64,000 nucleotides of DNA, from positions 30,167 through 94,166 of the forward strand of contig URJY01000003.1 in assembly GCA_900548275.1 (NCBI GenBank). The letters are read 5' to 3'. The position numbers and the translations under genes were made by a program. The notes below the pieces were generated by a model that made no database searches, was not told the DNA's origin, and saw nothing but the letters and a program-made list of their open reading frames with translations. Within the stretch, counting starts at the first letter, position 1; every line of letters starts with the position of its first letter. This stretch comes from an uncultured Opitutales bacterium. GTDB lineage: Bacteria; Verrucomicrobiota; Verrucomicrobiia; Opitutales; Intestinicryptomonadaceae. Shown here one piece after another: positions 1 through 64,000 of this stretch.

Positions 1-1384
1 CAAACCCGAGCATTGCGGGCAGCCACGGCTTGATGTCGTAGCCGCGCCGTTTCTCGAATTGCTCGGCGAAGTCGTCCGTCCAGTTCTGCCCGCCGACCTC
101 GTAGCTGTCGATTGTGGCGTAGCGCATCGAGCCGCCGAAATCGGCTTCGAGCTTTTTCATAAAATGCGGCCAGTGCGCGTCGAGCCCGCGCCGCGAGAGC
201 TTGTCGCACTCAAGCCCCTTGAATTGGGTGGGAGCGTTTTTCGCGCCGGTCGAAGTGTAGCCTATGCGCAGGACAATCCAGTTGCCGTCGGGCAGATTCA
301 CCGTACCCTCGCCGTTTTCGAAATTTGCGGTGATGTCGAGAATTGAATCTTTCGAAAGCCCGCGCCTGTTTTCGTCTTCCGCTTTCGGCGCGACAAACCC
401 GATTCTCTGCGCGAGCGAATTTTTGAAATCGATATCGGACACCATCCGTTCGGAAAGCAGACGCACGTTTTTCAAATTTATATCCTTCGGCTTTTCCCAC
501 TCGTGAAACGACTTCGCCGTCGTAAATTCGAATTTGAAGAACTTCGCCCGCGCGCCGTTTTCGGAAAGCGGTACGAACTTGGGCGTACACTTATCGTTGT
601 AAATCGACGCGGTGTATTCGCCGACTTTAGAGTAGTTTTTGCCGTCGTCGGAAGCCGAAATGTCGACGCTCACATACAGTCCGCGACTGTCGAAAGTAAG
701 TTCGGCAAATTTTGCGTTGTACGGGTTTTTGAATTCGAAAACGAGCGTGTTTTTCGCGCCTTTTTTCGAAAGCGGCAGGCGGACGGTCTTTGCGTTTTCG
801 CCAACGACATTCTGCGGATTGTCGAAGTCGGCGGAGACTTTCGGCGCGGGCATTTTCCTGCCGCCTCGAACCGCGAGCACGGCGACATCGCGGTAGAAGC
901 CCTCCACCGTGCGCGGCTGCGGAAGCTTGAGCGTATGTTCGCCGCCGACTACACGCGTTTCGGAGGCGACAAGCATTTTCATAGAATCTTCGGGCTTAAT
1001 CCACGGGCCGCCCGAGCTTGACCACCCCGGGCAGTTGTGCGCGCCGAGCCTCAAACCGAGCCGCTTTGCCTCGCGACCCGCGTGGCGCATTAGTTCGCGC
1101 CAGTTGTCGTCGAGAATCTGTATCTTCGGCATTCCCGTGGCGGTCTGGTTGACGAGCGAAAACACGTGCGCGCCGCCGTAGCCGACTTCCTTCAAGGCTT
1201 CGAGGTCGGCGGTAATTCCCTCCTTGGTAATTGCATTCGTGGTGAAGTGCCACCAAGTTTCAAGCTTTGCGTCCTGCGGCGGATTGAGAAAGTCGGCGCG
1301 AACTGCGTCGAAATCGGCATATGAAACCGAAACAAAAGCGGAAAGCCCCGCAAGTAAAATAGTAGAATAGTAAGGTTTTATCAT
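1..1384 (-). CDS. Secreted glycoside hydrolase-like protein, 5' part only; gene continues beyond window start
   Basis: Hand translation of minus strand from ATG at 1384 gives MIKPYYSTILLAGLSAFVSVSYA (signal peptide), then an uninterrupted reading frame to position 1 with carbohydrate-active-enzyme-like segments (EALKEVGYGGAHVFS, CPGWSSSGGPW). The ORF track does not list it because it runs off the edge. Family assignment (GH106/GH2-like) is from memory only. Confidence 0.55.
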   Translation of the reverse strand, partial: MIKPYYSTILLAGLSAFVSVSYADFDAVRADFLNPPQDAKLETWWHFTTNAITKEGITADLEALKEVGYGGAHVFSLVNQTATGMPKIQILDDNWRELMRHAGREAKRLGLRLGAHNCPGWSSSGGPWIKPEDSMKMLVASETRVVGGEHTLKLPQPRTVEGFYRDVAVLAVRGGRKMPAPKVSADFDNPQNVVGENAKTVRLPLSKKGAKNTLVFEFKNPYNAKFAELTFDSRGLYVSVDISASDDGKNYSKVGEYTASIYNDKCTPKFVPLSENGARAKFFKFEFTTAKSFHEWEKPKDINLKNVRLLSERMVSDIDFKNSLAQRIGFVAPKAEDENRRGLSKDSILDITANFENGEGTVNLPDGNWIVLRIGYTSTGAKNAPTQFKGLECDKLSRRGLDAHWPHFMKKLEADFGGSMRYATIDSYEVGGQNWTDDFAEQFEKRRGYDIKPWLPAMLGF

Positions 1385-1443
1385 AAGTGTATGCTAAAAC
1401 AGCGAAACATTACATTCAATCATAAAAACGAACAAACACAGAT

Positions 1444-1558
1444 GCAGGCTGGAGCCTTCACGCCGTTGCGGGGGCTTCACCCCCGAGTGGGCATTTTGCT
1501 TCGCAAAATAACCGCCCACATTCCCCACCGAACTTCGTTCGATTCCATCGAACAAGTA
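1444..1558. repeat. Structured intergenic repeat 'element A', copy 1; second copy at 43679..43793
   Basis: About 115 nt, roughly 88% identical to 43679..43793. Nested hairpins, e.g. gtgggcattttgc/gcaaaataaccgcccac and gcggggg-loop-cccccg. Loop sequences differ between copies while stems are kept. Confidence 0.6.
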
Positions 1559-1763
1559 TATCAAACAGGTTTCGGAAAAAACAAAATAAGTTCGAAAATC
1601 CGAAGCCATTGCGAAGCAATGCGAACTTATACACAAAAGGCGCGACTATAGTCGCGCCGCAGTATCACAAGTAGGAACGAAGTTCCGACGGCGTGCAGGC
1701 ACCTGCCTGCCCTTGCAAAAAAGGCTTCCATTTCTTTAAAAAGTCGTCATTGTTTGAATTGAT

Positions 1764-2510
1764 ATGGAACTAAATTATTCGGGAAAAGTTGCGCTTGTCA
1801 GCGGGGCGGGACGCGGTATCGGCAGGGCGATTGCCGTGGAACTTGCGAACGCGGGCTGCACGGTTCTTTGCGTCAGTAAAAACATTTCGTCCTGCGGAAA
1901 GGTCGCAGACGAAATCAACGCATCGGGCGGAAAAGCCGAGGCGTGGGCATTCGACGTGTCGAAATCGGCGGAAGTGAAAGACGCCTGCACACAAATCCTC
2001 AAAAAATACGACGCAGTAGACATCATCGTAAACAACGCAGGCATCACACGCGACAACCTGCTTATGCGAATGTCGGACGAAGAATGGGAAAGCGTGATTT
2101 CGACAAACCTTTCGTCGTGCTTCTATATCGTGCGCAACCTCGTGCGCGCAATGATGGGCAACCGACGCGGACGAATCATAAACATCGCATCGGTGTCGGG
2201 TCAGGCGGGCAATGCGGGACAGACAAACTACGCGGCGGCAAAGGCCGGCATTATCGGCTTTACGAAGTCGCTGGCGCGCGAACTGGCGGCGCGAAACATC
2301 ACGGCAAACGCAATCGCCCCCGGGTTCATCGACACCGATATGACGGCGGTTCTTCCGCCCGCAATCGTGGAGGCGGCAAAGGCGAATATCCCGCTCAAAC
2401 GCACGGGCAAGGTCGAAGACATCGCAAAAATCTGCGCATTCCTCGCATCCGACGAAGCGGGCTATATCACGGGACAGACAATAGCGGTAAACGGCGGTCT
2501 GTACATGTAA
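1764..2510 (+). CDS. fabG: 3-oxoacyl-[acyl-carrier-protein] reductase (SDR family)
   Basis: 248 aa; N-terminal GxGxxG-type SDR motif (VALVSGAGRGIGRAIA), NNAG, and YAAAKAG active-site Tyr/Lys typical of FabG. Confidence 0.9.
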   Translation: MELNYSGKVALVSGAGRGIGRAIAVELANAGCTVLCVSKNISSCGKVADEINASGGKAEAWAFDVSKSAEVKDACTQILKKYDAVDIIVNNAGITRDNLLMRMSDEEWESVISTNLSSCFYIVRNLVRAMMGNRRGRIINIASVSGQAGNAGQTNYAAAKAGIIGFTKSLARELAARNITANAIAPGFIDTDMTAVLPPAIVEAAKANIPLKRTGKVEDIAKICAFLASDEAGYITGQTIAVNGGLYM

Positions 2511-2551
2511 TTTTTTTATCGAACAATAAACAACAACAAATACTATTATAT

Positions 2552-3952
2552 ATGATTAACAGAAGAAAATTCATCAAGTCGGCAACGACGGCGGCAACTG
2601 CGGCAATGTTCTTCCCCGGATGCTCGTCGACACCCAAGCCGAAGAAAATCGGCGCAAACGAAAAAATCAACGTCGCATTCGTCGGCGTCGGCAACATCGG
2701 CGCAATGGCACGCGGCGGCATGATAAACGAAAACGGAGTGGCACTCTGCGACGTAGACCTTACCATGGCGCGTCAGGGTCTGAAACAATACCCCAAGGCA
2801 AAAATCTTCCAAGACTACCGCGAAATGCTCGACAAGCTCGGCAAGGAAATCGACGCGGTTTGCGTATCCACGCCCGACCACTCGCACTTCAAAATTACGC
2901 TCGACTCGATGCAGTGCGGCAAACACGTCTGCGTGCAAAAACCCCTTACACACAACATCTGGCAGTGCCGCGAACTCGAACGCGCCCGCCAGTACTACGG
3001 CGTACAAACCCAGATGATGAATCAAGGGCACGCAACCGAGCAAATCAGAATGCTCAAGGAATGGTACGACAGCGGCATAACTGGCGACGTACGCGAAGTC
3101 CACGTTATGTGCAGCGGCCCCAAGTGGTGGGACGGCGACCCCAAGCGCACGCCTTACTTCGTAAAGCCCAAGTCGATGCCCATCACCAAACAGCCCATTC
3201 CCTCGGAACTCAACTGGGATTTGTGGATAAATCAGGGCAAATTTACCGACTACAACCGCATCTACGCACCGCTTAGCTGGCGCGGATTCTGGGACTACGG
3301 CACGGGTATGCTCGGCGACTGGTTCTGCCACACGGCGGACGCCCCCGTCTGGATTCTCGACCTCAAAGACCCCGTCTCGGTGGAACTTGTCGACGCAAAG
3401 TGCACATACGACCAAAACGTGTTCATCCCCGACGCGTCGACGGTAAAGTGGACATTCGCCGCAACCGACAAACACCCCGAACTGGTTATGTACTGGTACG
3501 ACGGCGCGCGCGAACCCATCACACGCCCGCACGACTTCGAAAAAGACCGCCCGCTGCTGAAGTCGGGTATGTATATGATTGGCGACAAGCGCACAATCCA
3601 CACTGGCTCGCGCCCGAACTTCGACCCGCGCGTCTCCAACGACAAATTCTTCAACGAATTCCGCAAAAACCGTCCGCCTAAGACAATCCCCAGAGTCCGC
3701 AAGGGCAATCTCTATCTGGAGTGGTGCGACGCAATCAGGGGCGACATCAAGGAATGCGGCTCGAACTTCAAATACGCTTCGCAGCTTACGGAAGTTGCAT
3801 TGCTCGGCGCACTCGTGCAGCGCGTCGGCGGCAAGATTGAATGGGACGCTAAGAATATGCGCGCCAAGAACCGCCCCGAACTCGACACACTCATCCGCGA
3901 ACCCGAACGCAAGGGCTGGGAATCCAAGTCTTTCGGCGGCTTGTTCGCGTAA
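2552..3952 (+). CDS. Gfo/Idh/MocA-family oxidoreductase with twin-arginine (TAT) signal
   Basis: Start moved to in-frame ATG at 2552 (MINRRKFIKSATTAATAAMFFPGC = RR TAT signal). VAFVGVGNIGAMARGG Rossmann motif and downstream Gfo/Idh/MocA-like region. The upstream 200 aa of the tracked ORF overlaps fabG and is Arg-rich junk. Confidence 0.85.
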   Translation: MINRRKFIKSATTAATAAMFFPGCSSTPKPKKIGANEKINVAFVGVGNIGAMARGGMINENGVALCDVDLTMARQGLKQYPKAKIFQDYREMLDKLGKEIDAVCVSTPDHSHFKITLDSMQCGKHVCVQKPLTHNIWQCRELERARQYYGVQTQMMNQGHATEQIRMLKEWYDSGITGDVREVHVMCSGPKWWDGDPKRTPYFVKPKSMPITKQPIPSELNWDLWINQGKFTDYNRIYAPLSWRGFWDYGTGMLGDWFCHTADAPVWILDLKDPVSVELVDAKCTYDQNVFIPDASTVKWTFAATDKHPELVMYWYDGAREPITRPHDFEKDRPLLKSGMYMIGDKRTIHTGSRPNFDPRVSNDKFFNEFRKNRPPKTIPRVRKGNLYLEWCDAIRGDIKECGSNFKYASQLTEVALLGALVQRVGGKIEWDAKNMRAKNRPELDTLIREPERKGWESKSFGGLFA

Positions 3953-3993
3953 GAGTGGGGCGAAAGTTTTTCGGAATAAATCGCGGATGGCCT

Positions 3994-4016
3994 ATGCGGG
4001 CTGTCCGCTTTTTTTG
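3994..4016 (+). terminator. Rho-independent terminator-like hairpin plus T-run after the oxidoreductase gene
   Basis: gcgggctgtccgc stem-loop followed by ttttttt. Confidence 0.5.
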
Positions 4017-4184
4017 CGGTTGTCGGCGGACACAGTGGAGATCGTCGGCAAAATAATTCCGATAAAAAGAGCCGAAGAGGCGCGGCGGCACGGGCAGGAT
4101 GCACGACAATTTGATTCGTCGGCGTGTTGTGGAGTAGTGCGCTTTTTTCTTGACTCTTTTTTTCGGGTAATACAAAAATCGTTC

Positions 4185-4199
4185 CGTTTAACTTAAACG
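4185..4199. promoter_or_regulatory. Perfect 15-bp palindrome (cgtttaacttaaacg) 25 bp upstream of the GH92 gene; candidate operator
   Basis: Read directly: cgtttaa-c-ttaaacg, with cgtttaac also repeated directly at 4198..4205. Confidence 0.4.
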
Positions 4200-4222
4200 T
4201 TTAACTTTATTTCTGCATATAT

Positions 4223-6394
4223 ATGAAAAACGGGTTTGCATTTCTTGCGGGGTTGCTGTTTGCCGCATCGCTTTTCGGCGCGGAGGATTGCGCCAAGTTT
4301 GTCGATGTGAAAATCGGTACGGCGGGTACGGGGCACACGTACCCAGGGGTTGTCGCGCCGTTCGGCATGGTTCAGCCAAGCCCCGAAACGGGCTATTCAA
4401 CATGGCGCTATTGCTCGGGCTACCACAACGACGACCTGCGCATTCTCTCTTTCGGTCAGACCCACCTTTCGGGCACGGGCTGCCCCGACAGCGGCGACGC
4501 GGCGTTCATTCCCTTCACGGGCAATCCCGTCAAAACGGACTATTCGAGCGCGTTCAAAAAGGAGAACGAAATCGCGGAGGTCGGTAAATATTCGGTCGTC
4601 TTGGACGACGCGAAAGCGAAGGTCGAAATCACCGCAACCGACAGGGTCGCCCTCTACAGAATCAAGTTTCTTGCCGACGGCGGCGGGTTGTTCTTCGACT
4701 TCCAGACTGGCATGGTCGGCAAGCTGCCGAACCGCGTTCTCGAAAGCGACATCAGGCTTGTAGACGATTATACTATTGTCGGCACGCAGAAAGTCCGCTC
4801 GTTCACGCGCCGCGACATCAGTTTTGCCGTTAGGTTCGACAAACCCGTAAAAAAGCTTATCGAAATCGAGCGTCCCAAAAACCACAAAGCCCCGCGCTGG
4901 GCTTTGGATTTCGGCTTGAAGTCGGGCGAAACGCTTTTTGTAAAATGCGCGGTTTCGACGGTCTCGACCGACGGCGCGCTCGCGAACCTGAACACCCTGC
5001 AAAATTGGGACTTCGATTCCGTCGCAGCCAAGACCCGCGCCGATTGGAACGACCTGCTTTCCAAGTTCGACGTTTCCGCAACGCCCGACCAGAAGAAAAT
5101 ATTTTATACCGCAGTCTATCACTCGTTCATTTCGCCCAACAATATTGCCGACGTCGACGGACGTTATCGCGGCGCGGACGGCAAAGTTGCGACGGCGTCG
5201 AACGCCTCGAAGCACTACTACACCAACCTTTCTCTGTGGGACACATACCGCGCGGTGATTCCGCTTACTTCAATCGTCCGCCCGCAGATTCTGCCCGAAT
5301 TTGCGAACTCTATGCTCGACCACTTCGACGCGGCGGGCGTGCTGCCCACAAACGCCTATTGGGGCAAGGAAACGTGGTGCATGATTGGCAATCACGCAAT
5401 TTCGGTAATCGCGGGCTGCATTCAGCGCGGGCAGGACGGCTTCGACAAACGCCGCGCCCTCAACGCAATGATTGTTTCGTCCGAAAAAGACCACCGCAAG
5501 AGCGACTTTTCGATACTCGACAAATTCGGCTATTATCCGTTCGATTTGTGCAATCCCGAATCTGTTTCCAAGACGCTCGAAAACTGTCAGGGCGACTACG
5601 CGCTGTCGAAAGCCGCCGAAATTATGGGCGAAACCGCCGTCGCCGAAAAGTTCGCCCGACGCGCCCAAAACTATAAAAACCTTTTCGACAAGAGCACGAA
5701 TTTTATGCGCGGCAAAGACTCGAAAGGCAAGTGGCGCGAGCCGTTCAACCCCTTCGAATTTTCGCACGCCGAAAGCTTCGGGGGCGACTACACCGAAGGC
5801 AACGCGTGGCAATACACATTCCACGTTCAGCACGACCCCTACGGACTTATCGCGCTCTTCGGTTCGCCCGAAAAGTTCGTCGCCGCAGTCGATTCCATGT
5901 TCGCCGCCGCCGACACGCGCAAAGAGGGTACTTATAAAAAGAGCGCGGACATCAGCGGCATGATTGGGCAGTACGTGCACGGCAACGAGCCGAGCCACCA
6001 CATTCCGTACCTCTTCGCGCTCGCCGACCGCCCCGACAGAACGGCGGAAATCGTGCGCGAAATCTGCTCAACCCTCTACACAACCGCGCCCGACGGGCTT
6101 TGCGGCAACGACGACTGCGGGCAAATGAGCGCGTGGTATATCTTTTCGTCGATGGGCTTCTATCCGCTCGACCCAAACTCGCTTGAATACGTTCTGGGCG
6201 CGCCGCAGGTGGAGCGCGTCGTTATGACATTGCCCGACGGAAAGAAGTTTGAAGTTGTGGCGCACGGACTTTCCGAGGAAAACAAGTATGTGAAGTCTGT
6301 AAAACTCAACGGCAAGCCCTATAATAAAAAGACGCTCTCGCACGCCGACATACTCGCGGGCGGCAAGCTCGAATTCCACATGGGCGCAAAGTAG
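4223..6394 (+). CDS. Glycoside hydrolase family 92 alpha-1,2-mannosidase-like, secreted
   Basis: 723 aa; signal peptide. N-terminal GTAGTGHTYPGVVAPFGMVQPSPET block is the GH92 signature as I recall it. Confidence 0.85.
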   Translation: MKNGFAFLAGLLFAASLFGAEDCAKFVDVKIGTAGTGHTYPGVVAPFGMVQPSPETGYSTWRYCSGYHNDDLRILSFGQTHLSGTGCPDSGDAAFIPFTGNPVKTDYSSAFKKENEIAEVGKYSVVLDDAKAKVEITATDRVALYRIKFLADGGGLFFDFQTGMVGKLPNRVLESDIRLVDDYTIVGTQKVRSFTRRDISFAVRFDKPVKKLIEIERPKNHKAPRWALDFGLKSGETLFVKCAVSTVSTDGALANLNTLQNWDFDSVAAKTRADWNDLLSKFDVSATPDQKKIFYTAVYHSFISPNNIADVDGRYRGADGKVATASNASKHYYTNLSLWDTYRAVIPLTSIVRPQILPEFANSMLDHFDAAGVLPTNAYWGKETWCMIGNHAISVIAGCIQRGQDGFDKRRALNAMIVSSEKDHRKSDFSILDKFGYYPFDLCNPESVSKTLENCQGDYALSKAAEIMGETAVAEKFARRAQNYKNLFDKSTNFMRGKDSKGKWREPFNPFEFSHAESFGGDYTEGNAWQYTFHVQHDPYGLIALFGSPEKFVAAVDSMFAAADTRKEGTYKKSADISGMIGQYVHGNEPSHHIPYLFALADRPDRTAEIVREICSTLYTTAPDGLCGNDDCGQMSAWYIFSSMGFYPLDPNSLEYVLGAPQVERVVMTLPDGKKFEVVAHGLSEENKYVKSVKLNGKPYNKKTLSHADILAGGKLEFHMGAK

Positions 6395-6596
6395 GGCACG
6401 TCCCCGAAAAATTAAACACACACACAAAGCGGCGGAGGCGCATTCGGTGCATTCCGCCGTTTTTGTTTGAACGCGCAATTTGCCGCGCGAGAATTTTGTT
6501 TACCAACCGCCTTTTTTATGTAGCGTTCTTCGGTATGAAAACGGATTTGCAGACGGTTTGCGAAAGCGCGGCGCGTTCCGTTCGGAGACCGTCAAA

Positions 6597-6965
6597 ATGA
6601 AAGAGTTTTTGCCTTATTACGACGAAATCAAATTTGCGGGGCACTGCACTTGTGCGCTCGCCTCCACTTTTATCGGTGGCATTGCCGTCTATTTGGGTTC
6701 CAAAGTTTGGGGCGGGCGGACGGGCTTCGACACATCGTTTTGTTTCGCGCTTTTTGCGGCGGTTGCAATCTGGATTCTGCCGTTCTATGCGTTTGTTCCG
6801 CACCGATATTCGCAGTGGATTGTCCTTGCGGTCTTCGTCTCGACGCGGTTTGTCCTTGCGCGGCTCGACGCAAAGTCCGCGAAAATTTCGTTTCGACTTT
6901 GGCTTGCATACGGGCTGTCGCAGGCGATACTCTTCGGCATAGTCTATTACAATTTGAACCAATGA
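6597..6965 (+). CDS. Small integral membrane protein (hypothetical)
   Basis: Internal start MKEFLPYYDEIKF. About 4 hydrophobic helices. Stop overlaps the next start as ATGA (6962-6965), i.e. translationally coupled to the M20 peptidase. Confidence 0.5.
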   Translation: MKEFLPYYDEIKFAGHCTCALASTFIGGIAVYLGSKVWGGRTGFDTSFCFALFAAVAIWILPFYAFVPHRYSQWIVLAVFVSTRFVLARLDAKSAKISFRLWLAYGLSQAILFGIVYYNLNQ

Positions 6966-8344
6966 AATTCGACATCGTAAAATTTATTTCGGAACTCGTT
7001 AAATTCGAAAGCGTATCCGCCGACTCCTCGCGGGCTTCACAGGTGTCGGCGTGCGCCGATTTTCTCGCCGACAGTCTGCGCGGGTTCGGCTTCGATTCCC
7101 GCATCGAAAAAACCGCGCTGCATCCGATTGTTTTTGCAACGCGCAAGTGTGCGGCGGGCGAACCGAAAATACGCATACTCTGCTACGGGCACTACGATGT
7201 GCAGCCGACCGACCCCATTGAAAAGTGGCACACAAAGCCGTTCGAGGCGGTCGTGCGCGACGGAAAAATCTGGGGGCGCGGAACGGCGGACAACAAGGGA
7301 CCGTTCTCGTGTCTGCTCGGAGGATTGCTCGCGTTTCTCGAAAAACATCCCGATGCGCCGCTCGACTTGGGCATAATGCTCGAAGGCGAAGAGGAAATCG
7401 GCAGCCCGAGTATGGAAAAGTTCATTTCCGAACACGCCGATTTAATCGGCGGCTACGATTTGCTTTTGCTCAGCGACACTTCCGCCGCCTCCGCCGACAC
7501 CCCCATTCTGACAATCGGGCTGCGCGGAACGGGCAGTTTCGACGCCGTTTTCAAAGGTCCGAATACCGACATCCATTCGGGAATGTTCGGCGGCATGGTT
7601 TACAATCCGATTCAGGCGATGTTCGAAGTGTGCGCGTCGCTGCACGGCGCGGACGGGCTGATAAACATCGACGGATTCTACGACGGGCTCGGGAAAATGG
7701 GGCAGTGGGAGCGCGACGAAATCGCGAAAAATCCGTTCGGCGAAAACGAAGTAAAGTCGCTGTTGGGTGTGGATGCGCTCTATCGCCAGCGCGGCTGTTC
7801 GCCCGCGGAGGCTGTGCGCGCGCTGCCGACAGTCGAGTTCACGGGAATAGGCGGCGGCTATCAGGGCGAGGGCGCGAAGTCGGTGATTCCGTCCGAATGT
7901 TTCTGCAAAATCTCGTGCCGCACGGTTGCGCCGCAGAAGACATACGATGTCATAAAACTCGTCCAGAAGACTATGCGCGAGCGCACGCCCGATGGAATCG
8001 AAATTTCGTTCGTCGACTACGATTCCTACGGCGACGCGTATTTTCTCGACCCCGAAAAATGCGGCGGCGACAGGCACGGAAAAGTTCTCGCGAAGGCGTT
8101 CGAGGCGGTCGGCGAGTGCTCCGAGAAATCGTTCGGCAAAAAGCCGCTTTATCTGCGGGAGGGCGCGAGCATTCCGCTGATTTCGCGGATTAAAAACGAA
8201 ACGGGGCTGGATTCGCTGATGTTCGGCTTGTTCACCGCCGCCGACAATCTGCACGCGCCCAACGAAGGTTTCCCGCTTGCGACAATCGAGCGCGCCGTGA
8301 AATATTACGAAATGTTCTTCGAAAAAATGGCTGATTGCCGATAA
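6962..8344 (+). CDS. M20-family metallopeptidase (dipeptidase / ArgE-DapE-like)
   Basis: Start at ATG 6962 (MKFDIVKFISELVKFESVSAD). HYDVQP, GRGTADNKG and EGEEEIGS motifs are typical of M20 peptidases. Confidence 0.8.
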   Translation: MKFDIVKFISELVKFESVSADSSRASQVSACADFLADSLRGFGFDSRIEKTALHPIVFATRKCAAGEPKIRILCYGHYDVQPTDPIEKWHTKPFEAVVRDGKIWGRGTADNKGPFSCLLGGLLAFLEKHPDAPLDLGIMLEGEEEIGSPSMEKFISEHADLIGGYDLLLLSDTSAASADTPILTIGLRGTGSFDAVFKGPNTDIHSGMFGGMVYNPIQAMFEVCASLHGADGLINIDGFYDGLGKMGQWERDEIAKNPFGENEVKSLLGVDALYRQRGCSPAEAVRALPTVEFTGIGGGYQGEGAKSVIPSECFCKISCRTVAPQKTYDVIKLVQKTMRERTPDGIEISFVDYDSYGDAYFLDPEKCGGDRHGKVLAKAFEAVGECSEKSFGKKPLYLREGASIPLISRIKNETGLDSLMFGLFTAADNLHAPNEGFPLATIERAVKYYEMFFEKMADCR

Positions 8345-8350
8345 TATATT

Positions 8351-8788
8351 ATGCTAACCTGCACCAAAACATATTTCGACGTTCCCTTCGCCCACAGGCA
8401 GCACCTGCACGACGGGCACTGCTCGTTCGTCCACGGGCACAACTGGGACATTTCCGTAACGTTTGCCTGCGACAAGACCGACGAAAACGGCTTTGTCGTC
8501 GATTTCGGCAAGCTGAAATTTCTGAAAAACTGGATAGACGAAAATCTCGACCACGCCTGCGTTTTCTCGAAGTCCGACCCCCTGTGGCGGACGCTGCGCG
8601 ACGCCGCTCCGCAGGCTTGGAAAATCCGCCTTGCCGACCAGTGCTCGTGCGAGGGGCTTGCAAAGTTCATTTTCGACGAATTCGACAAAATGGTTTCCGA
8701 TGCGACTTCTGCGCGCGTGCGCGTGGTTGCCGTGGAGGTCAGCGAGGACAAGAAAAACACCGCCAGATACGCGGTCGACGCGAAGTGA
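8351..8788 (+). CDS. queD: 6-carboxy-5,6,7,8-tetrahydropterin synthase
   Basis: 145 aa; CxxxHGH motif (HCSFVHGHNW) of the 6-pyruvoyl tetrahydropterin synthase/QueD family. Confidence 0.85.
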   Translation: MLTCTKTYFDVPFAHRQHLHDGHCSFVHGHNWDISVTFACDKTDENGFVVDFGKLKFLKNWIDENLDHACVFSKSDPLWRTLRDAAPQAWKIRLADQCSCEGLAKFIFDEFDKMVSDATSARVRVVAVEVSEDKKNTARYAVDAK

Positions 8789-9411
8789 AAACGGAAAACT
8801 ATCCGATAGCCGAAACTTTTGTATCGGTGCAGGGCGAGGGCGTGCATACGGGGCGGAAAGCCTATTTCGTGCGCCTGTTCGGCTGCAACGTCAAGTGCCC
8901 GTGGTGCGATTCGCAGTCGGCTTGGAACGGACTGCCGACATCGCGTATGGGCGCGGACGAAATCGCGGCGGCTGCTGCGGAATGTTCGCCCGAATTTGCG
9001 GTGGTAACGGGCGGCGAGCCGTGCGTGCACAATTTGCTTCCGCTTCTCGAAAAGTTCGCCGAAGCGAAAGTTGCGGCTCATCTCGAAACTTCGGGAACGC
9101 TCGAAATCCGCGAACGCGGCGACGCCAGATTCGCGTGGGTTGCGGTCAGCCCCAAGCTGTTTTGCCCGCCGCTCGAATCGTCCCTGCAACGCGCCGACGA
9201 GCTGAAATTCATCGTCTCCGATTTGTCGGAACTCGGCGAATACGCGTGCATTGCCGAATCCGCGCCAAACGCAAAGTCGGTCTGGCTGCACCCCGAGTGG
9301 GGCAGAAGCCGAGACCGCGAATTGCTCGACGGCTTGTCGGCTTTCGCCGTAGACCGCGGCGGACGCTACAGACTCGGCTGGCAAATGCACAAATGCTACA
9401 GCGTGCGGTAA
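8785..9411 (+). CDS. queE: 7-carboxy-7-deazaguanine synthase (radical SAM)
   Basis: GTG start overlapping the queD stop (GTGA). Contains CNVKCPWCDS, a QueE-type CxxxCxxC radical-SAM cluster motif, and TGGEP. Confidence 0.8.
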   Translation: MKTENYPIAETFVSVQGEGVHTGRKAYFVRLFGCNVKCPWCDSQSAWNGLPTSRMGADEIAAAAAECSPEFAVVTGGEPCVHNLLPLLEKFAEAKVAAHLETSGTLEIRERGDARFAWVAVSPKLFCPPLESSLQRADELKFIVSDLSELGEYACIAESAPNAKSVWLHPEWGRSRDRELLDGLSAFAVDRGGRYRLGWQMHKCYSVR

Positions 9412-9463
9412 AAAATTTTTCAATCTACTTGCAAACGCGGCGGTCGGTAGTATCGTCGGCGGA

Positions 9464-10141
9464 ATGAAAATTTTAACGGTTCTCGTCTCGATTCTCTCGC
9501 TGTCGGCGGGCGCGTACGCGCTCGGCTTCGGCGACTTCGTAAAAAACGTAAAGACTGCCGCCGAAGAGGCCACGGCATCGTCCTCCTCCATTTCCGCGCT
9601 CAAAACGAAGCAGGAGGCGACCCTTGCGAAATACAAGCAAAACAAGCAGACCTTTCTTAAGGGCTTTGCCGACGTAGCCCAGTCGTGCGGCGCGGACGCG
9701 CTTGCGGCAAAAGCCGAAAACGCCCTCAAGACCGTCGAAGCCCAAAAGGAAAAGGTCGATGCGGTCGAGGTCGCAAAGGTTACCGACGAACTTTTGACCG
9801 ACGCTAAATCGAGCGCTGTCGTGAGCCTGCCCGCAAATGCGGCTTCATCGGCAAAGGAGGCGTGCACGGGCGGCTTGGACAATATCGGCAAAGCAATTCA
9901 AGGCGAAGCAGAGGTCGCAAAGGAGATTTCGGAGCTCGCAAAACAGGTCGGCGAAATAATGCGCAACGGTACGACGGCGGAAAAAATCCAAGTCTCGTCG
10001 ACGCTCTCGCCGACGATTGAACTGGCGAAGACCATCCCGCAGGACATCTCGAAATCCAAGGATGTCGTGGTGTCGATGGTCGATTCGCTGAAAGGGAAAG
10101 TTTCCATCCCCGAATCGCTGAAAACGGCTCTGGGACTTTAA
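9464..10141 (+). CDS. Secreted alpha-helical protein (hypothetical)
   Basis: 225 aa; signal peptide MKILTVLVSILSLSAGAYA; A/K/E-rich repetitive helical sequence. Confidence 0.55.
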   Translation: MKILTVLVSILSLSAGAYALGFGDFVKNVKTAAEEATASSSSISALKTKQEATLAKYKQNKQTFLKGFADVAQSCGADALAAKAENALKTVEAQKEKVDAVEVAKVTDELLTDAKSSAVVSLPANAASSAKEACTGGLDNIGKAIQGEAEVAKEISELAKQVGEIMRNGTTAEKIQVSSTLSPTIELAKTIPQDISKSKDVVVSMVDSLKGKVSIPESLKTALGL

Positions 10142-10174
10142 TCCGATATACAAAGTTTGGGTATTGCTTTCGAA

Positions 10175-10203
10175 TCCCGTCTTTTCCGAAAGACGGGATT
10201 TGT
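10175..10203. terminator. Terminator-like hairpin (atcccgtcttt/aaagacgggat) at the end of the conserved core, immediately before the AT-rich region
   Basis: 11-bp perfect stem; T-run is short (ttt). Confidence 0.45.
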
Positions 10204-10576
10204 CGTATATGCGGACGGCTTTTAATGTCATTCGAAATAAATATAATTGATTTTTTTGCGGAGGATATATTAGACTTCCCCTTATGGACGGGTTCGTCGC
10301 TCATTTGAATGTTGAATCCTTCGTTTTTTTGCTACATTGGTTGTTTTGCCTGTCTGTTTGCATATTGTTTATCCGCCAAAAAATTTTTCGAAGTAGTTTC
10401 GTATTAATACGCTTCATTTCAATAAGATAGGCTACGTCTGCGCGTTTTGTTGTATGGATTGGTAATTTTGCATTATCCAATCTTGAGCCTTCTCAAAAAA
10501 ACGAACATTTAAAAGCTACTTTCGGGGCAACTTTTCGTCAACTATTTTTTCAATAGCAATCAACAAATAATAAATT

Positions 10577-11182
10577 ATGATATACGCATATATTAGAGTA
10601 AGTACCGACAAACAGTCGGTAGAAAATCAACGCTACGAAATAGAAACTTTTTGCCGCAAAAAGAATTTTGCCGTGGAACGTTGGATTGAGGAAACAATAA
10701 GCTCTCGGGTAAGCCTTCAAGAGCGAAAACTCGGCAAACTATTAAAACGGATAAAACGCGGCGACACGCTAATTGTGTCGGAATTATCGCGCTTGGGCAG
10801 AAGTTTAATGGAAATTATGGGGATTTTAAATACTCTAATGCGGCTGGAGGCAAAACTGATAACCGTAAAAGAGAACTACGAATTGGGCGACAATATAAAT
10901 TCAAAAGTGCTTGCATTCGCCTTCGGGCTTTCCGCCGAGGTGGAAAGGACGTTGATTTCGGCAAGAACGCGAGAAGCTCTCGCTCGGAAGAAAGCCGAAG
11001 GCATAAAATTAGGTCGCCCCAAGGGGAAAAACAACAATACGCTAAAACTGACACCCCAAAAAGAATATATCAACAAAATGCTGCGCGAAAATATGGCCGT
11101 TGGAGTAATCTCCAAGCGGCTGCAAGTTCACCGTTCAATGCTAACACGCTTTTTGAAGCGAAAAAGTATGAGATTCGATTGA
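10577..11182 (+). CDS. Serine recombinase (DNA invertase/resolvase, Hin/Gin/PinR-like)
   Basis: 201 aa; N-terminal YIRVSTDKQ catalytic-serine motif, resolvase core, C-terminal HTH. Confidence 0.85.
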   Translation: MIYAYIRVSTDKQSVENQRYEIETFCRKKNFAVERWIEETISSRVSLQERKLGKLLKRIKRGDTLIVSELSRLGRSLMEIMGILNTLMRLEAKLITVKENYELGDNINSKVLAFAFGLSAEVERTLISARTREALARKKAEGIKLGRPKGKNNNTLKLTPQKEYINKMLRENMAVGVISKRLQVHRSMLTRFLKRKSMRFD

Positions 11183-11258
11183 AAAACAAACGACGCTGCA
11201 TTTGGCTCTTCTATGTGGAGTTGTGAAGGGTTGCAACTTATTGAATATGCAGCTGTTC

Positions 11259-11466
11259 GAATGGTGGGAGTTTAGCGAATTGGCTTTTCTTCGGCTTCGC
11301 CTCGAAAAGCCTGTTCTGACTCCCACAAAAAAACTTCCAAGCCATCGACTTGGAAGTTTTTCAAATGGTGGGAGTTTAGCGAATTGGCTTTTCTTTCGCT
11401 TCGCTCGAAAAGCCTGTTCTGACTCCCACAAAAAAACTTCCAAGCCAAAGACTTGGAAGTTTTTTC
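11259..11466 (-). repeat. Two tandem 105-nt units (U1 11259..11362, U2 11363..11466), each a terminator hairpin plus a minihelix ending in ACTCCCACCA, a mimic of the tRNA-Val 3' end
   Basis: Units about 95% identical to each other and to 39936..40040. Read on the minus strand each unit is AAAAACTTCCAAG-loop-CTTGGAAGTTTTTTT followed by GTGGGAGT...ACTCCCACCA. Confidence 0.7.
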
Positions 11467-11469
11467 AAA

Positions 11470-11519
11470 TGGTGGGAGTAGCAGAACTCGAATCTGCGAC
11501 CCCTTGCGTGTCATACAAG
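11470..11519 (-). repeat. Partial duplicate of the tRNA-Val 3' half (anticodon stem to CCA); att-type direct repeat marking the distal island junction
   Basis: 49/50 identical to 40044..40093 (single mismatch at 11515); same orientation as the intact tRNA. Confidence 0.8.
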
Positions 11520-11667
11520 AAATGCTTGCTAATATCCAATAAGTTATGAAATCGTTGTGCCGCTTGGTTGCAATTTGACACTTTCTTGACTCGCCGAAAT
11601 CTGCAATTATTGGATCGTAAATCTTGGCTGTTTGTAATGTTGAACATCTAACGAAATCATTTGATTC

Positions 11668-12609
11668 CTACCGCAATTTGCCGATTCTTTCGCGTATCAA
11701 AGTGCAAAAACCGTCTTGTTGTTCGGTTGCCAAAAAGCTCGTGGTTATGAAATCGCAAAGTTTAGATTCTGCTTTAATCATTCGTGCGAATAGGTTGTCT
11801 ATTGCCGAGTCCGTCAACCCGAATGTTCTGAACGCCTTGACAAAATCTACTTTCGTATATTGGTATGTCCCGCCCTTGCCGTTGAGTGTTAGTGCCAATT
11901 CCTCTGCATTGTTCGGCAATGCAAGCTTTACATTTAGCATATCGTAGGCGGGCGAAAGTCTCCATTTGCCGTCGCTTTTTATGAGCGAAAAGTTTTTCAA
12001 GTGCATGTCGGAATTGCCTATTATCCACGAAAATAAAACTTGTTCGGCGAGATTCGAGAGGTCGAACCCGACGTTGTCGGAATATTCGCGGATTGTTTTT
12101 GCAATGCGTTCGTAGGACGACTTGTATTTGTCTTCGCTCAGCCGCAAAGTAAGCTGCGCCATGTCCTCCATAGGGAATTTTTCGCCGTTCGCGCCGCGGT
12201 CGATTCGCTTTGTTATATAGCAAAGCCCGCCGTCGGCAAAGCGCATCAGCGAGTGCGGCACCGTTGCAAGCCCCGCGATTTCCGCCAAGTGCATGCTCAA
12301 ATCTTCGTTTTCGGGAAGATTGCAAAAGCGCGCCGCCTGCGGCTTCAAAATGTAGTTGCCGAATACGCCGACAATCGTGAGTTTCGGGTTGGCGCGAACG
12401 GCTTTGTCGAGATACATAGAAAGCTTCGGCTGAACTCCCGCGATTGTCGTTTGCGAGCGCACAACCTGTTTTGCAAGCTCTTTCAAGTCTGCCTGCGAGT
12501 AGGGTAGTTGCGGGACAACCGATGTGCCGAAAAATTTTTTGGTGCAGACTGCGTGAAAGTCTACCTCGCCGTCTTTGAGAGGCTTGTAGCAATACAAACA
12601 TCTTTTCAT
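11668..12609 (-). CDS. hipT: HipT kinase toxin (HipA C-terminal kinase domain) of a tripartite HipBST system
   Basis: 313 aa. HipA_C-like with catalytic-loop DMHLKNFSL. Lacks the HipA N-terminal domain, which is encoded separately upstream. Start overlaps the hipS stop (ATGA). Confidence 0.8.
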   Translation of the reverse strand: MKRCLYCYKPLKDGEVDFHAVCTKKFFGTSVVPQLPYSQADLKELAKQVVRSQTTIAGVQPKLSMYLDKAVRANPKLTIVGVFGNYILKPQAARFCNLPENEDLSMHLAEIAGLATVPHSLMRFADGGLCYITKRIDRGANGEKFPMEDMAQLTLRLSEDKYKSSYERIAKTIREYSDNVGFDLSNLAEQVLFSWIIGNSDMHLKNFSLIKSDGKWRLSPAYDMLNVKLALPNNAEELALTLNGKGGTYQYTKVDFVKAFRTFGLTDSAIDNLFARMIKAESKLCDFITTSFLATEQQDGFCTLIRERIGKLR

Positions 12610-12932
12610 TTACCGTCCTCCTCCCCGATGATGCTCACCGCTCCGATGCAGTCTTTGCAACAGGCGAGCAATAACCCCATTCTGTCGCGCGGGTCGAGCT
12701 TCCAAGTTTGCGTGGCAAAATCGAGCAGCCAACCTTCGGGAATAAGCCCGTCGAAAAACGAAAAAAACGTTCTTTGTACATACGGTTCGGGGCGGAGCGG
12801 CAATGTGAGACTGACAGGCTCAGCGGTGTCGGCGCGGAGGTATGTTTCGTCGTAAGCGAACTCGTAGCCCGATTCCGTTTCGCGCAACGTTCCCGCGAAG
12901 GCGTCTTTGAAGAAAACTTTTGCGCTTCTCAT
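12606..12932 (-). CDS. hipS: HipS, HipA N-terminal-domain-like protein
   Basis: 108 aa; resembles the HipA N-terminal (Couple_hipA) domain. Overlapping starts and stops link it to hipB and hipT. Confidence 0.7.
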   Translation of the reverse strand: MRSAKVFFKDAFAGTLRETESGYEFAYDETYLRADTAEPVSLTLPLRPEPYVQRTFFSFFDGLIPEGWLLDFATQTWKLDPRDRMGLLLACCKDCIGAVSIIGEEDGK

Positions 12933-13144
12933 TGCCTATCCTCCTTATCAAGCGGAACGGGCGCAAGCTTCGCGCCGAACATAAACAAAACCTGATTGAC
13001 CATTTTTATCCGAAGGTCTTGCTTGCCCTGTTCAATGTCGCGAATGAAATGAATGCCCACGCCGCTTTTGTCGGCAAGAGACTGTTGGGTCATCTTCAAT
13101 TCTTTGCGCCGCGCTTTTACAAAATCTTTTAGTTGTTCGCTCAT
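12929..13144 (-). CDS. hipB: HipB-like XRE-family HTH antitoxin/regulator
   Basis: Start taken at MSEQLKDF (13144). TQQSLADKSGV is an XRE HTH. The upstream 12 codons of the tracked ORF are AT-rich and promoter-like (ttgtataaaatg). Confidence 0.7.
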   Translation of the reverse strand: MSEQLKDFVKARRKELKMTQQSLADKSGVGIHFIRDIEQGKQDLRIKMVNQVLFMFGAKLAPVPLDKEDRQ

Positions 13145-13258
13145 TTTATACAATAATCGTATATATTTTGCGAAAATCAAGAATAATATACAGATAATGT
13201 ATAAATTTGCCCCGCCAGCTTCCTGTTATACGAAATATGTATAATGTGCGTCTCGCAA

Positions 13259-14215
13259 TTACCTCAAATAATACCCGCCAGTCTTGGGTGCACCGCGGAA
13301 TTCGACTTGGTCAGCAAGCTTTTTCAAGTCGCGGGCAAGAGTCCGCTTGGGGATTGAAAGCGCGGCGGAAAGCTCGCCGGCATTGCAACCCTCGTGCGTT
13401 TTTATGTAGCCGAACACTTCATTTACTCTGCCACTTACACTGCCATTTGCTCTGCCAATCGGTTCACCTTGGTGGATTTTCAGCGCATTGAGCAATTCTC
13501 CGAGCATAAAATCAATAAACGCGCCGGAATCGTTGTTTGCCGTGCTCGCGTTGATGGCTTCGTAGTATTTCAGCTGGTTGTCGTGAACGAGCGTTTCGAC
13601 GGGCAGATATTGAAATACGGGATTGAGTTTCGACAAAATCAGCGATTGCCACAAGCGACCCATTCTGCCGTTTCCGTCGGCGAACGGGTGAATAAATTCA
13701 AACTCGTAGTGGAAGACGCAACTGCGAATCAACAGGTGGTCGTCGGCGTTTTTGAGCCAGTCGAAGAGGTTTGCCATCAGCTCGGGTACACGTTCGAATG
13801 GTGGCGCAATGTGAACCGCGCGGTTTTCGTCAAAAACGCCGACTCCGCTTCTCCGAAATTGTCCCGCAGTTTCGACGAGTGCCGACATCATCTGCGCGTG
13901 TGCCCTCAAAAGGTCTTCGAGCGAAAACGGGTTGAACGAGGCAAAATTGTCGTATACTGCAATCGCGTTTTTCACCTCTTGAAGTTCGCGAATCGGCGCG
14001 ACTACATTTTTGCCGTTTAAAATATCACCAACCTGCGTTTCCGAAAGGGTATTGCCCTCAATCGCGAGCGACGAATAAATGGTCTTGATTTTGTTTGCCC
14101 GCCTAAGCTTCAACGCATCGCGTTCAAAGCGAATGGCAAACCGTTCGACAAGCGCGGAAATTTCCGCAATCATCGAAATCGCCTTGCTCGAAACTATAAA
14201 CGGGGGTTTTGTCAT
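13259..14215 (-). CDS. Fic-family protein (AMPylator-type) with C-terminal wHTH
   Basis: 318 aa; canonical Fic motif HPFADGNGRMGR. Confidence 0.85.
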   Translation of the reverse strand: MTKPPFIVSSKAISMIAEISALVERFAIRFERDALKLRRANKIKTIYSSLAIEGNTLSETQVGDILNGKNVVAPIRELQEVKNAIAVYDNFASFNPFSLEDLLRAHAQMMSALVETAGQFRRSGVGVFDENRAVHIAPPFERVPELMANLFDWLKNADDHLLIRSCVFHYEFEFIHPFADGNGRMGRLWQSLILSKLNPVFQYLPVETLVHDNQLKYYEAINASTANNDSGAFIDFMLGELLNALKIHQGEPIGRANGSVSGRVNEVFGYIKTHEGCNAGELSAALSIPKRTLARDLKKLADQVEFRGAPKTGGYYLR

Positions 14216-14256
14216 TTAAGGAAGCTTACTTTGTCGTCAAAATTAGTCAATAGTCC

Positions 14257-17001
14257 TTATTTCGCGAATTTGGCAACCAATCCTTCGAGAGTTGCGTTGG
14301 AGAGAACCGCGGTATCGGGAATCAGCAGGTATTTCCACGGAACTCCGCCATTTTTTAAGGCGTGTTCGCTTGCATATTCGCACCAACGTATTGCTGCCTG
14401 CGCTTTTGCCTGAACCTGTGTGGAATCGACGTCTTTCCCCGCTTTTGTCTCCACTAGCAATTTGCATGTAGGCGTTTCCACAATGAAGTCGGGTTCATAC
14501 TCCCTGCCGTCGGAATAGTAGATGGAAATATCTTTTGTAGTCGGCTTGAACCAGCGCGAAACTTCGGGCGAATCCTCCAAAATTACGGCAAATCTGCGTT
14601 CCGTGTCGGAGTCGAATTTCATTTGCGGGAACAGGCACTTTTTGAAACCGTCAAAAATGATGTCGCCGATATCGCGTTTTGTGAAGACTGGGTTTCTGAA
14701 ATTTTGCCTATTGTCTCCTTTTGTGAGCGTATAGCTGTTTGAGGATACAATGTTGAACCCTCTAAAAACGTCCGCCTTATATTCAACCGCCGCCGTTTTG
14801 ACGTGCTTGAACAATTCGTCGTGAAGCGTGTTTGCAATCTCCGTGCGGTTGAAAAGAACAATCTTGCGAACTTCGTTTTCGTCCGATTCATACGAGCGCA
14901 GGAAGTCGGCATACTGTTTTGCGATTGCATTTATAACTGCATTGTTGTCGTCGTATGGTATGTCGTTTAAATCCATCAACGCACTTACGATTATCTGTTC
15001 GGGCGATTCTTCGCCATCCATTTCCTCCGCGGAAACAACAAAGCCGATATTTGTTTGGAGCTGACGCACGGTGATGTCGCGGCTTACCCGTTGGAATTTA
15101 CGCAGCCCTTCACATTCGAGATTGAACATTTCGAATGTGCGGCGGCTTTCGCCTTTTGGGGTAATGATTACGCGCGGAATGTCGATTGTCATTTCCTGTG
15201 TCATTCCGATTGCCTTACCGACATTCTCTTCGATGTGTAGTTGCCCGTTTTGTCCGCCAAAATCGAGTTCAGTCTGCGGTACTTCTCTCGAAATTTTCTC
15301 CTTAACTTTTTCGACAATCAACGCCTTTACTTCGGGCGTAGAGAGGGCTTCGACAGTCGGCTGACTTTGGAAATCCTCGCTTATTACCTCTCTTGTGATT
15401 TTTGCGATTTTCTTTTCCTCTTCCGTGTTGAAAGTATATTTCTTTGCCGCGGATTTGATTATAGAATCTTGCGAATCGCCACGTGAAACCTCCGTGTCGT
15501 CGTCGGACGGTTCGTTTACATCGCCTTCGATTATCGCGTCTATCGCGTTTTTTACCGTTATCGAAACTTTGCCTTCGGGCGGAATGTCCCTGCCGATAAC
15601 AACCGTCTTTCTTATGAGCGAATCGGGACTGTTTGCATAGTCTACAATTTCCTGAAATTTGTCGTGCGAGACAATCGTGAGCGTATCCACTTCGGGCTCG
15701 CCAGTCCGCCTGCCGTAAGGCAAACGCAATCCGCGCCCGATGGACTGCTCGACAAGTGTTTTGGAGTTTGCCGCGCGCAGCGGAACAATCGTGTATAGGT
15801 TGGTAACGTCCCAACCCTCTTTTAGCATGTTGACGTGGATTACAATTTCAATCGGATTGTTCGGATCTTCCACAGTCAGAAGTTTTGCGATGTTTTCGTC
15901 CTTTTCTTCGCCAGAAGTCGCCGAATTTATCTCGAGAATTTTCCCCGCATAGCGGCCGTCGAAAAAGTCCGAACTTTCCATATACGCGCGCAGCTGAGCC
16001 GAATGCGTGGTATCGGTTGCCACAACCAAAATGAAGGGCTTTACGCGTTTTACCCCCTTATTTTGCGCGTAGACGGTCAACGCCGCCGCAGTGGATTCGT
16101 GAATGCATACGGCATCGTGAAGCTTGATTTTTTCAAGCTCTTCGGACGAATACTGCTTCGGGTCGAAGTTTTCGCGCGTGGCGACCGCCGGTTCTTTCAC
16201 ATATCCGTCGCGGATGGCAAGTGCGAGCGGGTAATCATAAATAACATTTTTAAACGGGACTGATTTCCCCGCTTTTTCCACCTGCGGAGTTGCCGTAAGC
16301 TCCAAACCCAAGACGGGTTTCAAGTCGTTTAACGCCTCCCAGCCCGCGCTTGCCCGATAGCGGTGCGACTCGTCCATAATTACGACCAAGTCTTCCTTTT
16401 CGGCGAGATAGTTGAAATAACTGTCGCCGATTGCCTCGTTCAGGCGGCGGATGCGCGCAACCGAACGCTGCTCGTCGTCTTTTGCGAGCTTGCCGCCGTC
16501 GCGGGCGGTAATTTTTGCGATGTTGAAAATGTTTATTACGACATTCGAAATCATGTCGTCGCGCGCGCCGATTCCGCTTTCGTAGTTGTCGCCCGTTACG
16601 ATTATCGGGGGATTTCTCGCAAATTCGCCGATTCCCTTGAAGACATATTTCGGCGTGTTGGGCGTGAAGTCGGCTTGAAGCTTGTTGTAAATTGTAAGGT
16701 TGGGGGCTACCACAAAGAAATTGTTTACGCCGTGCGCCGTGTGCAAATACGCAATGAACGCTCCCATCAAACGCGTTTTGCCGACGCCCGTTGCAAGCGC
16801 AAAACAAAGCGACGGAAACTTGCGCTCGAAATCCGAAACCGTGGGGAACTCGCTTTTGATAACCTCCAACGCCTTGGCAATGTCGCAGTCTTTCGACAAA
16901 TCCGTAATCTCGCAAATTCGGTCTAGAATTGAGAGCGAAATCTTTTGCGGCTCGCGTAAGCTAAGCCTGTTCGAAATAGGATTTACATCGTATACGCTCA
17001 T
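14257..17001 (-). CDS. res: Type III restriction enzyme Res subunit
   Basis: 914 aa; ResIII helicase motifs (ATGVGKT Walker A, DESHR, LELTATP). C-terminal PD-(D/E)xK-like nuclease region EYEPDFIVETPTCKLLVETKAGKD. Confidence 0.85.
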   Translation of the reverse strand: MSVYDVNPISNRLSLREPQKISLSILDRICEITDLSKDCDIAKALEVIKSEFPTVSDFERKFPSLCFALATGVGKTRLMGAFIAYLHTAHGVNNFFVVAPNLTIYNKLQADFTPNTPKYVFKGIGEFARNPPIIVTGDNYESGIGARDDMISNVVINIFNIAKITARDGGKLAKDDEQRSVARIRRLNEAIGDSYFNYLAEKEDLVVIMDESHRYRASAGWEALNDLKPVLGLELTATPQVEKAGKSVPFKNVIYDYPLALAIRDGYVKEPAVATRENFDPKQYSSEELEKIKLHDAVCIHESTAAALTVYAQNKGVKRVKPFILVVATDTTHSAQLRAYMESSDFFDGRYAGKILEINSATSGEEKDENIAKLLTVEDPNNPIEIVIHVNMLKEGWDVTNLYTIVPLRAANSKTLVEQSIGRGLRLPYGRRTGEPEVDTLTIVSHDKFQEIVDYANSPDSLIRKTVVIGRDIPPEGKVSITVKNAIDAIIEGDVNEPSDDDTEVSRGDSQDSIIKSAAKKYTFNTEEEKKIAKITREVISEDFQSQPTVEALSTPEVKALIVEKVKEKISREVPQTELDFGGQNGQLHIEENVGKAIGMTQEMTIDIPRVIITPKGESRRTFEMFNLECEGLRKFQRVSRDITVRQLQTNIGFVVSAEEMDGEESPEQIIVSALMDLNDIPYDDNNAVINAIAKQYADFLRSYESDENEVRKIVLFNRTEIANTLHDELFKHVKTAAVEYKADVFRGFNIVSSNSYTLTKGDNRQNFRNPVFTKRDIGDIIFDGFKKCLFPQMKFDSDTERRFAVILEDSPEVSRWFKPTTKDISIYYSDGREYEPDFIVETPTCKLLVETKAGKDVDSTQVQAKAQAAIRWCEYASEHALKNGGVPWKYLLIPDTAVLSNATLEGLVAKFAK

Positions 17002-18020
17002 TGTCTTCTCTTCTTTTGGGCGATTTTCTTTTCTATGTCTTTCAGCTCTTTCATGTCCTCTTGGTCGGCGGCTAAAGCTTCCTGTGCACGTCTTTTTGCG
17101 TCAAATTCGTCGTATCTGCCGCCGACAATTTGTTCCATTTCTACACGGCTCACAGTTCCCGAACCGTTCAGTACAGGAAAATCATTCAACATTAAAAGCT
17201 TGTCAACTGCCCCCTTCCAAAAGTCCATTGTTATCGTTTGGAGCCTCTTTACGCGCAATTCCGCTGAATCCAAGAAGATTGAAACAAGGCGGTTAAGCGT
17301 GTCGATTTCGTCGGCTTTCAGGTAGTTTTTGGCTATGATGATGTCGCCTTTGCGGACAATAGAACCCTTCCACGAAGTGAGATTCATATTCGGCTTTGTC
17401 GGATCCGCCCTCGAGACTATTATTTCAGCCGCGGTCTGTTTTGTTACAGCGTAAAGCAACTTATTTTGAACTTCCGCAAAAAACATCTGCGTTGCCTTGT
17501 CTTGCGGATCATAACCATAGCTTAGAGCAAATAAGTCGCGAACCTTCTGATAAAAACGCTTTTCGGAAGCACGGATATCGCGGATTTTCTCAAGCAGTTC
17601 GTCGAAATAGTCGAACGCGCCAAACGCATTGGGATTTTTTAGCCGCTCTTCGTTGATAAGGAAGCCTTTTTCGAGATACGAAACCAAATTGCGGATAGCC
17701 CATTGTCTGAACTCGACTGCACGCGGACTCCTAACCCTAAATCCTATTGCCAAAATCATTTCGAGAGAGTAAATGGCAACGTTGTAATTCTTACCATCGG
17801 AGGCAGTTGTTAAGTAATCCTTAACAACTGAACTTTTACCCAACTCCTTGTCTTCCAGTATGTTTTTTATGTGTATGCTGATGTTGGCAACGGAGGTGCC
17901 AAAAAGTTTTGCAATGTCGGGTTGAGTAAGCCAAATCTTGTCACCAAGCTTGGTAAGCCCTATCTCCGTCTTGCCGTCTTTCGACTTGTAAATTATGATG
18001 TCGTTTTCAGCCATTGTCAA
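16998..18020 (-). CDS. RhuM-family (virulence RhuM) protein embedded in the R-M operon
   Basis: 340 aa; N-terminal KSKDGKTEIGLT...WLTQPDIAKLFG... pattern characteristic of RhuM-family proteins, which are frequently inserted in R-M loci. Confidence 0.7.
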   Translation of the reverse strand: MTMAENDIIIYKSKDGKTEIGLTKLGDKIWLTQPDIAKLFGTSVANISIHIKNILEDKELGKSSVVKDYLTTASDGKNYNVAIYSLEMILAIGFRVRSPRAVEFRQWAIRNLVSYLEKGFLINEERLKNPNAFGAFDYFDELLEKIRDIRASEKRFYQKVRDLFALSYGYDPQDKATQMFFAEVQNKLLYAVTKQTAAEIIVSRADPTKPNMNLTSWKGSIVRKGDIIIAKNYLKADEIDTLNRLVSIFLDSAELRVKRLQTITMDFWKGAVDKLLMLNDFPVLNGSGTVSRVEMEQIVGGRYDEFDAKRRAQEALAADQEDMKELKDIEKKIAQKKRRQ

Positions 18021-18566
18021 TCAGTCCTTTTGGTATCCTTCGTAATAGTATGATTGTTCTATGCCCTTGAAAATTATTTCCCTGTTGTCTACGTCGTCGG
18101 TTAGGGCGGACATAAGCAGCGTCCGTATTTCGAGGTCGTTTATAGGGCTGCGCTCCATTGCCTGTAAATATCGGTCTTTGTCAACCGTTTGCCAGTTCAC
18201 GACTTTCCCCAAACGCTTCTTCAAAATCATATCAAGCCAAATGCGCATACTTCTGCCGTTGCCCTCCATAAACGGATGCGCAACGTTCACCTCAACATAC
18301 TTGGCTATAATTTCCCCAAAGGAATTTTCGGGCATCTGCTCGATTTTCGCCAATGCTTCTTTCAGATACAAACTGTTTGCAAATCTGAATCCGCCTTTCG
18401 AAATGTTCTTTTCTCGAATCTGCCCCGCAAAGTCGTATAATCCGCCGAATAAATACTTGTGAATGTCGAGCAAGCCGCGCAACGTGCCTACTTCAACCGC
18501 GTCAATCGCGCCGCTTTCAAATAGCCTATACGCATTTTGCAAGCTCTGTTCGTCGATGCTTTTCAT
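18021..18566 (-). CDS. Small Fic/Doc-family protein
   Basis: 181 aa; Fic motif [12 protein letters not shown]. Confidence 0.8.
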
Positions 18567-20284
18567 TACTTATTCTCCCCGAATAAATCGAGTTGGTCTT
18601 TGTCGTTTTTTTGTTTCTTGAAGGATTTTTTTGCGGGCGCGGGTTGCGGCGGAGTCGGTTCCGCAAAGGGGAGGTTTTTTATCTCCAAGGAATAGTCGTC
18701 GTGGTTCCATTCGCACTTTTTGAGTATCGCCTTGGGGATCTTCTTGATTGTAAGATTTCCGTATCTTTCCGCATTGCCGTCGAACGAGCCGCAGCAAATT
18801 AAAAGCGAATTCTTTTGCCCGACGTCATCATTTAACTTTGTGAGCATTTGCGCCGTTAGATGCTGGGTTGTGATGTAAATAAAGTCGGTTTCGGTTGATT
18901 TACCCTGCTTCCAATACGTGTCGGGCGAGGGATTGAAATCAAAGCCCTCTATTTTGCACAACGCGCGCACAAGCATGTGTTCGTCGAATTGCTTGTTGAT
19001 TACGGGGTTCCCCCATTCGTCGAACTTGATAAGACTTGGTGCCAAATTGTAGTAGCGGAAGCCGCCGCCGCCCTGCCAGTTCGCCGATTTAGTGATGCCG
19101 CCTTGGTCTTCGCCGTCGATAACCTTTTTCAGACGCGGCGCACAATGAGTATCGCAGTGGTCGCCCAATTCAATACCAATCCACCGCCGCCCCATCTTGT
19201 GCGCAACCGCCGCCGTAGTCCCCGACCCCAAAAACGAATCAAGCACAAGATCTCCAGGAACAGTTACTGCCGACAATAAAGTATTAATAAGTTTTTCTGG
19301 TTTTGGATAATCAAAGGCTTTTTCTGTTCCGAATAAGTCTATAGTTTCTTTATTTGAATCCTCATATGTCGACATATTAAAATGTGCAACCGTAAGTAAA
19401 TTTTTTATTTTTTTTGATTCTCCTCCACTCTTTATATGGTTTGGTCGGAATGGTATTTTACTTATAATTAGAGGCTCTTTGGCGTCTATAATCTCATTTA
19501 GCTTTCGCTGAGAATATCTCCATTCCCCTTCAAGCCTAAAATCATTCTCGTTCTTTTTATTCTTTATTACTAATTTATCGAGAAGCTTTGTTTTTATATT
19601 TCCTTCCGACATATCCTGGGGAAGGATTATCCCATCTTCTATATTCGTAAAACTTACAGAACCTGCTGGAAATTTTAATATCTGCAAAGAATTTCCCGCA
19701 TTATTTAATGGGTATTTTTTATCTTCTGTCGTCATCCCTCCAATAAAAGGAGGCGATTTTTGCCTGATTGGAGAATATGAAAGAATATACTCTGTTATAA
19801 TACCCATATTCGCATTTAGAAACGATGGTTTTTTCTTTTTTTCCCAAACAAATTGACCGCAAAAATTTTGCCTCCCAAAAATCTCATCTAACAATACCTT
19901 TAAGTAAGCTTGTTCTGTGTCATCTATTTGAACAAATAATATTCCATCTTCAGATAATAATCTTCTCAATATTTCCAAACGTTCTCTCATTAATGAGAGC
20001 CAAATAGAGTGTTCTAATCCATCGTCGTAGTGTTCAAAAGCATTGCCAGTGTTGTAGGGAGGATCAATATAAATACACTTAACTTTGCCTGCATATTCCT
20101 GTTCGAGAGCTTTTAGTGCAAGAAGATTGTCGCCATGAATAAGCATGTTATCGAAAATATCGTCATTCGACACTCTTTTTGCGGCATGATAACTCTTTGC
20201 GGGATCCTCAATAAGAATCCGAGGCTCCAACCGCGCCCGCTTCTCCTTCCCCACCCAAACCAACTCTAACTTCTGCTTGTTCAT
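18566..20284 (-). CDS. mod: Type III R-M Mod subunit (N6-adenine DNA methyltransferase)
   Basis: 572 aa; DPPY motif ([10 protein letters not shown]); AdoMet-binding region near C-terminus ([12 protein letters not shown]). The 5' half of the gene is conspicuously AT-rich relative to the 3' half (see finding 'Island is compositionally mosaic'). Confidence 0.85.
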
Positions 20285-20308
20285 TTTTTATAACAATCAC
20301 TATTTTGT

Positions 20309-21157
20309 TTAAGATTTAGCAGTAGTCAAGCGTCTTAAATTCGAATAATAAAGTAAATTTGATTTTATGAATTTTCCCAACCCATCCAAATCTCCATATA
20401 TTGTTTTAAGATTAATATTCATTTTTCGCAACATGCAAAATATGTCTCTATATAATTTTGATGGAATTAATATTTTTGTTAAGTCGATATCTTCGTATTC
20501 TTTTTTTGCCAATGTTTCCTCAATATCCAAAAATCTATTCGAAATTAAGAATGTTCCATTTTGCCGATCTATACGTTTATTTGCATAAAGAGGCTCGTTT
20601 ATCATAAAATATGATACATTTGTGCAAGTTTGAGAAAAAATATAATCGCTTACCGTTTCTGCATTGATATACATTTGCTCTATGCTATAATTTTTAAATT
20701 GTTTATTGCTTATGAGCTTGCCTAATAAAATCTCATTAAGCCTTGTATAATTTAATGCGAATATAGAAAATTGATTTTCTTGATTCTCTATAAAGCACGG
20801 ATTGAGGTTTTCTATGATAAACCCGAGGGCAACAAAAGGGCTTGTTGTAAAATCAATTAATCGTGTTGGTGCTCCATAATGTTGCATTATGGATAACCAT
20901 CCTAAACGGGACTTTGGTTTATCTCTTAATTCTCCGTAGACATTGAATTTTGACTTGAAATCAGTTATGGCGGTATCTTCTAAGTCATAATATGTTCTGT
21001 CGTCTAAGTGAAATGTATTTCGAATCAAGGAAGACTCCATTCTCCATTTGGAAGAAAGATGGCCACGGAATACATATGAATTAGAAAAAGAATTTAAGGC
21101 CTCGAATAAATCACTAATCGTAGCGATAGTTATGGTCTTTAGCATCTTATTCTCCAT
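20309..21157 (-). CDS. FRG-domain protein
   Basis: 282 aa; N-terminal SNSYVFRGH matches the FRG-domain signature. Very AT-rich gene. Confidence 0.7.
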   Translation of the reverse strand: MENKMLKTITIATISDLFEALNSFSNSYVFRGHLSSKWRMESSLIRNTFHLDDRTYYDLEDTAITDFKSKFNVYGELRDKPKSRLGWLSIMQHYGAPTRLIDFTTSPFVALGFIIENLNPCFIENQENQFSIFALNYTRLNEILLGKLISNKQFKNYSIEQMYINAETVSDYIFSQTCTNVSYFMINEPLYANKRIDRQNGTFLISNRFLDIEETLAKKEYEDIDLTKILIPSKLYRDIFCMLRKMNINLKTIYGDLDGLGKFIKSNLLYYSNLRRLTTAKS

Positions 21158-22004
21158 TCCAAATTTCCTTGTATACGCGAATCATGTCTTTGTAAACCTT
21201 TGACGGCTTAACATCTTCTTTGTCATATGTCAAAGTATACGGGTCGCCTTCAGTTGATATTGTAGATAAGTGAGAATTTTGTTTTGTTAATATTCGCGCT
21301 CTGGCAATATTTCCCGTTGCCACAGTGCTTCTTGAAATCGCTTCGACTGCTTCCTGATCCAAATTTGCCCCCTTAAAAACAGTAGAACCTTCATTCCCGT
21401 TAACAGCTTGTAGCATTTCGGCTGATGGTTTTTGGAATTTTTCATCAGCATCAAATGGATTAGGGCGTGAAAAAGTTGCACGAAGCTGTTTAATAGCATA
21501 GGATTCGCGCAATTTTGAAATAAATTCCTTTGGATCGTTTATTTTAGAAATAGAAAGAGATAACCCATTTTGAACTATAACTTTTGACTTTCCTAAAATC
21601 GCCTGTAAGCGTTCTGCTGTTTTTTCAGTTTTCCCTAATTTATGGTTAACTTCTATCGCAAATAGTTCGTATTTTTTAGAATAAACGACGATTGAATGCA
21701 ATCCAATGTCATACTTTATCTTGTAAAAATCTTGTTTGGAATTGTCAAATAATTCTAGGTCAGCCAAAGATACTTTCCCAAATGCGAAATAGCCTCCATC
21801 ATCACTAAATTCATTTATACTGCCAGCTTTCCATATGATGCTTTCTCGGTATTTTATTGAAGTTTGTTCGCTTATACTTTGTGCAAATATAGCTTGCGGA
21901 GTTTCTTCTATTCCTCTATGAAGAGGAAGTTCGAGTTGGATCGGATGCGTAATTTTTGCCCTAAATAGGTTATATTTGTTTTTTGTTTTCATACAATTCT
22001 CCAT
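21147..22004 (-). CDS. Hypothetical protein (no recognisable motif), co-operonic with the SNF2 helicase and FRG genes
   Basis: 285-aa ORF. Overlaps both neighbours by a few codons, consistent with translational coupling. Confidence 0.5.
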   Translation of the reverse strand: MENCMKTKNKYNLFRAKITHPIQLELPLHRGIEETPQAIFAQSISEQTSIKYRESIIWKAGSINEFSDDGGYFAFGKVSLADLELFDNSKQDFYKIKYDIGLHSIVVYSKKYELFAIEVNHKLGKTEKTAERLQAILGKSKVIVQNGLSLSISKINDPKEFISKLRESYAIKQLRATFSRPNPFDADEKFQKPSAEMLQAVNGNEGSTVFKGANLDQEAVEAISRSTVATGNIARARILTKQNSHLSTISTEGDPYTLTYDKEDVKPSKVYKDMIRVYKEIWNGE

Positions 22005-24886
22005 TCTATTGCAAATATTATTTGCGATGTTATCTTATTAGTCAATGATTTTTCGGCGGCGGCGATTAGTTTGTCGCGTTCGTCGTCTATGGCGTCTTGG
22101 GCGGCGAAAAGTTTGCGCCGTAGGTTCATTCTTTCCGTTTCGGCGGCTCTCAAATTACGTTGGTTTGCTATCTTCTCGTCGAGCGTATGGAGGTTGCGAG
22201 TATTCTTCTTTAAGTCGCGAATTTGTTTGTCGATTTCCTTGATTTTCAAGTCGAGGGACGTTTTGCGGTCTTCGCTCCAACGCTCGAGTTTCTCGACTTC
22301 GGCATCGAACTGTTTAGCGGTTTTCTCGGTGTTGTCGGCGATAATTGCCGCTTTTTGGCTTTCAAAGAAAGGTTCAAGAGGTGTCGAATCAAACGCGTCG
22401 GGGAGATCGTATGTTCGGGCGTTGAGGTTGAAAAATCTGCGGGCGGTATCGGGATCTATTTGGTTGCCGAGGTCGTCAACACAGGTGAAGACAAGGTGTT
22501 CTTCGGGCTCGGTTGTGCCGATTGTGATTTTTGAGAGCATCAGTTTGCCCGACTTTTTCGGCAGCTGTTCGATAACCGAAATTTTACCGATTGTGTTTTC
22601 GTAATCGAAGAGAACGCCGCGGTATGGAAGATCGCGGTTGGCGGCGCGGGCGATGAGCTTTTGGGCTATCGGGTGCGTGATGCCGTAGGGCTGGCAATAT
22701 TCGCCGTTCCATTTTATGGCGTAGAGTTTTTTATCCACAAAGTCGGGCGCGGTCTCGTTAAGCATTTGGAACGTGAGATTTTCTTCGTCGAAAAACACGC
22801 CCTGACTTGAAAGCTCGTATTTTGTAAGCGCCCAAAGAATTGCCTGCAATTTGTCGATGGTTGCGTGCGAAGCCTCGTGGAAAACGTTGAGGCGTTCGGC
22901 AACTTCGGCGTCGAAATTTTCAAGCAGTTTGCGCCGCGCCTTGCGGATATTTTCGGCAATCTCCAAAGAAAAGCGCGTTTGAATGAAGTCGAACTCCATT
23001 TGGATCTGCGCGGACGTTCGGCATTTTTGATAGATTTCTGCAATTTTGCGCTCGAAGTCTAATCCGTTGCCGAGCGCGCCGAGAATTTCGTCGCTCGCGC
23101 CGAACACGCCCTCGAAGAGATGGAGCTTTTCGTTGAGAATCTCGTAGACGCGTTGGTCGGCTTCGTTATTGAGGTTGAGGAAATTCACGACAACGACATC
23201 GTATTTTTGTCCGTATCGATGGCAACGTCCGATTCTCTGTTCAATACGCTGCGGGTTCCAAGGAAGGTCGTAATTGACCACGAGCGAGCAAAATTGCAGG
23301 TTGATACCTTCTGCCGCGGCCTCCGTTGCAATCATAATCTGCGCGTTGTCGCGGAAGTGCTCGACAAGAGCCGTGCGCATGTCGGCGGATTTTGACGCGG
23401 TAATGCGGTTCTGATTTTTCGCTTTCCACTCGTTGTAAATACGTTTCGACGTTTCGTCGGAATTTGTGCCGTTAAAGAGCATCAATTTGCCGTCGTAGCC
23501 GTTTTCGGAAAGAATTTGCCAGATGTAGTCTTGCGTTCGGCGCGACTCCGTAAAGATTACCGCCTTGCGCGCCCCGCCGAGATTTTCCGCCATAGCAAAA
23601 CCACTTTTGAGCGCGGCAAGCAGAGCCTCGCCTTTCGCATTTTGACGGATACTTTGCGCGAGCGAAAGATAATTTTTAAGATCCGCAATTTCGCTCTTTA
23701 TCGCGTTGATTTCGAATTCCGACAACGGTTCGTCGGGTTGGTCGGGAGAGGGGAGATCTCCGTCGAAAGATTCGTCGTCTTCATCGTCGTCGAACTCGTC
23801 GGAGGCGGAGTATTCGTCCGCCGTTTCGAAATCCTGCGACACATCGAGTTTAGCCTGTTCGGTGCCGTCTTTGAGCATAAGTTCAAGGCGGGTAATAAGA
23901 GTTTCAAGTGTTCCCGCAATAGCAAAGGACGACGAGGCAAGCAGTTTGCGCAAAATCATTGTCATCAGTTTGCGTTGCCCGTTTGGCAGGGCTTTAAGGG
24001 CGTCGCGCCGCAAGTATTCGGAAATTTGTTCGTAGAGCTTTTCTTCGGCTTTTGTCGAATAAAACTCCTGTGTGAAAACGTGCCGCTTTGTGTATTTTAT
24101 ATACTTCAAAACCTGCTTGCGAAGAGTACGTTTACACAAGTGCGAAAGGCGTTCGCGGAGGTCGGCAAGTGTGGTGTCTGTCGGATTGTTTACAAAGAGT
24201 TCGCGAAAACTTTTCTCGTCGCCGAAAACGTGCGGATCGATAATTCCGACAAGCCCGTAAAGTTCCATCAGATTGTTTTGTAAAGGCGTTGCCGTAAGCA
24301 AAATTTTCGGCGCACTTTGAAGCGAATTTTTTATCGAAGTCCCCATTTTGTTTCCGCTTTTATAGACGTTGCGCAAGCGGTGGGCTTCGTCTATTACCGC
24401 TAAATCCCACGGTGTTTGTTTCAAGTAAGCCTCCTTGTTGCGGGCGAACGCGTAGGACGTGATTACGATTTCATCGCAATTGAAGGGGTTTAGTTTTCCG
24501 TTTTTTATCGCTTCGTTGAACGACTTGTTTTCGAGGATTTTTGCCGAAAGGGAGAATTTTTCTTCCAGTTCAATCTGCCATTGCTTGCGCAAATTTGCCG
24601 GAACGATAACCAGAATCCTCCGTTTTTTCTCTGCCCAACGCTGTGCGATTAAAATTCCGGCTTCGATGGTTTTACCAAGACCTACCTCGTCCGCAATAAG
24701 CGCACCGCGCGAGAGCGGCGAACTGAACGCAAAAACGGCGGCATCGACTTGATGCGGATTCAAGTCGACGCGTGTATTCATAAGCGCGGCGGCAAGGCGT
24801 TCGACCGTTCCTAGCGGGGCGCGAAGGGAAAGTTCATTTGCGAATAGTTGGGCGTGATAGTCTGTAATCATTTCAAAATCTGCCAA
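21989..24886 (-). CDS. SNF2/SWI2-family helicase with about 350-aa C-terminal extension
   Basis: 965 aa; DEVGLGKT (motif I), DEAHRLRN (motif II), LLTATPLQN (motif III), helicase-C region with QRIGRCHRYGQ (motif VI). Confidence 0.85.
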   Translation of the reverse strand: MADFEMITDYHAQLFANELSLRAPLGTVERLAAALMNTRVDLNPHQVDAAVFAFSSPLSRGALIADEVGLGKTIEAGILIAQRWAEKKRRILVIVPANLRKQWQIELEEKFSLSAKILENKSFNEAIKNGKLNPFNCDEIVITSYAFARNKEAYLKQTPWDLAVIDEAHRLRNVYKSGNKMGTSIKNSLQSAPKILLTATPLQNNLMELYGLVGIIDPHVFGDEKSFRELFVNNPTDTTLADLRERLSHLCKRTLRKQVLKYIKYTKRHVFTQEFYSTKAEEKLYEQISEYLRRDALKALPNGQRKLMTMILRKLLASSSFAIAGTLETLITRLELMLKDGTEQAKLDVSQDFETADEYSASDEFDDDEDDESFDGDLPSPDQPDEPLSEFEINAIKSEIADLKNYLSLAQSIRQNAKGEALLAALKSGFAMAENLGGARKAVIFTESRRTQDYIWQILSENGYDGKLMLFNGTNSDETSKRIYNEWKAKNQNRITASKSADMRTALVEHFRDNAQIMIATEAAAEGINLQFCSLVVNYDLPWNPQRIEQRIGRCHRYGQKYDVVVVNFLNLNNEADQRVYEILNEKLHLFEGVFGASDEILGALGNGLDFERKIAEIYQKCRTSAQIQMEFDFIQTRFSLEIAENIRKARRKLLENFDAEVAERLNVFHEASHATIDKLQAILWALTKYELSSQGVFFDEENLTFQMLNETAPDFVDKKLYAIKWNGEYCQPYGITHPIAQKLIARAANRDLPYRGVLFDYENTIGKISVIEQLPKKSGKLMLSKITIGTTEPEEHLVFTCVDDLGNQIDPDTARRFFNLNARTYDLPDAFDSTPLEPFFESQKAAIIADNTEKTAKQFDAEVEKLERWSEDRKTSLDLKIKEIDKQIRDLKKNTRNLHTLDEKIANQRNLRAAETERMNLRRKLFAAQDAIDDERDKLIAAAEKSLTNKITSQIIFAIEWRIV

Positions 24887-25086
24887 TCTACACTACTACA
24901 AAGACGGAAATGGGCAAGTTTTTGTTATTATCGTGTAAAAATTTACGCATATGCTGCTTTGCCCAGTTGAACTAAATGTAATCTCCACGCGCCTGATTTC
25001 TTAAATTACAAGTAAAATTCGCGCGAACCTTACCCTGTTTGGGTAAATTTTTACTCCATAAGACATAGCTTTGTAAGCTATTTTTT

Positions 25087-25617
25087 ATGAGTAAAGAATA
25101 TTACACATTAAGTGAACTAATCGACAATAACGGCGGGCTTTTGAATGACGAAAGTCTGCATTTTATAGCCAGGCACGGGTTGCTTTGCGAATTGCTACTT
25201 TGCAACAATCGGCTTGGGGAGGAGGCGTTCTTGGCGTTGCCTGCGATGGGATATGCGCCAAACAGCAACGAGCTTGCGTGTTATCTGTATATGCGCGACG
25301 ACCTTGATTGCAAGATGATGTCGGCACTCAACCTCTCCGATACGGTAATGTTGGAGTTGCTGTGTCTTGACCTATCGCTTTTGCCTGCGGTAAGGGCGAA
25401 GGGGCTATTTTGGCGTCTTGACGAAGGGCAATTTGCAAGAATTTTCATTAACGCGTATCTCGCACCTGAAAACACTGAACTTGTTACCGAACTACAAAAG
25501 CGCGGATGGGCTTTTATGGACGCCGTAATTTTGGACTGTCCAGAAATAATCCCGACTCTCGAACGAATGGGGGCAGATTTGGGGCAGTCGCGCTATGCCG
25601 CGTATCTTTCAAAGTAA
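25087..25617 (+). CDS. Hypothetical protein
   Basis: 176-aa ORF starting the plus-strand mobilization-side block; no motif recognised. Confidence 0.4.
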   Translation: MSKEYYTLSELIDNNGGLLNDESLHFIARHGLLCELLLCNNRLGEEAFLALPAMGYAPNSNELACYLYMRDDLDCKMMSALNLSDTVMLELLCLDLSLLPAVRAKGLFWRLDEGQFARIFINAYLAPENTELVTELQKRGWAFMDAVILDCPEIIPTLERMGADLGQSRYAAYLSK

Positions 25618-25645
25618 ATTTTGTGAGTAGGAAACATTTTACGTT

Positions 25646-27115
25646 ATGAAAAATAAGATAGTTTCTTCAATCAAAACGAGCGCGGGAGAGTTACAACTTT
25701 CCGAAGATACGCTCTGCAAGTACACGATATTTATAGGCAGCACGGGCAGCGGGAAAACAACTTCGCTAAACGTGCTTTTGCGCGATATCATCGGGTATAA
25801 TGCGGAAGACGAAACGCAGAAAGTCGGATTGCTCATCTTCGATTTAAAAGGCGACAACACGCTTTTCAAAATCCGAAAATGGGCGGAAGAATGTGGACGC
25901 GGGGAAGACGTAATAGATTATTGCGCCGACTCTAAGTTCTACTTCGACCCGCTCGGAGGCTTGGACAGCTTCCGCAAAATTCCTGAATACGTCGAACGAC
26001 TTTACAACATCTTTCCATTCCAGAGTAGCGAAGTTTATTGGGAACAGTCCCTAAGAAAGCGGTTCAAGACAGTGCTGACTTACTGCTTATTCCGACATGA
26101 AAAGACAAGGTTTAAACTCTTCTTGGAAGAACTGCGAGAGTTTACAACGGCGGATTCGTCAAACAGTAATTGGCGCGACGTGATGGACTCTGTTGAGATG
26201 GTTTTACGTGCACTTGAAAAGAAGTCGAAAGGCGCAGCAACCGAATCATATGAAATTTTGCGCGAACTTTTAGAGAACACGCGGGCGGGCGTTAACGAAT
26301 GGCAACGTCTCGACCCTCGAACCAAGAGCAATGAGTTAAGCACGATGTCGAACTTGATTTCATGTTTCGGTAACCCGATTACAAACGGGCATATTTTCGA
26401 GGGGAAGAGCAAGACGCGCTTGGACATCGGAGAACTTGTGTGTTCGGGAAAGATTGTCGTGGCTTCGTTCGACGGAATTGCAAACAGGCAGTCGGCGTCG
26501 GCAATTTGTAAACTTTTAAAGAGCGATGTCTACGGACACATTCAGGCGCGGCAAAATCCAAGCCGGCTTGTTGGTATTGTTATGGACGAATTTCCGCTTG
26601 TGGCAACCGACGGAGAAAACATCTCGGGCGACGGCTTCAATATGCAGACAATCCGTTCGAAACGCGGCTTTGTGATTGCCGCAACGCAGGGACTTGTCGG
26701 GCTTGATTTATCAATAGGCGAACAAGCTCGCCGCAGGCTTATGACGAATTTCAACAACGTTTTCGTCTTCAAAAGCAACGAACGCGAAGTGCTCGAATTG
26801 GTTGATGACTTGAACTTCTGTGAGCCGCCGCGGAGAAATATTGGGTTCGGGAACGATTCTCAATCTTGCGAAAAACGCGAGGCAATAACGCTTGCTAACG
26901 CTCCCGCGGGCTATGCCGCGATAAAGCTTGCCGACGGCTTTCAGTCGAACGGTCTTGTTGAAATCGAACGTCTCTTTGTTGATACGCCGCCGATATCCGC
27001 GAATAAGCTTGAATCGGAAATTGATAAATGCGCAAAAGTTCTCCGCACCTACTTAAAGACAATCGATTTTAACGCCTACCTTAACGGTAAATTTTTAGAC
27101 AAAGACACTTTATAA
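25646..27115 (+). CDS. P-loop ATPase of the FtsK/HerA/TraD-VirD4 superfamily (coupling-protein-like, no TM segments)
   Basis: 489 aa; Walker A IFIGSTGSGKTTS, Walker B IVMDEFPLV. Confidence 0.55.
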   Translation: MKNKIVSSIKTSAGELQLSEDTLCKYTIFIGSTGSGKTTSLNVLLRDIIGYNAEDETQKVGLLIFDLKGDNTLFKIRKWAEECGRGEDVIDYCADSKFYFDPLGGLDSFRKIPEYVERLYNIFPFQSSEVYWEQSLRKRFKTVLTYCLFRHEKTRFKLFLEELREFTTADSSNSNWRDVMDSVEMVLRALEKKSKGAATESYEILRELLENTRAGVNEWQRLDPRTKSNELSTMSNLISCFGNPITNGHIFEGKSKTRLDIGELVCSGKIVVASFDGIANRQSASAICKLLKSDVYGHIQARQNPSRLVGIVMDEFPLVATDGENISGDGFNMQTIRSKRGFVIAATQGLVGLDLSIGEQARRRLMTNFNNVFVFKSNEREVLELVDDLNFCEPPRRNIGFGNDSQSCEKREAITLANAPAGYAAIKLADGFQSNGLVEIERLFVDTPPISANKLESEIDKCAKVLRTYLKTIDFNAYLNGKFLDKDTL

Positions 27116-27293
27116 TCTATGAAATCTCATCATTCAAAATCATTTTCGCGATACCTGCGCGAAGTCAAAATCAGATACAAACGCGAGACGGCAAAGCGCA
27201 GTTTTGTTATAGCTTACGAACATTGCAACCTGCCGATTCTCCACACAGCAAGACTGCTCGCCAACAAACAACTCGCATACGAAAGGAATTAAT

Positions 27294-27725
27294 ATGGACG
27301 AAAAACTTTTTCACGCACACAAAGACACACACAACCCGAACAATCCGTATCCCGACTTTGTCCGCCAAGTGGCTAAACGTACAAAAGTACCGATTGAGCT
27401 TCTGACGCGCAAAAGATATTACGGGAAGTCCGCCAACGGCAAAGGCGACAACCACCATATCTTGGACAAATCGCTTTTCCCAAAGAAGGGCACGCCAACT
27501 ATCAGTGTCTCAAAAGAAAAACACTTCGAGCTTCAATGCCTACTCGCCCAAGCCACAACCCTACAAGGCTATATGGACTACGAACAAGCCGTGAAAACCG
27601 AGTGCCCCGAAATCCAAAACCCCATCGCCCAAATCTACTGGCAACGCATAGAATCCCTCCACACCCCGTGGCGGATTAGATTGACCTTATGGGTAAAAAA
27701 GGTTTTTGGAGATCGTATTCTGTAG
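27294..27725 (+). CDS. Hypothetical protein
   Basis: 143-aa ORF, no motif. Confidence 0.35.
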   Translation: MDEKLFHAHKDTHNPNNPYPDFVRQVAKRTKVPIELLTRKRYYGKSANGKGDNHHILDKSLFPKKGTPTISVSKEKHFELQCLLAQATTLQGYMDYEQAVKTECPEIQNPIAQIYWQRIESLHTPWRIRLTLWVKKVFGDRIL

Positions 27726-27812
27726 ACAGCCTGAAGTATCTCAACCGTTGGCAGAAATCTGCCCAACGGTTGCATGTATATAAGTAAACGTTTTGTTTTA
27801 TCTCGTGTTGCA

Positions 27813-30053
27813 TTACAAATCAATATCCCTGCTTGTTAGTTGGCGGGGTGGTTCTTTTTTGGGGGCTGGTGGAATAGTCGGGGTGGTTGTGGGTATGGAC
27901 TTGGTCAGAGCGGAATTATCTTTGGGGTAGGTATTTTGTTGCGACTTGGGGTAGTTCGTTGTGGGTGGTGGGGTAATTCTTGGTTGCTGTTTAGGTATTG
28001 GTCGGGCGGGTGGTGGCTGAAGTGGCGGTGTCAGTTGTGGTTTCTGGGTGAAAGTTGGTTCGGGGTATGCTTGGCGGGTTTGTACTCTATTATATAGAGA
28101 TGGACTGGCAGAAGTTGGTCTTGTGGGGTGAGTATTGTTATGCTCGGGCGATGAACTTTTATTCATTACGGCGGGACGGTTTACAAGTTGCCGTTCTCGT
28201 GTGGTGGGTTGTTGCGAATGTTGCGGCTGGGTATGGATTTGGGAAGACGGAGCTTGTTGCATTGGGGGTGTATGATTGGGGTACGATGTTGGTATTGATA
28301 CCTTTCTTAGTTGAGATTGTGCCTCAATCGGCGTAAGAGTCGTCTTTGTCTGGATTGGTGTTTTGGTCTTATCGGAGTAGGAGAAATGCGGTAACGGATG
28401 ATGTTGTGATTGCGTCTGTTGGGGTATCGGGATAGTTTGGTAGGATTGCGTTCTTGCCGAAGTTTGTGTGATGTTTTGTGGGAGTGTGTTCGTGATTTGG
28501 TTTTTCACTTCAATTTTCTTCAACCCAAACGAGCGTAGTAGTGGCATCGCGTAGTCTTCTTTGTGGGGCAGAGTTGTTTGATCGTTCGAAATTAAGACAA
28601 GTTTTGAGCTTGTTGCGTTTACAGCTTTTATGAGTTTAAGGAAGTAGTCGCAGCCGATAAAATCGGCGTTGTCCAAAATAAAGATTGAAGGGGATTGGAT
28701 TTTGCCGATTTCGGCAAAGCGCGTCGTGATGACATTAAAATTCATGCGAACTCGCCTGCGACTGGCGTTTAAGTAGACAATCGGCACCTTGTTGGCGTCT
28801 ACGAAGTGGTTCAGATTTTTAGTGAACGACGCCCCGCCGTCGTCGTTAACTTCAAAGATGGCACTCTGTTCGAAATACATATTTTGGTAGCGGATATCGG
28901 GAATTTCTATGTCGGTCGGGCAGGAAACAAACGTGCGTGCCGAAGCTTTGGCAAATTCCCCGCGCAATTCTGCGTGCACAGGCGGTTGATTGTCCTCCAC
29001 CCCGCATAATCGGGCAGCCCAGTTTGCGATTTTGCCAAAAAGGTTTTGGGGCGTTTGTGGGACTTTCTGTTTGGGGTTAATACCCTTCGGCGATGGATGT
29101 TTTTGTGGCATTTTACCCATCATTCCGCGGGCAACCTTTGCTATCTGGTTGCCGCAGGCAATTTTTATCTCTTTACGAATGCGCCTTAACGCCGCCTTTG
29201 TCATACGGTCTGGGCGTTTGGGTTCTTTAAAGAGATTGGCTATTCTTGCGATTGCGCGTTTACCGTATTTCTTATTCGGATTTTTTGCCTGCAATTCTTT
29301 TGCTTTGCTTTTTATCTGCTTGATCCGCTTGCTGAACCTGTCGCACAACGACTGAGGAATTCCCGCGATTAACACTTCTCCTTTGGCGTCTAACGATGCT
29401 TTTATTCCTTTGTCTTTCAGGCGTTCAACAAGCTTTTGGCGGTAAATCAATGTTGCTACTTGCGACTCTTTGTAGATTTCCAGCGGATCCAAGGCTTTGT
29501 ATTTTTGCTCGTTTTGGTCGTAAGTTAGATTGAAAATTTCGTAATGGCTGTGCAGTTGCGGGTCGTCAGCTCTGCTTAAAAGGTGCGTGATTTTCACGCC
29601 AAGAAAACTTCCAGTAAAGACTGAATCATTCGCCCCGTTCTTCCGAATTCTCACCTTTGCCTTTTCCTCAATCCAGCGCATGGCTTCGTCCGCCGCCTCT
29701 TCGTGGATTGCCATAAAATCGTTGTCTTTGCCGAGCATGTAAACGGCAAGGATGGAAAACGCTTTCGGCGCGGATATACACGCGCTGAAAATTTGCCGTT
29801 TGCATTCCCGCGGTCTTAGCTTTGCTTTCGTAAGCGGGTGTTTGTTGTCTAAAACTGACTTGAAAACATCCGAGGGAGCACTTTTCTCAATGCCCAGCTT
29901 CCCCGCAAGTCTACCGAAAAGCTTCGCGTTTGTGTCATTGTTCTTGTCGTAACAGAAGTAACCTAGCAGATCGTTTTCAAAATATTGAAGTACCTGCGCC
30001 TTATCCATGAACTTAGAAATTGTGAGCATGCCTTTTGAGTTTAGGCATTTCAT
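27813..30053 (-). CDS. MobF/TrwC-type conjugative relaxase with Pro/Gln/Thr-rich C-terminal tail
   Basis: 746 aa; relaxase motif III-like HLLSRADDPQLHSHYEIFN (HxxSRxxDPxLHxH); N-terminal Tyr cluster; low-complexity P/Q/T tail. Confidence 0.65.
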   Translation of the reverse strand: MKCLNSKGMLTISKFMDKAQVLQYFENDLLGYFCYDKNNDTNAKLFGRLAGKLGIEKSAPSDVFKSVLDNKHPLTKAKLRPRECKRQIFSACISAPKAFSILAVYMLGKDNDFMAIHEEAADEAMRWIEEKAKVRIRKNGANDSVFTGSFLGVKITHLLSRADDPQLHSHYEIFNLTYDQNEQKYKALDPLEIYKESQVATLIYRQKLVERLKDKGIKASLDAKGEVLIAGIPQSLCDRFSKRIKQIKSKAKELQAKNPNKKYGKRAIARIANLFKEPKRPDRMTKAALRRIRKEIKIACGNQIAKVARGMMGKMPQKHPSPKGINPKQKVPQTPQNLFGKIANWAARLCGVEDNQPPVHAELRGEFAKASARTFVSCPTDIEIPDIRYQNMYFEQSAIFEVNDDGGASFTKNLNHFVDANKVPIVYLNASRRRVRMNFNVITTRFAEIGKIQSPSIFILDNADFIGCDYFLKLIKAVNATSSKLVLISNDQTTLPHKEDYAMPLLRSFGLKKIEVKNQITNTLPQNITQTSARTQSYQTIPIPQQTQSQHHPLPHFSYSDKTKTPIQTKTTLTPIEAQSQLRKVSIPTSYPNHTPPMQQAPSSQIHTQPQHSQQPTTRERQLVNRPAVMNKSSSPEHNNTHPTRPTSASPSLYNRVQTRQAYPEPTFTQKPQLTPPLQPPPARPIPKQQPRITPPPTTNYPKSQQNTYPKDNSALTKSIPTTTPTIPPAPKKEPPRQLTSRDIDL

Positions 30054-30417
30054 TTCGAAACAAACTTTGCGGTACTGACGGCTACGCCGTCTTGAATATC
30101 ACAGGGTTTTTCTCGCGGGATACGCGTTGCATTTCCCGCTCGATGGGGACGCTACGCGTCCATTAATTATCTGCTTGTTTCGGAGTGCTACACTAACCCC
30201 TCCGACTTCCGTCGGAGGGTAAAGCCCGCAGTTGTTGCCGTAATTCGGCTCGGCTAAATCAGGGTGAAATACCCACCTCCCGAAATCTTTGTACCCTTCC
30301 GTTTCCCCATCTGCACTCTGCCGATTTTACCGAAGCGATTGTTCCACTAACTACCCCCCCTGAAACTTTTTTTGGGAATTTTCGCAAAGCCGAAGCAATC
30401 TTCCTATACTGTAACCT
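30054..30417. promoter_or_regulatory. Candidate oriT / divergent promoter region between the relaxase and the next gene
   Basis: Contains a perfect inverted repeat ccctccgac-ttc-cgtcggaggg (about 30201..30224) and other imperfect inverted repeats immediately upstream of the relaxase gene. Confidence 0.35.
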
Positions 30418-31521
30418 ATGAAGCGAAAAATAAATACGCGCAAAGGTATCCCGCAACAAATTGCGGGAAGTGTAGAAAACATAAAACACGCGATTAAGGA
30501 AAACTGCAATCACGTCTTAAATGCGAAGAAATCCGTAGAGAAAGGGGAAAGTTGTATCTTTGACTCGTGCGTAGACCTTGTCTTGCTTGCCCCTTCGGCG
30601 AACAAAGCCCCCACTTATCGGTGGTTGTGCGATGAGGTGTTTTGTCTTGATCAGAAAGAGGGCTGTCCCGTTAAGCCGGACATATACAAAATCGCAAAGT
30701 CGCTCGGAGAAGTCTGTGTTAAGTTCCAATCGCCGCAAAAGGAAAACTTGCGCAAAGTTGGATGTTCGCGTTGGCAGACAATACGAAAGGCATTGGCTCG
30801 CTATCCAAAAGACAAGCGCGATGAGATTTTGAATTCGTTGGCATCAGCCTCTTTTGACGAATGCGGGGAGGCATTGACACAAAAAGTCAACGCTACCGCA
30901 GCCGCCGCAAATATACAACCCGTGCAAAAGGAGAAAAGTGAACGGCAAAAGGTGAGGGATTCTTTTAATGCAACCCTAAAAAATATAACGGACGATACCC
31001 AGTTAAAGGCTTTGGAGCTGTATTTAGCTAACTTCAATGCCCCAGAGGTTGCGATGCAAAACGATACTGCCGAGGATGTGGAAGAAGTTCAAACAGTACA
31101 AACGCAAGAACCGTCGCCCACAAAATCGGCTACGCCGAATCAAACGCCAATGGAAGAAGACTTGGGTATTTCAATACCAAACTCACCGAGCGATAACTTC
31201 GTTACAAACACCCCCGCCGCTAATACTATTCAGCCGCAGGAAAACCCAACGAACCCTTTCCCTATTCTTGACGGGCTTAGCGACCGTGAAAAGGCGGAAA
31301 AGATTCGGGTGTGGCTAACGAGACTTGAAGGGCGCGAAGCATACAAGCGAGATGCAAACAGCTACGAAATGAAAATCGCGTGGGGTGTCGTCAAAGGAAG
31401 GATACCAGCGCAGGAAGTTTCCGCACTTGAAACACACGAAGACCTTCGCAACTTGGCGGAGGCGAAGTCCTACCGTCAATTTATCCCGATGCAAGATAAA
31501 GGCGATTACCTCCATCCGTAA
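30418..31521 (+). CDS. Hypothetical protein (acidic, Thr/Gln-rich middle region)
   Basis: 367-aa ORF upstream of the integrase, same strand. Confidence 0.45.
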   Translation: MKRKINTRKGIPQQIAGSVENIKHAIKENCNHVLNAKKSVEKGESCIFDSCVDLVLLAPSANKAPTYRWLCDEVFCLDQKEGCPVKPDIYKIAKSLGEVCVKFQSPQKENLRKVGCSRWQTIRKALARYPKDKRDEILNSLASASFDECGEALTQKVNATAAAANIQPVQKEKSERQKVRDSFNATLKNITDDTQLKALELYLANFNAPEVAMQNDTAEDVEEVQTVQTQEPSPTKSATPNQTPMEEDLGISIPNSPSDNFVTNTPAANTIQPQENPTNPFPILDGLSDREKAEKIRVWLTRLEGREAYKRDANSYEMKIAWGVVKGRIPAQEVSALETHEDLRNLAEAKSYRQFIPMQDKGDYLHP

Positions 31522-31552
31522 ATTTTGACTGGCACTGACTAAGCTCATATTC

Positions 31553-32716
31553 ATGAGAAAAAGTTCAGTCCAAATTGTTGTTCGGAAAAATCGTCCCACT
31601 CCGTTTACAGTCAAGTTCCGCGAAATGGGGCAGCGAAAAACGCTCGCCTTCAAAACGCGGAGCGAGGCGGAAATTTTCGCAAACACCCTTGAACGCTCAA
31701 AACGCCTGCCCGATGACGTAATGTTAAATTCGTCGGACCTAATGGCGTTTATGCGTTTGAAGTCGGCTTGTGAAGCGGGCGGGGTTTCGCTTGAAGCGGG
31801 AGTTGAAAAGGCGATATCTTCGCTTATCACGCCCAACGACTACATAAACGGCGGGTTGTCGCTTGCCGCCGCGCTTGAAAAATTCGTAAAGACGCGCGAG
31901 GCTCTGAATTCGCGCAGTTCAACAATAGCCGATTACAGCAGCTACATCGCCAAAGCTCAAAATTTTTTCGGGGTAAACAGAGCTATAAAGACAATCACCA
32001 AGCGCGACTTGGACGCACTACTTGACACACAGGAGCGTCTTTCGGTGAAGAAGGCGTTGTGTGTAAAGCTCAGGATTTTCTTCAAATATTTCCGCCAAAA
32101 GGAGTGGATAGACGAAAATGTTGCCGAAACGCTTACGGTTGAATCTCGCAGGAGGGACGAAGAAAATCCCACGATTCTCACGCCCGAACAGACCGCGCTT
32201 GTTTTCAAGTCGCTACCGAACGATTCAGACGTTTTGGCGAGCTACGCTCTGTGGGCGTTCGCGGGATTGCGTCCCGAAGAAGTCTGTCCGAAAGACAAAA
32301 AGGGGCGGCTTGAATGGAGCGCAATCAATTTCAACGAGCGCGTCATTACTGTTTGCGGAAGCGTTTCAAAGGTGCGTAAAAATCGCAAACTGCAAAATTT
32401 GCCCGAAAATCTTTGGCGGTTCTTGGAGCTGACTCCGCCAGAAAAGCGGATCGGCGCGGTATGCACGAAATCGTATTCAACAATGCGCAGAATCCGCCGC
32501 AAAATTCCCATTGAATTGCCGAAGGACATTTTCCGTCATTCGTTCGCCACATACGGTTACTATAAATACGATCCGAAAGACCTGATTGTTATGATGGGGC
32601 ACCTTCGCGGTTTTACTACTTTTGAGAAACACTATATGGGGCTTGCCGACAGGGCATCCGCCGAAAAATATTTTGCCATTATGCCGCAAAAAGATTCGGA
32701 CACGCCTAAACTATGA
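31553..32716 (+). CDS. Tyrosine-type site-specific recombinase/integrase
   Basis: 387 aa; C-terminal catalytic region with GLRPEEV (Arg), FRHSFATY (HxxR) and the terminal HLRGFTTFEKHY nucleophile Tyr. Confidence 0.8.
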   Translation: MRKSSVQIVVRKNRPTPFTVKFREMGQRKTLAFKTRSEAEIFANTLERSKRLPDDVMLNSSDLMAFMRLKSACEAGGVSLEAGVEKAISSLITPNDYINGGLSLAAALEKFVKTREALNSRSSTIADYSSYIAKAQNFFGVNRAIKTITKRDLDALLDTQERLSVKKALCVKLRIFFKYFRQKEWIDENVAETLTVESRRRDEENPTILTPEQTALVFKSLPNDSDVLASYALWAFAGLRPEEVCPKDKKGRLEWSAINFNERVITVCGSVSKVRKNRKLQNLPENLWRFLELTPPEKRIGAVCTKSYSTMRRIRRKIPIELPKDIFRHSFATYGYYKYDPKDLIVMMGHLRGFTTFEKHYMGLADRASAEKYFAIMPQKDSDTPKL

Positions 32717-32719
32717 GGA

Positions 32720-32869
32720 ATGAAAAAGCCAAATATGGATAACGACCAAATCGAAATGATAATTCGCGCGATTCTCTCGCGTCCCGAATTCATCAGGGCA
32801 GTTGCCGCCGAGCTGAACAATTTCAAGTCAATCGGCAAACCCGATAAAATTGACATCTACCAAGCGTAG
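32720..32869 (+). CDS. Small hypothetical protein (49 aa) immediately downstream of the integrase; excisionase/accessory candidate
   Basis: Hand-translated: MKKPNMDNDQIEMIIRAILSRPEFIRAVAAELNNFKSIGKPDKIDIYQA. Below the ORF-track size cutoff. Confidence 0.3.
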   Translation: MKKPNMDNDQIEMIIRAILSRPEFIRAVAAELNNFKSIGKPDKIDIYQA

Positions 32870-33387
32870 CGGATATTGAAATGCTCAAATCGCACGGTTC
32901 ACACATTGCGCAAGCTTTACCCCGAAATTGTCTCGGGCGGAGAACACTCGCACAAATACGACCGCTCGGCAGTGGAGCGCGTCGCCCAAATCCGCTCCGA
33001 ACGGTATTTGAGATAGCAGCCTGCTTTATAATGCTTGAGAAAACATACAATTTGGCGGCAATTTGTATTGTTTATAAAGCGTTATCGAAAAAGGTAAAAA
33101 TTTCCGTGTTTAAACGGATTTCTTTATTGCGCTGATAACTTACACCGAATCCTCCTAAGTAAATAGTAAACATGGAGGATGTGATAAGTCCTCCCCTGTT
33201 TGCCGATTGCGAGTTGTAGAATTATAATTTATCAATTTATAATTTTAGTTTTGTCTGTACCGTAAACTTCCTATACTTACAAGATTTTACCTTTTACTTT
33301 TGGGTGAGGGCGTTCGATTGGCAAAATAACGGAAAATTAAATAACCGTCTCAGCTTTAAACTTGATATTTAACAACCGCACAATACG

Positions 33388-34401
33388 ATGAAAGTAAGAT
33401 TAAATTCGGGTATTTTCAAGATGACAAGTCGCATAGATATAAAAGAAAACACGCTTCTGCATACGGATGCGGCTTTGCTCGATTTGCTTCTCTACGACAA
33501 TACAACAAAGCGAAATATCATATGGGCAACCGATAACTACGAAAAATTCGGTATACCGTATGCCTATTCAGCCCAAATATATCCCGAGCTAATCACGGAT
33601 AAAAACGGCAATATTATTCGCCCCAGGGTTGCCAAAACGCTTGAAGAACAAACCGCAAGAGTTAAGGATAAGGCAGAAGTCTTTACTCCGTCGTGGATAT
33701 GCAATGCACAAAATAATCTTGTAGACTCTGCATGGTTCGGTCGAACAAATGTTTTTAATAAGGAACGCAATCAATCGTGGGTAGTCAATTCCAAGCGAAT
33801 TGAATTCCCAACAAAAAAGACTTGGCAGGATTATGTATTGGCTAACCGCATGGAGGTATCTTGCGGCGAGGCTCCATACCTTGTCAGCCGTTACGATACA
33901 ATTACGGGGAAGCCAATCCTCCTAAAACGCCGAATCGGGCTTCTTGACCGAAAACTGCGCGTTGTTTCAGAAAATACGGAAAATGTAGAAGATTGGTATA
34001 AGTGGGCGATCTTCGCATTCAAAAGTGTCTACGGGTTTGAATGGCAGGGCGATAACCTTCTTCTGGCAAGAGAAAACCTTCTTTATTCATTTTGCGACTA
34101 CTACAAGGCGAAATTCGGAGGTTCCCCGTCAAGACAGCAAATGCTGGAAATCGCCAATATAATATCGTGGAATATTTGGCAGATGGACGGGCTAAAAGGG
34201 GTCGTCCCCAATACATGTCACGATACGATAACCGTGGAAAAGGACTTACTCGGCAATAAGAAAACAATAAAGCCGTGCGAAGGTTGTAAAAAGGGTGATA
34301 TAACCAAGCATAGTGGCAAATATTGCTATATAATGGATTGGCAGTGCAATAAGAAAATCAGGTATATATCTATACTGAAAAAAGGCAGAAATAAGACATG
34401 A
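33388..34401 (+). CDS. Hypothetical protein with Cys-rich C-terminus, translationally coupled to the large helicase-MTase-like gene
   Basis: 337 aa. Stop overlaps the next start (ATGA at 34398-34401). C-terminal CEGCKKG...CYIMDWQC resembles a zinc ribbon. EVFTPSWI resembles MTase motif X but no AdoMet motif follows. Confidence 0.55.
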   Translation: MKVRLNSGIFKMTSRIDIKENTLLHTDAALLDLLLYDNTTKRNIIWATDNYEKFGIPYAYSAQIYPELITDKNGNIIRPRVAKTLEEQTARVKDKAEVFTPSWICNAQNNLVDSAWFGRTNVFNKERNQSWVVNSKRIEFPTKKTWQDYVLANRMEVSCGEAPYLVSRYDTITGKPILLKRRIGLLDRKLRVVSENTENVEDWYKWAIFAFKSVYGFEWQGDNLLLARENLLYSFCDYYKAKFGGSPSRQQMLEIANIISWNIWQMDGLKGVVPNTCHDTITVEKDLLGNKKTIKPCEGCKKGDITKHSGKYCYIMDWQCNKKIRYISILKKGRNKT

Positions 34402-37400
34402 GCAAGTATAACTACACGAACCCGTTTTCATACAAACTGATATATATCTTCCGAATTAACGACGATCAGCATTCGGGCATTCTAAAGGTTGGCGACACGT
34501 CAATTGACTACGCCGGCTCGCCTGACGACCTCACCCCATCTTGTGAATTACTCAACAAGGCGGCAAAGGAACGCATCAATCAGTATACGAGAACCGCAGG
34601 CATAAAATACGAACTCCTGTATACCGAACTCGCTTTCTACAAAGGTAGCGACGGGAAAAATTACGCTTTTATAGACAAGAAGCTCCATAAAGTTCTTACG
34701 AATTCGGGGATACAAAAGGTTGAATTGTACGGCGCGCAAGAATGGTTTAAGACCGACTTGGAAACCGTAAAGAACGCAATTGCCGCTCTCAAAGCGGGCA
34801 GAAAGAGTTTATCCTCCACGGAAATCTCCGAAGACAAAAGTCCCATTGTGTTGCGGCCATCTCAAATCGAAGCGGTAGAGAAAACCGTCAAATATTTCAA
34901 GAAGAAGTCCAACAAACAATTCTTGTGGAATGCAAAAATGCGTTTCGGAAAGACATTGGCGGCAATGGAAGTGGCAAAACGGTTAAATTTTGCAAAAACA
35001 CTAATCCTTACGCATCGTCCCGCCGTATCCGAGGGTTGGTTTGACGATTTCAAAAAGGTCTTCTACGACGTCAAGTGGTATTACGGTTCTAATTCACACG
35101 AGGGCATAGATTCGCTTTTGAAGCGGGGAGAAAACTTCATCTATTTTAAATCCATACAAGACTTGCGCGGATCGGCGGAAGTCGGCGGAAAGTTTGCGAA
35201 AAATCAGGACATATTTAAGACGGACTGGGATTTTCTGATTATTGACGAAGCTCATGAAGGAACGAGAACAAACTTGGGCAAAGATGTCCTTGATTCCTTA
35301 AAGAACGGCGAAAATACCAAGGTTCTGTTCCTTTCGGGAACGCCGTTTAACTTGGTGTCGGACTTCAACGAAGACGAAACCTATTCCTGGACATACGTCG
35401 ATGAACAACGGGCAAAACAGGAATGGTTCGAAACCCATTTGGGAGACTCCAATCCCTACGGCGACCTGCCTTCGATGAAAATTTACACCTTTGAGCTTTC
35501 AAAGCAGTTCAAGAATTTTCAGGATTCGGACAAGGCATTTAACTTCCGCGAATTTTTCAGGGTTTGGACCGGCGACGCGCTTCGCGACGGCAAAAATGTG
35601 TCAAGCTCTGAAATCGGGCACTTCGTTCACGAAAAAGATGTCCGCCACTTTCTTGATTTAATTTCCCACAAGTCCGACGGTAGTATGTATCCGTTTGCAA
35701 CGGAAGAATTCCGCGGCTATTTTAACCATACCTTGTGGATGGTTCCGGGGGTACGCGAAGCCAAAGCTCTAAGCGCTTTGCTTAAAGAACACGAAATATT
35801 CCGCCATTTTGAAATCGCAAACGTTGCAGGCGACGGCGATGAAGAACAAAATGAAGACGACGCTTTGAAAGTCGTCCGAAATGCCATAGACAACAATCAG
35901 TATACAATTACCTTGTCTTGCGGCAAACTCACAACGGGTGTTACGGTTAAGGAATGGACGGCGGTACTTATGCTTGCAGGCGCATACTCAACTTCGGCGA
36001 TGGGATACTTGCAGACAATATTCCGCGTGCAATCTCCCGCCATAATTGACGGTAGGCAAAAGGAGGTATGCTATGTGTTCGATTTCGCGCCCGACCGCAC
36101 ATTGAAGATGATGGCGGATGCCGTCAATATGTCAACAAAAGCGGGCAAAACCGACGGCGGGCAGAAGAAGGCCATGGGGAAGCTCCTCAATTTTTGCCCC
36201 ATTATTTCCATAGACGGGACAAATATGCGCGAGTATGACGTTGACCAAATGTTGACGCAGCTCAAACGCGCCTACATAGATAAAGTCTCCCAAAACGGCT
36301 TTGACGATGCCCACATATACAACTACAACATCGGCGCGTTTACCGAAAAGGATAAAGAATTCATCAAACACTTGAGTGCCATTGTAAAGGCAAGCAATCA
36401 ATCCAAGGCTCCAAGTGATATTCCCATTAACGATCTTGGGTTTGACAATGAGGAGCACGAAAAGGACGATACCCAGCCGAAATCCGATTCGCAGACACAA
36501 AAGTCGGAGGATAATAAAAAGAGGAAAGAAGAACGCGAACGACGCCGAACCCTTATCTCAAACCTTCGCGCAATTTCAATCCGTATACCGCTTTTAGTCT
36601 ACGGCGCAGACATTCCGTTCGAACAGGATATCAACATTGATAACCTGACCGACATCGTTGACGATGTCTCTTGGGAAGAATTTATGCCCAAAGGGCTCTC
36701 AAAGGAAGACTTTAAACGCTGCAAAAAATTCTATGACGAAACCATATTTGTGGGCGCAGGTAGAGCCATTCGAAACAGAATAAAAGACGCCGAAAAGCTC
36801 CCCGTTATGGAACGCGTAAAGGAAATAGCCGAAATATTCGGAACTTTCCGCAATCCAGATAAGGAAACAGTTCTTACGCCGTGGCGCGTTGTCAATATGC
36901 ACTTGGGAAATTGCATCGGTGGATTCAACTTCTTTGACGAAGATTTCAAACGCACACTTGAAACGCCGCGGTGCATTGACCACGGGAAAGTTTCCAAAGA
37001 AACTGTGTGGAATACCGATGCAAAAATACTTGAGGTAAATTCCAAGACGGGCTTGTATCCGCTCTATATGGCATACTCCATATTCACGGCTCGCCGCCAG
37101 AAGAAACCCGAAGTGAGCGATGAGCAGCACTGGGCGGATACTTTAAAAGACAACATATTCGTGCTTTGCAAAACACCAATGGCGGTAAGCATTACCCGCC
37201 GAACATTGGCTGGTTTTAGAAATCTACAAGTAAACGCGAAATATAGAAAAGATTTGGTAAAAGACGCACAAGAAGAAAGCTCCCGCGAAAAACTCGCAAG
37301 CGAAATTCAAAGCGGTAAAAACTTTTGGAAGATAAACGAGGATAACATTATGAAATTTGACGCAATAGTAGGCAATCCGCCGTATCAGGAAGCAAAGGGC

Positions 37401-38348
37401 ACGAATATTGTCCCAATTTTCAACCACTTCATGACGTTGGCAAAAGAAATAAATCCACGTTACATTTCCATGATTATGCCGTCGCGTTGGATGAAGGGCG
37501 GTAACCGCGGTCTTGACGATTTCATGAAAGAAACTCTCGCCGACACGCGAATTGAATTACTTCACGATTACATAGATCCCAAAGAAGTTTTCCCCGGGGT
37601 CGAAATAAAAGGCGGTGTCTGTTATTTACTTTGGGGGAAATCCCATAAGGGAATGTGCAAATATTCGTTGCACGACGTGTCGAAGAAAGAACAATCGGTT
37701 GAACGCTATCTTAAAACGGAAGGTTGCGACAGCTTTGTTAGATACCCAATTTGCGTGTCTATTTTGGAGAAGGTTCGTAATTTCAACGAACAATCTTTCT
37801 CCGGATTGGTTTCTGTAAGAGAGCCCTATGGATTAAAATCAGATTTCTTTAAACATCCCCAAAAATATGGGGTTGAACACCTCTCAAAAGATCCCATAAA
37901 GGATGGAATAAAAATTTATGGATTAGAAAACCTAAAACGGGTTGAGCGGTATGTCCCCAATTCATATAAAGTTAAGCGCAGAGAGGAAACTCTCAACTCT
38001 TACAAGATATTTATCCCCAATGCGTATGGCTGCGGAGCCATTGGAGAGGAACTCGGCACGCCGATACTCGGCACGCCGATGAGTATATGTACGGAAACCT
38101 TCTACTTAATTGGTCCATTCCAAGGCGAAGATGAAAGTAAAAACGCGTTAAAATACCTAAAAACAAAATTCTTCAGACTCCTTGTCGGATTAAAGAAAAT
38201 CACCCAACACACCACGCGCGATACGTACTCCTTTGTGCCAATTCAAGACTTTTCACGTCCATGGACAGACGGAGAGCTCTATAAAAAATACGCCCTAACC
38301 GACGAAGAAATAGACTTCATCGAAACTATGATCAAGCCTATGAAATAA
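34398..38348 (+). CDS. 1316-aa multidomain protein: GIY-YIG/T5orf172-like N-terminus + ResIII-type SF2 helicase + NPPY (N6-adenine methyltransferase-like) domain + C-terminal specificity-like region; Type ISP-like single-chain R-M/defence enzyme candidate
   Basis: Helicase motifs MRFGKTLAAM (I), LIIDEAHEG (II), LFLSGTPF (III), QTIFRVQSP (VI). FDAIVGNPPYQEAKG is methyltransferase motif IV. N-terminal LIYIFRIND...GILKVGDTS resembles GIY...YIG. No canonical FxGxG AdoMet motif was seen. Confidence 0.8.
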   Translation: MSKYNYTNPFSYKLIYIFRINDDQHSGILKVGDTSIDYAGSPDDLTPSCELLNKAAKERINQYTRTAGIKYELLYTELAFYKGSDGKNYAFIDKKLHKVLTNSGIQKVELYGAQEWFKTDLETVKNAIAALKAGRKSLSSTEISEDKSPIVLRPSQIEAVEKTVKYFKKKSNKQFLWNAKMRFGKTLAAMEVAKRLNFAKTLILTHRPAVSEGWFDDFKKVFYDVKWYYGSNSHEGIDSLLKRGENFIYFKSIQDLRGSAEVGGKFAKNQDIFKTDWDFLIIDEAHEGTRTNLGKDVLDSLKNGENTKVLFLSGTPFNLVSDFNEDETYSWTYVDEQRAKQEWFETHLGDSNPYGDLPSMKIYTFELSKQFKNFQDSDKAFNFREFFRVWTGDALRDGKNVSSSEIGHFVHEKDVRHFLDLISHKSDGSMYPFATEEFRGYFNHTLWMVPGVREAKALSALLKEHEIFRHFEIANVAGDGDEEQNEDDALKVVRNAIDNNQYTITLSCGKLTTGVTVKEWTAVLMLAGAYSTSAMGYLQTIFRVQSPAIIDGRQKEVCYVFDFAPDRTLKMMADAVNMSTKAGKTDGGQKKAMGKLLNFCPIISIDGTNMREYDVDQMLTQLKRAYIDKVSQNGFDDAHIYNYNIGAFTEKDKEFIKHLSAIVKASNQSKAPSDIPINDLGFDNEEHEKDDTQPKSDSQTQKSEDNKKRKEERERRRTLISNLRAISIRIPLLVYGADIPFEQDINIDNLTDIVDDVSWEEFMPKGLSKEDFKRCKKFYDETIFVGAGRAIRNRIKDAEKLPVMERVKEIAEIFGTFRNPDKETVLTPWRVVNMHLGNCIGGFNFFDEDFKRTLETPRCIDHGKVSKETVWNTDAKILEVNSKTGLYPLYMAYSIFTARRQKKPEVSDEQHWADTLKDNIFVLCKTPMAVSITRRTLAGFRNLQVNAKYRKDLVKDAQEESSREKLASEIQSGKNFWKINEDNIMKFDAIVGNPPYQEAKGTNIVPIFNHFMTLAKEINPRYISMIMPSRWMKGGNRGLDDFMKETLADTRIELLHDYIDPKEVFPGVEIKGGVCYLLWGKSHKGMCKYSLHDVSKKEQSVERYLKTEGCDSFVRYPICVSILEKVRNFNEQSFSGLVSVREPYGLKSDFFKHPQKYGVEHLSKDPIKDGIKIYGLENLKRVERYVPNSYKVKRREETLNSYKIFIPNAYGCGAIGEELGTPILGTPMSICTETFYLIGPFQGEDESKNALKYLKTKFFRLLVGLKKITQHTTRDTYSFVPIQDFSRPWTDGELYKKYALTDEEIDFIETMIKPMK

Positions 38349-38353
38349 CTATT

Positions 38354-39490
38354 ATGGCAGATCAAGAAGCGATATATGAAATAATAGCCGATCACATTCT
38401 TAATGAGTCGGAAGATGAGCATTTGGACTTCAAATTAAAATGGCATTCCGATTTTCCGCCACTATTAAAAGACATAATAGCAATGGCAAATTCGTCGGAT
38501 GATAAAAATTCGTATATTGTATTTGGTGTTTCTGACGATTTTAATATAGTCGGACTAACAGCCGAAGACCAGAGATACAAGAAAGCTGATATCGCCGTGG
38601 CGATTCGCGATAGTCATTTTGCGGGGAATGGCGTTCCTGAAATCGATTTGCATTCTGTTTACATTGACGGGAAACAACTTGATGTATTGGAAATAAAAAA
38701 GAGCAATAACGTCCCATACTACATTGCAACGCCGAAAAAAACAATATCGCCGTTTGTCATTTATACACGGGCAAATGACACAAACCGAGAAGCTACTTTT
38801 GAGGAGTCTGAACGACTCTGGAAAAAGAGATTTAACCTCTTGTTGCCCGAAAAAGAACTGTTTAATAGGCGCATTACTGAACCTGATAATTGGGAAAAAT
38901 ATAAAGACGAATATTTCTATACCTATGACGCATCTTATAGGTTGAAAATAGGTAATGAAACAGAAGAAGGAACTGCTCCATTTTACGCATATATAATAGA
39001 TGATTGGGGTCGCTTTTCATCAAACAACGCTGTGCTTAGTCATAACGGGAATGAAATAGCTTCCTTTCAAATAGCCTATCTTGACGGGTTCAGATTGGAG
39101 CTCGTCGTTCCCGAACATTTCTCTATAAAAATTGAAGATAACGGTAAACCAATTTACATCATCTACCGTGGATATATAAGGGATAGCCTGCGGATGAACT
39201 TGGCAAATTTTCTTTATTTAAAAGGTCTTGTCGAAAGTGATATAGAATACAGAGTGCACTTCGAAAGACTAAGAGATTCGTTTGTTATTCACGAATCAAT
39301 GGAAGAGAAAGAGATTTTTGAATCATATATAAGAACAAATTATGCTAAAATAAAACAAGAATTGTCGAAATATAATCCAATCATTTATTCGGAAATTCCC
39401 GAGGAAAGCAAAAAAAATATAAAATGGGGAATGTTCCTGCATGAATTGCATTCTAAAAAAGATGTTTGGTATCCAGAACCACCTAAATAA
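38354..39490 (+). CDS. Schlafen/AlbA_2-domain protein (divergent-AAA DNA-binding-like)
   Basis: 378 aa; N-terminus EDEHLDFKLKWHSDF...LLKDIIAMANSSDDKNSYIVFGVSD matches the AlbA_2 pattern. Starts 6 nt after the stop of the large fusion gene. Confidence 0.55.
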   Translation: MADQEAIYEIIADHILNESEDEHLDFKLKWHSDFPPLLKDIIAMANSSDDKNSYIVFGVSDDFNIVGLTAEDQRYKKADIAVAIRDSHFAGNGVPEIDLHSVYIDGKQLDVLEIKKSNNVPYYIATPKKTISPFVIYTRANDTNREATFEESERLWKKRFNLLLPEKELFNRRITEPDNWEKYKDEYFYTYDASYRLKIGNETEEGTAPFYAYIIDDWGRFSSNNAVLSHNGNEIASFQIAYLDGFRLELVVPEHFSIKIEDNGKPIYIIYRGYIRDSLRMNLANFLYLKGLVESDIEYRVHFERLRDSFVIHESMEEKEIFESYIRTNYAKIKQELSKYNPIIYSEIPEESKKNIKWGMFLHELHSKKDVWYPEPPK

Positions 39491-39902
39491 AATCTATATT
39501 TTAGAACTCTTGTAAAAATAGAGCTATATCGTTGTGAAGATTGCATCTGCGCTGATTGAAATTTTTGAATCGGCAAATTAATAGATTCGTCTTTGGGGTT
39601 ATTGCGGTCTTTCCGCCGCCATGGATTGGGCGAAGTAGGCTCGGTTTGGCGCGAATTTTGCCGAAAATTGCCGTTTCCTCTTCTTGTGTTGGAACTTCCT
39701 TGTCATCAGAGAAATAAGCTTGGTTGCCGTTTGGTTGCACTTTTGGCGAAAATCGGGCTTTTCGGTGGCGCATTTATCAATAACTTACGTCGCCGAAATC
39801 GCCCGCGAAGCTTGGTAAATACTGGGATTGTGTCTCTAAAAGCTGAAAAAGTGCATTTTTCGGCAACCAAGTCGGCGAGCTAATGTGAACTTACGAAAAA
39901 CA

Positions 39903-39934
39903 AAAAGCCGTAAGTTGTTGAACTTACGGCTTTT
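39903..39934. terminator. Bidirectional terminator hairpin (aaaagccgtaagtt-gttg-aacttacggctttt)
   Basis: 14-bp perfect stem flanked by A-run and T-run. Confidence 0.7.
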
Positions 39935-39935
39935 C

Positions 39936-40040
39936 AAATGGTGGGAGTGTGGCGAATTGGCTTTTCTTCGGCTTCGCCTCGAAAAGTCTGTTCTGACTCC
40001 CACAAAAAAACTTCCAAGCCAAAGACTTGGAAGTTTTTCT
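39936..40040 (-). repeat. Third copy (U3) of the 105-nt terminator + CCA-ending minihelix unit, directly downstream of the tRNA-Val 3' end
   Basis: About 95% identical to 11259..11466 units. Confidence 0.7.
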
Positions 40041-40043
40041 AAA

Positions 40044-40120
40044 TGGTGGGAGTAGCAGAACTCGAATCTGCGACCCCTTGCGTGTCATGCAAGTGCTCTA
40101 ACCAACTGAGCTATACCCCC
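40044..40120 (-). tRNA. tRNA-Val (anticodon GAC), CCA encoded
   Basis: Hand-folded cloverleaf: acceptor GGGGGTA/TACTCCC, D-arm GCTC/GAGC, anticodon stem CTTGC/GCAAG with loop ATGACAC, T-arm GCAGA-TTCGAGT-TCTGC, discriminator A, CCA. Confidence 0.9.
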
Positions 40121-40302
40121 GTTGAATTTATTAAAGCTCTTTATTAAAGGTGTGTTTTTCTTTTTGGCAAGTCTTTTTTTTCGTTTTTTTCTTCCCAGTG
40201 CTTTTTTGGGTTAATGGCTCTTACTGCGCTGTGGTTTTTCTGGCGTTTTATCCGTCTTATTATGCTTGAAAAAAAGCTTCGGCGGGATTTTATCATTATA
40301 CG

Positions 40303-40503
40303 ATGAAAATTACCGCCAACGCAAAAGTTTACGAATTGTCCGAAAATACTTCGGTTGCAGAGTTTATACGGTCTACGGGGGGTGAGCCGTCCCGCTGTGT
40401 GGTCGAGCTGAACGGCAGGGCTTTGCGTTTCGAGATGTTCAAGGATTTGATTCTCCGCGAGGGTGATGTCCTCGAGATTATGAATGTCGTCGCGGGAGGT
40501 TGA
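40303..40503 (+). CDS. ThiS/MoaD-family sulfur-carrier protein
   Basis: 66 aa ending in Gly-Gly (VVAGG), beta-grasp-like length and pattern. Confidence 0.65.
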   Translation: MKITANAKVYELSENTSVAEFIRSTGGEPSRCVVELNGRALRFEMFKDLILREGDVLEIMNVVAGG

Positions 40504-40504
40504 T

Positions 40505-41857
40505 ATGCTTTACACCGATTTGAATTCCGAAATCGATGTCGGCTCGAGCGGGCATTTGCTCGAGTTGGGCGGTTTCAAAATCTTGGTCGATTGCGGGCTG
40601 CACCCCAAATATATGGGGCTTGCCGCTTTGCCGAAGCTTTCCAAAATTACTCCCGAGACCCTCGATTTTATCGCGATAACGCACACGCATCTCGACCACT
40701 GCGGCGCGCTTCCCGTGGTTATGCGCACGCAGAATCACGCGCACATTCTCGTCGCCGACGAGAGTGCCGATTTGCTTCCGCGCATGCTTCGCAATTCGCG
40801 TTCGGTTATGGCCAAGCAGCGCGAGGAGTTCGACATTAAAGAGTATCCGCTTTTCGATTCGTCCGAAATCGACGAGGTTCGCCGCCGCCTTATGCCGATG
40901 GCGTTCCATCACGAGAAGTGTTTCGAAATCGACGGCGGTCGGATAGGCATAACTTTCACTCCCGCGGGGCACATCCCGGGGGCGGCGTCGGTTATGTTCG
41001 AGTATAAAAAGCAGCGCGTTTTGTTCTCGGGCGACATCTCGTTTCATTCAACGGGCATACTGAAGGGTGCCGTTCCGCCGGAGGGCAAGGTTGACACGCT
41101 TGTCGTAGAGACCACGCGCGGTTCGTATTCGCGCCCCGCGGGGGTTACGTACGATTCCGAGGTCGACAGGCTCGTTTCGTCGATGGCGAACGTTTTGATG
41201 GGCGGCGGCAGCGTACTGATTCCCGCCTTTGCGCTCGGTAGAATGCAGGAGATTATTTTCATAATCCAACGGGCGAAGCAGCGCAAACAGATTCCCGACG
41301 TGCCCGTTTTTGCCGGCGGACTCGGGCTTGACATCGCCGAGTATTTTATAAAGGGTGCGAAGAGGTCGTCCACGTTTTCGTTCGGCAAGCAGCATATGGA
41401 TGGGGTAAAGCCGCTCCGCGCCGAGATTGTTGCGGGGAAGGATTTCGAGACGCAGGGAATTTACGTTTTGGGCAGCGGGATGATGGTGGAGCACACGCCG
41501 AGCTATCTTGCCGCCGCCGCGATGATGGACAACCGCGCCAACGCAATTTTCTTCGTGGGGTATGCCGACGACGACACGCCCGCAAAGCGGCTTCAGCGCG
41601 CGGCGTACGGCGACCAGTTTGCTTTCCCCGACCTGTTCTTCGTCGGAACGGTGAACTGCCGCGTCGACAAGTTCGACCTTACTTCGCACGCCGACCGCGA
41701 GGAGATTTTGGAGTTCATTATGCGCAAGGATCCGCGCTGCGTTGTACTCACGCATGGCAGTATGGAGTCGCGCGAGTGGTTTATGGACGAGATTATCGAC
41801 CGCTCGCCGAAGACCGCCGTAATCATCCCCGAACCGTCCGAATCCGTCGAGCTTTAG
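40505..41857 (+). CDS. MBL-fold metallo-hydrolase with beta-CASP-like C-terminal region (RNase J/CPSF-type nuclease family)
   Basis: Start at ATG 40505, 1 nt after the thiS-like stop. HTHLDHCG (HxHxDH) motif. About 450 aa, consistent with a beta-CASP enzyme. Confidence 0.75.
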   Translation: MLYTDLNSEIDVGSSGHLLELGGFKILVDCGLHPKYMGLAALPKLSKITPETLDFIAITHTHLDHCGALPVVMRTQNHAHILVADESADLLPRMLRNSRSVMAKQREEFDIKEYPLFDSSEIDEVRRRLMPMAFHHEKCFEIDGGRIGITFTPAGHIPGAASVMFEYKKQRVLFSGDISFHSTGILKGAVPPEGKVDTLVVETTRGSYSRPAGVTYDSEVDRLVSSMANVLMGGGSVLIPAFALGRMQEIIFIIQRAKQRKQIPDVPVFAGGLGLDIAEYFIKGAKRSSTFSFGKQHMDGVKPLRAEIVAGKDFETQGIYVLGSGMMVEHTPSYLAAAAMMDNRANAIFFVGYADDDTPAKRLQRAAYGDQFAFPDLFFVGTVNCRVDKFDLTSHADREEILEFIMRKDPRCVVLTHGSMESREWFMDEIIDRSPKTAVIIPEPSESVEL

Positions 41858-41943
41858 CGGGGTGGGGCGTTTTTTTGCAAAAAAACAGCGAATCTTCTTG
41901 ACGAATTTCCGAAAAATGTAAGTATACAGGACTTTAATTTTAC

Positions 41944-42017
41944 GCGGGCATAGTTTAGTGGTAAAACCCCAGTCTTCCAAACTGGTGATGTCGGTCCGAT
42001 TCCGTCTGCCCGCACCA
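41944..42017 (+). tRNA. tRNA-Gly (anticodon TCC), CCA encoded
   Basis: Acceptor GCGGGCA/TGCCCGC, D-arm GTTT/AAAC, anticodon stem CCAGT/ACTGG with loop CTTCCAA. T-arm has one U-U mismatch in my hand fold. Confidence 0.75.
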
Positions 42018-42048
42018 TTTATTCGTTCATCTAAAGTCAGGATTTATC

Positions 42049-42927
42049 GTGAGTACTCCTCTTTTAATGTTAGGTCTGCCCAAGGGCAGCTTGGAAGAAT
42101 CGACAATCGCGCTTTTCGGCAAGGCGGGTTGGAAAATCACAAAGAGCTCGCGCTCCTACAAGCCCTCTATCGACGACCCCGAACTCGACGGACGCTTTGT
42201 CCGCGCTCAGGAAATCAGCCGCTACGTGGAACAGGGCTTCTTCGACTGCGGGCTTACGGGCTACGACTGGATTCTCGAAAACAACAGCGATGTCGTGGAA
42301 GTCTGCGACCTCATTTACAGCAAGGCTACAGCCCTCAAATCGCGCTGGGTTCTGTGCGTCAAGGAAGACTCGCCCGTCAAGAGCGTGAAAGACTTGGAAG
42401 GCAAGCGCATCGCAACGGAACTTCTGAACGTCACCAAGAAGTACCTCGCCGACAACGGCGTTAACGCGGAAGTCGAATTTTCGTGGGGCGCGACGGAAGT
42501 CAAAGTTCCCGACTTGGTCGACGCAATCGCCGACATCACCGAAACGGGCTCGTCGCTGCGCGCAAACAACCTGCGCATCGTAGACACAATGCTTTACACT
42601 AACACGAAGCTTATCGCAAACAAGGCGGCTTGGGAAAATCCCGAAAAACGCGCAAAGATTGAGTCAATCGCAATGCTCCTGCAGTCGGCTCTCGACGCGG
42701 CGAACAAGGTCGGCTTGAAGATGAACCTGCCCAAGGCAAACTTGAGCAAGATTATCTCGGCTCTGCCCGCACTCCGCAAGCCCACCGTTTCGCAGCTCTC
42801 CGACCCCGCGTGGGTCGCGGTTGAAACGATTGTCGAGGAAAAGACGGTTCGCGAAATCGTCCCGACCCTCAAGGCAAACGGTGCGGAAGGCATCGTGGAA
42901 TACCCGCTCAACAAGGTTATCGCATAG
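42049..42927 (+). CDS. hisG: ATP phosphoribosyltransferase, long form
   Basis: 292 aa; N-terminal [10 protein letters not shown] and overall HisG-long architecture. Confidence 0.85.
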
Positions 42928-42972
42928 TTTTTTGTTGCAAAACAAATAACAGTTCGGCATATTTATACTACT

Positions 42973-43380
42973 ATGAAAAAAATATTGTCCTTGGCTCTTT
43001 CAGCTGTCGCACTTTTCATCTGCGCTTGCACGACAAATGTCGTAGTCGATTCCGCCGCCCACCCGATGGGCTCATACGACGGAATGACGGGCACATTCAA
43101 AGGCAAGCTTTCGGGCGACATCAACACTGCGTTTAAGGCGACCAATATCGCACTCGAACGCGATATGAAGCTCTTCCGCGTAGGGCAGAAGCCGAAAGAC
43201 AACGCTTGGTACGTATACGCACGCGCCGAACTCGACATTCAGGTTGTGGTTTTCCTCAAGCAACTGCCCAACGACGAAATCGAAGTTAAAATCGAATACG
43301 GCGACGGCAACTTGATGAAGAGCCAACAAATCTTCAACGCAATAGCCAAGAACGTAAGAGCGTTCGAACGCTCCAGATAA
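42973..43380 (+). CDS. Small lipoprotein (hypothetical)
   Basis: 135 aa; signal peptide with lipobox-like LFICAC. Confidence 0.55.
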   Translation: MKKILSLALSAVALFICACTTNVVVDSAAHPMGSYDGMTGTFKGKLSGDINTAFKATNIALERDMKLFRVGQKPKDNAWYVYARAELDIQVVVFLKQLPNDEIEVKIEYGDGNLMKSQQIFNAIAKNVRAFERSR

Positions 43381-43418
43381 CGGAGCAAAGCTATAAGATA
43401 TACAAAACTTGATATTTT

Positions 43419-43446
43419 GGCGCGACAACAGTCGCGCCTTTTTTTG
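43419..43446 (+). terminator. Rho-independent terminator (ggcgcgac-aaca-gtcgcgcc + T7) after the lipoprotein gene
   Basis: 8-bp GC stem followed by ttttttt. Confidence 0.75.
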
Positions 43447-44060
43447 TGCACTATTTGCCGCCAATTTCGGTGTTTCGGAAGAAGTCAAAATAAGTTCGAA
43501 AAAACAAAGCGATTACGAAGCAACGCGAGCCTAAAAACAAAAAGTGGTAATTATAGTCGCTGCGAAGCATAACTAAAATTGACAAATGAAAACAAGAGAA
43601 ACAGAGGTGTTTCAGAGGTTTCGGAGCAACCGAAATAAGTTCCGAAAAAACAAAGCGATTGCGAAGCAACGCGAGCCTGCAGGCTGGAGCCTGCACGCCA
43701 TTGCGGGGGCGTTGCCCCCGAGTGGGCATTTTGCTTCGCAAAATAACCGCCCACATTCCCCCTCCGAACTTCATTTGCTTCATCGAACAAGTACAGTTAG
43801 TTGGTTTCGGCAACCAACAAAATAAGTTCAAATCAACAAAGCGATTGAGCGGCGAAACGCCGCTCAATGCGAACTTATACAGAAAAGGCGCGACTATAGT
43901 CGCGCCAAAGCATCACTAAAATATGAGAGAGAAAACAAGAGAAACAGAGGTGTTTCAGAGGTTTCGGAGTAAACAAAATAAGTTCGAAAAAACAAAGCGA
44001 TTGCGAAGCAACGCGAACTTATAAACAAAAAGGCGCGACTATAGTCGCGCCGAAGCATCA
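43447..44060 (-). repeat. Array of structured repeats: tandem 'unit B' copies (terminator hairpin ggcgcgactatagtcgcgcc + ataagttcg...cgaacttat hairpin), with element A copy 2 (43679..43793) nested inside
   Basis: ggcgcgactatagtcgcgcc palindrome at 43887..43906 and 44032..44051 (and 1639..1658). Shared gaaacagaggtgtttcagaggtttcgg and aaataagttcg...gcgattgcgaagcaacgcgaacttata blocks. Inner stem length varies between copies while base-pairing is preserved. Confidence 0.6.
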
Positions 44061-44073
44061 CAGATATAAAAAA

Positions 44074-44158
44074 TGCTCGGGAGGAGATTTGAACTCCTAC
44101 GTCCTTTCGGACACCGGCGCCTAAAGCCGATGCGTCTACCTATTTCGCCACCCGAGCG
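44074..44158 (-). tRNA. tRNA-Leu (anticodon TAG), long variable arm, no encoded CCA
   Basis: Acceptor GCTCGGG/CCCGAGC, D-arm GCG/CGC, anticodon stem TCGGC/GCCGG with loop TTTAGGC, long variable arm TGTCCGAAAGGACGT, T-arm AGGAG-TTCAAAT-CTCCT. Followed on its strand by the hairpin at 44032..44051 plus T-run. Confidence 0.8.
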
Positions 44159-44169
44159 GTTAAATAAAG

Positions 44170-44949
44170 TTAGCAGTCTACGTCAATGGGCATATGCTGG
44201 GCACTGCAACCCGCATCGACAACAATACGCTCACCGGCAATGTTCTTGGAGGCATCGGAAGCGAGGAACGCAACAGCCTGCGCAATGTCGTCGGCAGTGG
44301 CTTCCTTGCCAATGGGAGTGTTCAGACGGCGACGCTTCATAACGGCTTCGTCAAGCTTGTCCCAACGGTCGGTGTAAATGTAGCCGGGGGCAACCTCATT
44401 TACGCGAATGCCCTTGGGCCCGAGATCGACAGCCATCGAACGCGTGAGGGCGTCAATACCGCCCTTGCTTGAGACATACGCCGTGCGGTTGCGTATCGCA
44501 CGCATCGAAACATTCGACCCGAGATTTACAATAACGCCGCGCGAGGGCTGCTTGAGCATCATCCTGACCGCCTGCTGAGAGACTTGGAACGTGCCGAGCA
44601 TATTGGTCTTGAGAACAGTGAGGAAGTAGTCGGGATCCATATCCTCAAAAGCGGGACCGATACCCTGATTGCAGGCATTGTTTACGAGAATGTCAATGCG
44701 ACCGAACTTTTCGGCAATGACCGCAAACATATGCTTTACCTGCTCGAGATTCGAGATGTCGCAGGGGATTTCGACAAAGCCGTCAAGCCCCATATCGCGG
44801 AGGAACTTGCCGCCCTGCGCCGTGCTTTTTTCGGTCGAGCCGCAGATGCAAACCTTTGCGCCTTCCCTGATAAAGAGCGCGGCAATGCCGACACCCGTGT
44901 TTCTGCTCGCACCGGTTACGAGCACAACTTTATTTTCAAAACGTTTCAT
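44170..44949 (-). CDS. SDR-family oxidoreductase
   Basis: 259 aa; VVLVTGASRNTGVGIA glycine-rich motif, NNAC, YVSSKGG active site. Confidence 0.85.
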   Translation of the reverse strand: MKRFENKVVLVTGASRNTGVGIAALFIREGAKVCICGSTEKSTAQGGKFLRDMGLDGFVEIPCDISNLEQVKHMFAVIAEKFGRIDILVNNACNQGIGPAFEDMDPDYFLTVLKTNMLGTFQVSQQAVRMMLKQPSRGVIVNLGSNVSMRAIRNRTAYVSSKGGIDALTRSMAVDLGPKGIRVNEVAPGYIYTDRWDKLDEAVMKRRRLNTPIGKEATADDIAQAVAFLASDASKNIAGERIVVDAGCSAQHMPIDVDC

Positions 44950-45048
44950 AATGTGTGTAGGTTTTTGTAAAAATTGCGGATAAAGGTATATTTTGCTTCC
45001 GATTCTGCAAGCAATAATCGCACACGGGACGAATATTTTCGCGCGAAG

Positions 45049-45684
45049 CTACGGCGCAAGCCTCGAGATTTCCCACCCGCCGTCCTTGGGGGAATAGGCG
45101 AAACGGTCGTGAAGCCGATTTTCGCGCCCCTGCCAAAACTCGAAATAGTTCGGGACAATCCTGAACCCGCCCCAGAAGTCGGGCAGGGGGATTTTCCCGT
45201 CGGCGAACTTGCGCTTCATCTTGTCGAACTGCATTTCGAGAAGCGAACGCGACGTTATGATGCTGCTCTGGTGCGACACCCACGCACCGAGCCTGCTGCC
45301 GAACGGACGCGAAAGAAAATAGCGGAGCGATTCGGCAGTCGAGACCTTTTCCGCCGTGCCGTTTATGCGCAGCTGACGCTCGAGGTCGAGCCATACAAAG
45401 AGCGCGGAAACCTTGTTGTTGCCCTCGATGTCGTGCGCCTTTTGACTGTGGTAGTTGGTGTAGAAAACGAAGCCGTTTTCGTCCCACGACTTCAGAAGCA
45501 CGACGCGCGAAGTGGGCGCACCGTCGGGCGATACGGTCGAAACGACCATCGCATTCGGCTCTTTGACCTTGCATTCGACGGCGTGGTCGAACCACTTTTC
45601 GAACTGTTTGAACGGGTTGTCGTCGAGGTCGGAACGCTCAAGCCCGCCCTTGAGATATTCGTTTCTGAATTGAAAAATGTCCAT
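45049..45684 (-). CDS. pdxH: Pyridoxamine 5'-phosphate oxidase
   Basis: 211 aa; PNP oxidase fold pattern (RVVLLKSWDENGFVFYTNYHSQK..., C-terminal EFWQGRENRLHDR). Confidence 0.85.
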   Translation of the reverse strand: MDIFQFRNEYLKGGLERSDLDDNPFKQFEKWFDHAVECKVKEPNAMVVSTVSPDGAPTSRVVLLKSWDENGFVFYTNYHSQKAHDIEGNNKVSALFVWLDLERQLRINGTAEKVSTAESLRYFLSRPFGSRLGAWVSHQSSIITSRSLLEMQFDKMKRKFADGKIPLPDFWGGFRIVPNYFEFWQGRENRLHDRFAYSPKDGGWEISRLAP

Positions 45685-47085
45685 TTACGATAGAATTTGT
45701 TTGAGGTTTTTCGAGCCGTTTTCGGAGTCGGAAAATTTGGCATAGGCGTTGAGCACCGTGCATACGGAATCCTCGCGCGAACAGATGTGCCGCACGATGT
45801 CGTCGTCGCCGTCGTTCGTGCTGAGTTTCGCAAAGAACGCGGCGACACTGACGCTTTCGGGGTCGATGACGGGCTTGAAATAGGTGTTGTCGCCGCCGTC
45901 GTCGAATTTCACGGCACAGACAAAATCCTTTTCGACAAGCCACTCGACACTGGCAAGCACCGCAGACTTCGGCATTTTGAGGGCGGACAGCAGATGTTCG
46001 ATTGTCGGCGCGTGCGGCTTGTCGGCGTAAAAATCCTTCTCGATTTCGGCGAAAGCGGCGAGGGCACAGAGCTTGCGGGCGCGGTCGCCCATCTTGTTCC
46101 ACGCGTCGTCGTCGGAGAGGAAATCGACGTACTGGACTGAATAGGTTATCAGACAGCCGATTAGAATCATCGTCCAGAAAATGTAGAGGCTGAACATCGC
46201 CACGGCTACAATCGCCAAGTACCCGTAGAAATTCTGCTGCTTCGCAATGTAGCTTATATAGAGGAACGACCCCTTGTTGTTGAGCAGAAGCAGCCCCACC
46301 GTCACCAACGCGCCGACGAACGCGGGCTTCCACGCAACGCGCGTCGGCGGAATGAATTTGTAGAACGCGGCAAGCACGCACGCGATAATCGCAAGCCCGA
46401 GCGCATAGGTTATTGTCGATGCGATTCCGCCCATATATTGGGCAACAAACGGGATGTCGCCCAAAAATTTCGGCATCTGCGAAGTCGTGAAAAAGGTCAT
46501 CGCGAAAATCATTCCGACCGATCCGAAAAATATCATCGAGAAATAGAAAACGATGCGGTTTATCCAATTTCGCCCCTTTTTGATTCCCCAAATGAAATTG
46601 AATGCGTTCTCCATATTCACGCAAAGCAGAAGACAGGTGCCGAGCATTGCGAAAAGCCCGATTGTGCCCGCCTTTGCGCCCGCGTTGGAAATGTTGTCGA
46701 TGAACGCGACAATCTCGGGGTTGATTCCCGCCGACTGCCCGTCCGCGCCGTTCTGGATTTGGTTGAAGGCGGGCATGACAAACGTCGCAGCGTCCATTAT
46801 TTTTTCGTAGACCACCTGCTTGTTGCCGCGGAAGAACATACCCGCAAACATAAGCACGATTGCAAGAAGCGGCCCGATTGCAAGGAGCGTGGCATACGAA
46901 AGCGACGACGCCTGCACGAGCACGCGCTTGCCGAAAATTCCGCCGACCGTGTTTATGAACACGCGCAGAAAGGCGACCGCCTTGCCTTTGATTCCCATTG
47001 CGGCGATGTCGCGCTCCCAAATGGTCTTCGTCGCGAAACGTCTGATTCTTGCGAATAGTTCGAGTTTTTCCTGAGGTGTCTGCAT
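45685..47085 (-). CDS. YihY/BrkB-family inner-membrane protein with C-terminal soluble extension
   Basis: 466 aa; multi-TM N-terminal domain with YihY-like ASSLSYATLLAIGPLLAIV. Confidence 0.75.
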   Translation of the reverse strand: MQTPQEKLELFARIRRFATKTIWERDIAAMGIKGKAVAFLRVFINTVGGIFGKRVLVQASSLSYATLLAIGPLLAIVLMFAGMFFRGNKQVVYEKIMDAATFVMPAFNQIQNGADGQSAGINPEIVAFIDNISNAGAKAGTIGLFAMLGTCLLLCVNMENAFNFIWGIKKGRNWINRIVFYFSMIFFGSVGMIFAMTFFTTSQMPKFLGDIPFVAQYMGGIASTITYALGLAIIACVLAAFYKFIPPTRVAWKPAFVGALVTVGLLLLNNKGSFLYISYIAKQQNFYGYLAIVAVAMFSLYIFWTMILIGCLITYSVQYVDFLSDDDAWNKMGDRARKLCALAAFAEIEKDFYADKPHAPTIEHLLSALKMPKSAVLASVEWLVEKDFVCAVKFDDGGDNTYFKPVIDPESVSVAAFFAKLSTNDGDDDIVRHICSREDSVCTVLNAYAKFSDSENGSKNLKQILS

Positions 47086-47095
47086 CTTGTAATTT

Positions 47096-47425
47096 CTATA
47101 AAATTATTTTTGCGGCAAGCCCGAGCAAAGCCGAAAACGCCGCCGCCGTCGTGAACGTCGCGCCGCCGAGCGAATAGTGCGCGTAGAGGAAAAATCCCGC
47201 AAAGGCGAAGCCCTTGAATACGAGGAAATTCGACGGACGCATTTTCGCCGCGAACCCGATTGCCGCGAGCACGTCGAGCACCGCCGAAACTTTCGCCGCA
47301 ACCGCCGTTGCGCCCGCGCCGAAATCGAGGCAGAGCAGGGCAGCCGCCTCCGCGAGCAGAGCTGCCGCGAACAGGAAATCCGCAACACACCGAGCTTTTG
47401 CCTTGCCGTTTTTTCCCGCGCTCAT
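47096..47425 (-). CDS. Small Ala-rich membrane protein (hypothetical)
   Basis: 109-aa ORF; 3 predicted TM helices; overlaps nadK stop by 4 nt. Confidence 0.4.
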   Translation of the reverse strand: MSAGKNGKAKARCVADFLFAAALLAEAAALLCLDFGAGATAVAAKVSAVLDVLAAIGFAAKMRPSNFLVFKGFAFAGFFLYAHYSLGGATFTTAAAFSALLGLAAKIIL

Positions 47426-48255
47426 CGTTCGTATCTGCGCGGGTCTTCAGCCCAGCCGAGTTTGTTTCTGAGGATTGCGAAGTGCGAGTGCCCGCGCAGG
47501 CGCACGAATTTCAGCGCATTCGGAGGCATCGAAATTTCGACTTCCGAGCCTTTCGTGAGCGTCGCCACTTTTTTGCCGTCGGCAATGAGCGCGCTCTCGC
47601 CGCTGACGCATTCAATCTTGATTTGCGCGCCGTAGTCGTAGACAAGACTGCGGTTCGAAAGGGTGTGCGGGCATATCGGGGTCATCACGAACACGCGTCC
47701 CTTGGGGTGGATTATCGGACCTCCCGCGGAGAGATTGTAGGCGGTCGAACCTGTGGGGGTCGAGAAAATCAGCCCGTCGCCCGCGTAGGTCGCGATGAAT
47801 TCCTTGTCGGCGGAAATCGAAAACTTCGATATTCCGTCGAGCCTTACGTCCTTGAATACGAGGTCGTTGAGCGCGGGGTAGCGTTTGCCCATATAGGTTG
47901 CCTCGAGCAGCGCGCGCTCGAGCACCCGCCGCTGCCCGCGCACGAGCGACAGAAATTCGTTTTCCGAAATTTCGTCGGTGTACGTCGCAAGAAACCCGAG
48001 CTTGCCGAGGTTGATTCCGAACACGGGCAGGTCGAAGCGCGCGAGTGCGGGCACGCACGAAAGAATAGTGCCGTCGCCGCCGATTACGCAACAGATATCC
48101 TTGTCTTTGAACGCGCTTTCGGGCACGGGGAAGTCGGCGCGGATTTCGTATTCTATGCCGTTTGCCGCCGCGAGTTTCGACAGCTTTTCCGCAATGACAT
48201 CCGCCGACTGCTTTGTCTTGTTTACAACGAAAAGGATTTTCTTATTTTCATCCAC
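47422..48255 (-). CDS. nadK: NAD+ kinase
   Basis: 277 aa; GGDGT motif (CVIGGDGTIL), NxG..G and DGxxxxTPTGSTAY motifs. Confidence 0.9.
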   Translation of the reverse strand: MDENKKILFVVNKTKQSADVIAEKLSKLAAANGIEYEIRADFPVPESAFKDKDICCVIGGDGTILSCVPALARFDLPVFGINLGKLGFLATYTDEISENEFLSLVRGQRRVLERALLEATYMGKRYPALNDLVFKDVRLDGISKFSISADKEFIATYAGDGLIFSTPTGSTAYNLSAGGPIIHPKGRVFVMTPICPHTLSNRSLVYDYGAQIKIECVSGESALIADGKKVATLTKGSEVEISMPPNALKFVRLRGHSHFAILRNKLGWAEDPRRYER

Positions 48256-48298
48256 GATATTAAAAAACTACAACCCGCGCATTTTGGCAACCGAAATT

Positions 48299-48706
48299 TC
48301 AGCCCTCCAGAGTCGGATATAAAATGTCGAAAAAAAGGATTCCCAGAAGCGCGAACGCCGCCGACAGCGCGACCGACAAAACCGCGGACTTCTTCGCGCC
48401 CGCCGCCCACAGATACACCGCGACCGCCGCGGACGCCGCGGAAACCCACGGCGACAGAAACGCAAGCCCCGCGACCGCGTACGAAGCGAGCGCGAGTATG
48501 TCGGAGGGCGCGTTTGCCGTCCGCGCGTCGGATTGCTCGAGTTCGTCCAAATCGACATCCTTCAGCGGAACGAACGCCGAATCTTTCGTGCCGATTTTGT
48601 GGAGCAGCCCGATTCTGCCGCGCGCGAGCATATCCCTGATTTCGGCAATCGAATAGGGCCCGCTCTCCGCGCCTTTCCACTCCAAGAGATAGATTTTTTT
48701 GTCCAT
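48299..48706 (-). CDS. Membrane protein with GYF-like/DUF4339-type N-terminal domain
   Basis: 135 aa; KIYLLEWKGAESGPYSIAEIRDM resembles the DUF4339 pattern; two C-terminal TM helices. Confidence 0.45.
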   Translation of the reverse strand: MDKKIYLLEWKGAESGPYSIAEIRDMLARGRIGLLHKIGTKDSAFVPLKDVDLDELEQSDARTANAPSDILALASYAVAGLAFLSPWVSAASAAVAVYLWAAGAKKSAVLSVALSAAFALLGILFFDILYPTLEG

Positions 48707-48712
48707 CGGAAC

Positions 48713-51484
48713 TTAGAGCGCGGCTTCGGCGAGAATTTCGCGCGTCGATTTTGTTTCGCAGAAAATGGGCGCAAGCGGCGCGAGTTTGCCCGCGCAGTCG
48801 GCGATTGTTTCGCCGATTTTTCCGAATCTGCCCGTCGCCGCGTCGACCGACCAGATTGCGCCTTTCGGCTCTTTGAACACCGATTCCGCGCCGTTTTCGT
48901 CGCAGATTCCCACGAGCAGAAGCGGATTTTTCGCGGCTATTTTCAACGCCTTTACGTGGGTTTGCGCGTCTCCGAGGTAGTCGGGCGCGGGCTCGGAATA
49001 CAGCTCGGCGTCCATCAGCTTCGCGCGGGAGTTCGATTCGAAAATCCACGAATAGTCGTTGAGCGGTTTGGAGTAGCGTTCGACCTTTTCCATCCGCTTT
49101 TTCGCAAGCGGCGAGTACTCGAGCAGCGTTTCCACGGGATGTGCCGCAAGTTTCGAGAAAATCGCGCCCTCGAGGTACGCCTTGAAAATCGGATTTGCCT
49201 TCGCCTTTGCTATCGTGTTCAGTGCTTCGAGCAGCGACTTTTCCGCAGCCTTTGCGTAGACATCCCTGCCGAGCTGCGACTCTGCGGGTTCTGTTTCGCC
49301 GCCGAGCAGCGAGCCGCGCGGCGGTCTGCCGTTGACGAAGTTCTTGCGGTAGATTTTCGAGGCGATGCGTCCGCCCGCGCCGATTTCGTCGACTTCCTGA
49401 ACGGTCTCCGAGCCGCCCGACCATTTGCGCGTTTTTTCGTTCAGTTTACCGACGGTGTAGACGCCGTAGCCGTCTTCGCGCGTGTATTTGTAGAGGTTGG
49501 TGAGCAGTCTGTTCGGCGGCAGGCTGTCGCGCGGCGCGATGCCCGCCGAATCGATTCTGTCGAAGCCCGTCTGCGTACCGAGTTCGGCGACCTGTCCGAG
49601 TTTTATAGCCCTTGCCGTCTCGGCGATTTTGGAAAGTTTGCGCGCGTAGTTTGCGGGCGTTGCTCCCGATTCGACAAGCATTTCGAGCGCGGCGAGGTAC
49701 TCCGAGGGCGTGCGCGAGGCGGCGAGCGATTCGCGCAGTTTGTCGAAGCGGTCGTATCTGTTTTTCGCCTCCGACGCCTTGACCGAGATTTCGCCGAATT
49801 TTTCGATGTCGAGCTTGTGCGCCCTGAATGTCGGGCTTACGTCCTCCATAAGCGGTCGGAGCACTTTCAGCACGGCGTCGGCGTCTCTGTCGATGTCGGC
49901 TTTCGACCGCGCGAAGTTCTCGTATTCTTCGGCGATTTTCTCGTATTTTGCAAGTCCCGTTTTGACCGCCTTTGCGTTCGCGATTTTGCGCGCGTCGATT
50001 GCGTCGGCTATTTTCGAGGAGAGCTCGTCGATTTTGTCGCGCGCGTCCGCCTGTTCCGCAGGGGGAAGGGAGGGCAGGTCGGTGTAGAGCGACTGCAGTT
50101 CGGTTTTTGCCGTGTCGAAGGCTTTCGATTTTGCCGTTGCGAAATCCGTCGCCGAGATTTTCGAGAGTATGCGAGCGATTCGCTCCGAGCGTTTTTTCGC
50201 CACTGTCGCGTTTTCCTTTACGAGCGCGAGGCGGCTTGCGAATTTCGACTTCGCAAGCTGCGGATATTTTCTTTCGAATTCGTCGATTTTTCCGAACAGC
50301 GATTTCGGGTTGTTCGAAACCTCCATCTCGACGAGCGCGTTTTCCGCCGAGCGCGCCGCCTCCGAGTCTCGGGCGAACTGCCAAGCGTAGAACGAACCCG
50401 TGCCGATTGCCGACACCGCCGCGAGCGTCGCAAGCGTCTTGAGAGTCCGCGACAGTGCGAGCTTGCGCCTGAGGGCGGAGAGTTCGGCGCGGAGACGTTT
50501 TTCCGTTTCGGGGTCGGGCGCGTCGGCGGCTTCGGCTGCGAGGGCTTCGAGCTTTGCGAGCCTGCGCTTTGCGCTTTCGGATGCGCGCGGCTTCTCAAGC
50601 TCAATCCGCAGCAGGTTGCAGGCGCGCGCCGCCTTTTCCGCCGCGATTACGGCGTTTTGTCTTTCGGCGATTTCGTCCGAAATTTTTTCGACAAATGCAA
50701 GTTCCGCCGCGTCGAAATCCGCCGTGTTTCTGTCGAGGTTAAGCTCGTTTACGAGGTCGGAGGCTTTCGCCAAGTCGCGGTCGATGTCGATTTTTTCGAG
50801 TTCTCCGATTATCTCGGCGCGCCGCGCGCGTTCGAGTTCCGCCTGTCGGTTGCGGTTGAATTTTGCCGCTTCGAGCCAGACGTGATTGTCCGCGAGCAGT
50901 TCGGCGTCGGCTTCCAGTTCGCCGCAGAGCTTCGACACGGCTTCGGCGTCTTCCCTGCGCAGGGCGCGTTCGAGCAGGGCAAGCCTGCCGTCGGCGACGC
51001 GCTTGCGCAGGCGGTCGTACTCGCGCCGCGCTTCGGCGTCGTAGGCGTTGATTTTCGAAATCGTCTTGATTACCGCCAACGCCTCGGGGTAGCGGCGCAG
51101 GCGCATAGCCCTGCGGTAGTCGCGGTATAGCGGGTGGTTTTGCGAAACGCCCTTCGAGTAGAGCGAGTTGACAAGGGAAATTTGTTCGTCGTCGAAAGGC
51201 GGCGGAACGGGGAGGTTGTGGGCGGCGCAGAAGTCGCGCCACTGTCCGAGTTCGGGGAAGACAAGGGCGTTGAGCCTGTCGAGCAGGTCGGACGATTCCG
51301 CAACCTGCAGGGCGGGATATTCGCGCCCCGCCCTTATCAGCGCGACGCAGTGCTCGAGCTGCGTTTCGGCGTCGGCGCAGAGCTTGTAGTATTCGAGCGC
51401 GACCGCTCTCTTTTGCATTTCCGACGCCTCTGAGCGTCCGCCGAGAACGGCTTGGATTTTGACCGTCAAAAGTTGTGGAGTCAT
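48713..51484 (-). CDS. Large (923 aa) coiled-coil protein with one TM segment; hypothetical
   Basis: E/K/A/R-rich heptad-like sequence; TM LKTLATLAAVSAIGTGSFYAW. Real coding strand was chosen over the Arg-rich antisense ORF 48533..51130. Confidence 0.6.
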   Translation of the reverse strand: MTPQLLTVKIQAVLGGRSEASEMQKRAVALEYYKLCADAETQLEHCVALIRAGREYPALQVAESSDLLDRLNALVFPELGQWRDFCAAHNLPVPPPFDDEQISLVNSLYSKGVSQNHPLYRDYRRAMRLRRYPEALAVIKTISKINAYDAEARREYDRLRKRVADGRLALLERALRREDAEAVSKLCGELEADAELLADNHVWLEAAKFNRNRQAELERARRAEIIGELEKIDIDRDLAKASDLVNELNLDRNTADFDAAELAFVEKISDEIAERQNAVIAAEKAARACNLLRIELEKPRASESAKRRLAKLEALAAEAADAPDPETEKRLRAELSALRRKLALSRTLKTLATLAAVSAIGTGSFYAWQFARDSEAARSAENALVEMEVSNNPKSLFGKIDEFERKYPQLAKSKFASRLALVKENATVAKKRSERIARILSKISATDFATAKSKAFDTAKTELQSLYTDLPSLPPAEQADARDKIDELSSKIADAIDARKIANAKAVKTGLAKYEKIAEEYENFARSKADIDRDADAVLKVLRPLMEDVSPTFRAHKLDIEKFGEISVKASEAKNRYDRFDKLRESLAASRTPSEYLAALEMLVESGATPANYARKLSKIAETARAIKLGQVAELGTQTGFDRIDSAGIAPRDSLPPNRLLTNLYKYTREDGYGVYTVGKLNEKTRKWSGGSETVQEVDEIGAGGRIASKIYRKNFVNGRPPRGSLLGGETEPAESQLGRDVYAKAAEKSLLEALNTIAKAKANPIFKAYLEGAIFSKLAAHPVETLLEYSPLAKKRMEKVERYSKPLNDYSWIFESNSRAKLMDAELYSEPAPDYLGDAQTHVKALKIAAKNPLLLVGICDENGAESVFKEPKGAIWSVDAATGRFGKIGETIADCAGKLAPLAPIFCETKSTREILAEAAL

Positions 51485-52821
51485 TTTGTCGATATTGTGT
51501 CGTTTAAAGTTTTAAGTTTTGCCTTGCGGGCTTCGATTCTCTCGATTCCGTCGACGGCGAGTGCCCGCGCCGCCTTTTCGACGTTTTCGCGCACCTTTTC
51601 GATGTCGGATTTAGAGGGCGAGCCGATTGCGAGCAGGTTCTCGGCTTGGCGCATCAGAACGTCCGCCCGCGTGGCGATGTCTTCGAGGATGTCGCGCCGC
51701 AGCGACGGTTCGCCCGCGGCTTTGGGCGATTCGTCCCAGAATTTCAGCGCGTCTTCGTATTTGTCTTCGGCGATTTTCCCGCGCACGATTTCCATCGTCT
51801 GCGAGAGCGTCATTGCGCTTTTCGGCTTTTGCCGCGCCGTTGTCGCGCCGCCCGATTCCGCCCGATTTTCCGAAAGCTCGAGCTTGGGCAGTTCAGACGG
51901 CGTACCGCGCGGATGCGCCGAGTCTTCCGATGCGGCGGGAAGCAAAAGCCACGCCGCAGCGGCAATCGCGCACAGCGTTATAGCCGCCGACGCCGCGTAC
52001 AGCGGCTTGAAATTTGTCTGTTTCGTTTCGACAACCTGCAGGCGCGTTGCGGGTTTGGGCGCGGAGACTTTCAGGTTGTACTTTTCGCGGTTTGTCATGA
52101 CGCCCGTCGCGGCGTACTGTGCGGCGCGCGACTGCGGCGCGGGCGGTGCCGATTTCGCGGAAAGGTTTATCGGCGCGGAGAGTTCGTCGGGGGCGGCACG
52201 CCACAGGAATGCGGCGTCGTTTTCGGAGCGCGAGGTGGTGAATGTCGGTTCCCACGCGTCGAGCGGATTTACGTTCAGCAGCAGGCTTTCCGAAAAGAGG
52301 TCGAGGAGTGTGCGCGCCCGACTTACGTCCGCGCAAATCGTCGCGGGGTGACCGTCGAGCAGTGCCGCCTTTGCGGGGTTGCCGAAAATGCGCTCCCAGT
52401 TTTTTGCGGGAAGCGAATTTTTCGCCGCGATTTTCTCGAGCCCTTCGACGTTGCCGACAAACCGAGGTTCGCCCTCCCATTTCGAGAGCCATCCGTTCCA
52501 CTGCGCCAGAATTTCGGCGGGGTTTGCGAGTTTTGCGGTTTCGCTTTGCGCAATCACGATGTGGTGGGCGATGTAGTTGTTGCGGTTTGTGTAGTCCGTC
52601 CCCGCGTCGCACATCCGCGTTAAAACGTGCCACGTTTCGCCGCCGTAGTTTACGGTTGCGTGCGAGAACACTTCGCCCTGTCCGACATCGTAGACGCCGC
52701 ACCTTTCGACTGCGGAGGCGAGTTTTTCGGGCATGGACTTCGAGCGGGCAACGGTCGAAAAGCCCGTTCTGCCCATTGTCAGCGATGTCGGCGAACTCGT
52801 GTAGATTAACTGGAATGCCAT
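51481..52821 (-). CDS. Hypothetical 446-aa protein with one TM segment and C-terminal coiled coil
   Basis: Start overlaps the upstream gene's stop region; TM LYAASAAITLCAIAAAAWLLL. Confidence 0.55.
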   Translation of the reverse strand: MAFQLIYTSSPTSLTMGRTGFSTVARSKSMPEKLASAVERCGVYDVGQGEVFSHATVNYGGETWHVLTRMCDAGTDYTNRNNYIAHHIVIAQSETAKLANPAEILAQWNGWLSKWEGEPRFVGNVEGLEKIAAKNSLPAKNWERIFGNPAKAALLDGHPATICADVSRARTLLDLFSESLLLNVNPLDAWEPTFTTSRSENDAAFLWRAAPDELSAPINLSAKSAPPAPQSRAAQYAATGVMTNREKYNLKVSAPKPATRLQVVETKQTNFKPLYAASAAITLCAIAAAAWLLLPAASEDSAHPRGTPSELPKLELSENRAESGGATTARQKPKSAMTLSQTMEIVRGKIAEDKYEDALKFWDESPKAAGEPSLRRDILEDIATRADVLMRQAENLLAIGSPSKSDIEKVRENVEKAARALAVDGIERIEARKAKLKTLNDTISTK

Positions 52822-52825
52822 TGCT

Positions 52826-54568
52826 TTATCCTTCGACCGTCGGGATTAGTTTTGTCGATTGCGACAACGCCCAGATTGCGGGAATTTCCACGTCTATCGG
52901 GTTTATCTTTTCTGGAATCGGCGCGATTTTCCCCGCGCACGGGCCTTCGAGCAGCATTTTCGGCGAGTGTCCGAGTGCGCTCACGGCGAAGTAGCGTATG
53001 TTGTCGGAAACCGACTCCGCGCTTGCGGGGATTGTCGGGTCTATCGAAATCAAAAAGTCGCGCAAAATTTTGCTGTTGTGGTCGACTGCGGCGAGGTCGA
53101 GTTTTCCGCCGACGACGGTTTCGCGCAGCGGCTGCGGCAGGAGGTCGCGCCAGATGTCGCACTTGCCTATCAGGATTGCCAGCGGCGTGGAAATCTTCTT
53201 CGACGGCTCTATTGCCAGAATGCGCTTTATGCGCACTTCCATTTCGGAAAGGATTGTGTCCTGTTGGTCGAGCCTGCCGTCGATTGTCAACTGCGGGTCG
53301 GGGTGGTTGCCGATTCGCGCCTTGAAATTGCGGTTTGCGGCGGGGTCGAAAAGGAACAGTATCGCCGAAGAGCTTGCAACGTGCATTGCCCCCGGAGATT
53401 CCTCTATGTCGAGCCCCGGTTCGAAATGCTCGCCCGCGTTGTCGTAGAAAATCAGCGAAGTGCCCTCTACGCCGTCGCGCGAGACCGAATAGGTCATCGG
53501 TTTCGGCAGCGCAACCATCTTGCCGAAACGCGGGTAGCGTTCATACATCAGCCCCTCGAGCGCGGTCTTTGCCAGAATTGCGTCTTCGGGATTTTTCGCC
53601 GAAAAAAGGCTGTTTTTCATCTGCGTCAGGAGCATATTGCCAGACGGGTCGAGGTCTTTGAGCACAAGCCCGAAATTTTTGTAGAGCGAGCCTTGTAGCT
53701 GCCGTATCAATGCGCTAAGATAGTACGATTTCCCCGAGCTCGGCGCGCCTACAATCGAGAAGATTTTTCTGTCCAGTTCGAGATAGTTCGGCGGAAGCTT
53801 TTTGCGGCAGTGCGGGCAGGCGACATCGGGCGCGGGCATTCCCGCGGGGTCGAGCGGCACGCCGTCGTCGTTGAACGATGTCGGCAGGAAGCGCAGCATT
53901 TCGTCGGGCCCGAGTACGGGGTCGCCGCGCAGGCTTTCGTGCACGGCTATGCTCATCGCGTCGCCCACGTCGAACTTCAGCCAACAGAGCGGGCAGGTTA
54001 CCGCTTCGGCGTTTTCCGAAAGCATGGGCACGGTCGAGCGAATCTGCGTGTTGTCGTCGTCGCCGAACAGGGCGGTGAACATAAAGCCGAGTTCGAAATT
54101 CTTCGGGCAGACGGCGATTCCCTCGCCGCTGAGTCCGCGCCCGAGCACCGACTGTTTGAGCCGCGCAAACGGAACTTCGTCTTCAATGCGCCCCGACTCC
54201 GCGTAGAACACGAGCCACTTCGATACGTCCATCTTCTTGGCGCGCTCGAGCGTCTGCGGGTCGTCTATTATATAGAAGAGCCTGTCGCCCACCTGCAGCG
54301 TCGCGGCGGGCGCGTCCATTTCGTAGGAGTCGGCAATGCGCGTGCCGTTGATTTTTACGGCGATGTCGGCGTCGGCGGGCGCGAGCACAACGTTTCCGCC
54401 CTTCGACTTCGAAATTTCGACAAACGGCGACGAACTGTCGGTCGTTATCGAACCCCCGTCTCCGCCTATCCTTGCGGGAAATTTCGAAATTTCGAGTATC
54501 GACGCGTCTGCACAGTCGACCACGTATGCGCTGCGCCGGTTTTTCCTGTTTTTTCCAAATCCGAACAT
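52826..54568 (-). CDS. FHA-domain + P-loop GTPase-like protein
   Basis: Start taken at M62 of the tracked ORF (54568), because the N-terminal 61 codons would overlap the divergent MBL gene's start region. FHA-like segment near N-terminus. G1 GAPSSGKSYY, G3 DNAGE, G4 GKCD. Confidence 0.65.
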   Translation of the reverse strand: MFGFGKNRKNRRSAYVVDCADASILEISKFPARIGGDGGSITTDSSSPFVEISKSKGGNVVLAPADADIAVKINGTRIADSYEMDAPAATLQVGDRLFYIIDDPQTLERAKKMDVSKWLVFYAESGRIEDEVPFARLKQSVLGRGLSGEGIAVCPKNFELGFMFTALFGDDDNTQIRSTVPMLSENAEAVTCPLCWLKFDVGDAMSIAVHESLRGDPVLGPDEMLRFLPTSFNDDGVPLDPAGMPAPDVACPHCRKKLPPNYLELDRKIFSIVGAPSSGKSYYLSALIRQLQGSLYKNFGLVLKDLDPSGNMLLTQMKNSLFSAKNPEDAILAKTALEGLMYERYPRFGKMVALPKPMTYSVSRDGVEGTSLIFYDNAGEHFEPGLDIEESPGAMHVASSSAILFLFDPAANRNFKARIGNHPDPQLTIDGRLDQQDTILSEMEVRIKRILAIEPSKKISTPLAILIGKCDIWRDLLPQPLRETVVGGKLDLAAVDHNSKILRDFLISIDPTIPASAESVSDNIRYFAVSALGHSPKMLLEGPCAGKIAPIPEKINPIDVEIPAIWALSQSTKLIPTVEG

Positions 54569-54743
54569 AGTTGTTTTTTCTGGAGAAGTTTTTAGCCGAA
54601 CACTCCGATTTTGGCAAACATTTTTTGGCATTTTCGGGGGCGTTTTGCGGCGGCGGATTTTCTCCGTCTGGGCGTCGAAAATGGTTGACTGGAGCGCGAA
54701 AAGTTTTTCCCTTCGGTTTTCGAATTCGGACTGGTTTTCGGCG

Positions 54744-55553
54744 ATGAACAAAATAACAATACTCGGAACTGGAAACGCCGTGGTCGACCGCTGCTACAAC
54801 ACCTGCTTTGTGTTGGAAACGTCGGCGACAAAACTGCTCGTGGACGCGGGCGGCGGCAACGGCATACTCCGTCGGCTGAAAGAGGCGGGCATATCGATAG
54901 CCGACATCCACCACCTTTTCATAACGCACGCCCACATCGACCACATTTTGGGCGCGGTTTGGATTGTCAGAATGGTTGCGCAATGCGCTGGATACGATGG
55001 CGTTCTCAATGTCTACGGCAACGACAAAGTGCAGTCCGTGTTGCGGACAATCGTCGATATGACGCTTGCAAAAAAGCAGCTTGCAAAAGTCGCCGAGCGC
55101 GTGGCATTCCGCGAATTGCGCGACGGCGAAAAGTTCGCGGCGGGAGAGATCGCCATGCAGTGCTTCGACATTCATTCCGCGAAGGAAAAGCAGTTCGGCT
55201 TCCGCGCCGAGCTGCCGACGGACGCGCAGCATCCGCCGCTTTCGGTGGTCTGTCTCGGCGACGAGCCGTACAATCAGGCAAATCACGCCGTTGTGGAGCG
55301 TTGCGACTGGCTTCTTTGCGAGGCGTTCTGTCTTTATTCCGACCGCGAAAAGTTCAAGCCCTACGAGAAAAACCACAGCACCGCGTTGGACGCGGGCAGG
55401 CTCGCTTCGGAACTCGGCGCAAAAAATCTGCTTTTGTACCACACCGAAGACAGGACGCTCGAGATCCGCCGCGAAAACTACACGCGCGAGGCTGCGCAAA
55501 ACTTCGGCGGGCGAATCGTCGTTCCCGACGATATGGATGTTGTTGAATTGTAA
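54744..55553 (+). CDS. MBL-fold metallo-hydrolase
   Basis: Start at ATG 54744 (MNKITILGTGNAVV); HxHxDH motif ITHAHIDH. Confidence 0.8.
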   Translation: MNKITILGTGNAVVDRCYNTCFVLETSATKLLVDAGGGNGILRRLKEAGISIADIHHLFITHAHIDHILGAVWIVRMVAQCAGYDGVLNVYGNDKVQSVLRTIVDMTLAKKQLAKVAERVAFRELRDGEKFAAGEIAMQCFDIHSAKEKQFGFRAELPTDAQHPPLSVVCLGDEPYNQANHAVVERCDWLLCEAFCLYSDREKFKPYEKNHSTALDAGRLASELGAKNLLLYHTEDRTLEIRRENYTREAAQNFGGRIVVPDDMDVVEL

Positions 55554-55721
55554 TCGGGCAGGGCGCGAAATGCTTAACCGTATCGGGAAAATTCCGATTC
55601 CGCCGACGGCTTTTTCTTCCTCGCGCGGATTGGATTTAAGCCGACCGAAAAAAATCCGAAAAATTTTTTGAAACGTTTTGACATCCAAAGCGTCTAATAC
55701 TATACCTACCTATATAGATTT

Positions 55722-56321
55722 ATGGCTAAATCAATTCAATCGACTTGTCCCGACACCCTCCTCGAACGCCTCAAGGGCGGCGACGATGTCGCATTCGGTG
55801 AGTTGGTGAACGAGAATTGGGACAAAATCTACAACCGCGCAAACAGCCTGCTCGACAACCGTCAGGATGCCGAAGAGGTTGCGCAGGACACTTTTATCAG
55901 GGCGCGCAAAAATATCGGCAATTTCCGCGGCGACTGCGCCATCACAACGTGGCTCTACCACATTGCCACAAACCTCGCCCACAACAAGCATTGGTACTGG
56001 TGGCGCAGAAAGCGCGGGCAGTCGATTTCGCTCGACACCCCGCTCGGCGACGAAGGCGATATGACCGTATGCGACACAATCGCGTCCGAGTCGCAGGATC
56101 CCGCCGACAGCGCGGTTTCGTCGGAGCTTGCCGAACTTCTGCCCCGCGCAATAGACGCGCTTCCGCAGAAATACGGCGAAGTTCTAAAACTCAGAAACTC
56201 CGAAGATTTAAGCTACGAGGAAATCGCCGAACGTCTGCATTTGAGCGTAGGCACGGTCAAGAGCCGCCTCTCCCGCGCCCGCGAATATCTGCGCGAAGAG
56301 CTGGACAAACTCCGCGCCTAA
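55722..56321 (+). CDS. ECF (sigma-24/RpoE-like) RNA polymerase sigma factor
   Basis: 199 aa; sigma-70 region 2 (FIRARKNIGNFRG...WLYHIATN) and region 4 HTH (LSYEEIAERLHLSVGTVKSRLSRAR). Confidence 0.9.
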   Translation: MAKSIQSTCPDTLLERLKGGDDVAFGELVNENWDKIYNRANSLLDNRQDAEEVAQDTFIRARKNIGNFRGDCAITTWLYHIATNLAHNKHWYWWRRKRGQSISLDTPLGDEGDMTVCDTIASESQDPADSAVSSELAELLPRAIDALPQKYGEVLKLRNSEDLSYEEIAERLHLSVGTVKSRLSRAREYLREELDKLRA

Positions 56322-56327
56322 TCTCCC

Positions 56328-56819
56328 ATGAAAATCTCGCGCGACAGATTCGACGAGATTGTTTCGGCATATCTCGACGGCGAAGCTTCGCCCGAAGAGC
56401 TCGATTTGCTCGCAAAGTGCATTCGCGACGACCGCCGAATGGCCGAGATTTTCTACAAAGCATGTCGAATCCACGCCGCAACCTGCGCAATGTACGGTAA
56501 AAAGGCGGTGTTCGCGCGGCTCGACGGCGTGAACTCGCCGTTCTATACGGCAAAGAAAACGTCGGCAATCCGCGCGGCGGCGGAATGGGCGGCGGTCGCG
56601 GTGCTTATGCTCACAAGTGCCTCTCTCGTGTGGCTCTGCCTCCAGACTATGCCCGACCGAAAAGCTCCGCAACCAGCGGCACTGGCAAAATCGTCCGCCC
56701 CCAAACAGAAGCAGCGCGTGGTGGTCGGCGAGACGATCGCAACCGAAAACGGCACGATTTACAGCATAATCACGCTCGAAAAGGTCGGTTCAATGCTCGA
56801 AAAACATCCCGAAGAGTAA
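56328..56819 (+). CDS. Anti-sigma factor (single TM)
   Basis: 163 aa; N-terminal YLDGEASPEE anti-sigma signature, one TM (WAAVAVLMLTSASLVWLCL). Starts 7 nt after the sigma-factor stop. Confidence 0.7.
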   Translation: MKISRDRFDEIVSAYLDGEASPEELDLLAKCIRDDRRMAEIFYKACRIHAATCAMYGKKAVFARLDGVNSPFYTAKKTSAIRAAAEWAAVAVLMLTSASLVWLCLQTMPDRKAPQPAALAKSSAPKQKQRVVVGETIATENGTIYSIITLEKVGSMLEKHPEE

Positions 56820-56975
56820 ATAGTGCGATTTCCGCGAATTTGTGGTTGATTTTTTAGAATTTTCGGATAGCTTCTACCCCCAATATTTTTTCAAAAGTTG
56901 AAAAACGAAGAAAAAATGCTTGCGAAGACAGGGCAACATCTATTTATTCCATTCTTTTGATAATTTTATAACACA

Positions 56976-57290
56976 ATGAAAGCGACAATCAAAATCCAAG
57001 GCAAACAGGTTACCGTCAGCGAAGGAGACATTATTTTTGTCAACCGTTTCGTCGATTCCAAGGCGGGAGACACAGTAGAAATCAAGGAAGTGCTAATGGT
57101 CGGCGACGGTGCGGACGCGAAGTTCGGTTCGCCCTATGTTGACGGCGCAAGCGTTTCCGCGAAAATCCTCGAAAACAAACGCGGCAAGAAGGTTGTAATC
57201 ATCAAGAAAAAGCGCAGAAAGGGTTACCAGCGCAAGCAGGGTCACCGCCAAGAGCTTTCCGTGATTAAGATTGAAGCCGTCAAGGCATAA
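56976..57290 (+). CDS. rplU: 50S ribosomal protein L21
   Basis: 104 aa; [24 protein letters not shown]... is unmistakably L21. Confidence 0.95.
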
Positions 57291-57307
57291 GAAAGGAATA
57301 TCGACTT

Positions 57308-57556
57308 ATGGCACATAAAAAGGGTCAGGGTAGCGCAAAGAACGGACGCGATTCGCACGCACAGCGTCTTGGTGTCAAGAAATTCGGCGACGAATTTGTC
57401 TTGGCAGGCAACATCATTATGCGTCAATGCGGCACGAAAGTCCACCCCGGCGAAAACGTCGGAATGGGTAAAGACTACACTTTGTTCGCCCTCAAGGACG
57501 GCATCGTAAAGTGGGACGGCGCACACAGAAAAGTGTCGGTTGTCGTTTCGGAATAG
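57308..57556 (+). CDS. rpmA: 50S ribosomal protein L27
   Basis: 82 aa; [29 protein letters not shown]... is L27. Confidence 0.95.
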
Positions 57557-57582
57557 TTTTTTTCGACATTTCCAAATTAAAC

Positions 57583-57609
57583 CTTTCGGACAATCCGAAA
57601 GGTTTTTTT
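57583..57609 (+). terminator. Rho-independent terminator after rpmA
   Basis: cctttcgga-caat-ccgaaagg followed by ttttttt. Confidence 0.8.
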
Positions 57610-57655
57610 GTGCCCGCAGGCTCGGGCGGCGGTTCGGCGGCTTTTGTGCGTCGCT

Positions 57656-58762
57656 TCAGTATTCAACCGCAGTGTCGAGGAGCTTTTCGCCGATGTACTC
57701 GAGGTTCTCGGGCGTCGCAACCCATTTGCCCGAGATGTTCGTGTACGGAACTTCGAGCGAAGCCGCAAACTTTACCGACGGCAGACGCTCTGCCCAAAAT
57801 TTGAACAGTAGGGGCTGCTTTAACCTGTTCCATTTCGTGCCGTATTTGACGATGTCATTCGGCTTCATCTGCGGACGGTCGGGGGCTTTCGAAAGGTGTT
57901 TCGAAAAGCGGAGCATAAATTCTTCGAGATTGTCGTTTGCCTTTTGCGTCTGCGGGGCGGTGAAGAAGAGCCTGTCGTTGATGTCCTCGGGGTTGCGCAG
58001 CGAGATGTAGGGACAGTGGATGTCGATTGCAAAAAGCAGATTTCCGTCGCCCCATTCGGGCAGAAACTTTTTGATTGCGCGAACCGACGGATGGATTTCG
58101 TCCACATAGTCGCGGTTGTGGTCGTGCGGGATTCTGTTCTTGCCCTGATCGCCGTCGACAACGCCGTCGTAGTCTACGAAAGGAACAATCAAGACCGCCA
58201 GATTTTCCCGCGCCCACTTGCCCTGCGGCGTGTCGGAAAAATAGCGCGAAACTATTCCGTCGATTACATAGTTTGCCGGCATTTCGCAGGCGTGGTGTCT
58301 TGCCGTGAATGCGATTTTCTTCTGCGCCGCACGCCCGACGGGCTCGAGCGTGATGCGGAAATTGTTGCGCCCCTTTTTTGTCTCGGCAAGGACGCGCTTT
58401 TTCAGTTCGGGTCTGTCGGCGTATTTTTTCAGGAGGGCGTCGAAATTTTTCGGCGTGTATGGAATCGCGAACGACACGCCGACGCGTTTTGCGCCTTCTG
58501 GAACGGAAATCGAAAGCCTGCGGTTCTTGAAATCGACGCTTTCGTGCCCCGTATATTTCCACGTTTTGCCGCCCGCACCGAGGATGTCGAAACGCCAGTA
58601 GAACCACCAGCCTTTTGTGTCGTGCAGTTCGGGGCGGAACGTGATTGTATTGCCGTCGATTGAGACGATTTCGGCATTTCCGCCGTCGACATTTTTGTCT
58701 ACGGCAAGTTCGGCAAAACTCGTTCCCGCCCAGAGCAGGGCGACCGATGCGAAGAATACCGC
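57656..58762 (-). CDS. Secreted M14-like zinc carboxypeptidase-family protein; start codon uncertain
   Basis: ORF track starts at GTG 58477 (273 aa, HHACE HxxE-type motif). The same frame stays open and protein-like upstream to about 58775 and encodes a signal-peptide-like AVFFASVALLWAGTSFA, but has no in-frame ATG/GTG/TTG there. Confidence 0.5.
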   Translation of the reverse strand, partial: AVFFASVALLWAGTSFAELAVDKNVDGGNAEIVSIDGNTITFRPELHDTKGWWFYWRFDILGAGGKTWKYTGHESVDFKNRRLSISVPEGAKRVGVSFAIPYTPKNFDALLKKYADRPELKKRVLAETKKGRNNFRITLEPVGRAAQKKIAFTARHHACEMPANYVIDGIVSRYFSDTPQGKWARENLAVLIVPFVDYDGVVDGDQGKNRIPHDHNRDYVDEIHPSVRAIKKFLPEWGDGNLLFAIDIHCPYISLRNPEDINDRLFFTAPQTQKANDNLEEFMLRFSKHLSKAPDRPQMKPNDIVKYGTKWNRLKQPLLFKFWAERLPSVKFAASLEVPYTNISGKWVATPENLEYIGEKLLDTAVEY

Positions 58763-59113
58763 CCCTACGTGTATCGCGTTTTTGCCTGCGATTCAAGAAA
58801 ATAGGCGGATTTTTCAACACGAAAAAACCGCCTTCATAGATAAAAAAGGGGAAACCCCCGCCTGTGCCGCCTTGCCTGTTTGGTTACACAACCTCCATAC
58901 TAACGAGGTGGGTGCGCCCGAAACGACTTTTGTCTTCCGTTCGAAGACGGCTTGACAGCCACCGCCTGCGGATATGCTCCCTTTATAATTGTCATTAAGG
59001 ATGGGAACCTGTTCGGTAGTATCGAACACTGCAGAGGTTTCCTTGATTCTGTTTATCGTAAAACCGCCCCGATTTTGCAAGGACTTTTTGCGGTAAACGC
59101 TGAGGGAATTTTT

Positions 59114-60098
59114 TTATCTGCCCGATGTCGCCGCCGAGTATTCCCCGTCGCTGACGGACTCGAGCCACGTGTTCTTGTTTGTCTGCGGATTGCATTCGAT
59201 GGCAAGGTGCGAGAACCAACTGTCGGGCGCGGCACCGTGCCAGTGCACCACGTTCGGGGCGATTTCCACGATGTCGCCCGCCTTCAGTTCGCGCGCGGGT
59301 TTGCCCTTTTCCTGATAGAATCCGCGTCCGCCGACGGCTATCAAAATCTGTCCGCCCGTGTGGCTATGCCAGTTGTTGCGGCACTTCGGTTCGAACGTGA
59401 CGTTTGCAAGCGGAACGCCCAAATCCTTTTTTTTCGAAAGCCGCGCAAGGTACGATTTGCCCGAGAAGTATTTTGCGTACGCAGTGTTCTCGTCGCCGAA
59501 CGCGAACGGGCTTGTATTCGACTTGTCGCGGACTTCGTTTTCGACGATTTCGAGAATCCGAGCCGCCTGCGCGTCGTCGACTCCGTTGTTTTTGCCTATC
59601 GCAATGTGCGCGTTCAGCTGCGGCTTAACGCCGTCGATTGCGGCGAGCATTGCGATTGTCGCAAGTTCGCGCGTGCGCCAGTCAAGATTGTCGCGGGCGA
59701 AGATGTCGCCGAAAAGGTGCGCTTTTAGGTACTGGTCGATTGCGGGGGGCGAAGTCGAACAGCTCGCCTTTCACCTCGCGCCCGACGAGCTTTGTCTGGT
59801 TTTTCGCGCCGAAGTCCAAACTCGAGCCCGAGGGCAGGGAGGAAGGCTCTTTGCCGATTTCGTCCTTTCCGCCGCGCTCCTTTAGCAGATTCATAAACGT
59901 GCCGAGCGCGTTGAGGCTGCGCGGGAAGCCGCAGTAGGCGTAGGTCTGCACGAGTATTTCCTTGAACTCGTTGACCGAAACGCCCGAGTCCAGACCGTCG
60001 GCGAGTGCCGCTTTCAGTTTTTGTTGGTCGCCCGCCGCCGCGAACGCCGCGACGCGGACAATGTTTTCCTCTTTTTTGTTTAGAATATCCATAGCCAT
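59114..60098 (-). pseudogene. Carboxymuconolactone-decarboxylase (AhpD-like)-cupin fusion gene interrupted by a +1 frameshift in a G6 homopolymer
   Basis: 59682..60098 encodes a CMD-like N-terminus (EILVQTYAYCGFPRSLNAL). 59114..59650 encodes the rest of the CMD domain plus a cupin (HSHTGGQILIAVGGRG). Removing one G from 59743..59748 joins them into ...DFAPAIDQYLKAHLFGDIFARDNLDWRTRELATIAML... Confidence 0.6.
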
Positions 60099-60330
60099 AA
60101 CCTGATTGAAAATGATAATAGATACCAGTGCCGTCGAGATTAGTTTTTTTATAAAGCCTTTCCGTTTTGCGCCGTTTATATTATCGTAAATTGTCGCCGC
60201 TGTAAATATGCGTTCGTGCCTAAATATTGCCCGATTCTACCAGTGCGTTTTTTTACATCGGCGGAATCGGGCAGATTTTAGGTCGGGTTGTGTATTTACT
60301 TCGATTTCGGTATTTGGTAGAATCGGGCTT

Positions 60331-60978
60331 ATGATTTCGGGATACGGAATGCGCGTTTTTATCGATGTTGCGATGACGGCACTGCTCGCGGCGGCGTTCG
60401 GATTCCGCATTACCGGCGTCTTCGCGCACGAGGTCTTGGGCGTCTTCGCGGCGGCGTTTTTCGCGCTTCACAATGCCGTCAACGCGCGTCGGTATGCGCG
60501 CATTTTTGCGGGCGGATATTCAATGCGGCGCGGCGTTTCGACATTTGTAAATGCGGTGCTCGCCGCGCTCGCGTCGGTCGTTGCCGCAAGCGGGATAGCT
60601 TCGTCCGAATCCCTTTTCGGCTTCGGCGGGGCGACGATGGAGCTTAGGCAAATCCATTCGATTTCCGCCTACTGGCTTCTGGTTTTCGCGGGAATCCACG
60701 CGGGGCTTAACGGCGGATTTTTCCGCGTGCGCGCGCTGTGTGCGCGTCCGAAAATTTCGGCGGCTTTGTCGGTTGCCGTCGCGGCGTTCGGCGCGTGGGC
60801 GTTTTGGGAACGCTCGATGTTCGGCAAGCTTTTCTTCGGGTACTCGTTCGACTTCGTGAATCCCGATTTCCCATCGGCTGTGTTTTTCGCGGAAATCTTG
60901 GCTATACCGTGTGCGGTCGCGCTTGCCGTGCGGTTCGCATGCAATTTTTCGAAAATCAAAACAAAGGTAAAATTATGA
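60331..60978 (+). CDS. Integral membrane protein (hypothetical)
   Basis: Start taken at MISGYGMRVF (60331); 5-6 TM helices; stop overlaps flavodoxin start (ATGA). Confidence 0.5.
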   Translation: MISGYGMRVFIDVAMTALLAAAFGFRITGVFAHEVLGVFAAAFFALHNAVNARRYARIFAGGYSMRRGVSTFVNAVLAALASVVAASGIASSESLFGFGGATMELRQIHSISAYWLLVFAGIHAGLNGGFFRVRALCARPKISAALSVAVAAFGAWAFWERSMFGKLFFGYSFDFVNPDFPSAVFFAEILAIPCAVALAVRFACNFSKIKTKVKL

Positions 60979-61535
60979 AAAGAAACAAATTCATATCGCT
61001 GCTTCCCGCCACGCTTTTTGCGGTTGCGGGCTTGAATGCGGCGGAAATTGCGAAAGGAAGAAAAATGCTGATAGTATATTATTCGTGGAGCGGCAACACG
61101 CGCCATATTGCAAATCTCGTGAAGAAATTCACGTCGGCGGACATCCTAGAAATCGTGCCGACCGAAGCGTATCCGTCGTCGTACAACAGGACGGTCGACA
61201 TCGCAAAAAAGGAGGTCGACGCGCAATTCCAGCGTCCGATTAAAACCGAAATTTCGAATCTCGCCGACTACGACATCGTGTTTGTCGGTTCGCCGAATTG
61301 GTGGGGCACGATATCTTCGCCGATTCGCACATTCCTTTCGAAGAACGATTTTTCGGGCAAGACGATTGTGCCGTTTATCACCCACGAGGGCAGCCGTTTC
61401 GGCAACGCGCTTGCCGACATAAGAAAAATCTGCCCGAATTCGAAAATCGCCGAAGGCTTGGAGGTTCGCGGCGGTTCGGTTCAGCGCGCCGACAAAACGG
61501 TCGAGGCGTGGCTGCGCAAGCTCGGCGTGAAATAG
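60975..61535 (+). CDS. Flavodoxin-family protein with signal peptide
   Basis: 186 aa; MLIVYYSWSGNTRHIANL flavodoxin-like FMN-binding start; ...VGSPNWWGTIS... Confidence 0.75.
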   Translation: MKRNKFISLLPATLFAVAGLNAAEIAKGRKMLIVYYSWSGNTRHIANLVKKFTSADILEIVPTEAYPSSYNRTVDIAKKEVDAQFQRPIKTEISNLADYDIVFVGSPNWWGTISSPIRTFLSKNDFSGKTIVPFITHEGSRFGNALADIRKICPNSKIAEGLEVRGGSVQRADKTVEAWLRKLGVK

Positions 61536-61555
61536 TGCGGAACGGAGTTTGCGCA

Positions 61556-62620
61556 ATGCTTTGCAGGTGCGTTTTCTTCGGAGTAGCGTCGTTCGCCGCG
61601 CTGTTTTGTGCGGCGGACGGTGTACATCAAAATCAAACAAAAAATAATATTGAACATCTTGAACTGACAACCGAGTGGGACAAAGTCTTTCCGAAAAGCC
61701 CGAATGTAGACCACTCGAAAATAACCTTTGTCAACCGCTACGGAATCACGCTTGCCGCCGATATGTACGTTCCCAAGAACGCGTCGGGCAAGCTTCCCGC
61801 GCTTGCGGTTTCCGGACCTTTCGGCGCGGTGAAGGAGCAGTGTTCGGGGCTTTACGCCCAGACGATGGCGGAGCGCGGCTTTCTGGCAATCGCCTTCGAC
61901 CCGTCGTATACGGGCGAGAGCGGCGGGCTTCCGCGCTATGTCGCTTCGCCCGACATCAACACCGAGGACTTCTGCGCGGCGGTCGATTTTCTTTCGAATC
62001 TCGAAAATGTCGATTCCGAAAAAATCGGCATAATCGGAATCTGCGGATGGGGCGGGATGGCGATAAACTCCGCCGCAATCGACACGCGCATAAAGGCGAC
62101 GGTCGCCTCTACAATGTACGATATGAGCCGCGTCAGCGCGTACGGGTATTTCGATTCGACCACGCCCGACCAACGCTACGAGGCGCGCAAAGCCCTAAAC
62201 GCGCAGCGCACTGCCGACTACAAAAACGGCTCGTATGCGCGCGCGGGCGGAGTTGTCGACCCGCTTCCCGCCGACGCTCCGCAGTTTGTCAGGGAGTACT
62301 ACGACTACTACAAAACTCCGCGCGGCTACCACAAACGTTCGCTCAACTCGAACGGCGGCTGGAACAGGACGTCGGTATTGTCGTTTATGAATATGCCGCT
62401 GCTTTCGTTTGCGGGAGAAATCCGCAGCGCGGTGCTCGTTGTGCACGGCGAGAAAGCCCATTCGCGCTACTTCGGCGAGGACGCCTTCAAAAAGCTGCGC
62501 GGCGACAACAAGGAGCTTTTCATAATAAAGGGCGCGAACCACACCGACCTTTACGACGACCGCGCGGGCGCAATTCCGTACGGCAAAATGGAAAAGTTTT
62601 TCCGCGACAATCTGAAGTAG
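61556..62620 (+). CDS. Alpha/beta-hydrolase (dienelactone hydrolase/esterase-like), secreted
   Basis: Start at ATG 61556 (MLCRCVFFGVASFAALFCAA). Nucleophile elbow GICGWGG. C-terminal His region (ANHTDLYDD). Confidence 0.75.
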   Translation: MLCRCVFFGVASFAALFCAADGVHQNQTKNNIEHLELTTEWDKVFPKSPNVDHSKITFVNRYGITLAADMYVPKNASGKLPALAVSGPFGAVKEQCSGLYAQTMAERGFLAIAFDPSYTGESGGLPRYVASPDINTEDFCAAVDFLSNLENVDSEKIGIIGICGWGGMAINSAAIDTRIKATVASTMYDMSRVSAYGYFDSTTPDQRYEARKALNAQRTADYKNGSYARAGGVVDPLPADAPQFVREYYDYYKTPRGYHKRSLNSNGGWNRTSVLSFMNMPLLSFAGEIRSAVLVVHGEKAHSRYFGEDAFKKLRGDNKELFIIKGANHTDLYDDRAGAIPYGKMEKFFRDNLK

Positions 62621-62630
62621 GCGCGCCGCG

Positions 62631-63518
62631 CTAAACGGCGATGTCGCGCTTCGGGGGAACGCCGAAGTGGCGTTTGTACTCGCGGCTGAACTGCGTCGGG
62701 CTTTCGTAGCCCACGGCGAACGCGGCGTTCGCGACGGTTTCGTTGTCGGAAATCATAAGCCTGCGCGCTTCGTAAAGCCGCAGGTTTTTTTGATACTGTA
62801 TCGGGCTTACCGACGTTATTTTGCGGAAGTGGCGGTGGAACGTTGTCGGTGCCATATGCACGTATTCGGCGAGCTCCTCGATTTTGAACGGCTTGCGGAA
62901 GTTGCTCTTGAGCCAGTCCACCGCCTTCGTGATTTGGTTGCTTTGCGTGCCCAGCGTGCAGAGCTGCCGCACGTGCATTCCCATCGGGCTTATGAGCAGG
63001 CGCGAATAGATTTCGCGGATGACAATGGGGGCGATTACCGCGATGTCGTCGTTTTTGTCGAGCAGCTTCATCAGGCGCAGGAACGCGTCCATCAAGTCTT
63101 CGTCGGCGTCGGCGACGGCAAGCCCGTTTCGGATGCGCTCGCCCCTGATTTTCTCGAGCGGCATTTCGGCGAGCATTTGCGAAATCAGCTTCGTGTCAAG
63201 CTCGAGCGATACGGTGAGGATTGGCTTTTCCCTGCTCGCCTCCAACACGTAGCTCGTCCCGGGGACGTCGATTCCCGAGACGAGGCACTGGTTTTCGCGG
63301 TATGTAGCTTCGCCCGTTTCGGTGATTGCGCGTTTGCAGCCCTGCACCATCAAAATGATTTTCGGCGAATACATGCACTTTTCGCAGCGTCCCGCCACGC
63401 TCGCCCTGAAGACGTACAACCCGCCGATTTTCGTCTGCGTATGCCCGTCGTTCGGCAGAAGCTTTGCAATGCGTTTTTTTAACTCGGAATTGATTTTTTC
63501 TATCGCCGTTTTATCCAT
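62631..63518 (-). CDS. AraC-family transcriptional regulator
   Basis: C-terminal AraC HTH (TTFHRHFRKITSVSPIQYQKNLRLYEARRLM...VGYESPTQFSREYKRHFG). Start could be 63560 or 63518. Confidence 0.8.
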   Translation of the reverse strand: MDKTAIEKINSELKKRIAKLLPNDGHTQTKIGGLYVFRASVAGRCEKCMYSPKIILMVQGCKRAITETGEATYRENQCLVSGIDVPGTSYVLEASREKPILTVSLELDTKLISQMLAEMPLEKIRGERIRNGLAVADADEDLMDAFLRLMKLLDKNDDIAVIAPIVIREIYSRLLISPMGMHVRQLCTLGTQSNQITKAVDWLKSNFRKPFKIEELAEYVHMAPTTFHRHFRKITSVSPIQYQKNLRLYEARRLMISDNETVANAAFAVGYESPTQFSREYKRHFGVPPKRDIAV

Positions 63519-63599
63519 AACCGATTTCGATGGTAGCGGGGCGCGAAACTGCGTCAACAAAAAATTCGGCAGGATTGGGCAGTTTCAGCCCGCGCCTTT

Positions 63600-64000
63600 T
63601 TATTCGCCGCGCGAGACGAATTCGGAAGCTTCGTGCAATGCGGCAGAATAGGCGTTGTCCATTCCCTTTTGCGTGATGTAGATGTGCGTAGCCCCTTCGA
63701 GGCGGACGCAGCGCGTTTTCACGCCGTCCGCCGCGAGCCGTTCGGCGAAGGCTTCGGCTTCGCTCCGCAGTATGTCGCATTCGGAGACGAGCACGAGCGA
63801 GCGCGGCAGTCCAGCAAGGTTTGCGCGCGCAAACGACGCGCTTTCCTTCGCCCGAGGCGTAGGCGCGTATGCTTCGATGTACAGCTTCATAAGTCCGCCG
63901 TTGAGCGCGAAATTTTCGCCGAAATATTTGTAGCTCTCCGTGTCCGTGTGCTCCAAATCTATCGCGGGATAGAACGCAATCAGCCCGCGCGGTTGTGTCT
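63600..64000 (-). CDS. Alpha/beta-hydrolase (esterase/lipase) C-terminal part; gene runs off window end
   Basis: Tracked fragment 63600..63956 plus open frame to the edge; ...LVSECDILRSEAEAFAERL...ATHIY... catalytic Asp/His region. Confidence 0.5.
   Translation of the reverse strand, partial: TQPRGLIAFYPAIDLEHTDTESYKYFGENFALNGGLMKLYIEAYAPTPRAKESASFARANLAGLPRSLVLVSECDILRSEAEAFAERLAADGVKTRCVRLEGATHIYITQKGMDNAYSAALHEASEFVSRGE

Follow-up and report, generated by a model that had tools for sequence, protein, structure and literature searches.

Escherichia coli's tyrT operon contains repeats of 178 bp, each of which carries the 3' end of tRNA-Tyr. CIMEs are cis-mobilisable remnants of integrative elements, flanked by att sites. 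The tyrT repeats encode the rtT/rttR RNA, according to Bosl and Kersten (1991) as cited in PMC3318445. Among the tRNA-targeting islands catalogued with Islander, the attP class centred on the anticodon is the commonest, and tandem islands are known (PMC4383910), as is a class with an asymmetric crossover at the tRNA 3' end (bioRxiv 10.1101/2020.11.02.365908).

The locus described here lies in a 64-kb stretch of DNA from an uncultured Opitutales bacterium (the window, meaning the whole stretch analysed), and it joins something known, an ordinary tRNA-targeting island, to something new, an unusual structured extension of the att repeat. Like Islander-type att repeats, it has an intact tDNA together with a displaced 3' piece that runs in the same direction and begins at the anticodon stem; the two also have in common a tyrosine integrase and the build-up of tandem or older elements at one tDNA. 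Unlike them, the repeat runs past the tRNA end through a 105-bp structured module, so that the att direct repeat (tRNA fragment plus unit) extends over ~158 bp instead of the ~53 bp of the tRNA part alone; the module, moreover, closes with the tRNA's last 10 nt once more, followed by TTT, and is present in tandem at the distal end. The tyrT/rtT arrangement is the nearest analogue, with tandem units located directly downstream of the tRNA gene in both cases, each repeating the tRNA 3' end including CCA. However, no sequence or Rfam relationship connects the two, the units described here belong with an integrative element, at whose two ends they are found, and one of their arms copies the tRNA end in inverted orientation. 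Co-transcription of the units with tRNA-Val is also unlikely, since each unit begins with a putative intrinsic terminator (T1) placed between the tRNA and the hairpin. The likeness to CIMEs consists in a short non-coding segment between direct repeats of the att-site end, in tandem beside a functional element; unlike CIMEs, the segment measures 92 nt, far below those described, it is conserved above the neighbouring island DNA, and the 13-nt repeat of the 3' end that flanks it does not match the anticodon-loop crossover proposed below.

Three units of 104-105 nt were found in the window, at 11259..11362, 11363..11466 and 39936..40040, with a mean column identity of 96% in their alignment, in agreement with the original prediction of three units about 95% identical; unit-specific probes gave exactly three matches in the 64 kb, where shuffles gave an expectation of 0. 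On the minus strand, that of the tRNA, the order is tRNA-Val(GAC), TTT, unit C, an island of ~28.4 kb, a 50-nt tRNA 3' fragment with TTT, unit B and unit A. The sequence and the ARAGORN tRNA call therefore confirmed the junctions as first described, namely tRNA and unit at the proximal end, and partial tRNA, unit and unit at the distal end. The proximal unit C, defining the C-type (39936..40040, minus), comprises T1 (40004-40040), then a hairpin whose arms copy the tRNA end (39939-40003), and finally the trailer TTT (39936-38). The two units of the distal type, also on the minus strand, are unit B (11363..11466; T1 11430-11466, hairpin 11366-11429, TTT) and unit A (11259..11362; T1 11327-11362, hairpin 11262-11326, TTC), and TRF reported a tandem repeat at 11256-11479 with a period of 104 nt and 2.2 copies. 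The core ACTCCCACCATT(T/C) occurs five times in the window, against 0.07 expected from shuffles: once at each unit end, and once each where tRNA-Val(GAC) (40044-40120, minus) and the partial tRNA (11467-11519) end. The last 13 nt of each unit had been equated with the 3' acceptor strand and CCA of tRNA-Val; this is correct for 10 nt, the tRNA's last 10 (ACTCCCACCA), and incorrect for the final three, which are the trailer TTT (TTC in unit A).

Each unit comprises the T1 hairpin and then a hairpin closed by 8 bp, folding at -44 to -50 kcal/mol (z = -6.4 to -8.5). T1 is laid out as A5-6 CTTCCAAG, a 7-nt loop and CTTGGAAG T7, with a stem of 8 bp (10 bp with two loop-closing pairs) that folds at -13 kcal/mol and is followed by U7 on the tRNA strand; on the opposite strand it folds at -9.5 kcal/mol and is followed by U5. 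Such a fold with U-tracts on both strands points to a bidirectional intrinsic terminator. The inner hairpin spans 64-65 nt, from GTGGGAGT to ACTCCCAC, encloses GGCTTTTC-(GGC GAA GCC)-GAAAAGCC, and on its own folds at -24 to -31 kcal/mol (z = -4.4 to -6.1). The first description of the unit, as a perfect terminator hairpin followed by a structured element, thus stands with regard to folding, which is strong for both parts, and to the U7 of T1, but the consensus terminator scanner made no call for T1 in any unit, whereas it did call T2, the second terminator of the locus. T1 escaped the scanner because its A-tract pairs with its T-tract.

Both arms of the inner hairpin reproduce the last ~18 nt of the tRNA, one in inverted and the other in direct orientation. 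Reverse-complemented and with two bases left out, the tRNA's final 18 nt (GTTCTGCTACTCCCAC) give the 5' arm, GTGGGAGT-CAGAAC, the significance of the inverted copy past its first 8 nt being modest (p about 0.04), and the 3' arm of the A/B units aligns to the tRNA over TTC-GCT--ACTCCCACCA, a homology of ~17 nt with indels. Within the 5' arm, GGGAGT is the exact complement of the tRNA 3' strand, whereas the tRNA 5' strand reads GGGGGT (G4.U69), and the arm continues as the complement of the 3' strand of the T-stem. The A in the position where the tRNA 5' strand has G suggests that the arm was copied from the tRNA 3' strand at the DNA level, and not from the tRNA 5' end. A pseudo-tRNA origin was rejected on the same complementarity of the 5' arm to the 3' strand and on the unit interior, which aligned to tRNA-Val no better than shuffles (877/2000 as good). 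Neither ARAGORN nor Rfam detected a cloverleaf in the units. In a cmscan search of 10500-12000 (E <= 10), no Rfam family reached its gathering score and rtT was not matched; the only matches with E < 0.01 were to plant-miRNA-precursor models, with 34-36 bits against gathering scores of 100-230, and were read as generic hairpin matches.

Variable columns were fewer among paired positions (5/72) than among unpaired ones (11/34; Fisher p = 0.0013). No compensatory substitution was found among the aligned unit variants, and 32 of the 36 pairs never vary, so the covariation test is uninformative; of the structural support anticipated in the original prediction, the strong fold was thus obtained and the covariation was not. 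The invariance of the stems would reflect constraint or recency, and is not to be taken as proof of structure. In a read-through transcript (window 39890-40120, minus), the T-stem and the acceptor 3' strand of the tRNA are predicted to pair with the inverted copy of the unit around T1. The minimum-energy prediction for this T1-centred alternative is -39.6 kcal/mol, against -26.7 for the cloverleaf, and read-through tRNA precursors are predicted to misfold.

The intact tRNA-Val(GAC) gene (40044..40120, minus; called by ARAGORN) is identical in sequence in all five aligned contexts. Its displaced 3' fragment with TTT (11467..11519, minus) includes 50 nt (11470-11519) starting from the first base of the anticodon stem, and retains the whole anticodon stem-loop, with CTTGT as the 5' stem half in the window and CTTGC in L046 (loci from other genomes and metagenome contigs are given L numbers). 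An intact tDNA and a cognate 3' fragment in the same orientation bound the element, as is the rule by which an island is recognised. The starting point of the fragment points to a crossover in the anticodon loop. Such a crossover would make the DNA located 3' of that loop at the intact tRNA, namely unit C, T2 and the arm, a contribution of attP, and the 3' 50 nt of the intact tRNA-Val would likewise come from the island after integration. ACTCCCACCATTT is an improbable crossover core for this integrase, because the displaced fragment keeps the full anticodon stem-loop. T1 was also considered as a copy of the core site in the anticodon stem-loop and discarded, as the half-sites differ (CCAAG/CTTGG vs CTTGC/GCAAG). 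No further tRNA fragment was found to the left of unit A.

The mobilisable integrative island (~28.4 kb, 11520..39935) was characterised by Pfam scans and GC content, the latter being 33-52% in the island against 53-59% in the host flanks. Its genes include hipBA, two Fic genes, RhuM, a type III restriction-modification system, an SNF2 helicase, a TrwC relaxase (27813-30053), a coupling-protein-like ATPase and the integrase. A strong GC skew (+0.33) was observed at 28001-29000, within the relaxase gene. The tyrosine integrase (31553..32716, plus strand) is divergent: it has no Pfam match of its own and matches the NCBIfam models XerA/XerC/XerD weakly (E = 3e-9, far under the curated cut-offs), and its R..HxxR..Y region aligns with 27% identity to the Pfam-positive integrase of L014. 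T2, the second bidirectional intrinsic terminator (39895..39935, minus), was called by the scanner, folds at -14.4/-15.8 kcal/mol and has U-tracts on both strands. It is followed by the tRNA-side arm of the island, P' (39610..39894), with three GCAACCAAR motifs (39719-27, 39730-38 and 39863-71) and an identity to the window of 94% in L001 and 85% in L038. The distal arm, P (11520..11667), contains one GCAACCAAG motif at 11563-11571. Of the seven GCAACCAAR copies in the window, where 1.45 would be expected, four lie within the two arms, making these motifs candidate arm-type integrase sites.

A variable cargo slot extends between the integrase and the tRNA-proximal arm (33.1-39.6 kb) and is occupied in the window by defence cargo. 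The genes found there (33100-39600) encode a 337-aa protein, a 1316-aa T5orf172/MUG113-helicase-Eco57I-methylase fusion and a Schlafen/AlbA_2 protein. In L001 the slot (1479-9248) contains an RND efflux pump and an S8 peptidase, and in L038/L039 it is empty. On the other side of the array, between host queuosine-pathway genes and unit A, a low-GC segment (10142..11258; GC 35-43% vs 56% in the adjacent host gene) contains a lone gene for a 201-aa serine recombinase (10577-11182, plus strand), recognised by a Resolvase Pfam match. This segment is probably what is left of an older element located at the same tRNA.

The distribution of the unit was explored in one genome per species for 185,579 species and in 241 million metagenome contigs, by scans that required exact stems and that divergent relatives would escape. 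Within this scope the unit was located only directly 3' of tRNA-Val(GAC), in at least four host backgrounds, which answers in the affirmative the question of tRNA-Val specificity raised with the original prediction. The species-genome scan returned a single true unit, in L014 (labelled "uncultured Opitutales UMGS885"), the other matches being genuine Firmicutes tRNA-Val(UAC) genes with the same acceptor sequence or chance cyanobacterial matches. The metagenome scan added the units of L035, L037 and L038/L039, and pattern searches of viral, plasmid and phage collections detected none.

In the window, L001, L014/L035, L037 and L038/L039, the proximal unit is always single, is placed between tRNA-Val(GAC) and T2, and is 97-100% identical, while the flanks upstream of the tRNA are unalignable between these hosts. 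What follows T2 differs: in L038/L039 the arm and integrase are those of the window and cargo is absent, L001 comes from the host of the window and carries another cargo, L014 retains the first arm motif only and then a different integrase, and L037 departs from the island arm immediately past T2 and could be a host-native site. Between the window and L038, identity is 99.1% in the unit, 92.7% in T2, 85.3% in the arm and 93.4% in the integrase region; the divergence of the unit is hence 1%, compared with 7-15% in the flanking island DNA.

Eight distinct variants of the unit were collected. All the proximal ones are of the C-type (AGAAAAAC ... GCCACACTCCC), and the distal ones are of the A/B-type (... 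GCTAAACTCCC), which was never proximal among the variants collected. Within the same genome, distal units differ from unit C at 5-9 positions each, including 2-3 fixed type-specific differences. The distal array also varies between near-identical strains, being B+A in the window, B'+B''' in L026/L033 and B'+B''... in L048. Twelve contig look-ups yielded no island-free tRNA-Val site, excised circle or distal end of a second island, many contigs being broken inside units; look-ups through ThiS, GH92, resolvase, HipA and integrase homologues, directed at an empty site or a second distal junction, returned the same strain-level arrangement, contigs broken at units, or backbone only.

Many metagenome contigs (L003-L010, L027, L032, L045-L047) have an end within one of unit C, unit B and the tRNA fragment; that of L045, 28.6 kb long, stops inside unit B, at the distal junction of the island. 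Assemblies are thus interrupted systematically by the repeats where the island meets its flanks. At positions 1-31 of L010, a public metagenome contig, an untrimmed Nextera adapter (CTGTCTCTTATACACATCT...) is joined to the T1 loop. A second, unrelated family of intergenic repeats with GGCGCGACTATAGTCGCGCC hairpins was also observed in the window, at 43472-44058, downstream of tRNA-Leu(TAG) (44074-44157), and at 1443-1669, its copy number and arrangement varying among near-identical strains (L001, L003 and L004 vs the window).

Related islands are located at other tRNA genes. Integrases 37-46% identical to that of the window adjoin tRNA-Asp(GTC) in L041 and L042, and a second integrase family, of the L014 type, is found at tRNA-Asp and tRNA-Arg (L051-L053). 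In these relatives a terminator lies directly 3' of the tRNA end with no unit between them, after CTTT in the three tRNA-Asp loci, and clear T2 homologues are present in L042 (90% over 40 nt) and L052. Relatives that carry the terminator without the unit suggest that a tRNA end, a terminator and arm sites are the rule of the family, to which the tRNA-Val lineage alone adds the 105-nt unit. The L014-integrase relatives (L049-L056) are very abundant and strongly conserved, with 975 matches at E <= 1e-10, many of them 85-98% identical; DUF6431 and an ISL3 transposase fragment come after their integrases, which adjoin a giant autotransporter gene and are located at tRNA-Arg(CCG) or tRNA-Asp(GTC).

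The explanation we favour, with a probability of roughly 0.55, is that the units are the post-tRNA module of the extended att repeat, one copy being borne by the island in its attP and the distal copies being earlier followers of the tRNA, amplified locally. The attP of such a tRNA-Val(GAC)-specific island would comprise the 3' 50 nt of the tRNA, one 105-bp module (T1 and hairpin), T2 and the arm-type sites, the 50 nt being needed to restore the gene once crossover has taken place in the anticodon loop. Integration would then leave tRNA, island module and island proximally, and the displaced fragment with one or more pre-existing modules distally; these distal copies, either host-native or left by an older island, would subsequently have been amplified in place. 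The attribution of the proximal unit to the island, on the attP side, is suggested by its 97-100% identity across hosts, by its single copy and by T2 always standing next to it. Of the origins put forward in the original prediction, a tRNA-end-mimicking hairpin that travels with the element provides the best fit in this respect, the near-identical proximal unit recurring in at least four hosts and always leading from the tRNA to T2 and the arm, but no evidence emerged for its action as a decoy or a secondary att site.

The same arrangement would give the terminators a function. T1 would end the rebuilt tRNA transcript, T1 and T2 together would shield the convergent island genes from the strong tRNA promoter, and the distal T1, whose copies are the first terminators past hipBA and past the resolvase gene, would close the hipBA and resolvase transcripts; termination and insulation are the roles that we infer for T1 and T2 from sequence and position. 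The tRNA-end arms would have arisen by inverted and direct duplication of DNA around two palindromes, in an event of the template-switch type. The resulting 8-13-nt repeats in alternating orientation would make the array prone to slippage, which would explain the tandem pair and its variation among strains. The 1% divergence of the unit against 7-15% around it would require selection or recent replacement. There is a slim chance that the hairpin itself is a selected, island-borne element and no by-product: folded as DNA or RNA, it might imitate the tRNA end in a way that the island needs in order to integrate, excise or transfer, or it might misfold read-through tRNA transcripts and so neutralise them; room for this is left by the near-invariance of the hairpin across hosts, while the flanking island DNA diverges.

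Among the alternatives, serial att-site scars are unlikely as a full account, and bear mainly on the origin of the unit. Here the unit would be the collapsed, CIME-like remnant of an earlier element that used the tRNA 3' end and left 13-bp direct repeats, T1 would be the post-tRNA terminator of that element, and the arrays would have grown by accretion and deletion. The 92-nt insert between 13-nt direct repeats of the tRNA end and trailer has this appearance, the homology of the A/B units to the tRNA extends over ~17 nt with indels, and a tRNA end followed by a terminator is the standard left end of these islands; the low-GC resolvase remnant distal to the array and the existence of tandem islands elsewhere (PMC4383910) are also consistent with it. 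Independent remnants, however, would not be 95% identical over their full length, so that the tandem pair needs a local duplication anyway. Moreover, genome, metagenome, viral, plasmid and phage collections yielded no full-length element with these ends, and a unit whose stems are invariant and whose conservation exceeds that of functional island DNA does not resemble a scar in decay. What survives of the scars proposed in the original prediction is therefore a possible evolutionary origin for the unit and for the distal tandem pair, and what does not is ACTCCCACCATTT as their probable crossover core, given the complete anticodon stem-loop of the fragment.

A host-native array, made up of tRNA-Val and three units in the manner of the repeats found past tyrT in E. 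coli, into which the island inserted at the 13-nt core ACTCCCACCATTT ending the first unit, would turn the mimic into a secondary attB and appears doubtful. The attP would then be the tRNA fragment and T2, as in the tRNA-Asp islands, and this is indeed the simplest attP of the family, since the tRNA-Asp relatives consist of tRNA end, (C)TTT and T2 with no unit. Sequences swap partners exactly after CCATTT at every junction, and a class of asymmetric 3'-end crossovers has been described (bioRxiv 10.1101/2020.11.02.365908). Such an array nevertheless demands that a non-coding unit remain 99-100% identical across species whose intergenic DNA is unalignable, yet differ at 5-9 positions between tandem neighbours; it further demands that every island landed after exactly one unit, in five contexts, and it leaves the complete anticodon stem-loop of the fragment without explanation.

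That the hairpin functions by imitating the tRNA end is very unlikely, whether as a small CCA-ending RNA produced by read-through of T1 and acting as decoy or substrate for tRNA-directed enzymes, or as a folded single-stranded DNA site during transfer. Its strong fold (z = -4.4 to -6.1), its invariant stems with variable loops, its conservation above that of the flanking island DNA, and the presence in the island of a relaxase and of the tRNA-related toxins HipA and Fic would suit such a function. Against it, the hairpin lies between two strong terminators with no promoter-like site, has no match to Rfam or tRNA models and no covariation, and its 8-bp stem, unlike the acceptor end of a tRNA, takes up both C74 and the discriminator base; nothing equivalent is present in the related islands at tRNA-Asp and tRNA-Arg.

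A generic REP/BIME-like host repeat, the last of the origins originally proposed, has next to no chance of being correct: the units do share with BIME/REP arrays alternating palindromes with spacers in inverted orientation, an intergenic location at gene 3' ends and a variable copy number, but they are locus-specific and not dispersed, their arms copy the tRNA end, there are only three copies in 64 kb, all at tRNA-Val junctions, and searches of the window and of genome, metagenome, viral, plasmid and phage sequences found no copy away from tRNA-Val(GAC).

Three further roles were considered and set aside. The units are not sites for the adjacent resolvase, as the proximal copies of other hosts have no resolvase nearby; a role as oriT is unlikely at a distance of 10-18 kb from the relaxase gene; and an integron attC-like site was rejected, the sequence having no GTTRRRY/RYYYAAC boxes and the matches to integron-integrase models being weak and generic.

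If the units are indeed the module of an extended att repeat, island mappers that rely on the tRNA fragment alone would misplace the ends by 100-200 bp, and the repeats would break metagenome assemblies exactly at the island junctions. The strong and unexplained conservation of the hairpin represents a small, testable puzzle. The long homologous repeats and the slippage-prone arrays may affect the stability of the island. Above all, the integrative element would carry a complete structured post-tRNA module, composed of a terminator and a palindromic spacer, beyond the 3' part of its target tRNA, and would thereby replace the 3' flank of the host tRNA at each integration.

Follow-up and report, generated by a model that had tools for sequence, protein, structure and literature searches.

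Among the described systems closest to the locus analysed here, NBU1 and NBU2 integrate at the 3' ends of tRNA genes and are much smaller than the tRNA-Val element presented below, defence hotspots are known on P4-like satellites and SXT, and 178-bp tRNA-linked repeats that carry the tRNA 3' end (rtT RNA) lie downstream of tyrT in E. coli. Integrative mobilizable elements (IMEs, 'iMOB' type) have been reviewed by Guedon et al. 2017 (PMC5704250) and Ares-Arroyo et al. 2024 (PMC11389934), and one class of them encodes its own relaxase and coupling protein and recruits the mating pore of a helper. IMEs with a single tyrosine recombinase are mostly site-specific, with tRNA-gene 3' ends among their targets; NBU1 and NBU2 of Bacteroides belong to the IMEs whose relaxase is MobP, and as of the 2017 review MobF and MobH were known from no canonical IME (PMC5704250). 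The defence systems of integrative conjugative elements (ICEs) and IMEs were surveyed by Botelho 2023 (PMC10201445), with a mean IME size of 27 kb and defence systems in 31% of IMEs.

In the window, which is the whole 64-kb stretch of DNA that was analysed, 28,574 bp separate two copies of a direct repeat, and this region (11520..40093) is very probably an integrative mobilizable element inserted in tRNA-Val(GAC) of an uncultured human-gut Verrucomicrobiota bacterium (Opitutales-like). Because these 28.6 kb of foreign DNA carry an integrase, DNA-transfer genes and a load of anti-phage and toxin-antitoxin genes, they make up an ordinary member of a well-known class of mobile elements. The sequence-only reading had taken the region for a mobilizable element rather than a passive island; the direct att repeats, the integrase, the MobF relaxase, the T4CP-like ATPase and the comparison with related contigs all agree with this, and the three genes lie within the bracketed region where that reading had placed them (Table 1).

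Table 1. Positions in the window of the element, its junctions and its genes, with the evidence for each feature
Feature	Position	Strand	Evidence
Two native ~103-nt tRNA-linked units, chromosomal, downstream of attR	11256..11469	-	
Full direct repeat, left copy (one tRNA-linked unit + tRNA core)	11358..11519	.	BLAST
attR core, partial copy of tRNA-Val 3' half, 49/50	11470..11519	-	sequence comparison, BLAST
Other element end, candidate attP arm, TTGGTTGC at 11564	11520..11667	.	
HipBST-type tripartite toxin-antitoxin module	11668..13180	-	Pfam
HipT kinase (HipBST)	11668-12609	-	Pfam HipA_C 5.6e-46
HipS (HipBST)	12606-12932	-	Pfam Couple_hipA 1.1e-25
HipB, HTH (HipBST)	12929-13180	-	Pfam HTH_3 3.5e-07
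Fic-domain protein, C-terminal HTH, SoFic-like	13259..14215	-	Pfam Fic 2.4e-22; PADLOC SoFic 1.6e-39
Type III restriction-modification operon	14257..20284	-	PADLOC, Pfam
Res	14257-17001	-	PADLOC REase_III 8.8e-202
RhuM in Type III operon	16998-18020	-	Pfam RhuM 2.4e-101
Small Fic in Type III operon	18021-18566	-	
Mod	18566-20284	-	PADLOC MTase_III 7e-179
FRG-domain protein	20309-21157	-	Pfam FRG
285-aa ORF between FRG and SNF2 genes	21147-22004	-	
DrmD-like SNF2 helicase	21989-24886	-	PADLOC DrmD 1.4e-214; Pfam SNF2-rel_dom
176-aa backbone ORF	25087-25617	+	
T4CP-like P-loop ATPase	25646-27115	+	Pfam, NCBIfam, homologues
143-aa backbone ORF	27294-27725	+	
MobF-family relaxase	27813..30053	-	Pfam TrwC 2.1e-46; NCBIfam NF041492
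Candidate oriT, divergent intergenic region upstream of relaxase gene	30054..30417	.	position only
367-aa backbone protein, immediately upstream of integrase gene	30418..31521	+	
Tyrosine integrase, divergent clade	31553..32716	+	PHROG_1 8.2e-21; conserved catalytic residues
Small ORF after integrase, candidate excision/directionality factor	32720..33016	+	alignment with 5 relatives
Inserted defence block	33388..39490	+	PADLOC, Pfam
Type II-like MTase	33388-34401	+	PADLOC MTase_II 1.8e-122
1316-aa nuclease-helicase-Eco57I-type MTase fusion	34398-38348	+	PADLOC REase_MTase_IIG 2.6e-51
AlbA_2 protein	38354-39490	+	PADLOC PDC-S50 2.2e-78; Pfam
Conserved element end, candidate attP arm	39610..39936	.	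conservation, motif enrichment, hairpin
Full direct repeat, right copy	39931..40093	.	BLAST
tRNA-linked unit, element side of attL	39937..40043	-	
attL core, tRNA-Val 3' 50 nt (tRNA positions 28-77)	40044-40093	-	ARAGORN
Intact tRNA-Val(GAC)	40044..40120	-	ARAGORN; Rfam tRNA 67.5 bits

Comparison with other contigs

A conspecific scaffold (L001), with flanks 98.5-98.6% identical, lacks the 28.6 kb. L001 is the only empty-site contig and holds a 100-N scaffold gap at the site, inside the tandem array of tRNA-linked units, of which it has at least six. Related elements occupy tRNA-Val(GAC) in a wholly different genomic context (L049, L053): L049, L050 and L053 share the backbone at this gene (89-93% nucleotide identity; integrase 96% in amino acids), and their flanks are unrelated (DHH pyrophosphatase, QueH, TPR, ExbB; GC 0.58-0.62). 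The element arm in L006 is 92% identical versus 97.7% for the flank, and the cargo is mosaic among strains (L032, L033, L052). Wherever a contig carries the element, the HipT end adjoins the attR core and a conserved 330-nt end adjoins the tRNA.

Integrase module

The integrase ORF had no Pfam match at E <= 0.01; it matched the PHROG_1 integrase family and, weakly, NCBIfam Xer families, and R240, K273, R328, H350 and Y361 are conserved. The earlier call of a tyrosine integrase therefore stands despite the lack of a Pfam match, and the protein is a divergent, catalytically complete tyrosine recombinase of a clade targeting tRNA genes. Its relatives lie beside tRNA genes or at a prophage end; those 37-46% identical adjoin tRNA-Asp genes, and the integrase here is transcribed towards the tRNA, opposite to them, a point against the mobilizable-element reading.

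The distance of about 8 kb from either att end given in the sequence-only reading was incorrect, as 7.3 kb separate the integrase from the tRNA-side end and 20 kb from the opposite one. Its position, called atypical in that reading, is explained by cargo: 6.5 kb (33085-39610) are missing from L049, L050 and L053, and relatives have the integrase, together with the small ORF after it, 1.5 kb from the tRNA and the same conserved end, so the integrase looks internal here because the defence block was inserted between its module and the att end. The 367-aa protein had no Pfam, PHROG or NCBIfam match and is conserved together with the integrase in relatives.

The small ORF encodes 98 aa in relatives and is interrupted here by a nonsense change of CAG to TAG at 32867-32869 (Q50*), which the alignment with five relatives places only in this lineage. 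The candidate directionality factor had no family assignment; in L047, the ORF that follows a related integrase is 44% identical to it and weakly matches a PHROG excisionase (E = 0.016). Because this conserved ORF has a premature stop, the present copy may be excision-impaired or no longer mobile.

It is accordingly possible, though on balance unlikely, that a copy of the same origin is now an immobilised, decaying, domesticated defence island, which has lost excision and is inherited vertically. The genes for the integrase, the relaxase and the T4CP-like protein all have their full length, and the integrase keeps its catalytic residues, whereas the lineage-specific Q50* contrasts with the intact small-ORF versions that predominate in databases (P0135, 143 members). 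The small ORF is a candidate directionality factor only, such a factor is not treated as a universal need for IME excision in the review (PMC5704250), and a related element could provide it in trans. Pointing towards immobilisation, identical copies occur in five samples, always at the same site, other metagenome copies have frameshifts or integrase deletions (L060, L062, L063, P0137-P0139), and neither an attP junction nor a circular form was found, including in a scan of viral contigs. The 28,648-nt scaffold_293 terminates in a chromosomal-type tRNA-linked unit and therefore shows attR, not attP.

Transfer genes

The reading as a mobilizable element also draws on the transfer genes. In line with the earlier MobF assignment, the relaxase scores 145 bits against NCBIfam NF041492 (MobF; cutoff 100) and matches TraI and TrwC in the PDB at about 1e-17, with the LHsH motif aligned. 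The protein is short, since only its N-terminal ~300 aa resemble known relaxases; it has no helicase domain, though one is typical of TrwC and TraI, and the plasmid MobF relaxases among the matches listed share at most 32% identity with it. Inverted repeats lie at 30115-30139 and 30198-30219 inside the candidate oriT.

The ATPase, earlier described as TraD/VirD4-like, matches Pfam DUF87 and TrwB_AAD_bind, each barely above cutoff, and NCBIfam SXT_TraD (1e-07), and its homologues carry PF10412, PF02534 and PF12696, which corroborates that description. Its Walker A motif (GSTGSGKT) occupies residues 31-38, and the sequence has no N-terminal membrane segment (TM-less).

No mating-pore genes were found among all ORFs scanned (Pfam, PHROG, NCBIfam), and no helper type IV secretion system is visible within the 64-kb window. 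At 89-98% identity, at least eight independent contigs share this compact backbone (176 aa, T4CP-like, 143 aa, relaxase, 367 aa, integrase, small ORF) and have no pore genes with it, which suggests a stable IME architecture. This recurrence, and the absence of a VirB4 or TraC remnant in the Pfam scan of ORFs, make it improbable that, instead of a dedicated mobilizable element, this is a degenerate ICE whose type IV secretion genes have been lost. In favour of such an ICE, relaxases of the MobF family and coupling proteins of the VirD4 type typify self-transmissible elements, 4,897 plasmid matches among the 5,000 best-scoring ones are conjugative, and a canonical VirD4 of 567 aa is encoded nearby in the relative L056.

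Cargo and GC content

Pfam and PADLOC agree that the cargo of this mobilizable element is of the defence and toxin-antitoxin type, as had been read from the sequence (HipBST, two Fic, Type III restriction-modification, SNF2/FRG, helicase-MTase and AlbA_2). The small fic and rhuM genes indeed lie inside the Type III operon, between Mod and Res; this operon also matches PADLOC PDC-S04 (1.7e-92). The FRG/DrmD-like segment (20309..24886) matches PDC-S15 (3.1e-41) and has the lowest GC of the element, 0.33.

The GC content is 0.450 for 11520-40043 and internally mosaic (0.33 to 0.49), versus 0.553 in each flank. The claimed contrast with the flanks therefore holds overall, but a low-GC stretch (10150-11469; 0.406) also exists to the left, outside the claimed island; it contains a serine invertase conserved in all strains sampled.

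The mosaic GC and the internal integrase, as well as a second tyrosine recombinase in some relatives (L049, L056, L058), could reflect a composite of at least two elements that entered the same tRNA in tandem, the integrase being that of an inner element. We consider this highly improbable, since neither the tRNA core nor the arm sequence has an internal copy or remnant and the relatives with the integrase module close to the conserved end simply lack the 6.5-kb block, which fits cargo insertion rather than tandem accretion.

Junctions and tRNA-linked units

At the ends of the proposed mobilizable element, ARAGORN, Rfam and alignment bear out both the tRNA-Val(GAC) gene and the 49/50 copy of its 3' part. 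The sole mismatch between the 50-nt cores (11515 A versus 40089 G) lies at tRNA position 32, immediately 5' of the anticodon loop and on the side that derives from the element; the A is present in all element-bearing contigs (L002, L006) and missing from the L001 empty site, and this variant is element-derived. The 50-nt repeat reported earlier stands as a core, but the full repeat is 163 nt at 94.5% identity (BLAST of 11358-11519 against 39931-40093, E = 1e-66), because one copy of the 103-nt tRNA-linked unit is included. The copies are spaced 28,574 nt start-to-start, and their identity begins exactly at the 5' strand of the anticodon stem and continues to the tRNA 3' end and past it, across the terminator hairpin and the 65-nt CCA-ending hairpin. 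BLAST found no third copy of the tRNA core in the whole window.

Each ~103-nt unit comprises a terminator hairpin and then a 65-nt hairpin ending in ...ACTCCCACCA, and the unit had no match in Rfam. The units form a native tandem array. The element-side unit supplies the terminator directly after the reconstituted tRNA and is kept in L037, L049, L050 and L053; the tRNA-Val is reconstituted at the junction, with its terminator supplied by the element. Least probable of all is that the repeat is merely part of this array and that homologous recombination or some other route, instead of the integrase, brought in the DNA, a reading that accommodates the 113 of 163 repeat nucleotides that are array sequence and the unit types swapped between element and chromosome in L004, but not the 50-nt core that is doubled only where the element is present and single in L001, the exact start of identity at the anticodon stem, the L011 element end that abuts the tRNA without any unit, or the same junction in a different genomic context.

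Both ends of the mobilizable element are candidate arms of attP, as judged from position and repeats only. The tRNA-side end contains the tail of a former hipA-like ORF, TTGGTTGC at 39720, 39731 and 39863(-), and a terminator-like hairpin (39901-39936), and is 88-99% conserved in L037, L049, L050 and L053, though their interiors differ; at the other end, the first ~70 nt are kept in the divergent variant L006. In total, TTGGTTGC was observed 9 times versus 2.7 expected, with 4 copies within ~600 nt of arms.

Proposed mechanism

The tyrosine integrase would recombine attP with the tRNA gene, with a crossover in or 3' of the anticodon loop, and the TTGGTTGC repeats in both arms would serve as arm-type binding sites. 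Once the element is excised, the MobF relaxase would nick oriT, probably in 30054-30417. As the element itself encodes no pore, its soluble VirD4/TraD-like ATPase would then dock the relaxosome onto a mating pore borrowed from a co-resident conjugative element. The payload would consist of defence and addiction modules in exchangeable hotspots, of which the one between the integrase module and the att end would have gained 6.5 kb here, and the premature stop in the small ORF may leave the present copy stuck in place.

Comparison with known systems

Like the reviewed IMEs, the tRNA-Val element is chromosomal with direct att repeats, has a single tyrosine integrase at the 3' part of a tRNA gene and its own relaxase and coupling-type ATPase without mating-pore genes, and is about 27 kb in size. 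Unlike them, it has a MobF relaxase, which lacks the helicase domain, its coupling-type ATPase has no membrane anchor, and its host is a Verrucomicrobiota bacterium. With NBU1 and NBU2 it shares the character of a site-specific gut mobilizable element that restores its target tRNA gene and needs a helper ICE, whereas these have a MobP relaxase, no coupling protein of their own, little cargo and an integrase of another family.

As in the defence hotspots of ICEs and IMEs, a conserved mobility backbone carries exchangeable defence cargo at fixed positions, with restriction-modification systems among the commonest cargo. The hotspots of the tRNA-Val element are its own: one lies between integrase module and att end, a second separates the 143-aa ORF from the relaxase gene, and the left arm as a whole is the third. 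None of its cargo combinations is known to have been described.

The closest analogue of the 103-nt units is the tyrT repeats, since in both cases tandem units directly follow a tRNA gene and each terminates in a copy of the 3'-terminal nucleotides of the tRNA. The units here differ in sequence and length, each consists of a terminator and a CCA-ending hairpin, and one unit also rides on a mobile element.

Results

The sequence-only reading had described a mobile island integrated at a tRNA-Val(GAC) gene, and the empty attB sought for it in a related genome was found in L001, a conspecific scaffold of 146 kb which lacks the element and whose flanks are both 98.5-98.6% identical to those of the window. 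In this scaffold, the invertase gene, an array of tRNA-linked repeat units, tRNA-Val, ThiS and MBL follow each other without intervening DNA, with a 100-N gap in the array at this empty site; at least two units come after the tRNA, and the tRNA core is present once. In all element-bearing contigs, the tRNA is followed by no unit or one unit and then by the hairpin of the element. Every contig having the HipT end of the element (L002, L006, L034 and L036) runs from this end through the core and the array to the invertase, and the opposite end is joined to tRNA-Val in every contig having that end (L023, L025 and L037). Divergence within L006 is discordant, the element arm being at 92% and the flank at 97.7%.

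A metagenome scan with the integrase yielded 15 loci. Three relatives of the element (L049, L050 and L053) have the same backbone at 89-93% nucleotide identity, with an integrase 96% identical in amino acids; they end at tRNA-Val(GAC) and share with the window a 330-nt terminal segment and the unit. Beyond the tRNA, these loci encode a DHH/DHHA2 pyrophosphatase, QueH, a TPR protein and ExbB at a GC content of 0.58-0.62. No similarity of these flanks to the window or to other Opitutales loci was detected, and tblastx revealed no synteny between the L053 flank and any other locus. This context represents either a different species or a different tRNA-Val locus and, whichever alternative holds, the sequences show a site-specific insertion in another background. 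Presence/absence polymorphism and differing genomic backgrounds, both characteristic of an integrative mobilizable element (IME), were thus observed. The flanking genes place the window in an uncultured human-gut Verrucomicrobiota lineage. Akkermansia, suggested as host by GC content and glycoside hydrolases, was rejected, since Opitutales- or Puniceicoccaceae-like MAGs are the nearest genomes. In the nearest species-representative genome, the MBL-fold protein is 96% identical and the DNA about 90%; tRNA-Val adjoins the MBL gene only in the closest species, L011 being the only informative locus among those of other species. No attP junction was found in the contigs examined, and viral contigs, scanned for the junction specific to attR/attP, gave no match. 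The 28,648-nt scaffold_293 was rejected as a circular form, since its left end enters a chromosomal-type unit and represents attR.

Concerning the element boundaries, the tRNA-Val gene is intact, and the direct repeat includes tRNA positions 28-77, so that one of the two att repeats completes the target gene, as in IMEs. The sequence 40044..40093 is the same as 11470..11519 save for one base (G at 40089, A at 11515). The copy of the tRNA 3' 50 nt noticed from the sequence alone was therefore real, but its extent was too short: when the junctions were compared with the window by BLAST, a repeat of 163 nt was obtained at 94.5% identity with one gap (11358-11519 and 39931-40093), which therefore consists of the 50-nt tRNA core and one unit. 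The two copies are 28,574 nt apart, and BLAST found no third tRNA-core copy or internal att remnant anywhere in the window. The lower GC content of the region was borne out as well (0.450 for 11520-40043 versus 0.553 for either flank), with element modules ranging from 0.33 to 0.49.

The shared block begins at tRNA position 28, on the 5' side of the anticodon stem; tRNA position 32, the final stem pair ahead of the loop, carries the mismatch. Identity from the anticodon stem onward and a sole mismatch just 5' of the loop, on the element-derived side of attR, fit a crossover within the anticodon loop or 3' of it, where the integrase would act. This anticodon-loop sublocation, which is attributed to an account by Williams in 2002, is reportedly classic for tRNA-targeting integrases. 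Nine copies of the motif TTGGTTGC are present in the window, where 2.7 would be expected, and four of the copies are found inside about 600 nt of the element arms (11564, 39720, 39731 and, on the minus strand, 39863) and are kept in relatives; to judge from the sequence, these are candidate arm-type sites.

Features of the element and its junctions in the window
Feature	Position	Strand	Evidence or context
Two units	11256-11469		left of partial tRNA
Type IV coupling protein (T4CP)-like ATPase	25646-27115		TrwB_AAD_bind 20.8 bits (cutoff 20.5); DUF87 26 (cutoff 23.2)
MobF relaxase	27813-30053		NCBIfam MobF NF041492, 144.9 bits (cutoff 100)
Candidate oriT	364-nt divergent region, relaxase gene to 367-aa gene		inverted repeats
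Tyrosine integrase	31553-32716		PHROG_1 integrase 8e-21; weak Xer-type NCBIfam matches
Other terminator-like hairpin	39901-39936		after 39937-40043 unit
One unit	39937-40043		between element and intact tRNA
tRNA-Val(GAC)	40044..40120	minus	ARAGORN; Rfam agrees
SoFic-like Fic-HTH protein			element cargo
Type III R-M operon			Mod and Res separated by small Fic (PDC-S04) and RhuM
FRG protein (PDC-S15), unknown protein, DrmD-like SNF2 helicase			element cargo
Type II-like MTase and Type IIG-like helicase-MTase fusion			element cargo
AlbA_2 protein (PDC-S50)			element cargo

On the tRNA strand, units of about 103 nt are located directly 3' of tRNA-Val, each in two parts. The first is an A-run/hairpin/T-run terminator (CTTCCAAG..CTTGGAAG) of bidirectional terminator-like form, and the second is a 65-nt hairpin having an acceptor-like 8-bp outer stem (GTGGGAGT/ACTCCCAC) and a CCA end, as in the tRNA 3' end. 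The unit hairpins fold much more stably than shuffled controls, with z-scores of -4.7 to -5.7. An Rfam search of the 103-nt units returned only spurious sub-threshold hairpin-type matches, and across 11 distinct unit variants no clear covariation was found, the compensatory changes being unconvincing. The unit copy number differs among strains (1, 2 or at least 6), and the array of L001 (11798-12410 of that scaffold) holds at least six units with the element absent. That one unit rides on the mobile element, and the minihelix array itself, is the most unusual side observation of this study. The "gtgg" and "ttag" unit types were ruled out as a strict marker of element and chromosome, since a gtgg-type unit lies within the chromosomal array of L004.

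The element encodes its own recombinase for integration and excision, as IMEs do. The integrase had no match to Pfam (PF00589) at E <= 0.01, and PF00589 is present in its distant homologues. In an alignment of the integrase with 14 homologues, the catalytic residues R240, K273, R328 and Y361 were invariant and H350 was mostly conserved; the residue three before R328 is not His. A PDB sequence search with the integrase gave no matches, and its clade is small (29 database clusters). In L047 and L048, relatives at 37-46% identity have tRNA-Asp genes at a distance of 0.65-0.9 kb, and a 31%-identical relative ends a prophage-like contig, the contig end being a tRNA 3' fragment.

Five aligned relatives have an intact small ORF of 98 aa located 3' of the integrase gene; codon 50 of this ORF is TAG in the window, for CAG/CAA (32867-32869), and the portion lost to this nonsense codon (Q50*) is the conserved one. 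The exact allele of the window is also carried by ERZ28623484, ERZ654433, ERZ653842 and SRR6028370. The small ORF is 44% identical to the ORF after the related integrase in L047. The L047 ORF has a weak PHROG excisionase match (E = 0.016). The small ORF itself matched no Pfam, PHROG or NCBIfam family, and its homologues are unnamed; its AlphaFold model is of low confidence (pLDDT 62), and Foldseek returned nothing below E = 1, with non-significant winged-helix regulators on top. In other metagenome copies, the ORF is frameshifted (P0138 and P0139) or the integrase gene has internal deletions (L060, L062 and L063), which demonstrates that decay does occur in the family.

The integrase placement had been regarded as atypical, and in this copy the gene is indeed far from the att end, but the comparison with L053 indicates that this is not by design. 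In L053, the integrase gene, the 98-aa ORF, hipB-/hipA-like remnants, the conserved terminal segment and the tRNA follow in order, and the tRNA is 1.5 kb from the integrase stop codon. This order is shared by the window as far as 33085 and once more from 39610 onward, and the extra 6.5 kb between the matching parts encodes the MTase, a 1316-aa nuclease-helicase-MTase fusion and the AlbA_2 protein. Cargo has therefore filled a hotspot that separates the integrase module from the att end, and the integrase has been displaced. The hipB-/hipA-like fragments of L053 (11533-12252 of that locus) are degenerate and occupy the same interval, from the integrase module to the att end, in relatives; the conserved terminal segment of the window opens with the last codons (…AAMDWAK*) of a former hipA-like gene.

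Variation was also observed from a 143-aa ORF to the 3' end of the relaxase gene, an insert of about 2.9 kb with a second tyrosine recombinase being present there in L049 and L058, and over the entire left arm. L032 and L033 have AAA_21/RloB in place of the FRG region, and L052 lacks about 10.8 kb. L037 has only the terminal 330 nt in common with the window; at 3638-5310 of this contig, tRNA-Val, a unit, the hairpin and the 330-nt element end are followed by S8 peptidase and RND efflux genes with no element interior, an arrangement that represents either the remnant of a deletion or another element with a common arm. In L054, a further relative of the element, three tRNA genes (Ala-GGC, Gln-TTG and Leu-CAG; 3787-4104) follow a truncated MTase gene about 1.8 kb past the integrase gene, and these could be cargo tRNAs or mark another insertion context.

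In the relaxase, the HxH metal-binding motif (LHxH) was identified, 'DPQLHSH' being aligned to 'EPQLHTH' of TraI, and a TrwC relaxase domain was also matched. Plasmid MobF relaxases are no more than 32% identical to it, over the first ~300 residues only; residues ~300-746 matched no helicase family and no plasmid relaxase, the TrwC/TraI-type C-terminal helicase domain being absent. The T4CP-like ATPase has a partial SXT_TraD match under the cutoff (1e-07), and its homologues at 29-46% identity bear the T4CP domains PF10412, PF02534 and PF12696; searched against PDB sequences, it gave noise and a weak DotL match only. As its Walker A motif (GSTGSGKT) begins at residue 31, there is no space for an N-terminal transmembrane anchor, and the first 30 residues are hydrophilic by inspection. 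The obvious candidate for oriT is the divergent region beside the relaxase gene, at 30054-30417. Searches of the ORFs of 11520-40043 identified no VirB4, TraC or other MPF family in any of them; five of these ORFs, all of at most 367 aa, are unassigned.

Protein-family searches showed that the cargo had been correctly described as of the defence and toxin-antitoxin type. For HipBST, HTH_3, Couple_hipA and HipA_C were found in overlapping ORFs of 83, 108 and 313 aa, namely in the tripartite form. DISARM was ruled out, because only the DrmD-like helicase is present, beside the FRG protein and an unknown protein, and the other Drm genes are absent.

Several other features were observed in or near the window. 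A 201-aa serine recombinase (10577-11182, plus strand) scored 295 bits against the NCBIfam 'master DNA invertase Mpi family' (cutoff 272); the segment containing it, just beyond the element, is low in GC (0.41), and the recombinase is kept in every strain sampled. The presence of an invertase of the Mpi type in a gut bacterium of the Verrucomicrobiota suggests that the genome has phase-variable loci at other places. Intergenic repeat families of 40-110 nt (D2-D7) are found close to tRNA-Leu(TAG) and within the left flank (1443-1668 and 43465-44061), and their arrangement differs between L001 and the window. A 6S (SsrS) RNA gene is present at 58851-59040 on the minus strand (Rfam, 72.6 bits).

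Discussion

The full MPF/T4SS set of an ICE is absent from the element, and the gene set fits the definition of a relaxase-encoding IME (PMC11389934, PMC5704250). Transfer would need the mating pore of a helper, and the own relaxase and coupling-type ATPase would give independence from the relaxosome of that helper. The element corresponds to a strategy set out in the legend of Figure 3 of PMC5704250, in which an IME with its own relaxase and coupling protein recruits the pore of the helper.

The position of the small ORF and its conservation with L047 suggest that it may encode a directionality factor (excisionase), and this copy of the element may accordingly be impaired in excision.

A far broader interpretation can be formulated, although we consider it improbable as a whole: that the backbone of integrase, small ORF, MobF relaxase and soluble T4CP defines an undescribed and abundant IME family of human-gut Opitutales-like Verrucomicrobiota, which moves between species at tRNA-Val(GAC) as their main shuttle of defence genes; that attP deliberately carries the CCA-ending minihelix unit; and that the array is a processed, functional small-RNA locus, not an inert one, whose copy number is shaped by element traffic.

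This study provides a clean, well-bounded case of an uncultured gut Verrucomicrobiota lineage acquiring and reshuffling anti-phage and addiction modules. The mobile elements of this host lineage appear to have been little studied. The comparison with L053 is additionally a concrete case of a cargo hotspot pushing the integrase away from the att site.

IMEs average 27 kb, and 31% of them carry defence genes (PMC10201445); integration at specific sites, tRNA 3' ends included, has been described for them, and a 2017 review lists no MobF IME (PMC5704250). IMEs at tRNA genes and their frequent defence load are already well known, and current concepts of mobile elements are left unchanged. The catalogue gains an IME in which a MobF relaxase is combined with an anchor-less coupling ATPase of the element's own; what is new is the host lineage, the divergent integrase clade, the helicase-less MobF relaxase in an IME, and the coupling ATPase without an anchor.

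Follow-up and report, generated by a model that had tools for sequence, protein, structure and literature searches.

A candidate two-subunit restriction-modification enzyme pairing a separate methylase N-lobe with a nuclease-helicase-methyltransferase protein

INTRODUCTION

Type ISP restriction-modification (R-M) enzymes, such as LlaGI and LlaBIII, consist of a nuclease, an SF2 helicase-like ATPase, a gamma-class N6-adenine methyltransferase and a target-recognition domain (TRD), in this order, in one polypeptide. Their nuclease is of the Mrr/PD-(D/E)xK type, and they use no further subunit. They translocate on DNA at the cost of ATP, cleave upon collision and hemimethylate an asymmetric site. 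In Type III systems, the Mod protein is a beta-class methylase and the Res protein has a C-terminal PD-(D/E)xK nuclease. Type IIG/IIL enzymes and stand-alone gamma-class methylases (BpuSI, MmeI, M.TaqI, CamA, and BREX PglX/BrxX) have no helicase motor and possess a contiguous canonical AdoMet site. Naturally split methylases are represented by M.AquI alpha/beta and M.EcoHK31I, two C5 methylases in which the split lies close to the TRD. The combination of an N6-adenine methylase, an SF2 helicase and a T5orf172 domain is found in dnmA(yeeA)-yeeB-yeeC of B. subtilis, which encodes three separate proteins and a complete MmeI-like methylase (PMC9973331).

Here we describe two adjacent genes, A and B, located in a 64,000-nucleotide stretch of DNA from an uncultured Opitutales bacterium (hereafter, the window). 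Protein B has the domain order of Type ISP enzymes, but its nuclease-like domain is of the T5orf172/GIY-YIG type, motifs I and II of its AdoMet site deviate from the canonical form, and B is accompanied by A in 76 of 76 informative loci (purely genetic evidence). While dnmA, yeeB and yeeC are separate, the nuclease, the helicase and the catalytic half of the methylase are fused in B, and the methylase N-lobe is separate as A; a Pfam search returned no MmeI-family match for B. Both dnmA-yeeB-yeeC and A-B are conserved operons in defence islands (PMC9973331; defence-island survey of Makarova 2011 as cited there). A permuted relative of the pair (variant 1, see below) is similar in logic to Type III systems, with a complete methylase followed by a TRD-less helicase-nuclease. 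Unlike in Type III systems, however, the methylase of the A-B family is gamma-class and Eco57I-like, the nuclease-like T5orf172 domain is N-terminal, and the variant-1 R protein has a methylase-like N-lobe at its end. Residues 720 to 1316 of B match the fold of the Type IIG/IIL and stand-alone gamma-class methylases, but B also has a full SF2 helicase. Like M.AquI and M.EcoHK31I, A-B would build one methyltransferase fold from two polypeptides; it differs from them in being a gamma-class N6-adenine methylase, in being split after motif III and before motif IV, and in having a second, divergent N-lobe in the large subunit. Judging from sequence, we place A-B among restriction-modification systems, as a variant that resembles Type ISP or Type III.

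RESULTS AND DISCUSSION

Direct reading of the DNA confirmed the three open reading frames of the original prediction (A, B and C; Table 1), together with all motifs quoted in it. The predicted ATGA overlap of A and B is present, while the spacer between B and C, given as 6 nt, is 5 nt long (CTATT). The genes are located, as stated, in an AT-richer stretch of the island (GC content of 39-46% over 33-40 kb versus 53-60% in the chromosomal flanks). Because A and B each have more than 8000 database homologues, we consider both genes to be real and conserved. The surroundings of the A-B locus are those of a defence island.

Table 1 Coordinates of genes, domains and motifs in the window
Feature	Positions	Strand	Details
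Gene A	33388..34401	+	337 aa; Met12 start (nt 33421) in some gene callers
A motif X	33673..33705	+	AEVFTPSWICN, residues 96-106; read directly
A motif I	33850..33897	+	MEVSCGEAPYLVSRYD, residues 155-170, on strand beta-1
A motif II	34027..34077	+	VYGFEWQGD..., residues 214-230; strand beta-2 ending in acidic residue
A motif III	34171..34194	+	NIWQMDGL, residues 262-269; AF2 strand 263-265
A Cys-rich, zinc-ribbon-like insert	34216..34347	+	residues 277-320
Gene B	34398..38348	+	1316 aa; single chain of nuclease-like domain, helicase, methyltransferase fold and TRD
B T5orf172/MUG113 (GIY-YIG superfamily) domain, putative nuclease	34431..34781	+	residues 12-128
B SF2 (ResIII-type) helicase/translocase	34845..36347	+	residues ~150-650; Pfam ResIII 1.2e-16
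B own N-lobe (N')	36852..37349	+	residues ~819-984; X' NPDKETVLTPWRVVN, I' ILEVNSKTGLYPLY, II' IFVLCKTPMA
B catalytic half and target-recognition tail	37350..38345	+	residues 985-1316; motif IV NPPY at 37374-37385, then V-VIII
B swappable specificity cassette	37391..38260	+	residues ~998-1288
Gene C	38354..39490	+	378 aa; AlbA_2/Schlafen-type, PADLOC candidate PDC-S50

The order of nuclease-like domain, SF2 helicase, NPPY methyltransferase and specificity tail that had been proposed for B is supported by Pfam, family invariants and Foldseek. Its N-terminal segment (LIYIFRIND and ILKVGDTS, residues 14-35), earlier likened to GIY-YIG/T5orf172 nucleases, matches Pfam MUG113 (1.3e-4) and T5orf172 (7e-3), with both matches being borderline. 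In a scan of 25 members of the B family, T5orf172 matched 10 members and MUG113 matched 6. All 25 homologues compared share residues Y16, K30, G32, R59, H97 and E115, and B has the Tyr, K30-x-G32, Arg, His/Tyr and metal-binding Glu positions of the T5orf172 branch of GIY-YIG domains; no PD-(D/E)xK family was reported at the B N-terminus by the Pfam search. We predict that the domain acts as a nuclease. The ResIII helicase assignment held as well (Pfam, 1e-16), and motifs GKT (184-186), DEAH (283-286), SGTP (313-316), TTGV (512-515) and QTIFRVQ (539-545) are invariant.

The C-terminal part of B (residues 985-1316, the catalytic half and the tail) matches Pfam Eco57I (3e-28) and carries the previously noted FDAIVGNPPY, at residues 987-996; in the B family, NPPY does not vary, nor do its surroundings. 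This part is 37% identical to gp277 of phage PTm1, which starts MKFDIIVGNPPYQ. The PADLOC model MTase_II (PDLC03375) covers residues 983-1315, and the model REase_MTase_IIG also takes in the B C-terminus, with its best stretch aligning residues 871-1315 only. Structure prediction, proposed as a check by the original prediction, gave a gamma-class N6-adenine methyltransferase fold: the AF2 model of residues 720-1316 (pLDDT 91, pTM 0.88) contains a complete CamA-like fold in cis, and its Foldseek matches include CamA (2e-16) as well as BrxX/PglX, M.BseCI, BpuSI and M.TaqI (2e-16 to 2e-10). At the sequence level, B matched no PDB chain. Gamma-class methylases have the motif order X-I-II-III-IV(NPPY)-V-VIII, followed by a TRD, on a Rossmann-like fold; residues 819-1316 of B follow this order on the matching fold, with X', I' and II' ahead of NPPY and the tail behind it. 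In the N-lobe of B (N'; AF2 strands 877-880, 920-924 and 946-949), the reported lack of a canonical FxGxG was borne out. Instead, its non-canonical motifs (X', I' and II' in Table 1, with NSKTG and CKTP) are invariant across the B family and in the Lactococcus and Enterococcus homologues, and motif II' has no acidic residue. The chain with NPPY does not have a canonical AdoMet site; the canonical motifs are found in A.

In A, the motif-X-like EVFTPSWI is present at residues 97-104, but the accompanying claim that A has no other methyltransferase motifs proved incorrect, since motifs I (EVSCGEAPY), II (YGFEW) and III (IWQMDG) are all present in it. Across 43 family members, residues E97 and T100 of motif X and E156, C159, G160, E161 and P163 of motif I are invariant; the AF2 model places a strand (154-157) followed by a loop at motif I. 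G221 of motif II (AF2 strand 214-218) is invariant and Y215 and Q220 are nearly so, while W261, N262, Q265, M266 and D267 are invariant in the region of motif III. A also matches the PADLOC MTase_II model over its full length. By these signatures, A is a stand-alone N-lobe, predicted to bind AdoMet, of an Eco57I-like gamma-class N6-adenine DNA methyltransferase, and it ends just before motif IV. We rejected the classification of A as a Cys-rich protein of unidentified kind because motifs X, I, II and III are those of a gamma-class methylase N-lobe. The Cys-rich insert forms beta-hairpins in the AF2 model (280-295) and has CxGC...C in the family consensus, but it is not universal, because an Enterococcus A homologue does without it.

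Fused, split and permuted versions of these modules occur in relatives. Among the 150 best representatives, 39 are "long" methylases of ~650 amino acids, in which the A domain runs into KFDxVIGNPPYQ, so that an A-type lobe and an NPPY half make up one protein; their tail is homologous to residues 985-1316 of B. In phage PTm1, the A-type lobe and the NPPY half are separate genes, and therefore the lobe does occur without being covalently joined to a catalytic half; phage FNU4, like PTm1, has a version without the helicase. The sequences suggest that an A-type lobe can work with a catalytic half in trans. A divergent partner in Lactococcus is a minimal N-lobe with GEVFTPQW, FLEPAAGDGNFL and IYGIEF and without NPPY. 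Its motifs read as textbook AdoMet motifs, and motif II is common to this partner (IYGIEF) and A (YGFEW). In the permuted variant 1, a long methylase adjoins a T5orf172-helicase protein (the R protein) whose C-terminal lobe is N'-like and lacks NPPY. Variant 1 joins the catalytic half to the A domain, and variant 2 (A + B) joins it to N'. The match between N' and the C-terminal end of the R protein of variant 1 is weak (hhalign, E 0.0026, probability 11%), with motifs recognized by eye.

The pairing of A and B was counted in 80 genome loci, 76 of which are informative (the other four have <500 bp of upstream sequence). An A homologue is located directly upstream of B in all 76 informative loci, which come from many phyla, and the reading frames overlap or abut; the A homologue ends within a few nucleotides of the B start in 76 of the 80 genome loci. 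The same pairing is found in IMG/VR contigs and on Lactococcus and Enterococcus plasmids, and B relatives occur in at least 594 species representatives. A single database protein (P0290) has an A domain fused to a B-like N-terminus. This co-occurrence agrees, as genetic evidence, with the predicted role of A as a functional partner of B, and we regard the two as an obligate pair on genomic grounds. On the other hand, a profile-profile comparison of the A and B families found no similarity, which we counted against the two-subunit R-M reading. Small XRE-HTH genes precede A in ~10 loci, and also in E. faecium and phage PTm1, which suggests R-M-style control. Databases annotate A-B as R-M. The view that A-B is not a named system is therefore correct in part: PADLOC/REBASE-derived models (MTase_II, REase_MTase_IIG) exist for its proteins, but our literature search found no experimental study of the family and no methylation, cleavage or phage-resistance data.

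The specificity cassette starts two residues after NPPY, with the breakpoint at residue 998. Three B relatives (P0148, P0150 and P0152) share 90-100% identity over residues 1-1000 but only 18-50% over residues 1000-1300. In a comparison with a sibling island, nucleotide identity breaks off at 37391 and returns at 38260. Family members L133 and L142 have silent cassettes in inverted orientation, with repeats of 45 nt that cover the NPPY codons. These patterns indicate that relatives exchange the target-recognition tail as a cassette. Such exchange, like cassette inversion, is typical of enzymes in which the specificities of methylation and restriction must change together.

We propose, as the reading that we consider fairly probable, that A and B form a two-subunit, ATP-dependent, sequence-specific R-M enzyme, which has the organisation of Type ISP but is made from different parts, and in which A is needed for methylation. 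B would provide the T5orf172 nuclease, the SF2 translocase, the gamma-class N6-adenine methyltransferase fold with the NPPY half, and the target-recognition tail, whose exchange as a cassette would change specificity. A, translationally coupled to B, would supply the AdoMet-binding N-lobe and would be required for host-protective m6A methylation because the N-lobe of B no longer has the canonical glycines of motif I or the acidic residue of motif II. Target sites without methylation would set off ATP-driven translocation, with the T5orf172 domain making the cut. The identities of the domains, the obligate pairing, the exchange of cassettes and the occurrence of fused, split and permuted forms are shown here; methylation, cleavage, a physical A-B complex and the N-lobe that supplies AdoMet are what we infer.

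The structural model provides an argument against this proposal: the fold of B residues 720-1316 is already complete in cis and offers no obvious vacant place for the half-fold of A. B could instead be a self-sufficient Type ISP-like enzyme that binds AdoMet via an unusual motif I, with A as an accessory or regulatory protein, derived from a methylase N-lobe but non-catalytic; such a protein might be an AdoMet or hemimethylation sensor, an assembly or anti-toxicity factor, or a DNA clamp acting via its helical domain and zinc ribbon. The top Foldseek matches of B are active methylases, and the invariance of the N' motifs suggests a working site and not decay. The motif I of M.TaqI also lacks the first glycine, and the E879-x5-G885 spacing of B is presumably equal to that of M.TaqI, so that B might bind AdoMet alone. 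However, class I methyltransferases nearly always have an acidic residue in motif II; B has an invariant CKT in its place, while A retains it. Moreover, two unrelated partner types (A and the minimal Lactococcus protein) both keep canonical AdoMet motifs, which would be difficult to account for if it did not matter whether the partner binds AdoMet, and the A domain, not N', carries the fused catalytic half in variant 1. We therefore see a self-sufficient B as a possible but rather unlikely explanation.

Less likely still, and speculative, is an exchange of lobes, in which one catalytic/TRD lobe serves two alternative N-lobes, the AdoMet-competent A and the AdoMet-incompetent N', and the lobe that is docked on the catalytic half at the flipping of the target adenine decides between methylating and cutting. 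A docked A would lead to methylation, while docking of the helicase-tethered N' would license translocation and T5orf172 cleavage. If this is true, the two permutations, each retaining both N-lobes, would be its evolutionary footprint. Non-canonical AdoMet motifs in B are also compatible with a pair that does not methylate at all, in which the methyltransferase-like module of B only reads DNA, restriction of foreign DNA proceeds without self-marking, and A is an inhibitor or antitoxin; in that case the system would either depend on modification or work through translocation and collision or through abortive infection. The analogous dnmA-yeeB-yeeC of B. subtilis is without a demonstrated restriction phenotype (PMC9973331). 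Yet NPPY is invariant together with its surroundings, all AdoMet-binding motifs persist in A, the swapped and invertible cassettes are of the kind associated with coupled specificities, and the helicase-less phage versions make sense only as active methylases. We thus find a non-methylating pair improbable.

The original prediction joined A, B and the AlbA_2 protein C in one three-gene defence operon. C is on the same strand as B and closely follows it, and we found no terminator-like site between them. In contrast, C accompanies the A-B pair in 0 of 80 loci, 47 different gene clusters follow B in 49 loci, and in the sibling island (93% identical) the flanks are identical up to the B stop codon, after which unrelated cargo replaces C. 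The AlbA_2/Schlafen-like character of C was upheld (Pfam SLFN_AlbA_2, 9e-17). C also matches the HMM of the single-gene PADLOC candidate PDC-S50 over nearly its full length (2.2e-78; residues 7-353 of 378 versus model positions 5-358 of 387), including the AlbA_2/Schlafen N-domain, and nothing sets C apart from it; a literature search found no paper on PDC-S50. We consider a three-gene operon highly improbable and C, on this comparative evidence, to be an independent single-gene defence candidate that adjoins the A-B system without being part of it. A genuine Type III system is present elsewhere on the same island.

Genes A and B form an obligate pair

The plus-strand genes A, B, and C lie where originally predicted, in a block whose GC content (39-46%) is below that of the chromosomal flanks (53-60%), and all motifs quoted in the original prediction were found again in A and B. 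The TGA of A overlaps the ATG of B, as predicted, and 5 nt rather than 6 separate B from C.

Homologs of A and of B each number more than 8,000 in a metagenome protein collection. A scan with one genome per species turned up at least 594 species representatives with a B relative, among them members of Bacteroidota, Bacillota, Spirochaetota, and Verrucomicrobiota as well as other phyla. The A-B family is also plasmid-borne in dairy Lactococcus and clinical Enterococcus and occurs on mobile elements. We examined pairing in the best 80 of the at least 594 B-relative loci, which come from Bacteroidota, Bacillota, Spirochaetota, Verrucomicrobiota, Planctomycetota, Cloacimonadota, and other phyla. 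A homolog of A ends within a few nucleotides of the start of B in 76 of these 80 loci; in the remaining four, fewer than 500 bp are available upstream. In contrast, C is present in none of the 80, and the gene 3′ of B falls into 47 different clusters among 49 loci. Identical copies of C were found only inside the same island. A sibling island matches at 93% nucleotide identity from 28418 to 37391 and once more across the final 89 nt of B; directly 3′ of the B stop codon, its genes are an unrelated one of 385 aa and a DUF4325 gene. Given the pairing of A with B, the lack of C, the varied downstream genes, and the cargo of the sibling island, we conclude that A and B make up an obligate module of two genes, with C as swappable defense-island cargo rather than the third gene of the predicted operon. 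The position 3′ of B appears to be a hotspot for defense cargo.

Gene C is AlbA_2/Schlafen-like, as predicted (Pfam SLFN_AlbA_2), and matches the single-gene PADLOC candidate PDC-S50 (2e−78); in annotation, it should be scored as a separate system. Directly 3′ of B relatives, we also observed a DUF262 (GmrSD-like) protein on Enterococcus faecium pK195-6b-A (L088, 11131-12375) and a separate T5orf172+DUF5655 protein at another locus (L101, 10014-10769).

Features of the A-B-C block and of the surrounding element (window coordinates unless B residues are given)
Feature	Position	Strand	Remarks
Gene A	33388-34401	+	ORF, 337 aa
A motif X			AEVFTPSW
A motif I			EVSCGEAPY
A motif II			YGFEW
A motif III			IWQMDG
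A Cys-rich insert	after motif III		A ends just before motif IV
Gene B	34398-38348	+	ORF, 1316 aa
MUG113/T5orf172	B 57-128		Pfam, borderline
ResIII	B 150-317		Pfam, 1e−16
Eco57I	B 919-1065		Pfam, 3e−28
Gene C	38354-39490	+	ORF, 378 aa
att direct repeats	11414-11514 and 39988-40088		~100 bp, 51 + 48 nt exact
tRNA-Val	40044-40120	−	
Fic/DOC protein	13259-14215	−	C-terminal HTH; PADLOC SoFic, 1.6e−39
Type III Res	14257-17001	−	PADLOC REase_III, 9e−202
RhuM	16998-18020	−	between Res and Mod; PDC-S05
181-aa protein	18021-18566	−	between Res and Mod; PDC-S04
Type III Mod	18566-20284	−	PADLOC MTase_III, 7e−179
FRG-domain protein	20309-21157	−	after 285-aa protein; PDC-S15
285-aa protein	within 20309-24886	−	after DrmD-like helicase; no family match
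DrmD-like SNF2 helicase	21989-24886	−	PADLOC DrmD, 1e−214
Coupling-protein-like ATPase	25646-27115		
TrwC relaxase	27813-30053	−	long Pro/Gln-rich tail
Tyrosine-recombinase-like protein	31553-32716		387 aa; no Pfam match at 1e−3
367-aa protein	among mobilization/integration genes, 25646-32716		

Gene A resembles the N-terminal part of a single-chain methylase

A Pfam search of A returned no match, and a PADLOC REBASE-derived "Type II methyltransferase" model matched it over its full length (1.8e−122). The original prediction credited A with a motif X and no other methyltransferase motifs; motifs I, II, and III are in fact present. A search of 1.8 billion cluster representatives returned 1,880 A relatives, and 39 of the best 150 have an NPPY-type motif C-terminal to the A domain. 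Most of the 39 are 640 to 720 aa long; in these, nothing separates the A domain from KFDxVIGNPPYQ and a tail with homology to B 985-1316, and they are ordinary single-chain Eco57I-like methylases. Because the A domain runs into the NPPY half in these long proteins, A corresponds to their N-terminal part. In annotation, A should not be named a complete methylase or a "restriction endonuclease."

In the Tenacibaculum jumbo phage PTm1 (L086, 3579-6011), the two halves are separate genes with an HTH gene between them and no helicase: gp277 (the C-half), which begins with MKFDIIVGNPPYQ, shares 37% identity with B 985-1315, and gp279 (the N-half) shares 53% with A. The two are likely a natural split N6A methylase, which presumably serves anti-restriction. 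Since they are separate genes, an A-type lobe occurs with no catalytic half joined to it covalently, and we infer that the two halves can assemble in trans. The B homologs on the Lactococcus and Enterococcus plasmids (40% identity) are preceded by a different, minimal 230-aa N-lobe with the textbook motifs GEVFTPQW, FLEPAAGDGNFL, and IYGIEF and no NPPY.

Two fusions, one of the A domain to B 619-1316 (P0270) and one of A to B 23-846 (P0290), were given little weight; each is a lone database protein and may be truncated or an assembly chimera. Two IMG/VR loci (L161 and L170) have A-domain genes with no catalytic half or helicase detectable, at the thresholds used, in the 6 kb downstream of each.

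Gene B combines a putative nuclease, a helicase, and a methyltransferase fold

The helicase and NPPY methyltransferase predicted in B are borne out by Pfam, and the GIY-YIG/T5orf172-like N-terminus by a borderline match. Among 25 homologs (50-84% identity), Y16, K30-x-G32, R59, H97, and E115, a GIY-YIG-type set, are invariant, as are the SF2 motifs GKT, DEAH, SGTP, TTGV, and QTIFRVQ and the KFDAxxGNPPY stretch; in a family scan of 25 members, T5orf172 was matched in 10 and MUG113 in 6. The C-terminus matches the PADLOC Type IIG model (best stretch 871-1315) and a 348-position "MTase_II" model starting just before NPPY. An AlphaFold2 model of B 720-1316 (pLDDT 91, pTM 0.88) had its best PDB fold matches to CamA (2e−16), BrxX/PglX, M.BseCI, BpuSI, and M.TaqI; by this model, the region folds as a complete gamma-class N6-adenine methyltransferase that ends in a DNA-recognition domain. 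A beta-class assignment, with motif I in "YGCGAIG," was dropped, because the fold search and strand order indicate a gamma-class enzyme, with its N-lobe upstream of NPPY. Sequence searches of PDB chains found no relative of A, B, or C, and a B 800-1085 profile had no match there either, so that motifs were equated with those of solved methylases by fold matches and spacing. The sole NCBIfam match, to RadD, was sub-threshold and irrelevant.

Two N-lobes and a proposed restriction-modification mechanism

B has an N-lobe of its own (N′, residues ~819-984), so that its methyltransferase fold is complete in cis. As the original prediction noted, B shows no canonical FxGxG motif; motif I of N′ reads ILEVNSKTGLYPLY. 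Strand 2 of a methyltransferase normally ends in an acidic residue; at that position, N′ reads IFVLCKTPMA. Both odd motifs are invariant across the B family, including the Lactococcus and Enterococcus proteins, and accompany canonical AdoMet motifs in the partner protein. Comparison of the A and B families by hhalign found no similarity, and we do not claim A and N′ as detectable paralogs.

The best-supported reading is that A-B would be an ATP-dependent, sequence-specific restriction-modification (R-M) enzyme, organized like a Type ISP enzyme with a T5orf172 nuclease, and that A, as a separate AdoMet-binding lobe, would be needed for methylation. The leading alternative has B acting on its own and A as a regulator; in its favor, M.TaqI likewise has a motif I without the first glycine and with the E-x5-G spacing seen in B. 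For the R-M reading, we counted A-B translational coupling, cassette swapping, and defense-island settings; methylation, cleavage, an A-B complex, and the role of each N-lobe are what we infer from it. We also counted XRE-HTH controller-like genes for it, which precede A in about 10 loci, in E. faecium, and in phage PTm1; none was found beside the window's copy.

The two-lobe arrangement recurs in a permuted form. A 650-aa long methylase (P0247) is followed, after 10 nt, by a 1,124-aa protein that combines a T5orf172-like domain with a helicase (34% identical to B 59-691) and ends in an N′-like lobe (TNQIFTPKKVV, DLYMKSGLY, and VYGLAPTE; no NPPY) by a weak hhalign match (E = 0.0026). The permuted arrangement occurs in about 15 of 80 IMG/VR loci and on a Bifidobacterium plasmid, whose copy is disrupted by IS256 and so informs on gene order only. 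Both permutations would hold two N-lobes and one catalytic/TRD half, fused either to A or to N′.

B shares the predicted Type ISP domain order; the Type ISP Mrr nuclease was not found in it, and Type ISP enzymes are self-sufficient, whereas A-B is a pair. Type IIG enzymes lack a motor, unlike B, and Type III systems share the logic of the permuted form but differ in enzyme classes. The Bacillus subtilis dnmA-yeeB-yeeC genes have the same three activities, unfused and with a complete MmeI-like methylase (PMC9973331). A literature search found no paper or experiment on the A-B family, and none on PDC-S50. The family is widespread and already annotated as R-M under generic database labels; we found no description of its architecture. 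If our reading is true, A-B would be a motor-driven R-M enzyme using a GIY-YIG-type nuclease, with an N6-adenine methyltransferase that nature splits between motifs III and IV and keeps in fused, split, and permuted forms. It may also throw light on the coupling of methylation to restriction in a system whose AdoMet-binding lobe stands apart as a translationally coupled subunit.

A swappable specificity cassette in the last third of B

Over residues 1-1000, the identity of three database relatives (P0148, P0150, and P0152) to B is 90-100%, but over 1000-1300 it drops to 18-50%, and the sibling-island breakpoint falls at B residue 998, two residues past NPPY. This is the pattern of a specificity cassette that occupies the last third of B. 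Downstream of the B homologs at L133 (3958-6007) and L142 (9949-12992) lie one or two extra catalytic-half/TRD cassettes, at least one inverted, bounded by 45-nt inverted repeats (84-87% complementary) that span the DAIIGNPPYQ codons. This looks like phase-variable specificity by inversion; no silent cassette was found beside the window's copy. Exchange of the catalytic-half/TRD cassette at the NPPY codons, with invertible spares in some relatives, makes the family naturally suited to the reprogramming of specificity.

The block lies at the end of an integrated element

The A-B-C block sits at the tRNA-Val end of an integrative mobilizable element of ~28.5 kb, whose att repeats include the 3′ 48 nt of tRNA-Val. 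Further partial repeat copies (11275-11344, 11379-11395, and near 39938-39986) suggest tandem or serial integrations. The element also carries several further defense genes. No other DISARM genes were seen beside the DrmD-like helicase, so it may form a separate candidate system with the 285-aa and FRG-domain genes (20309-24886). A complete Type III R-M system occupies 14257-20284 on the minus strand.
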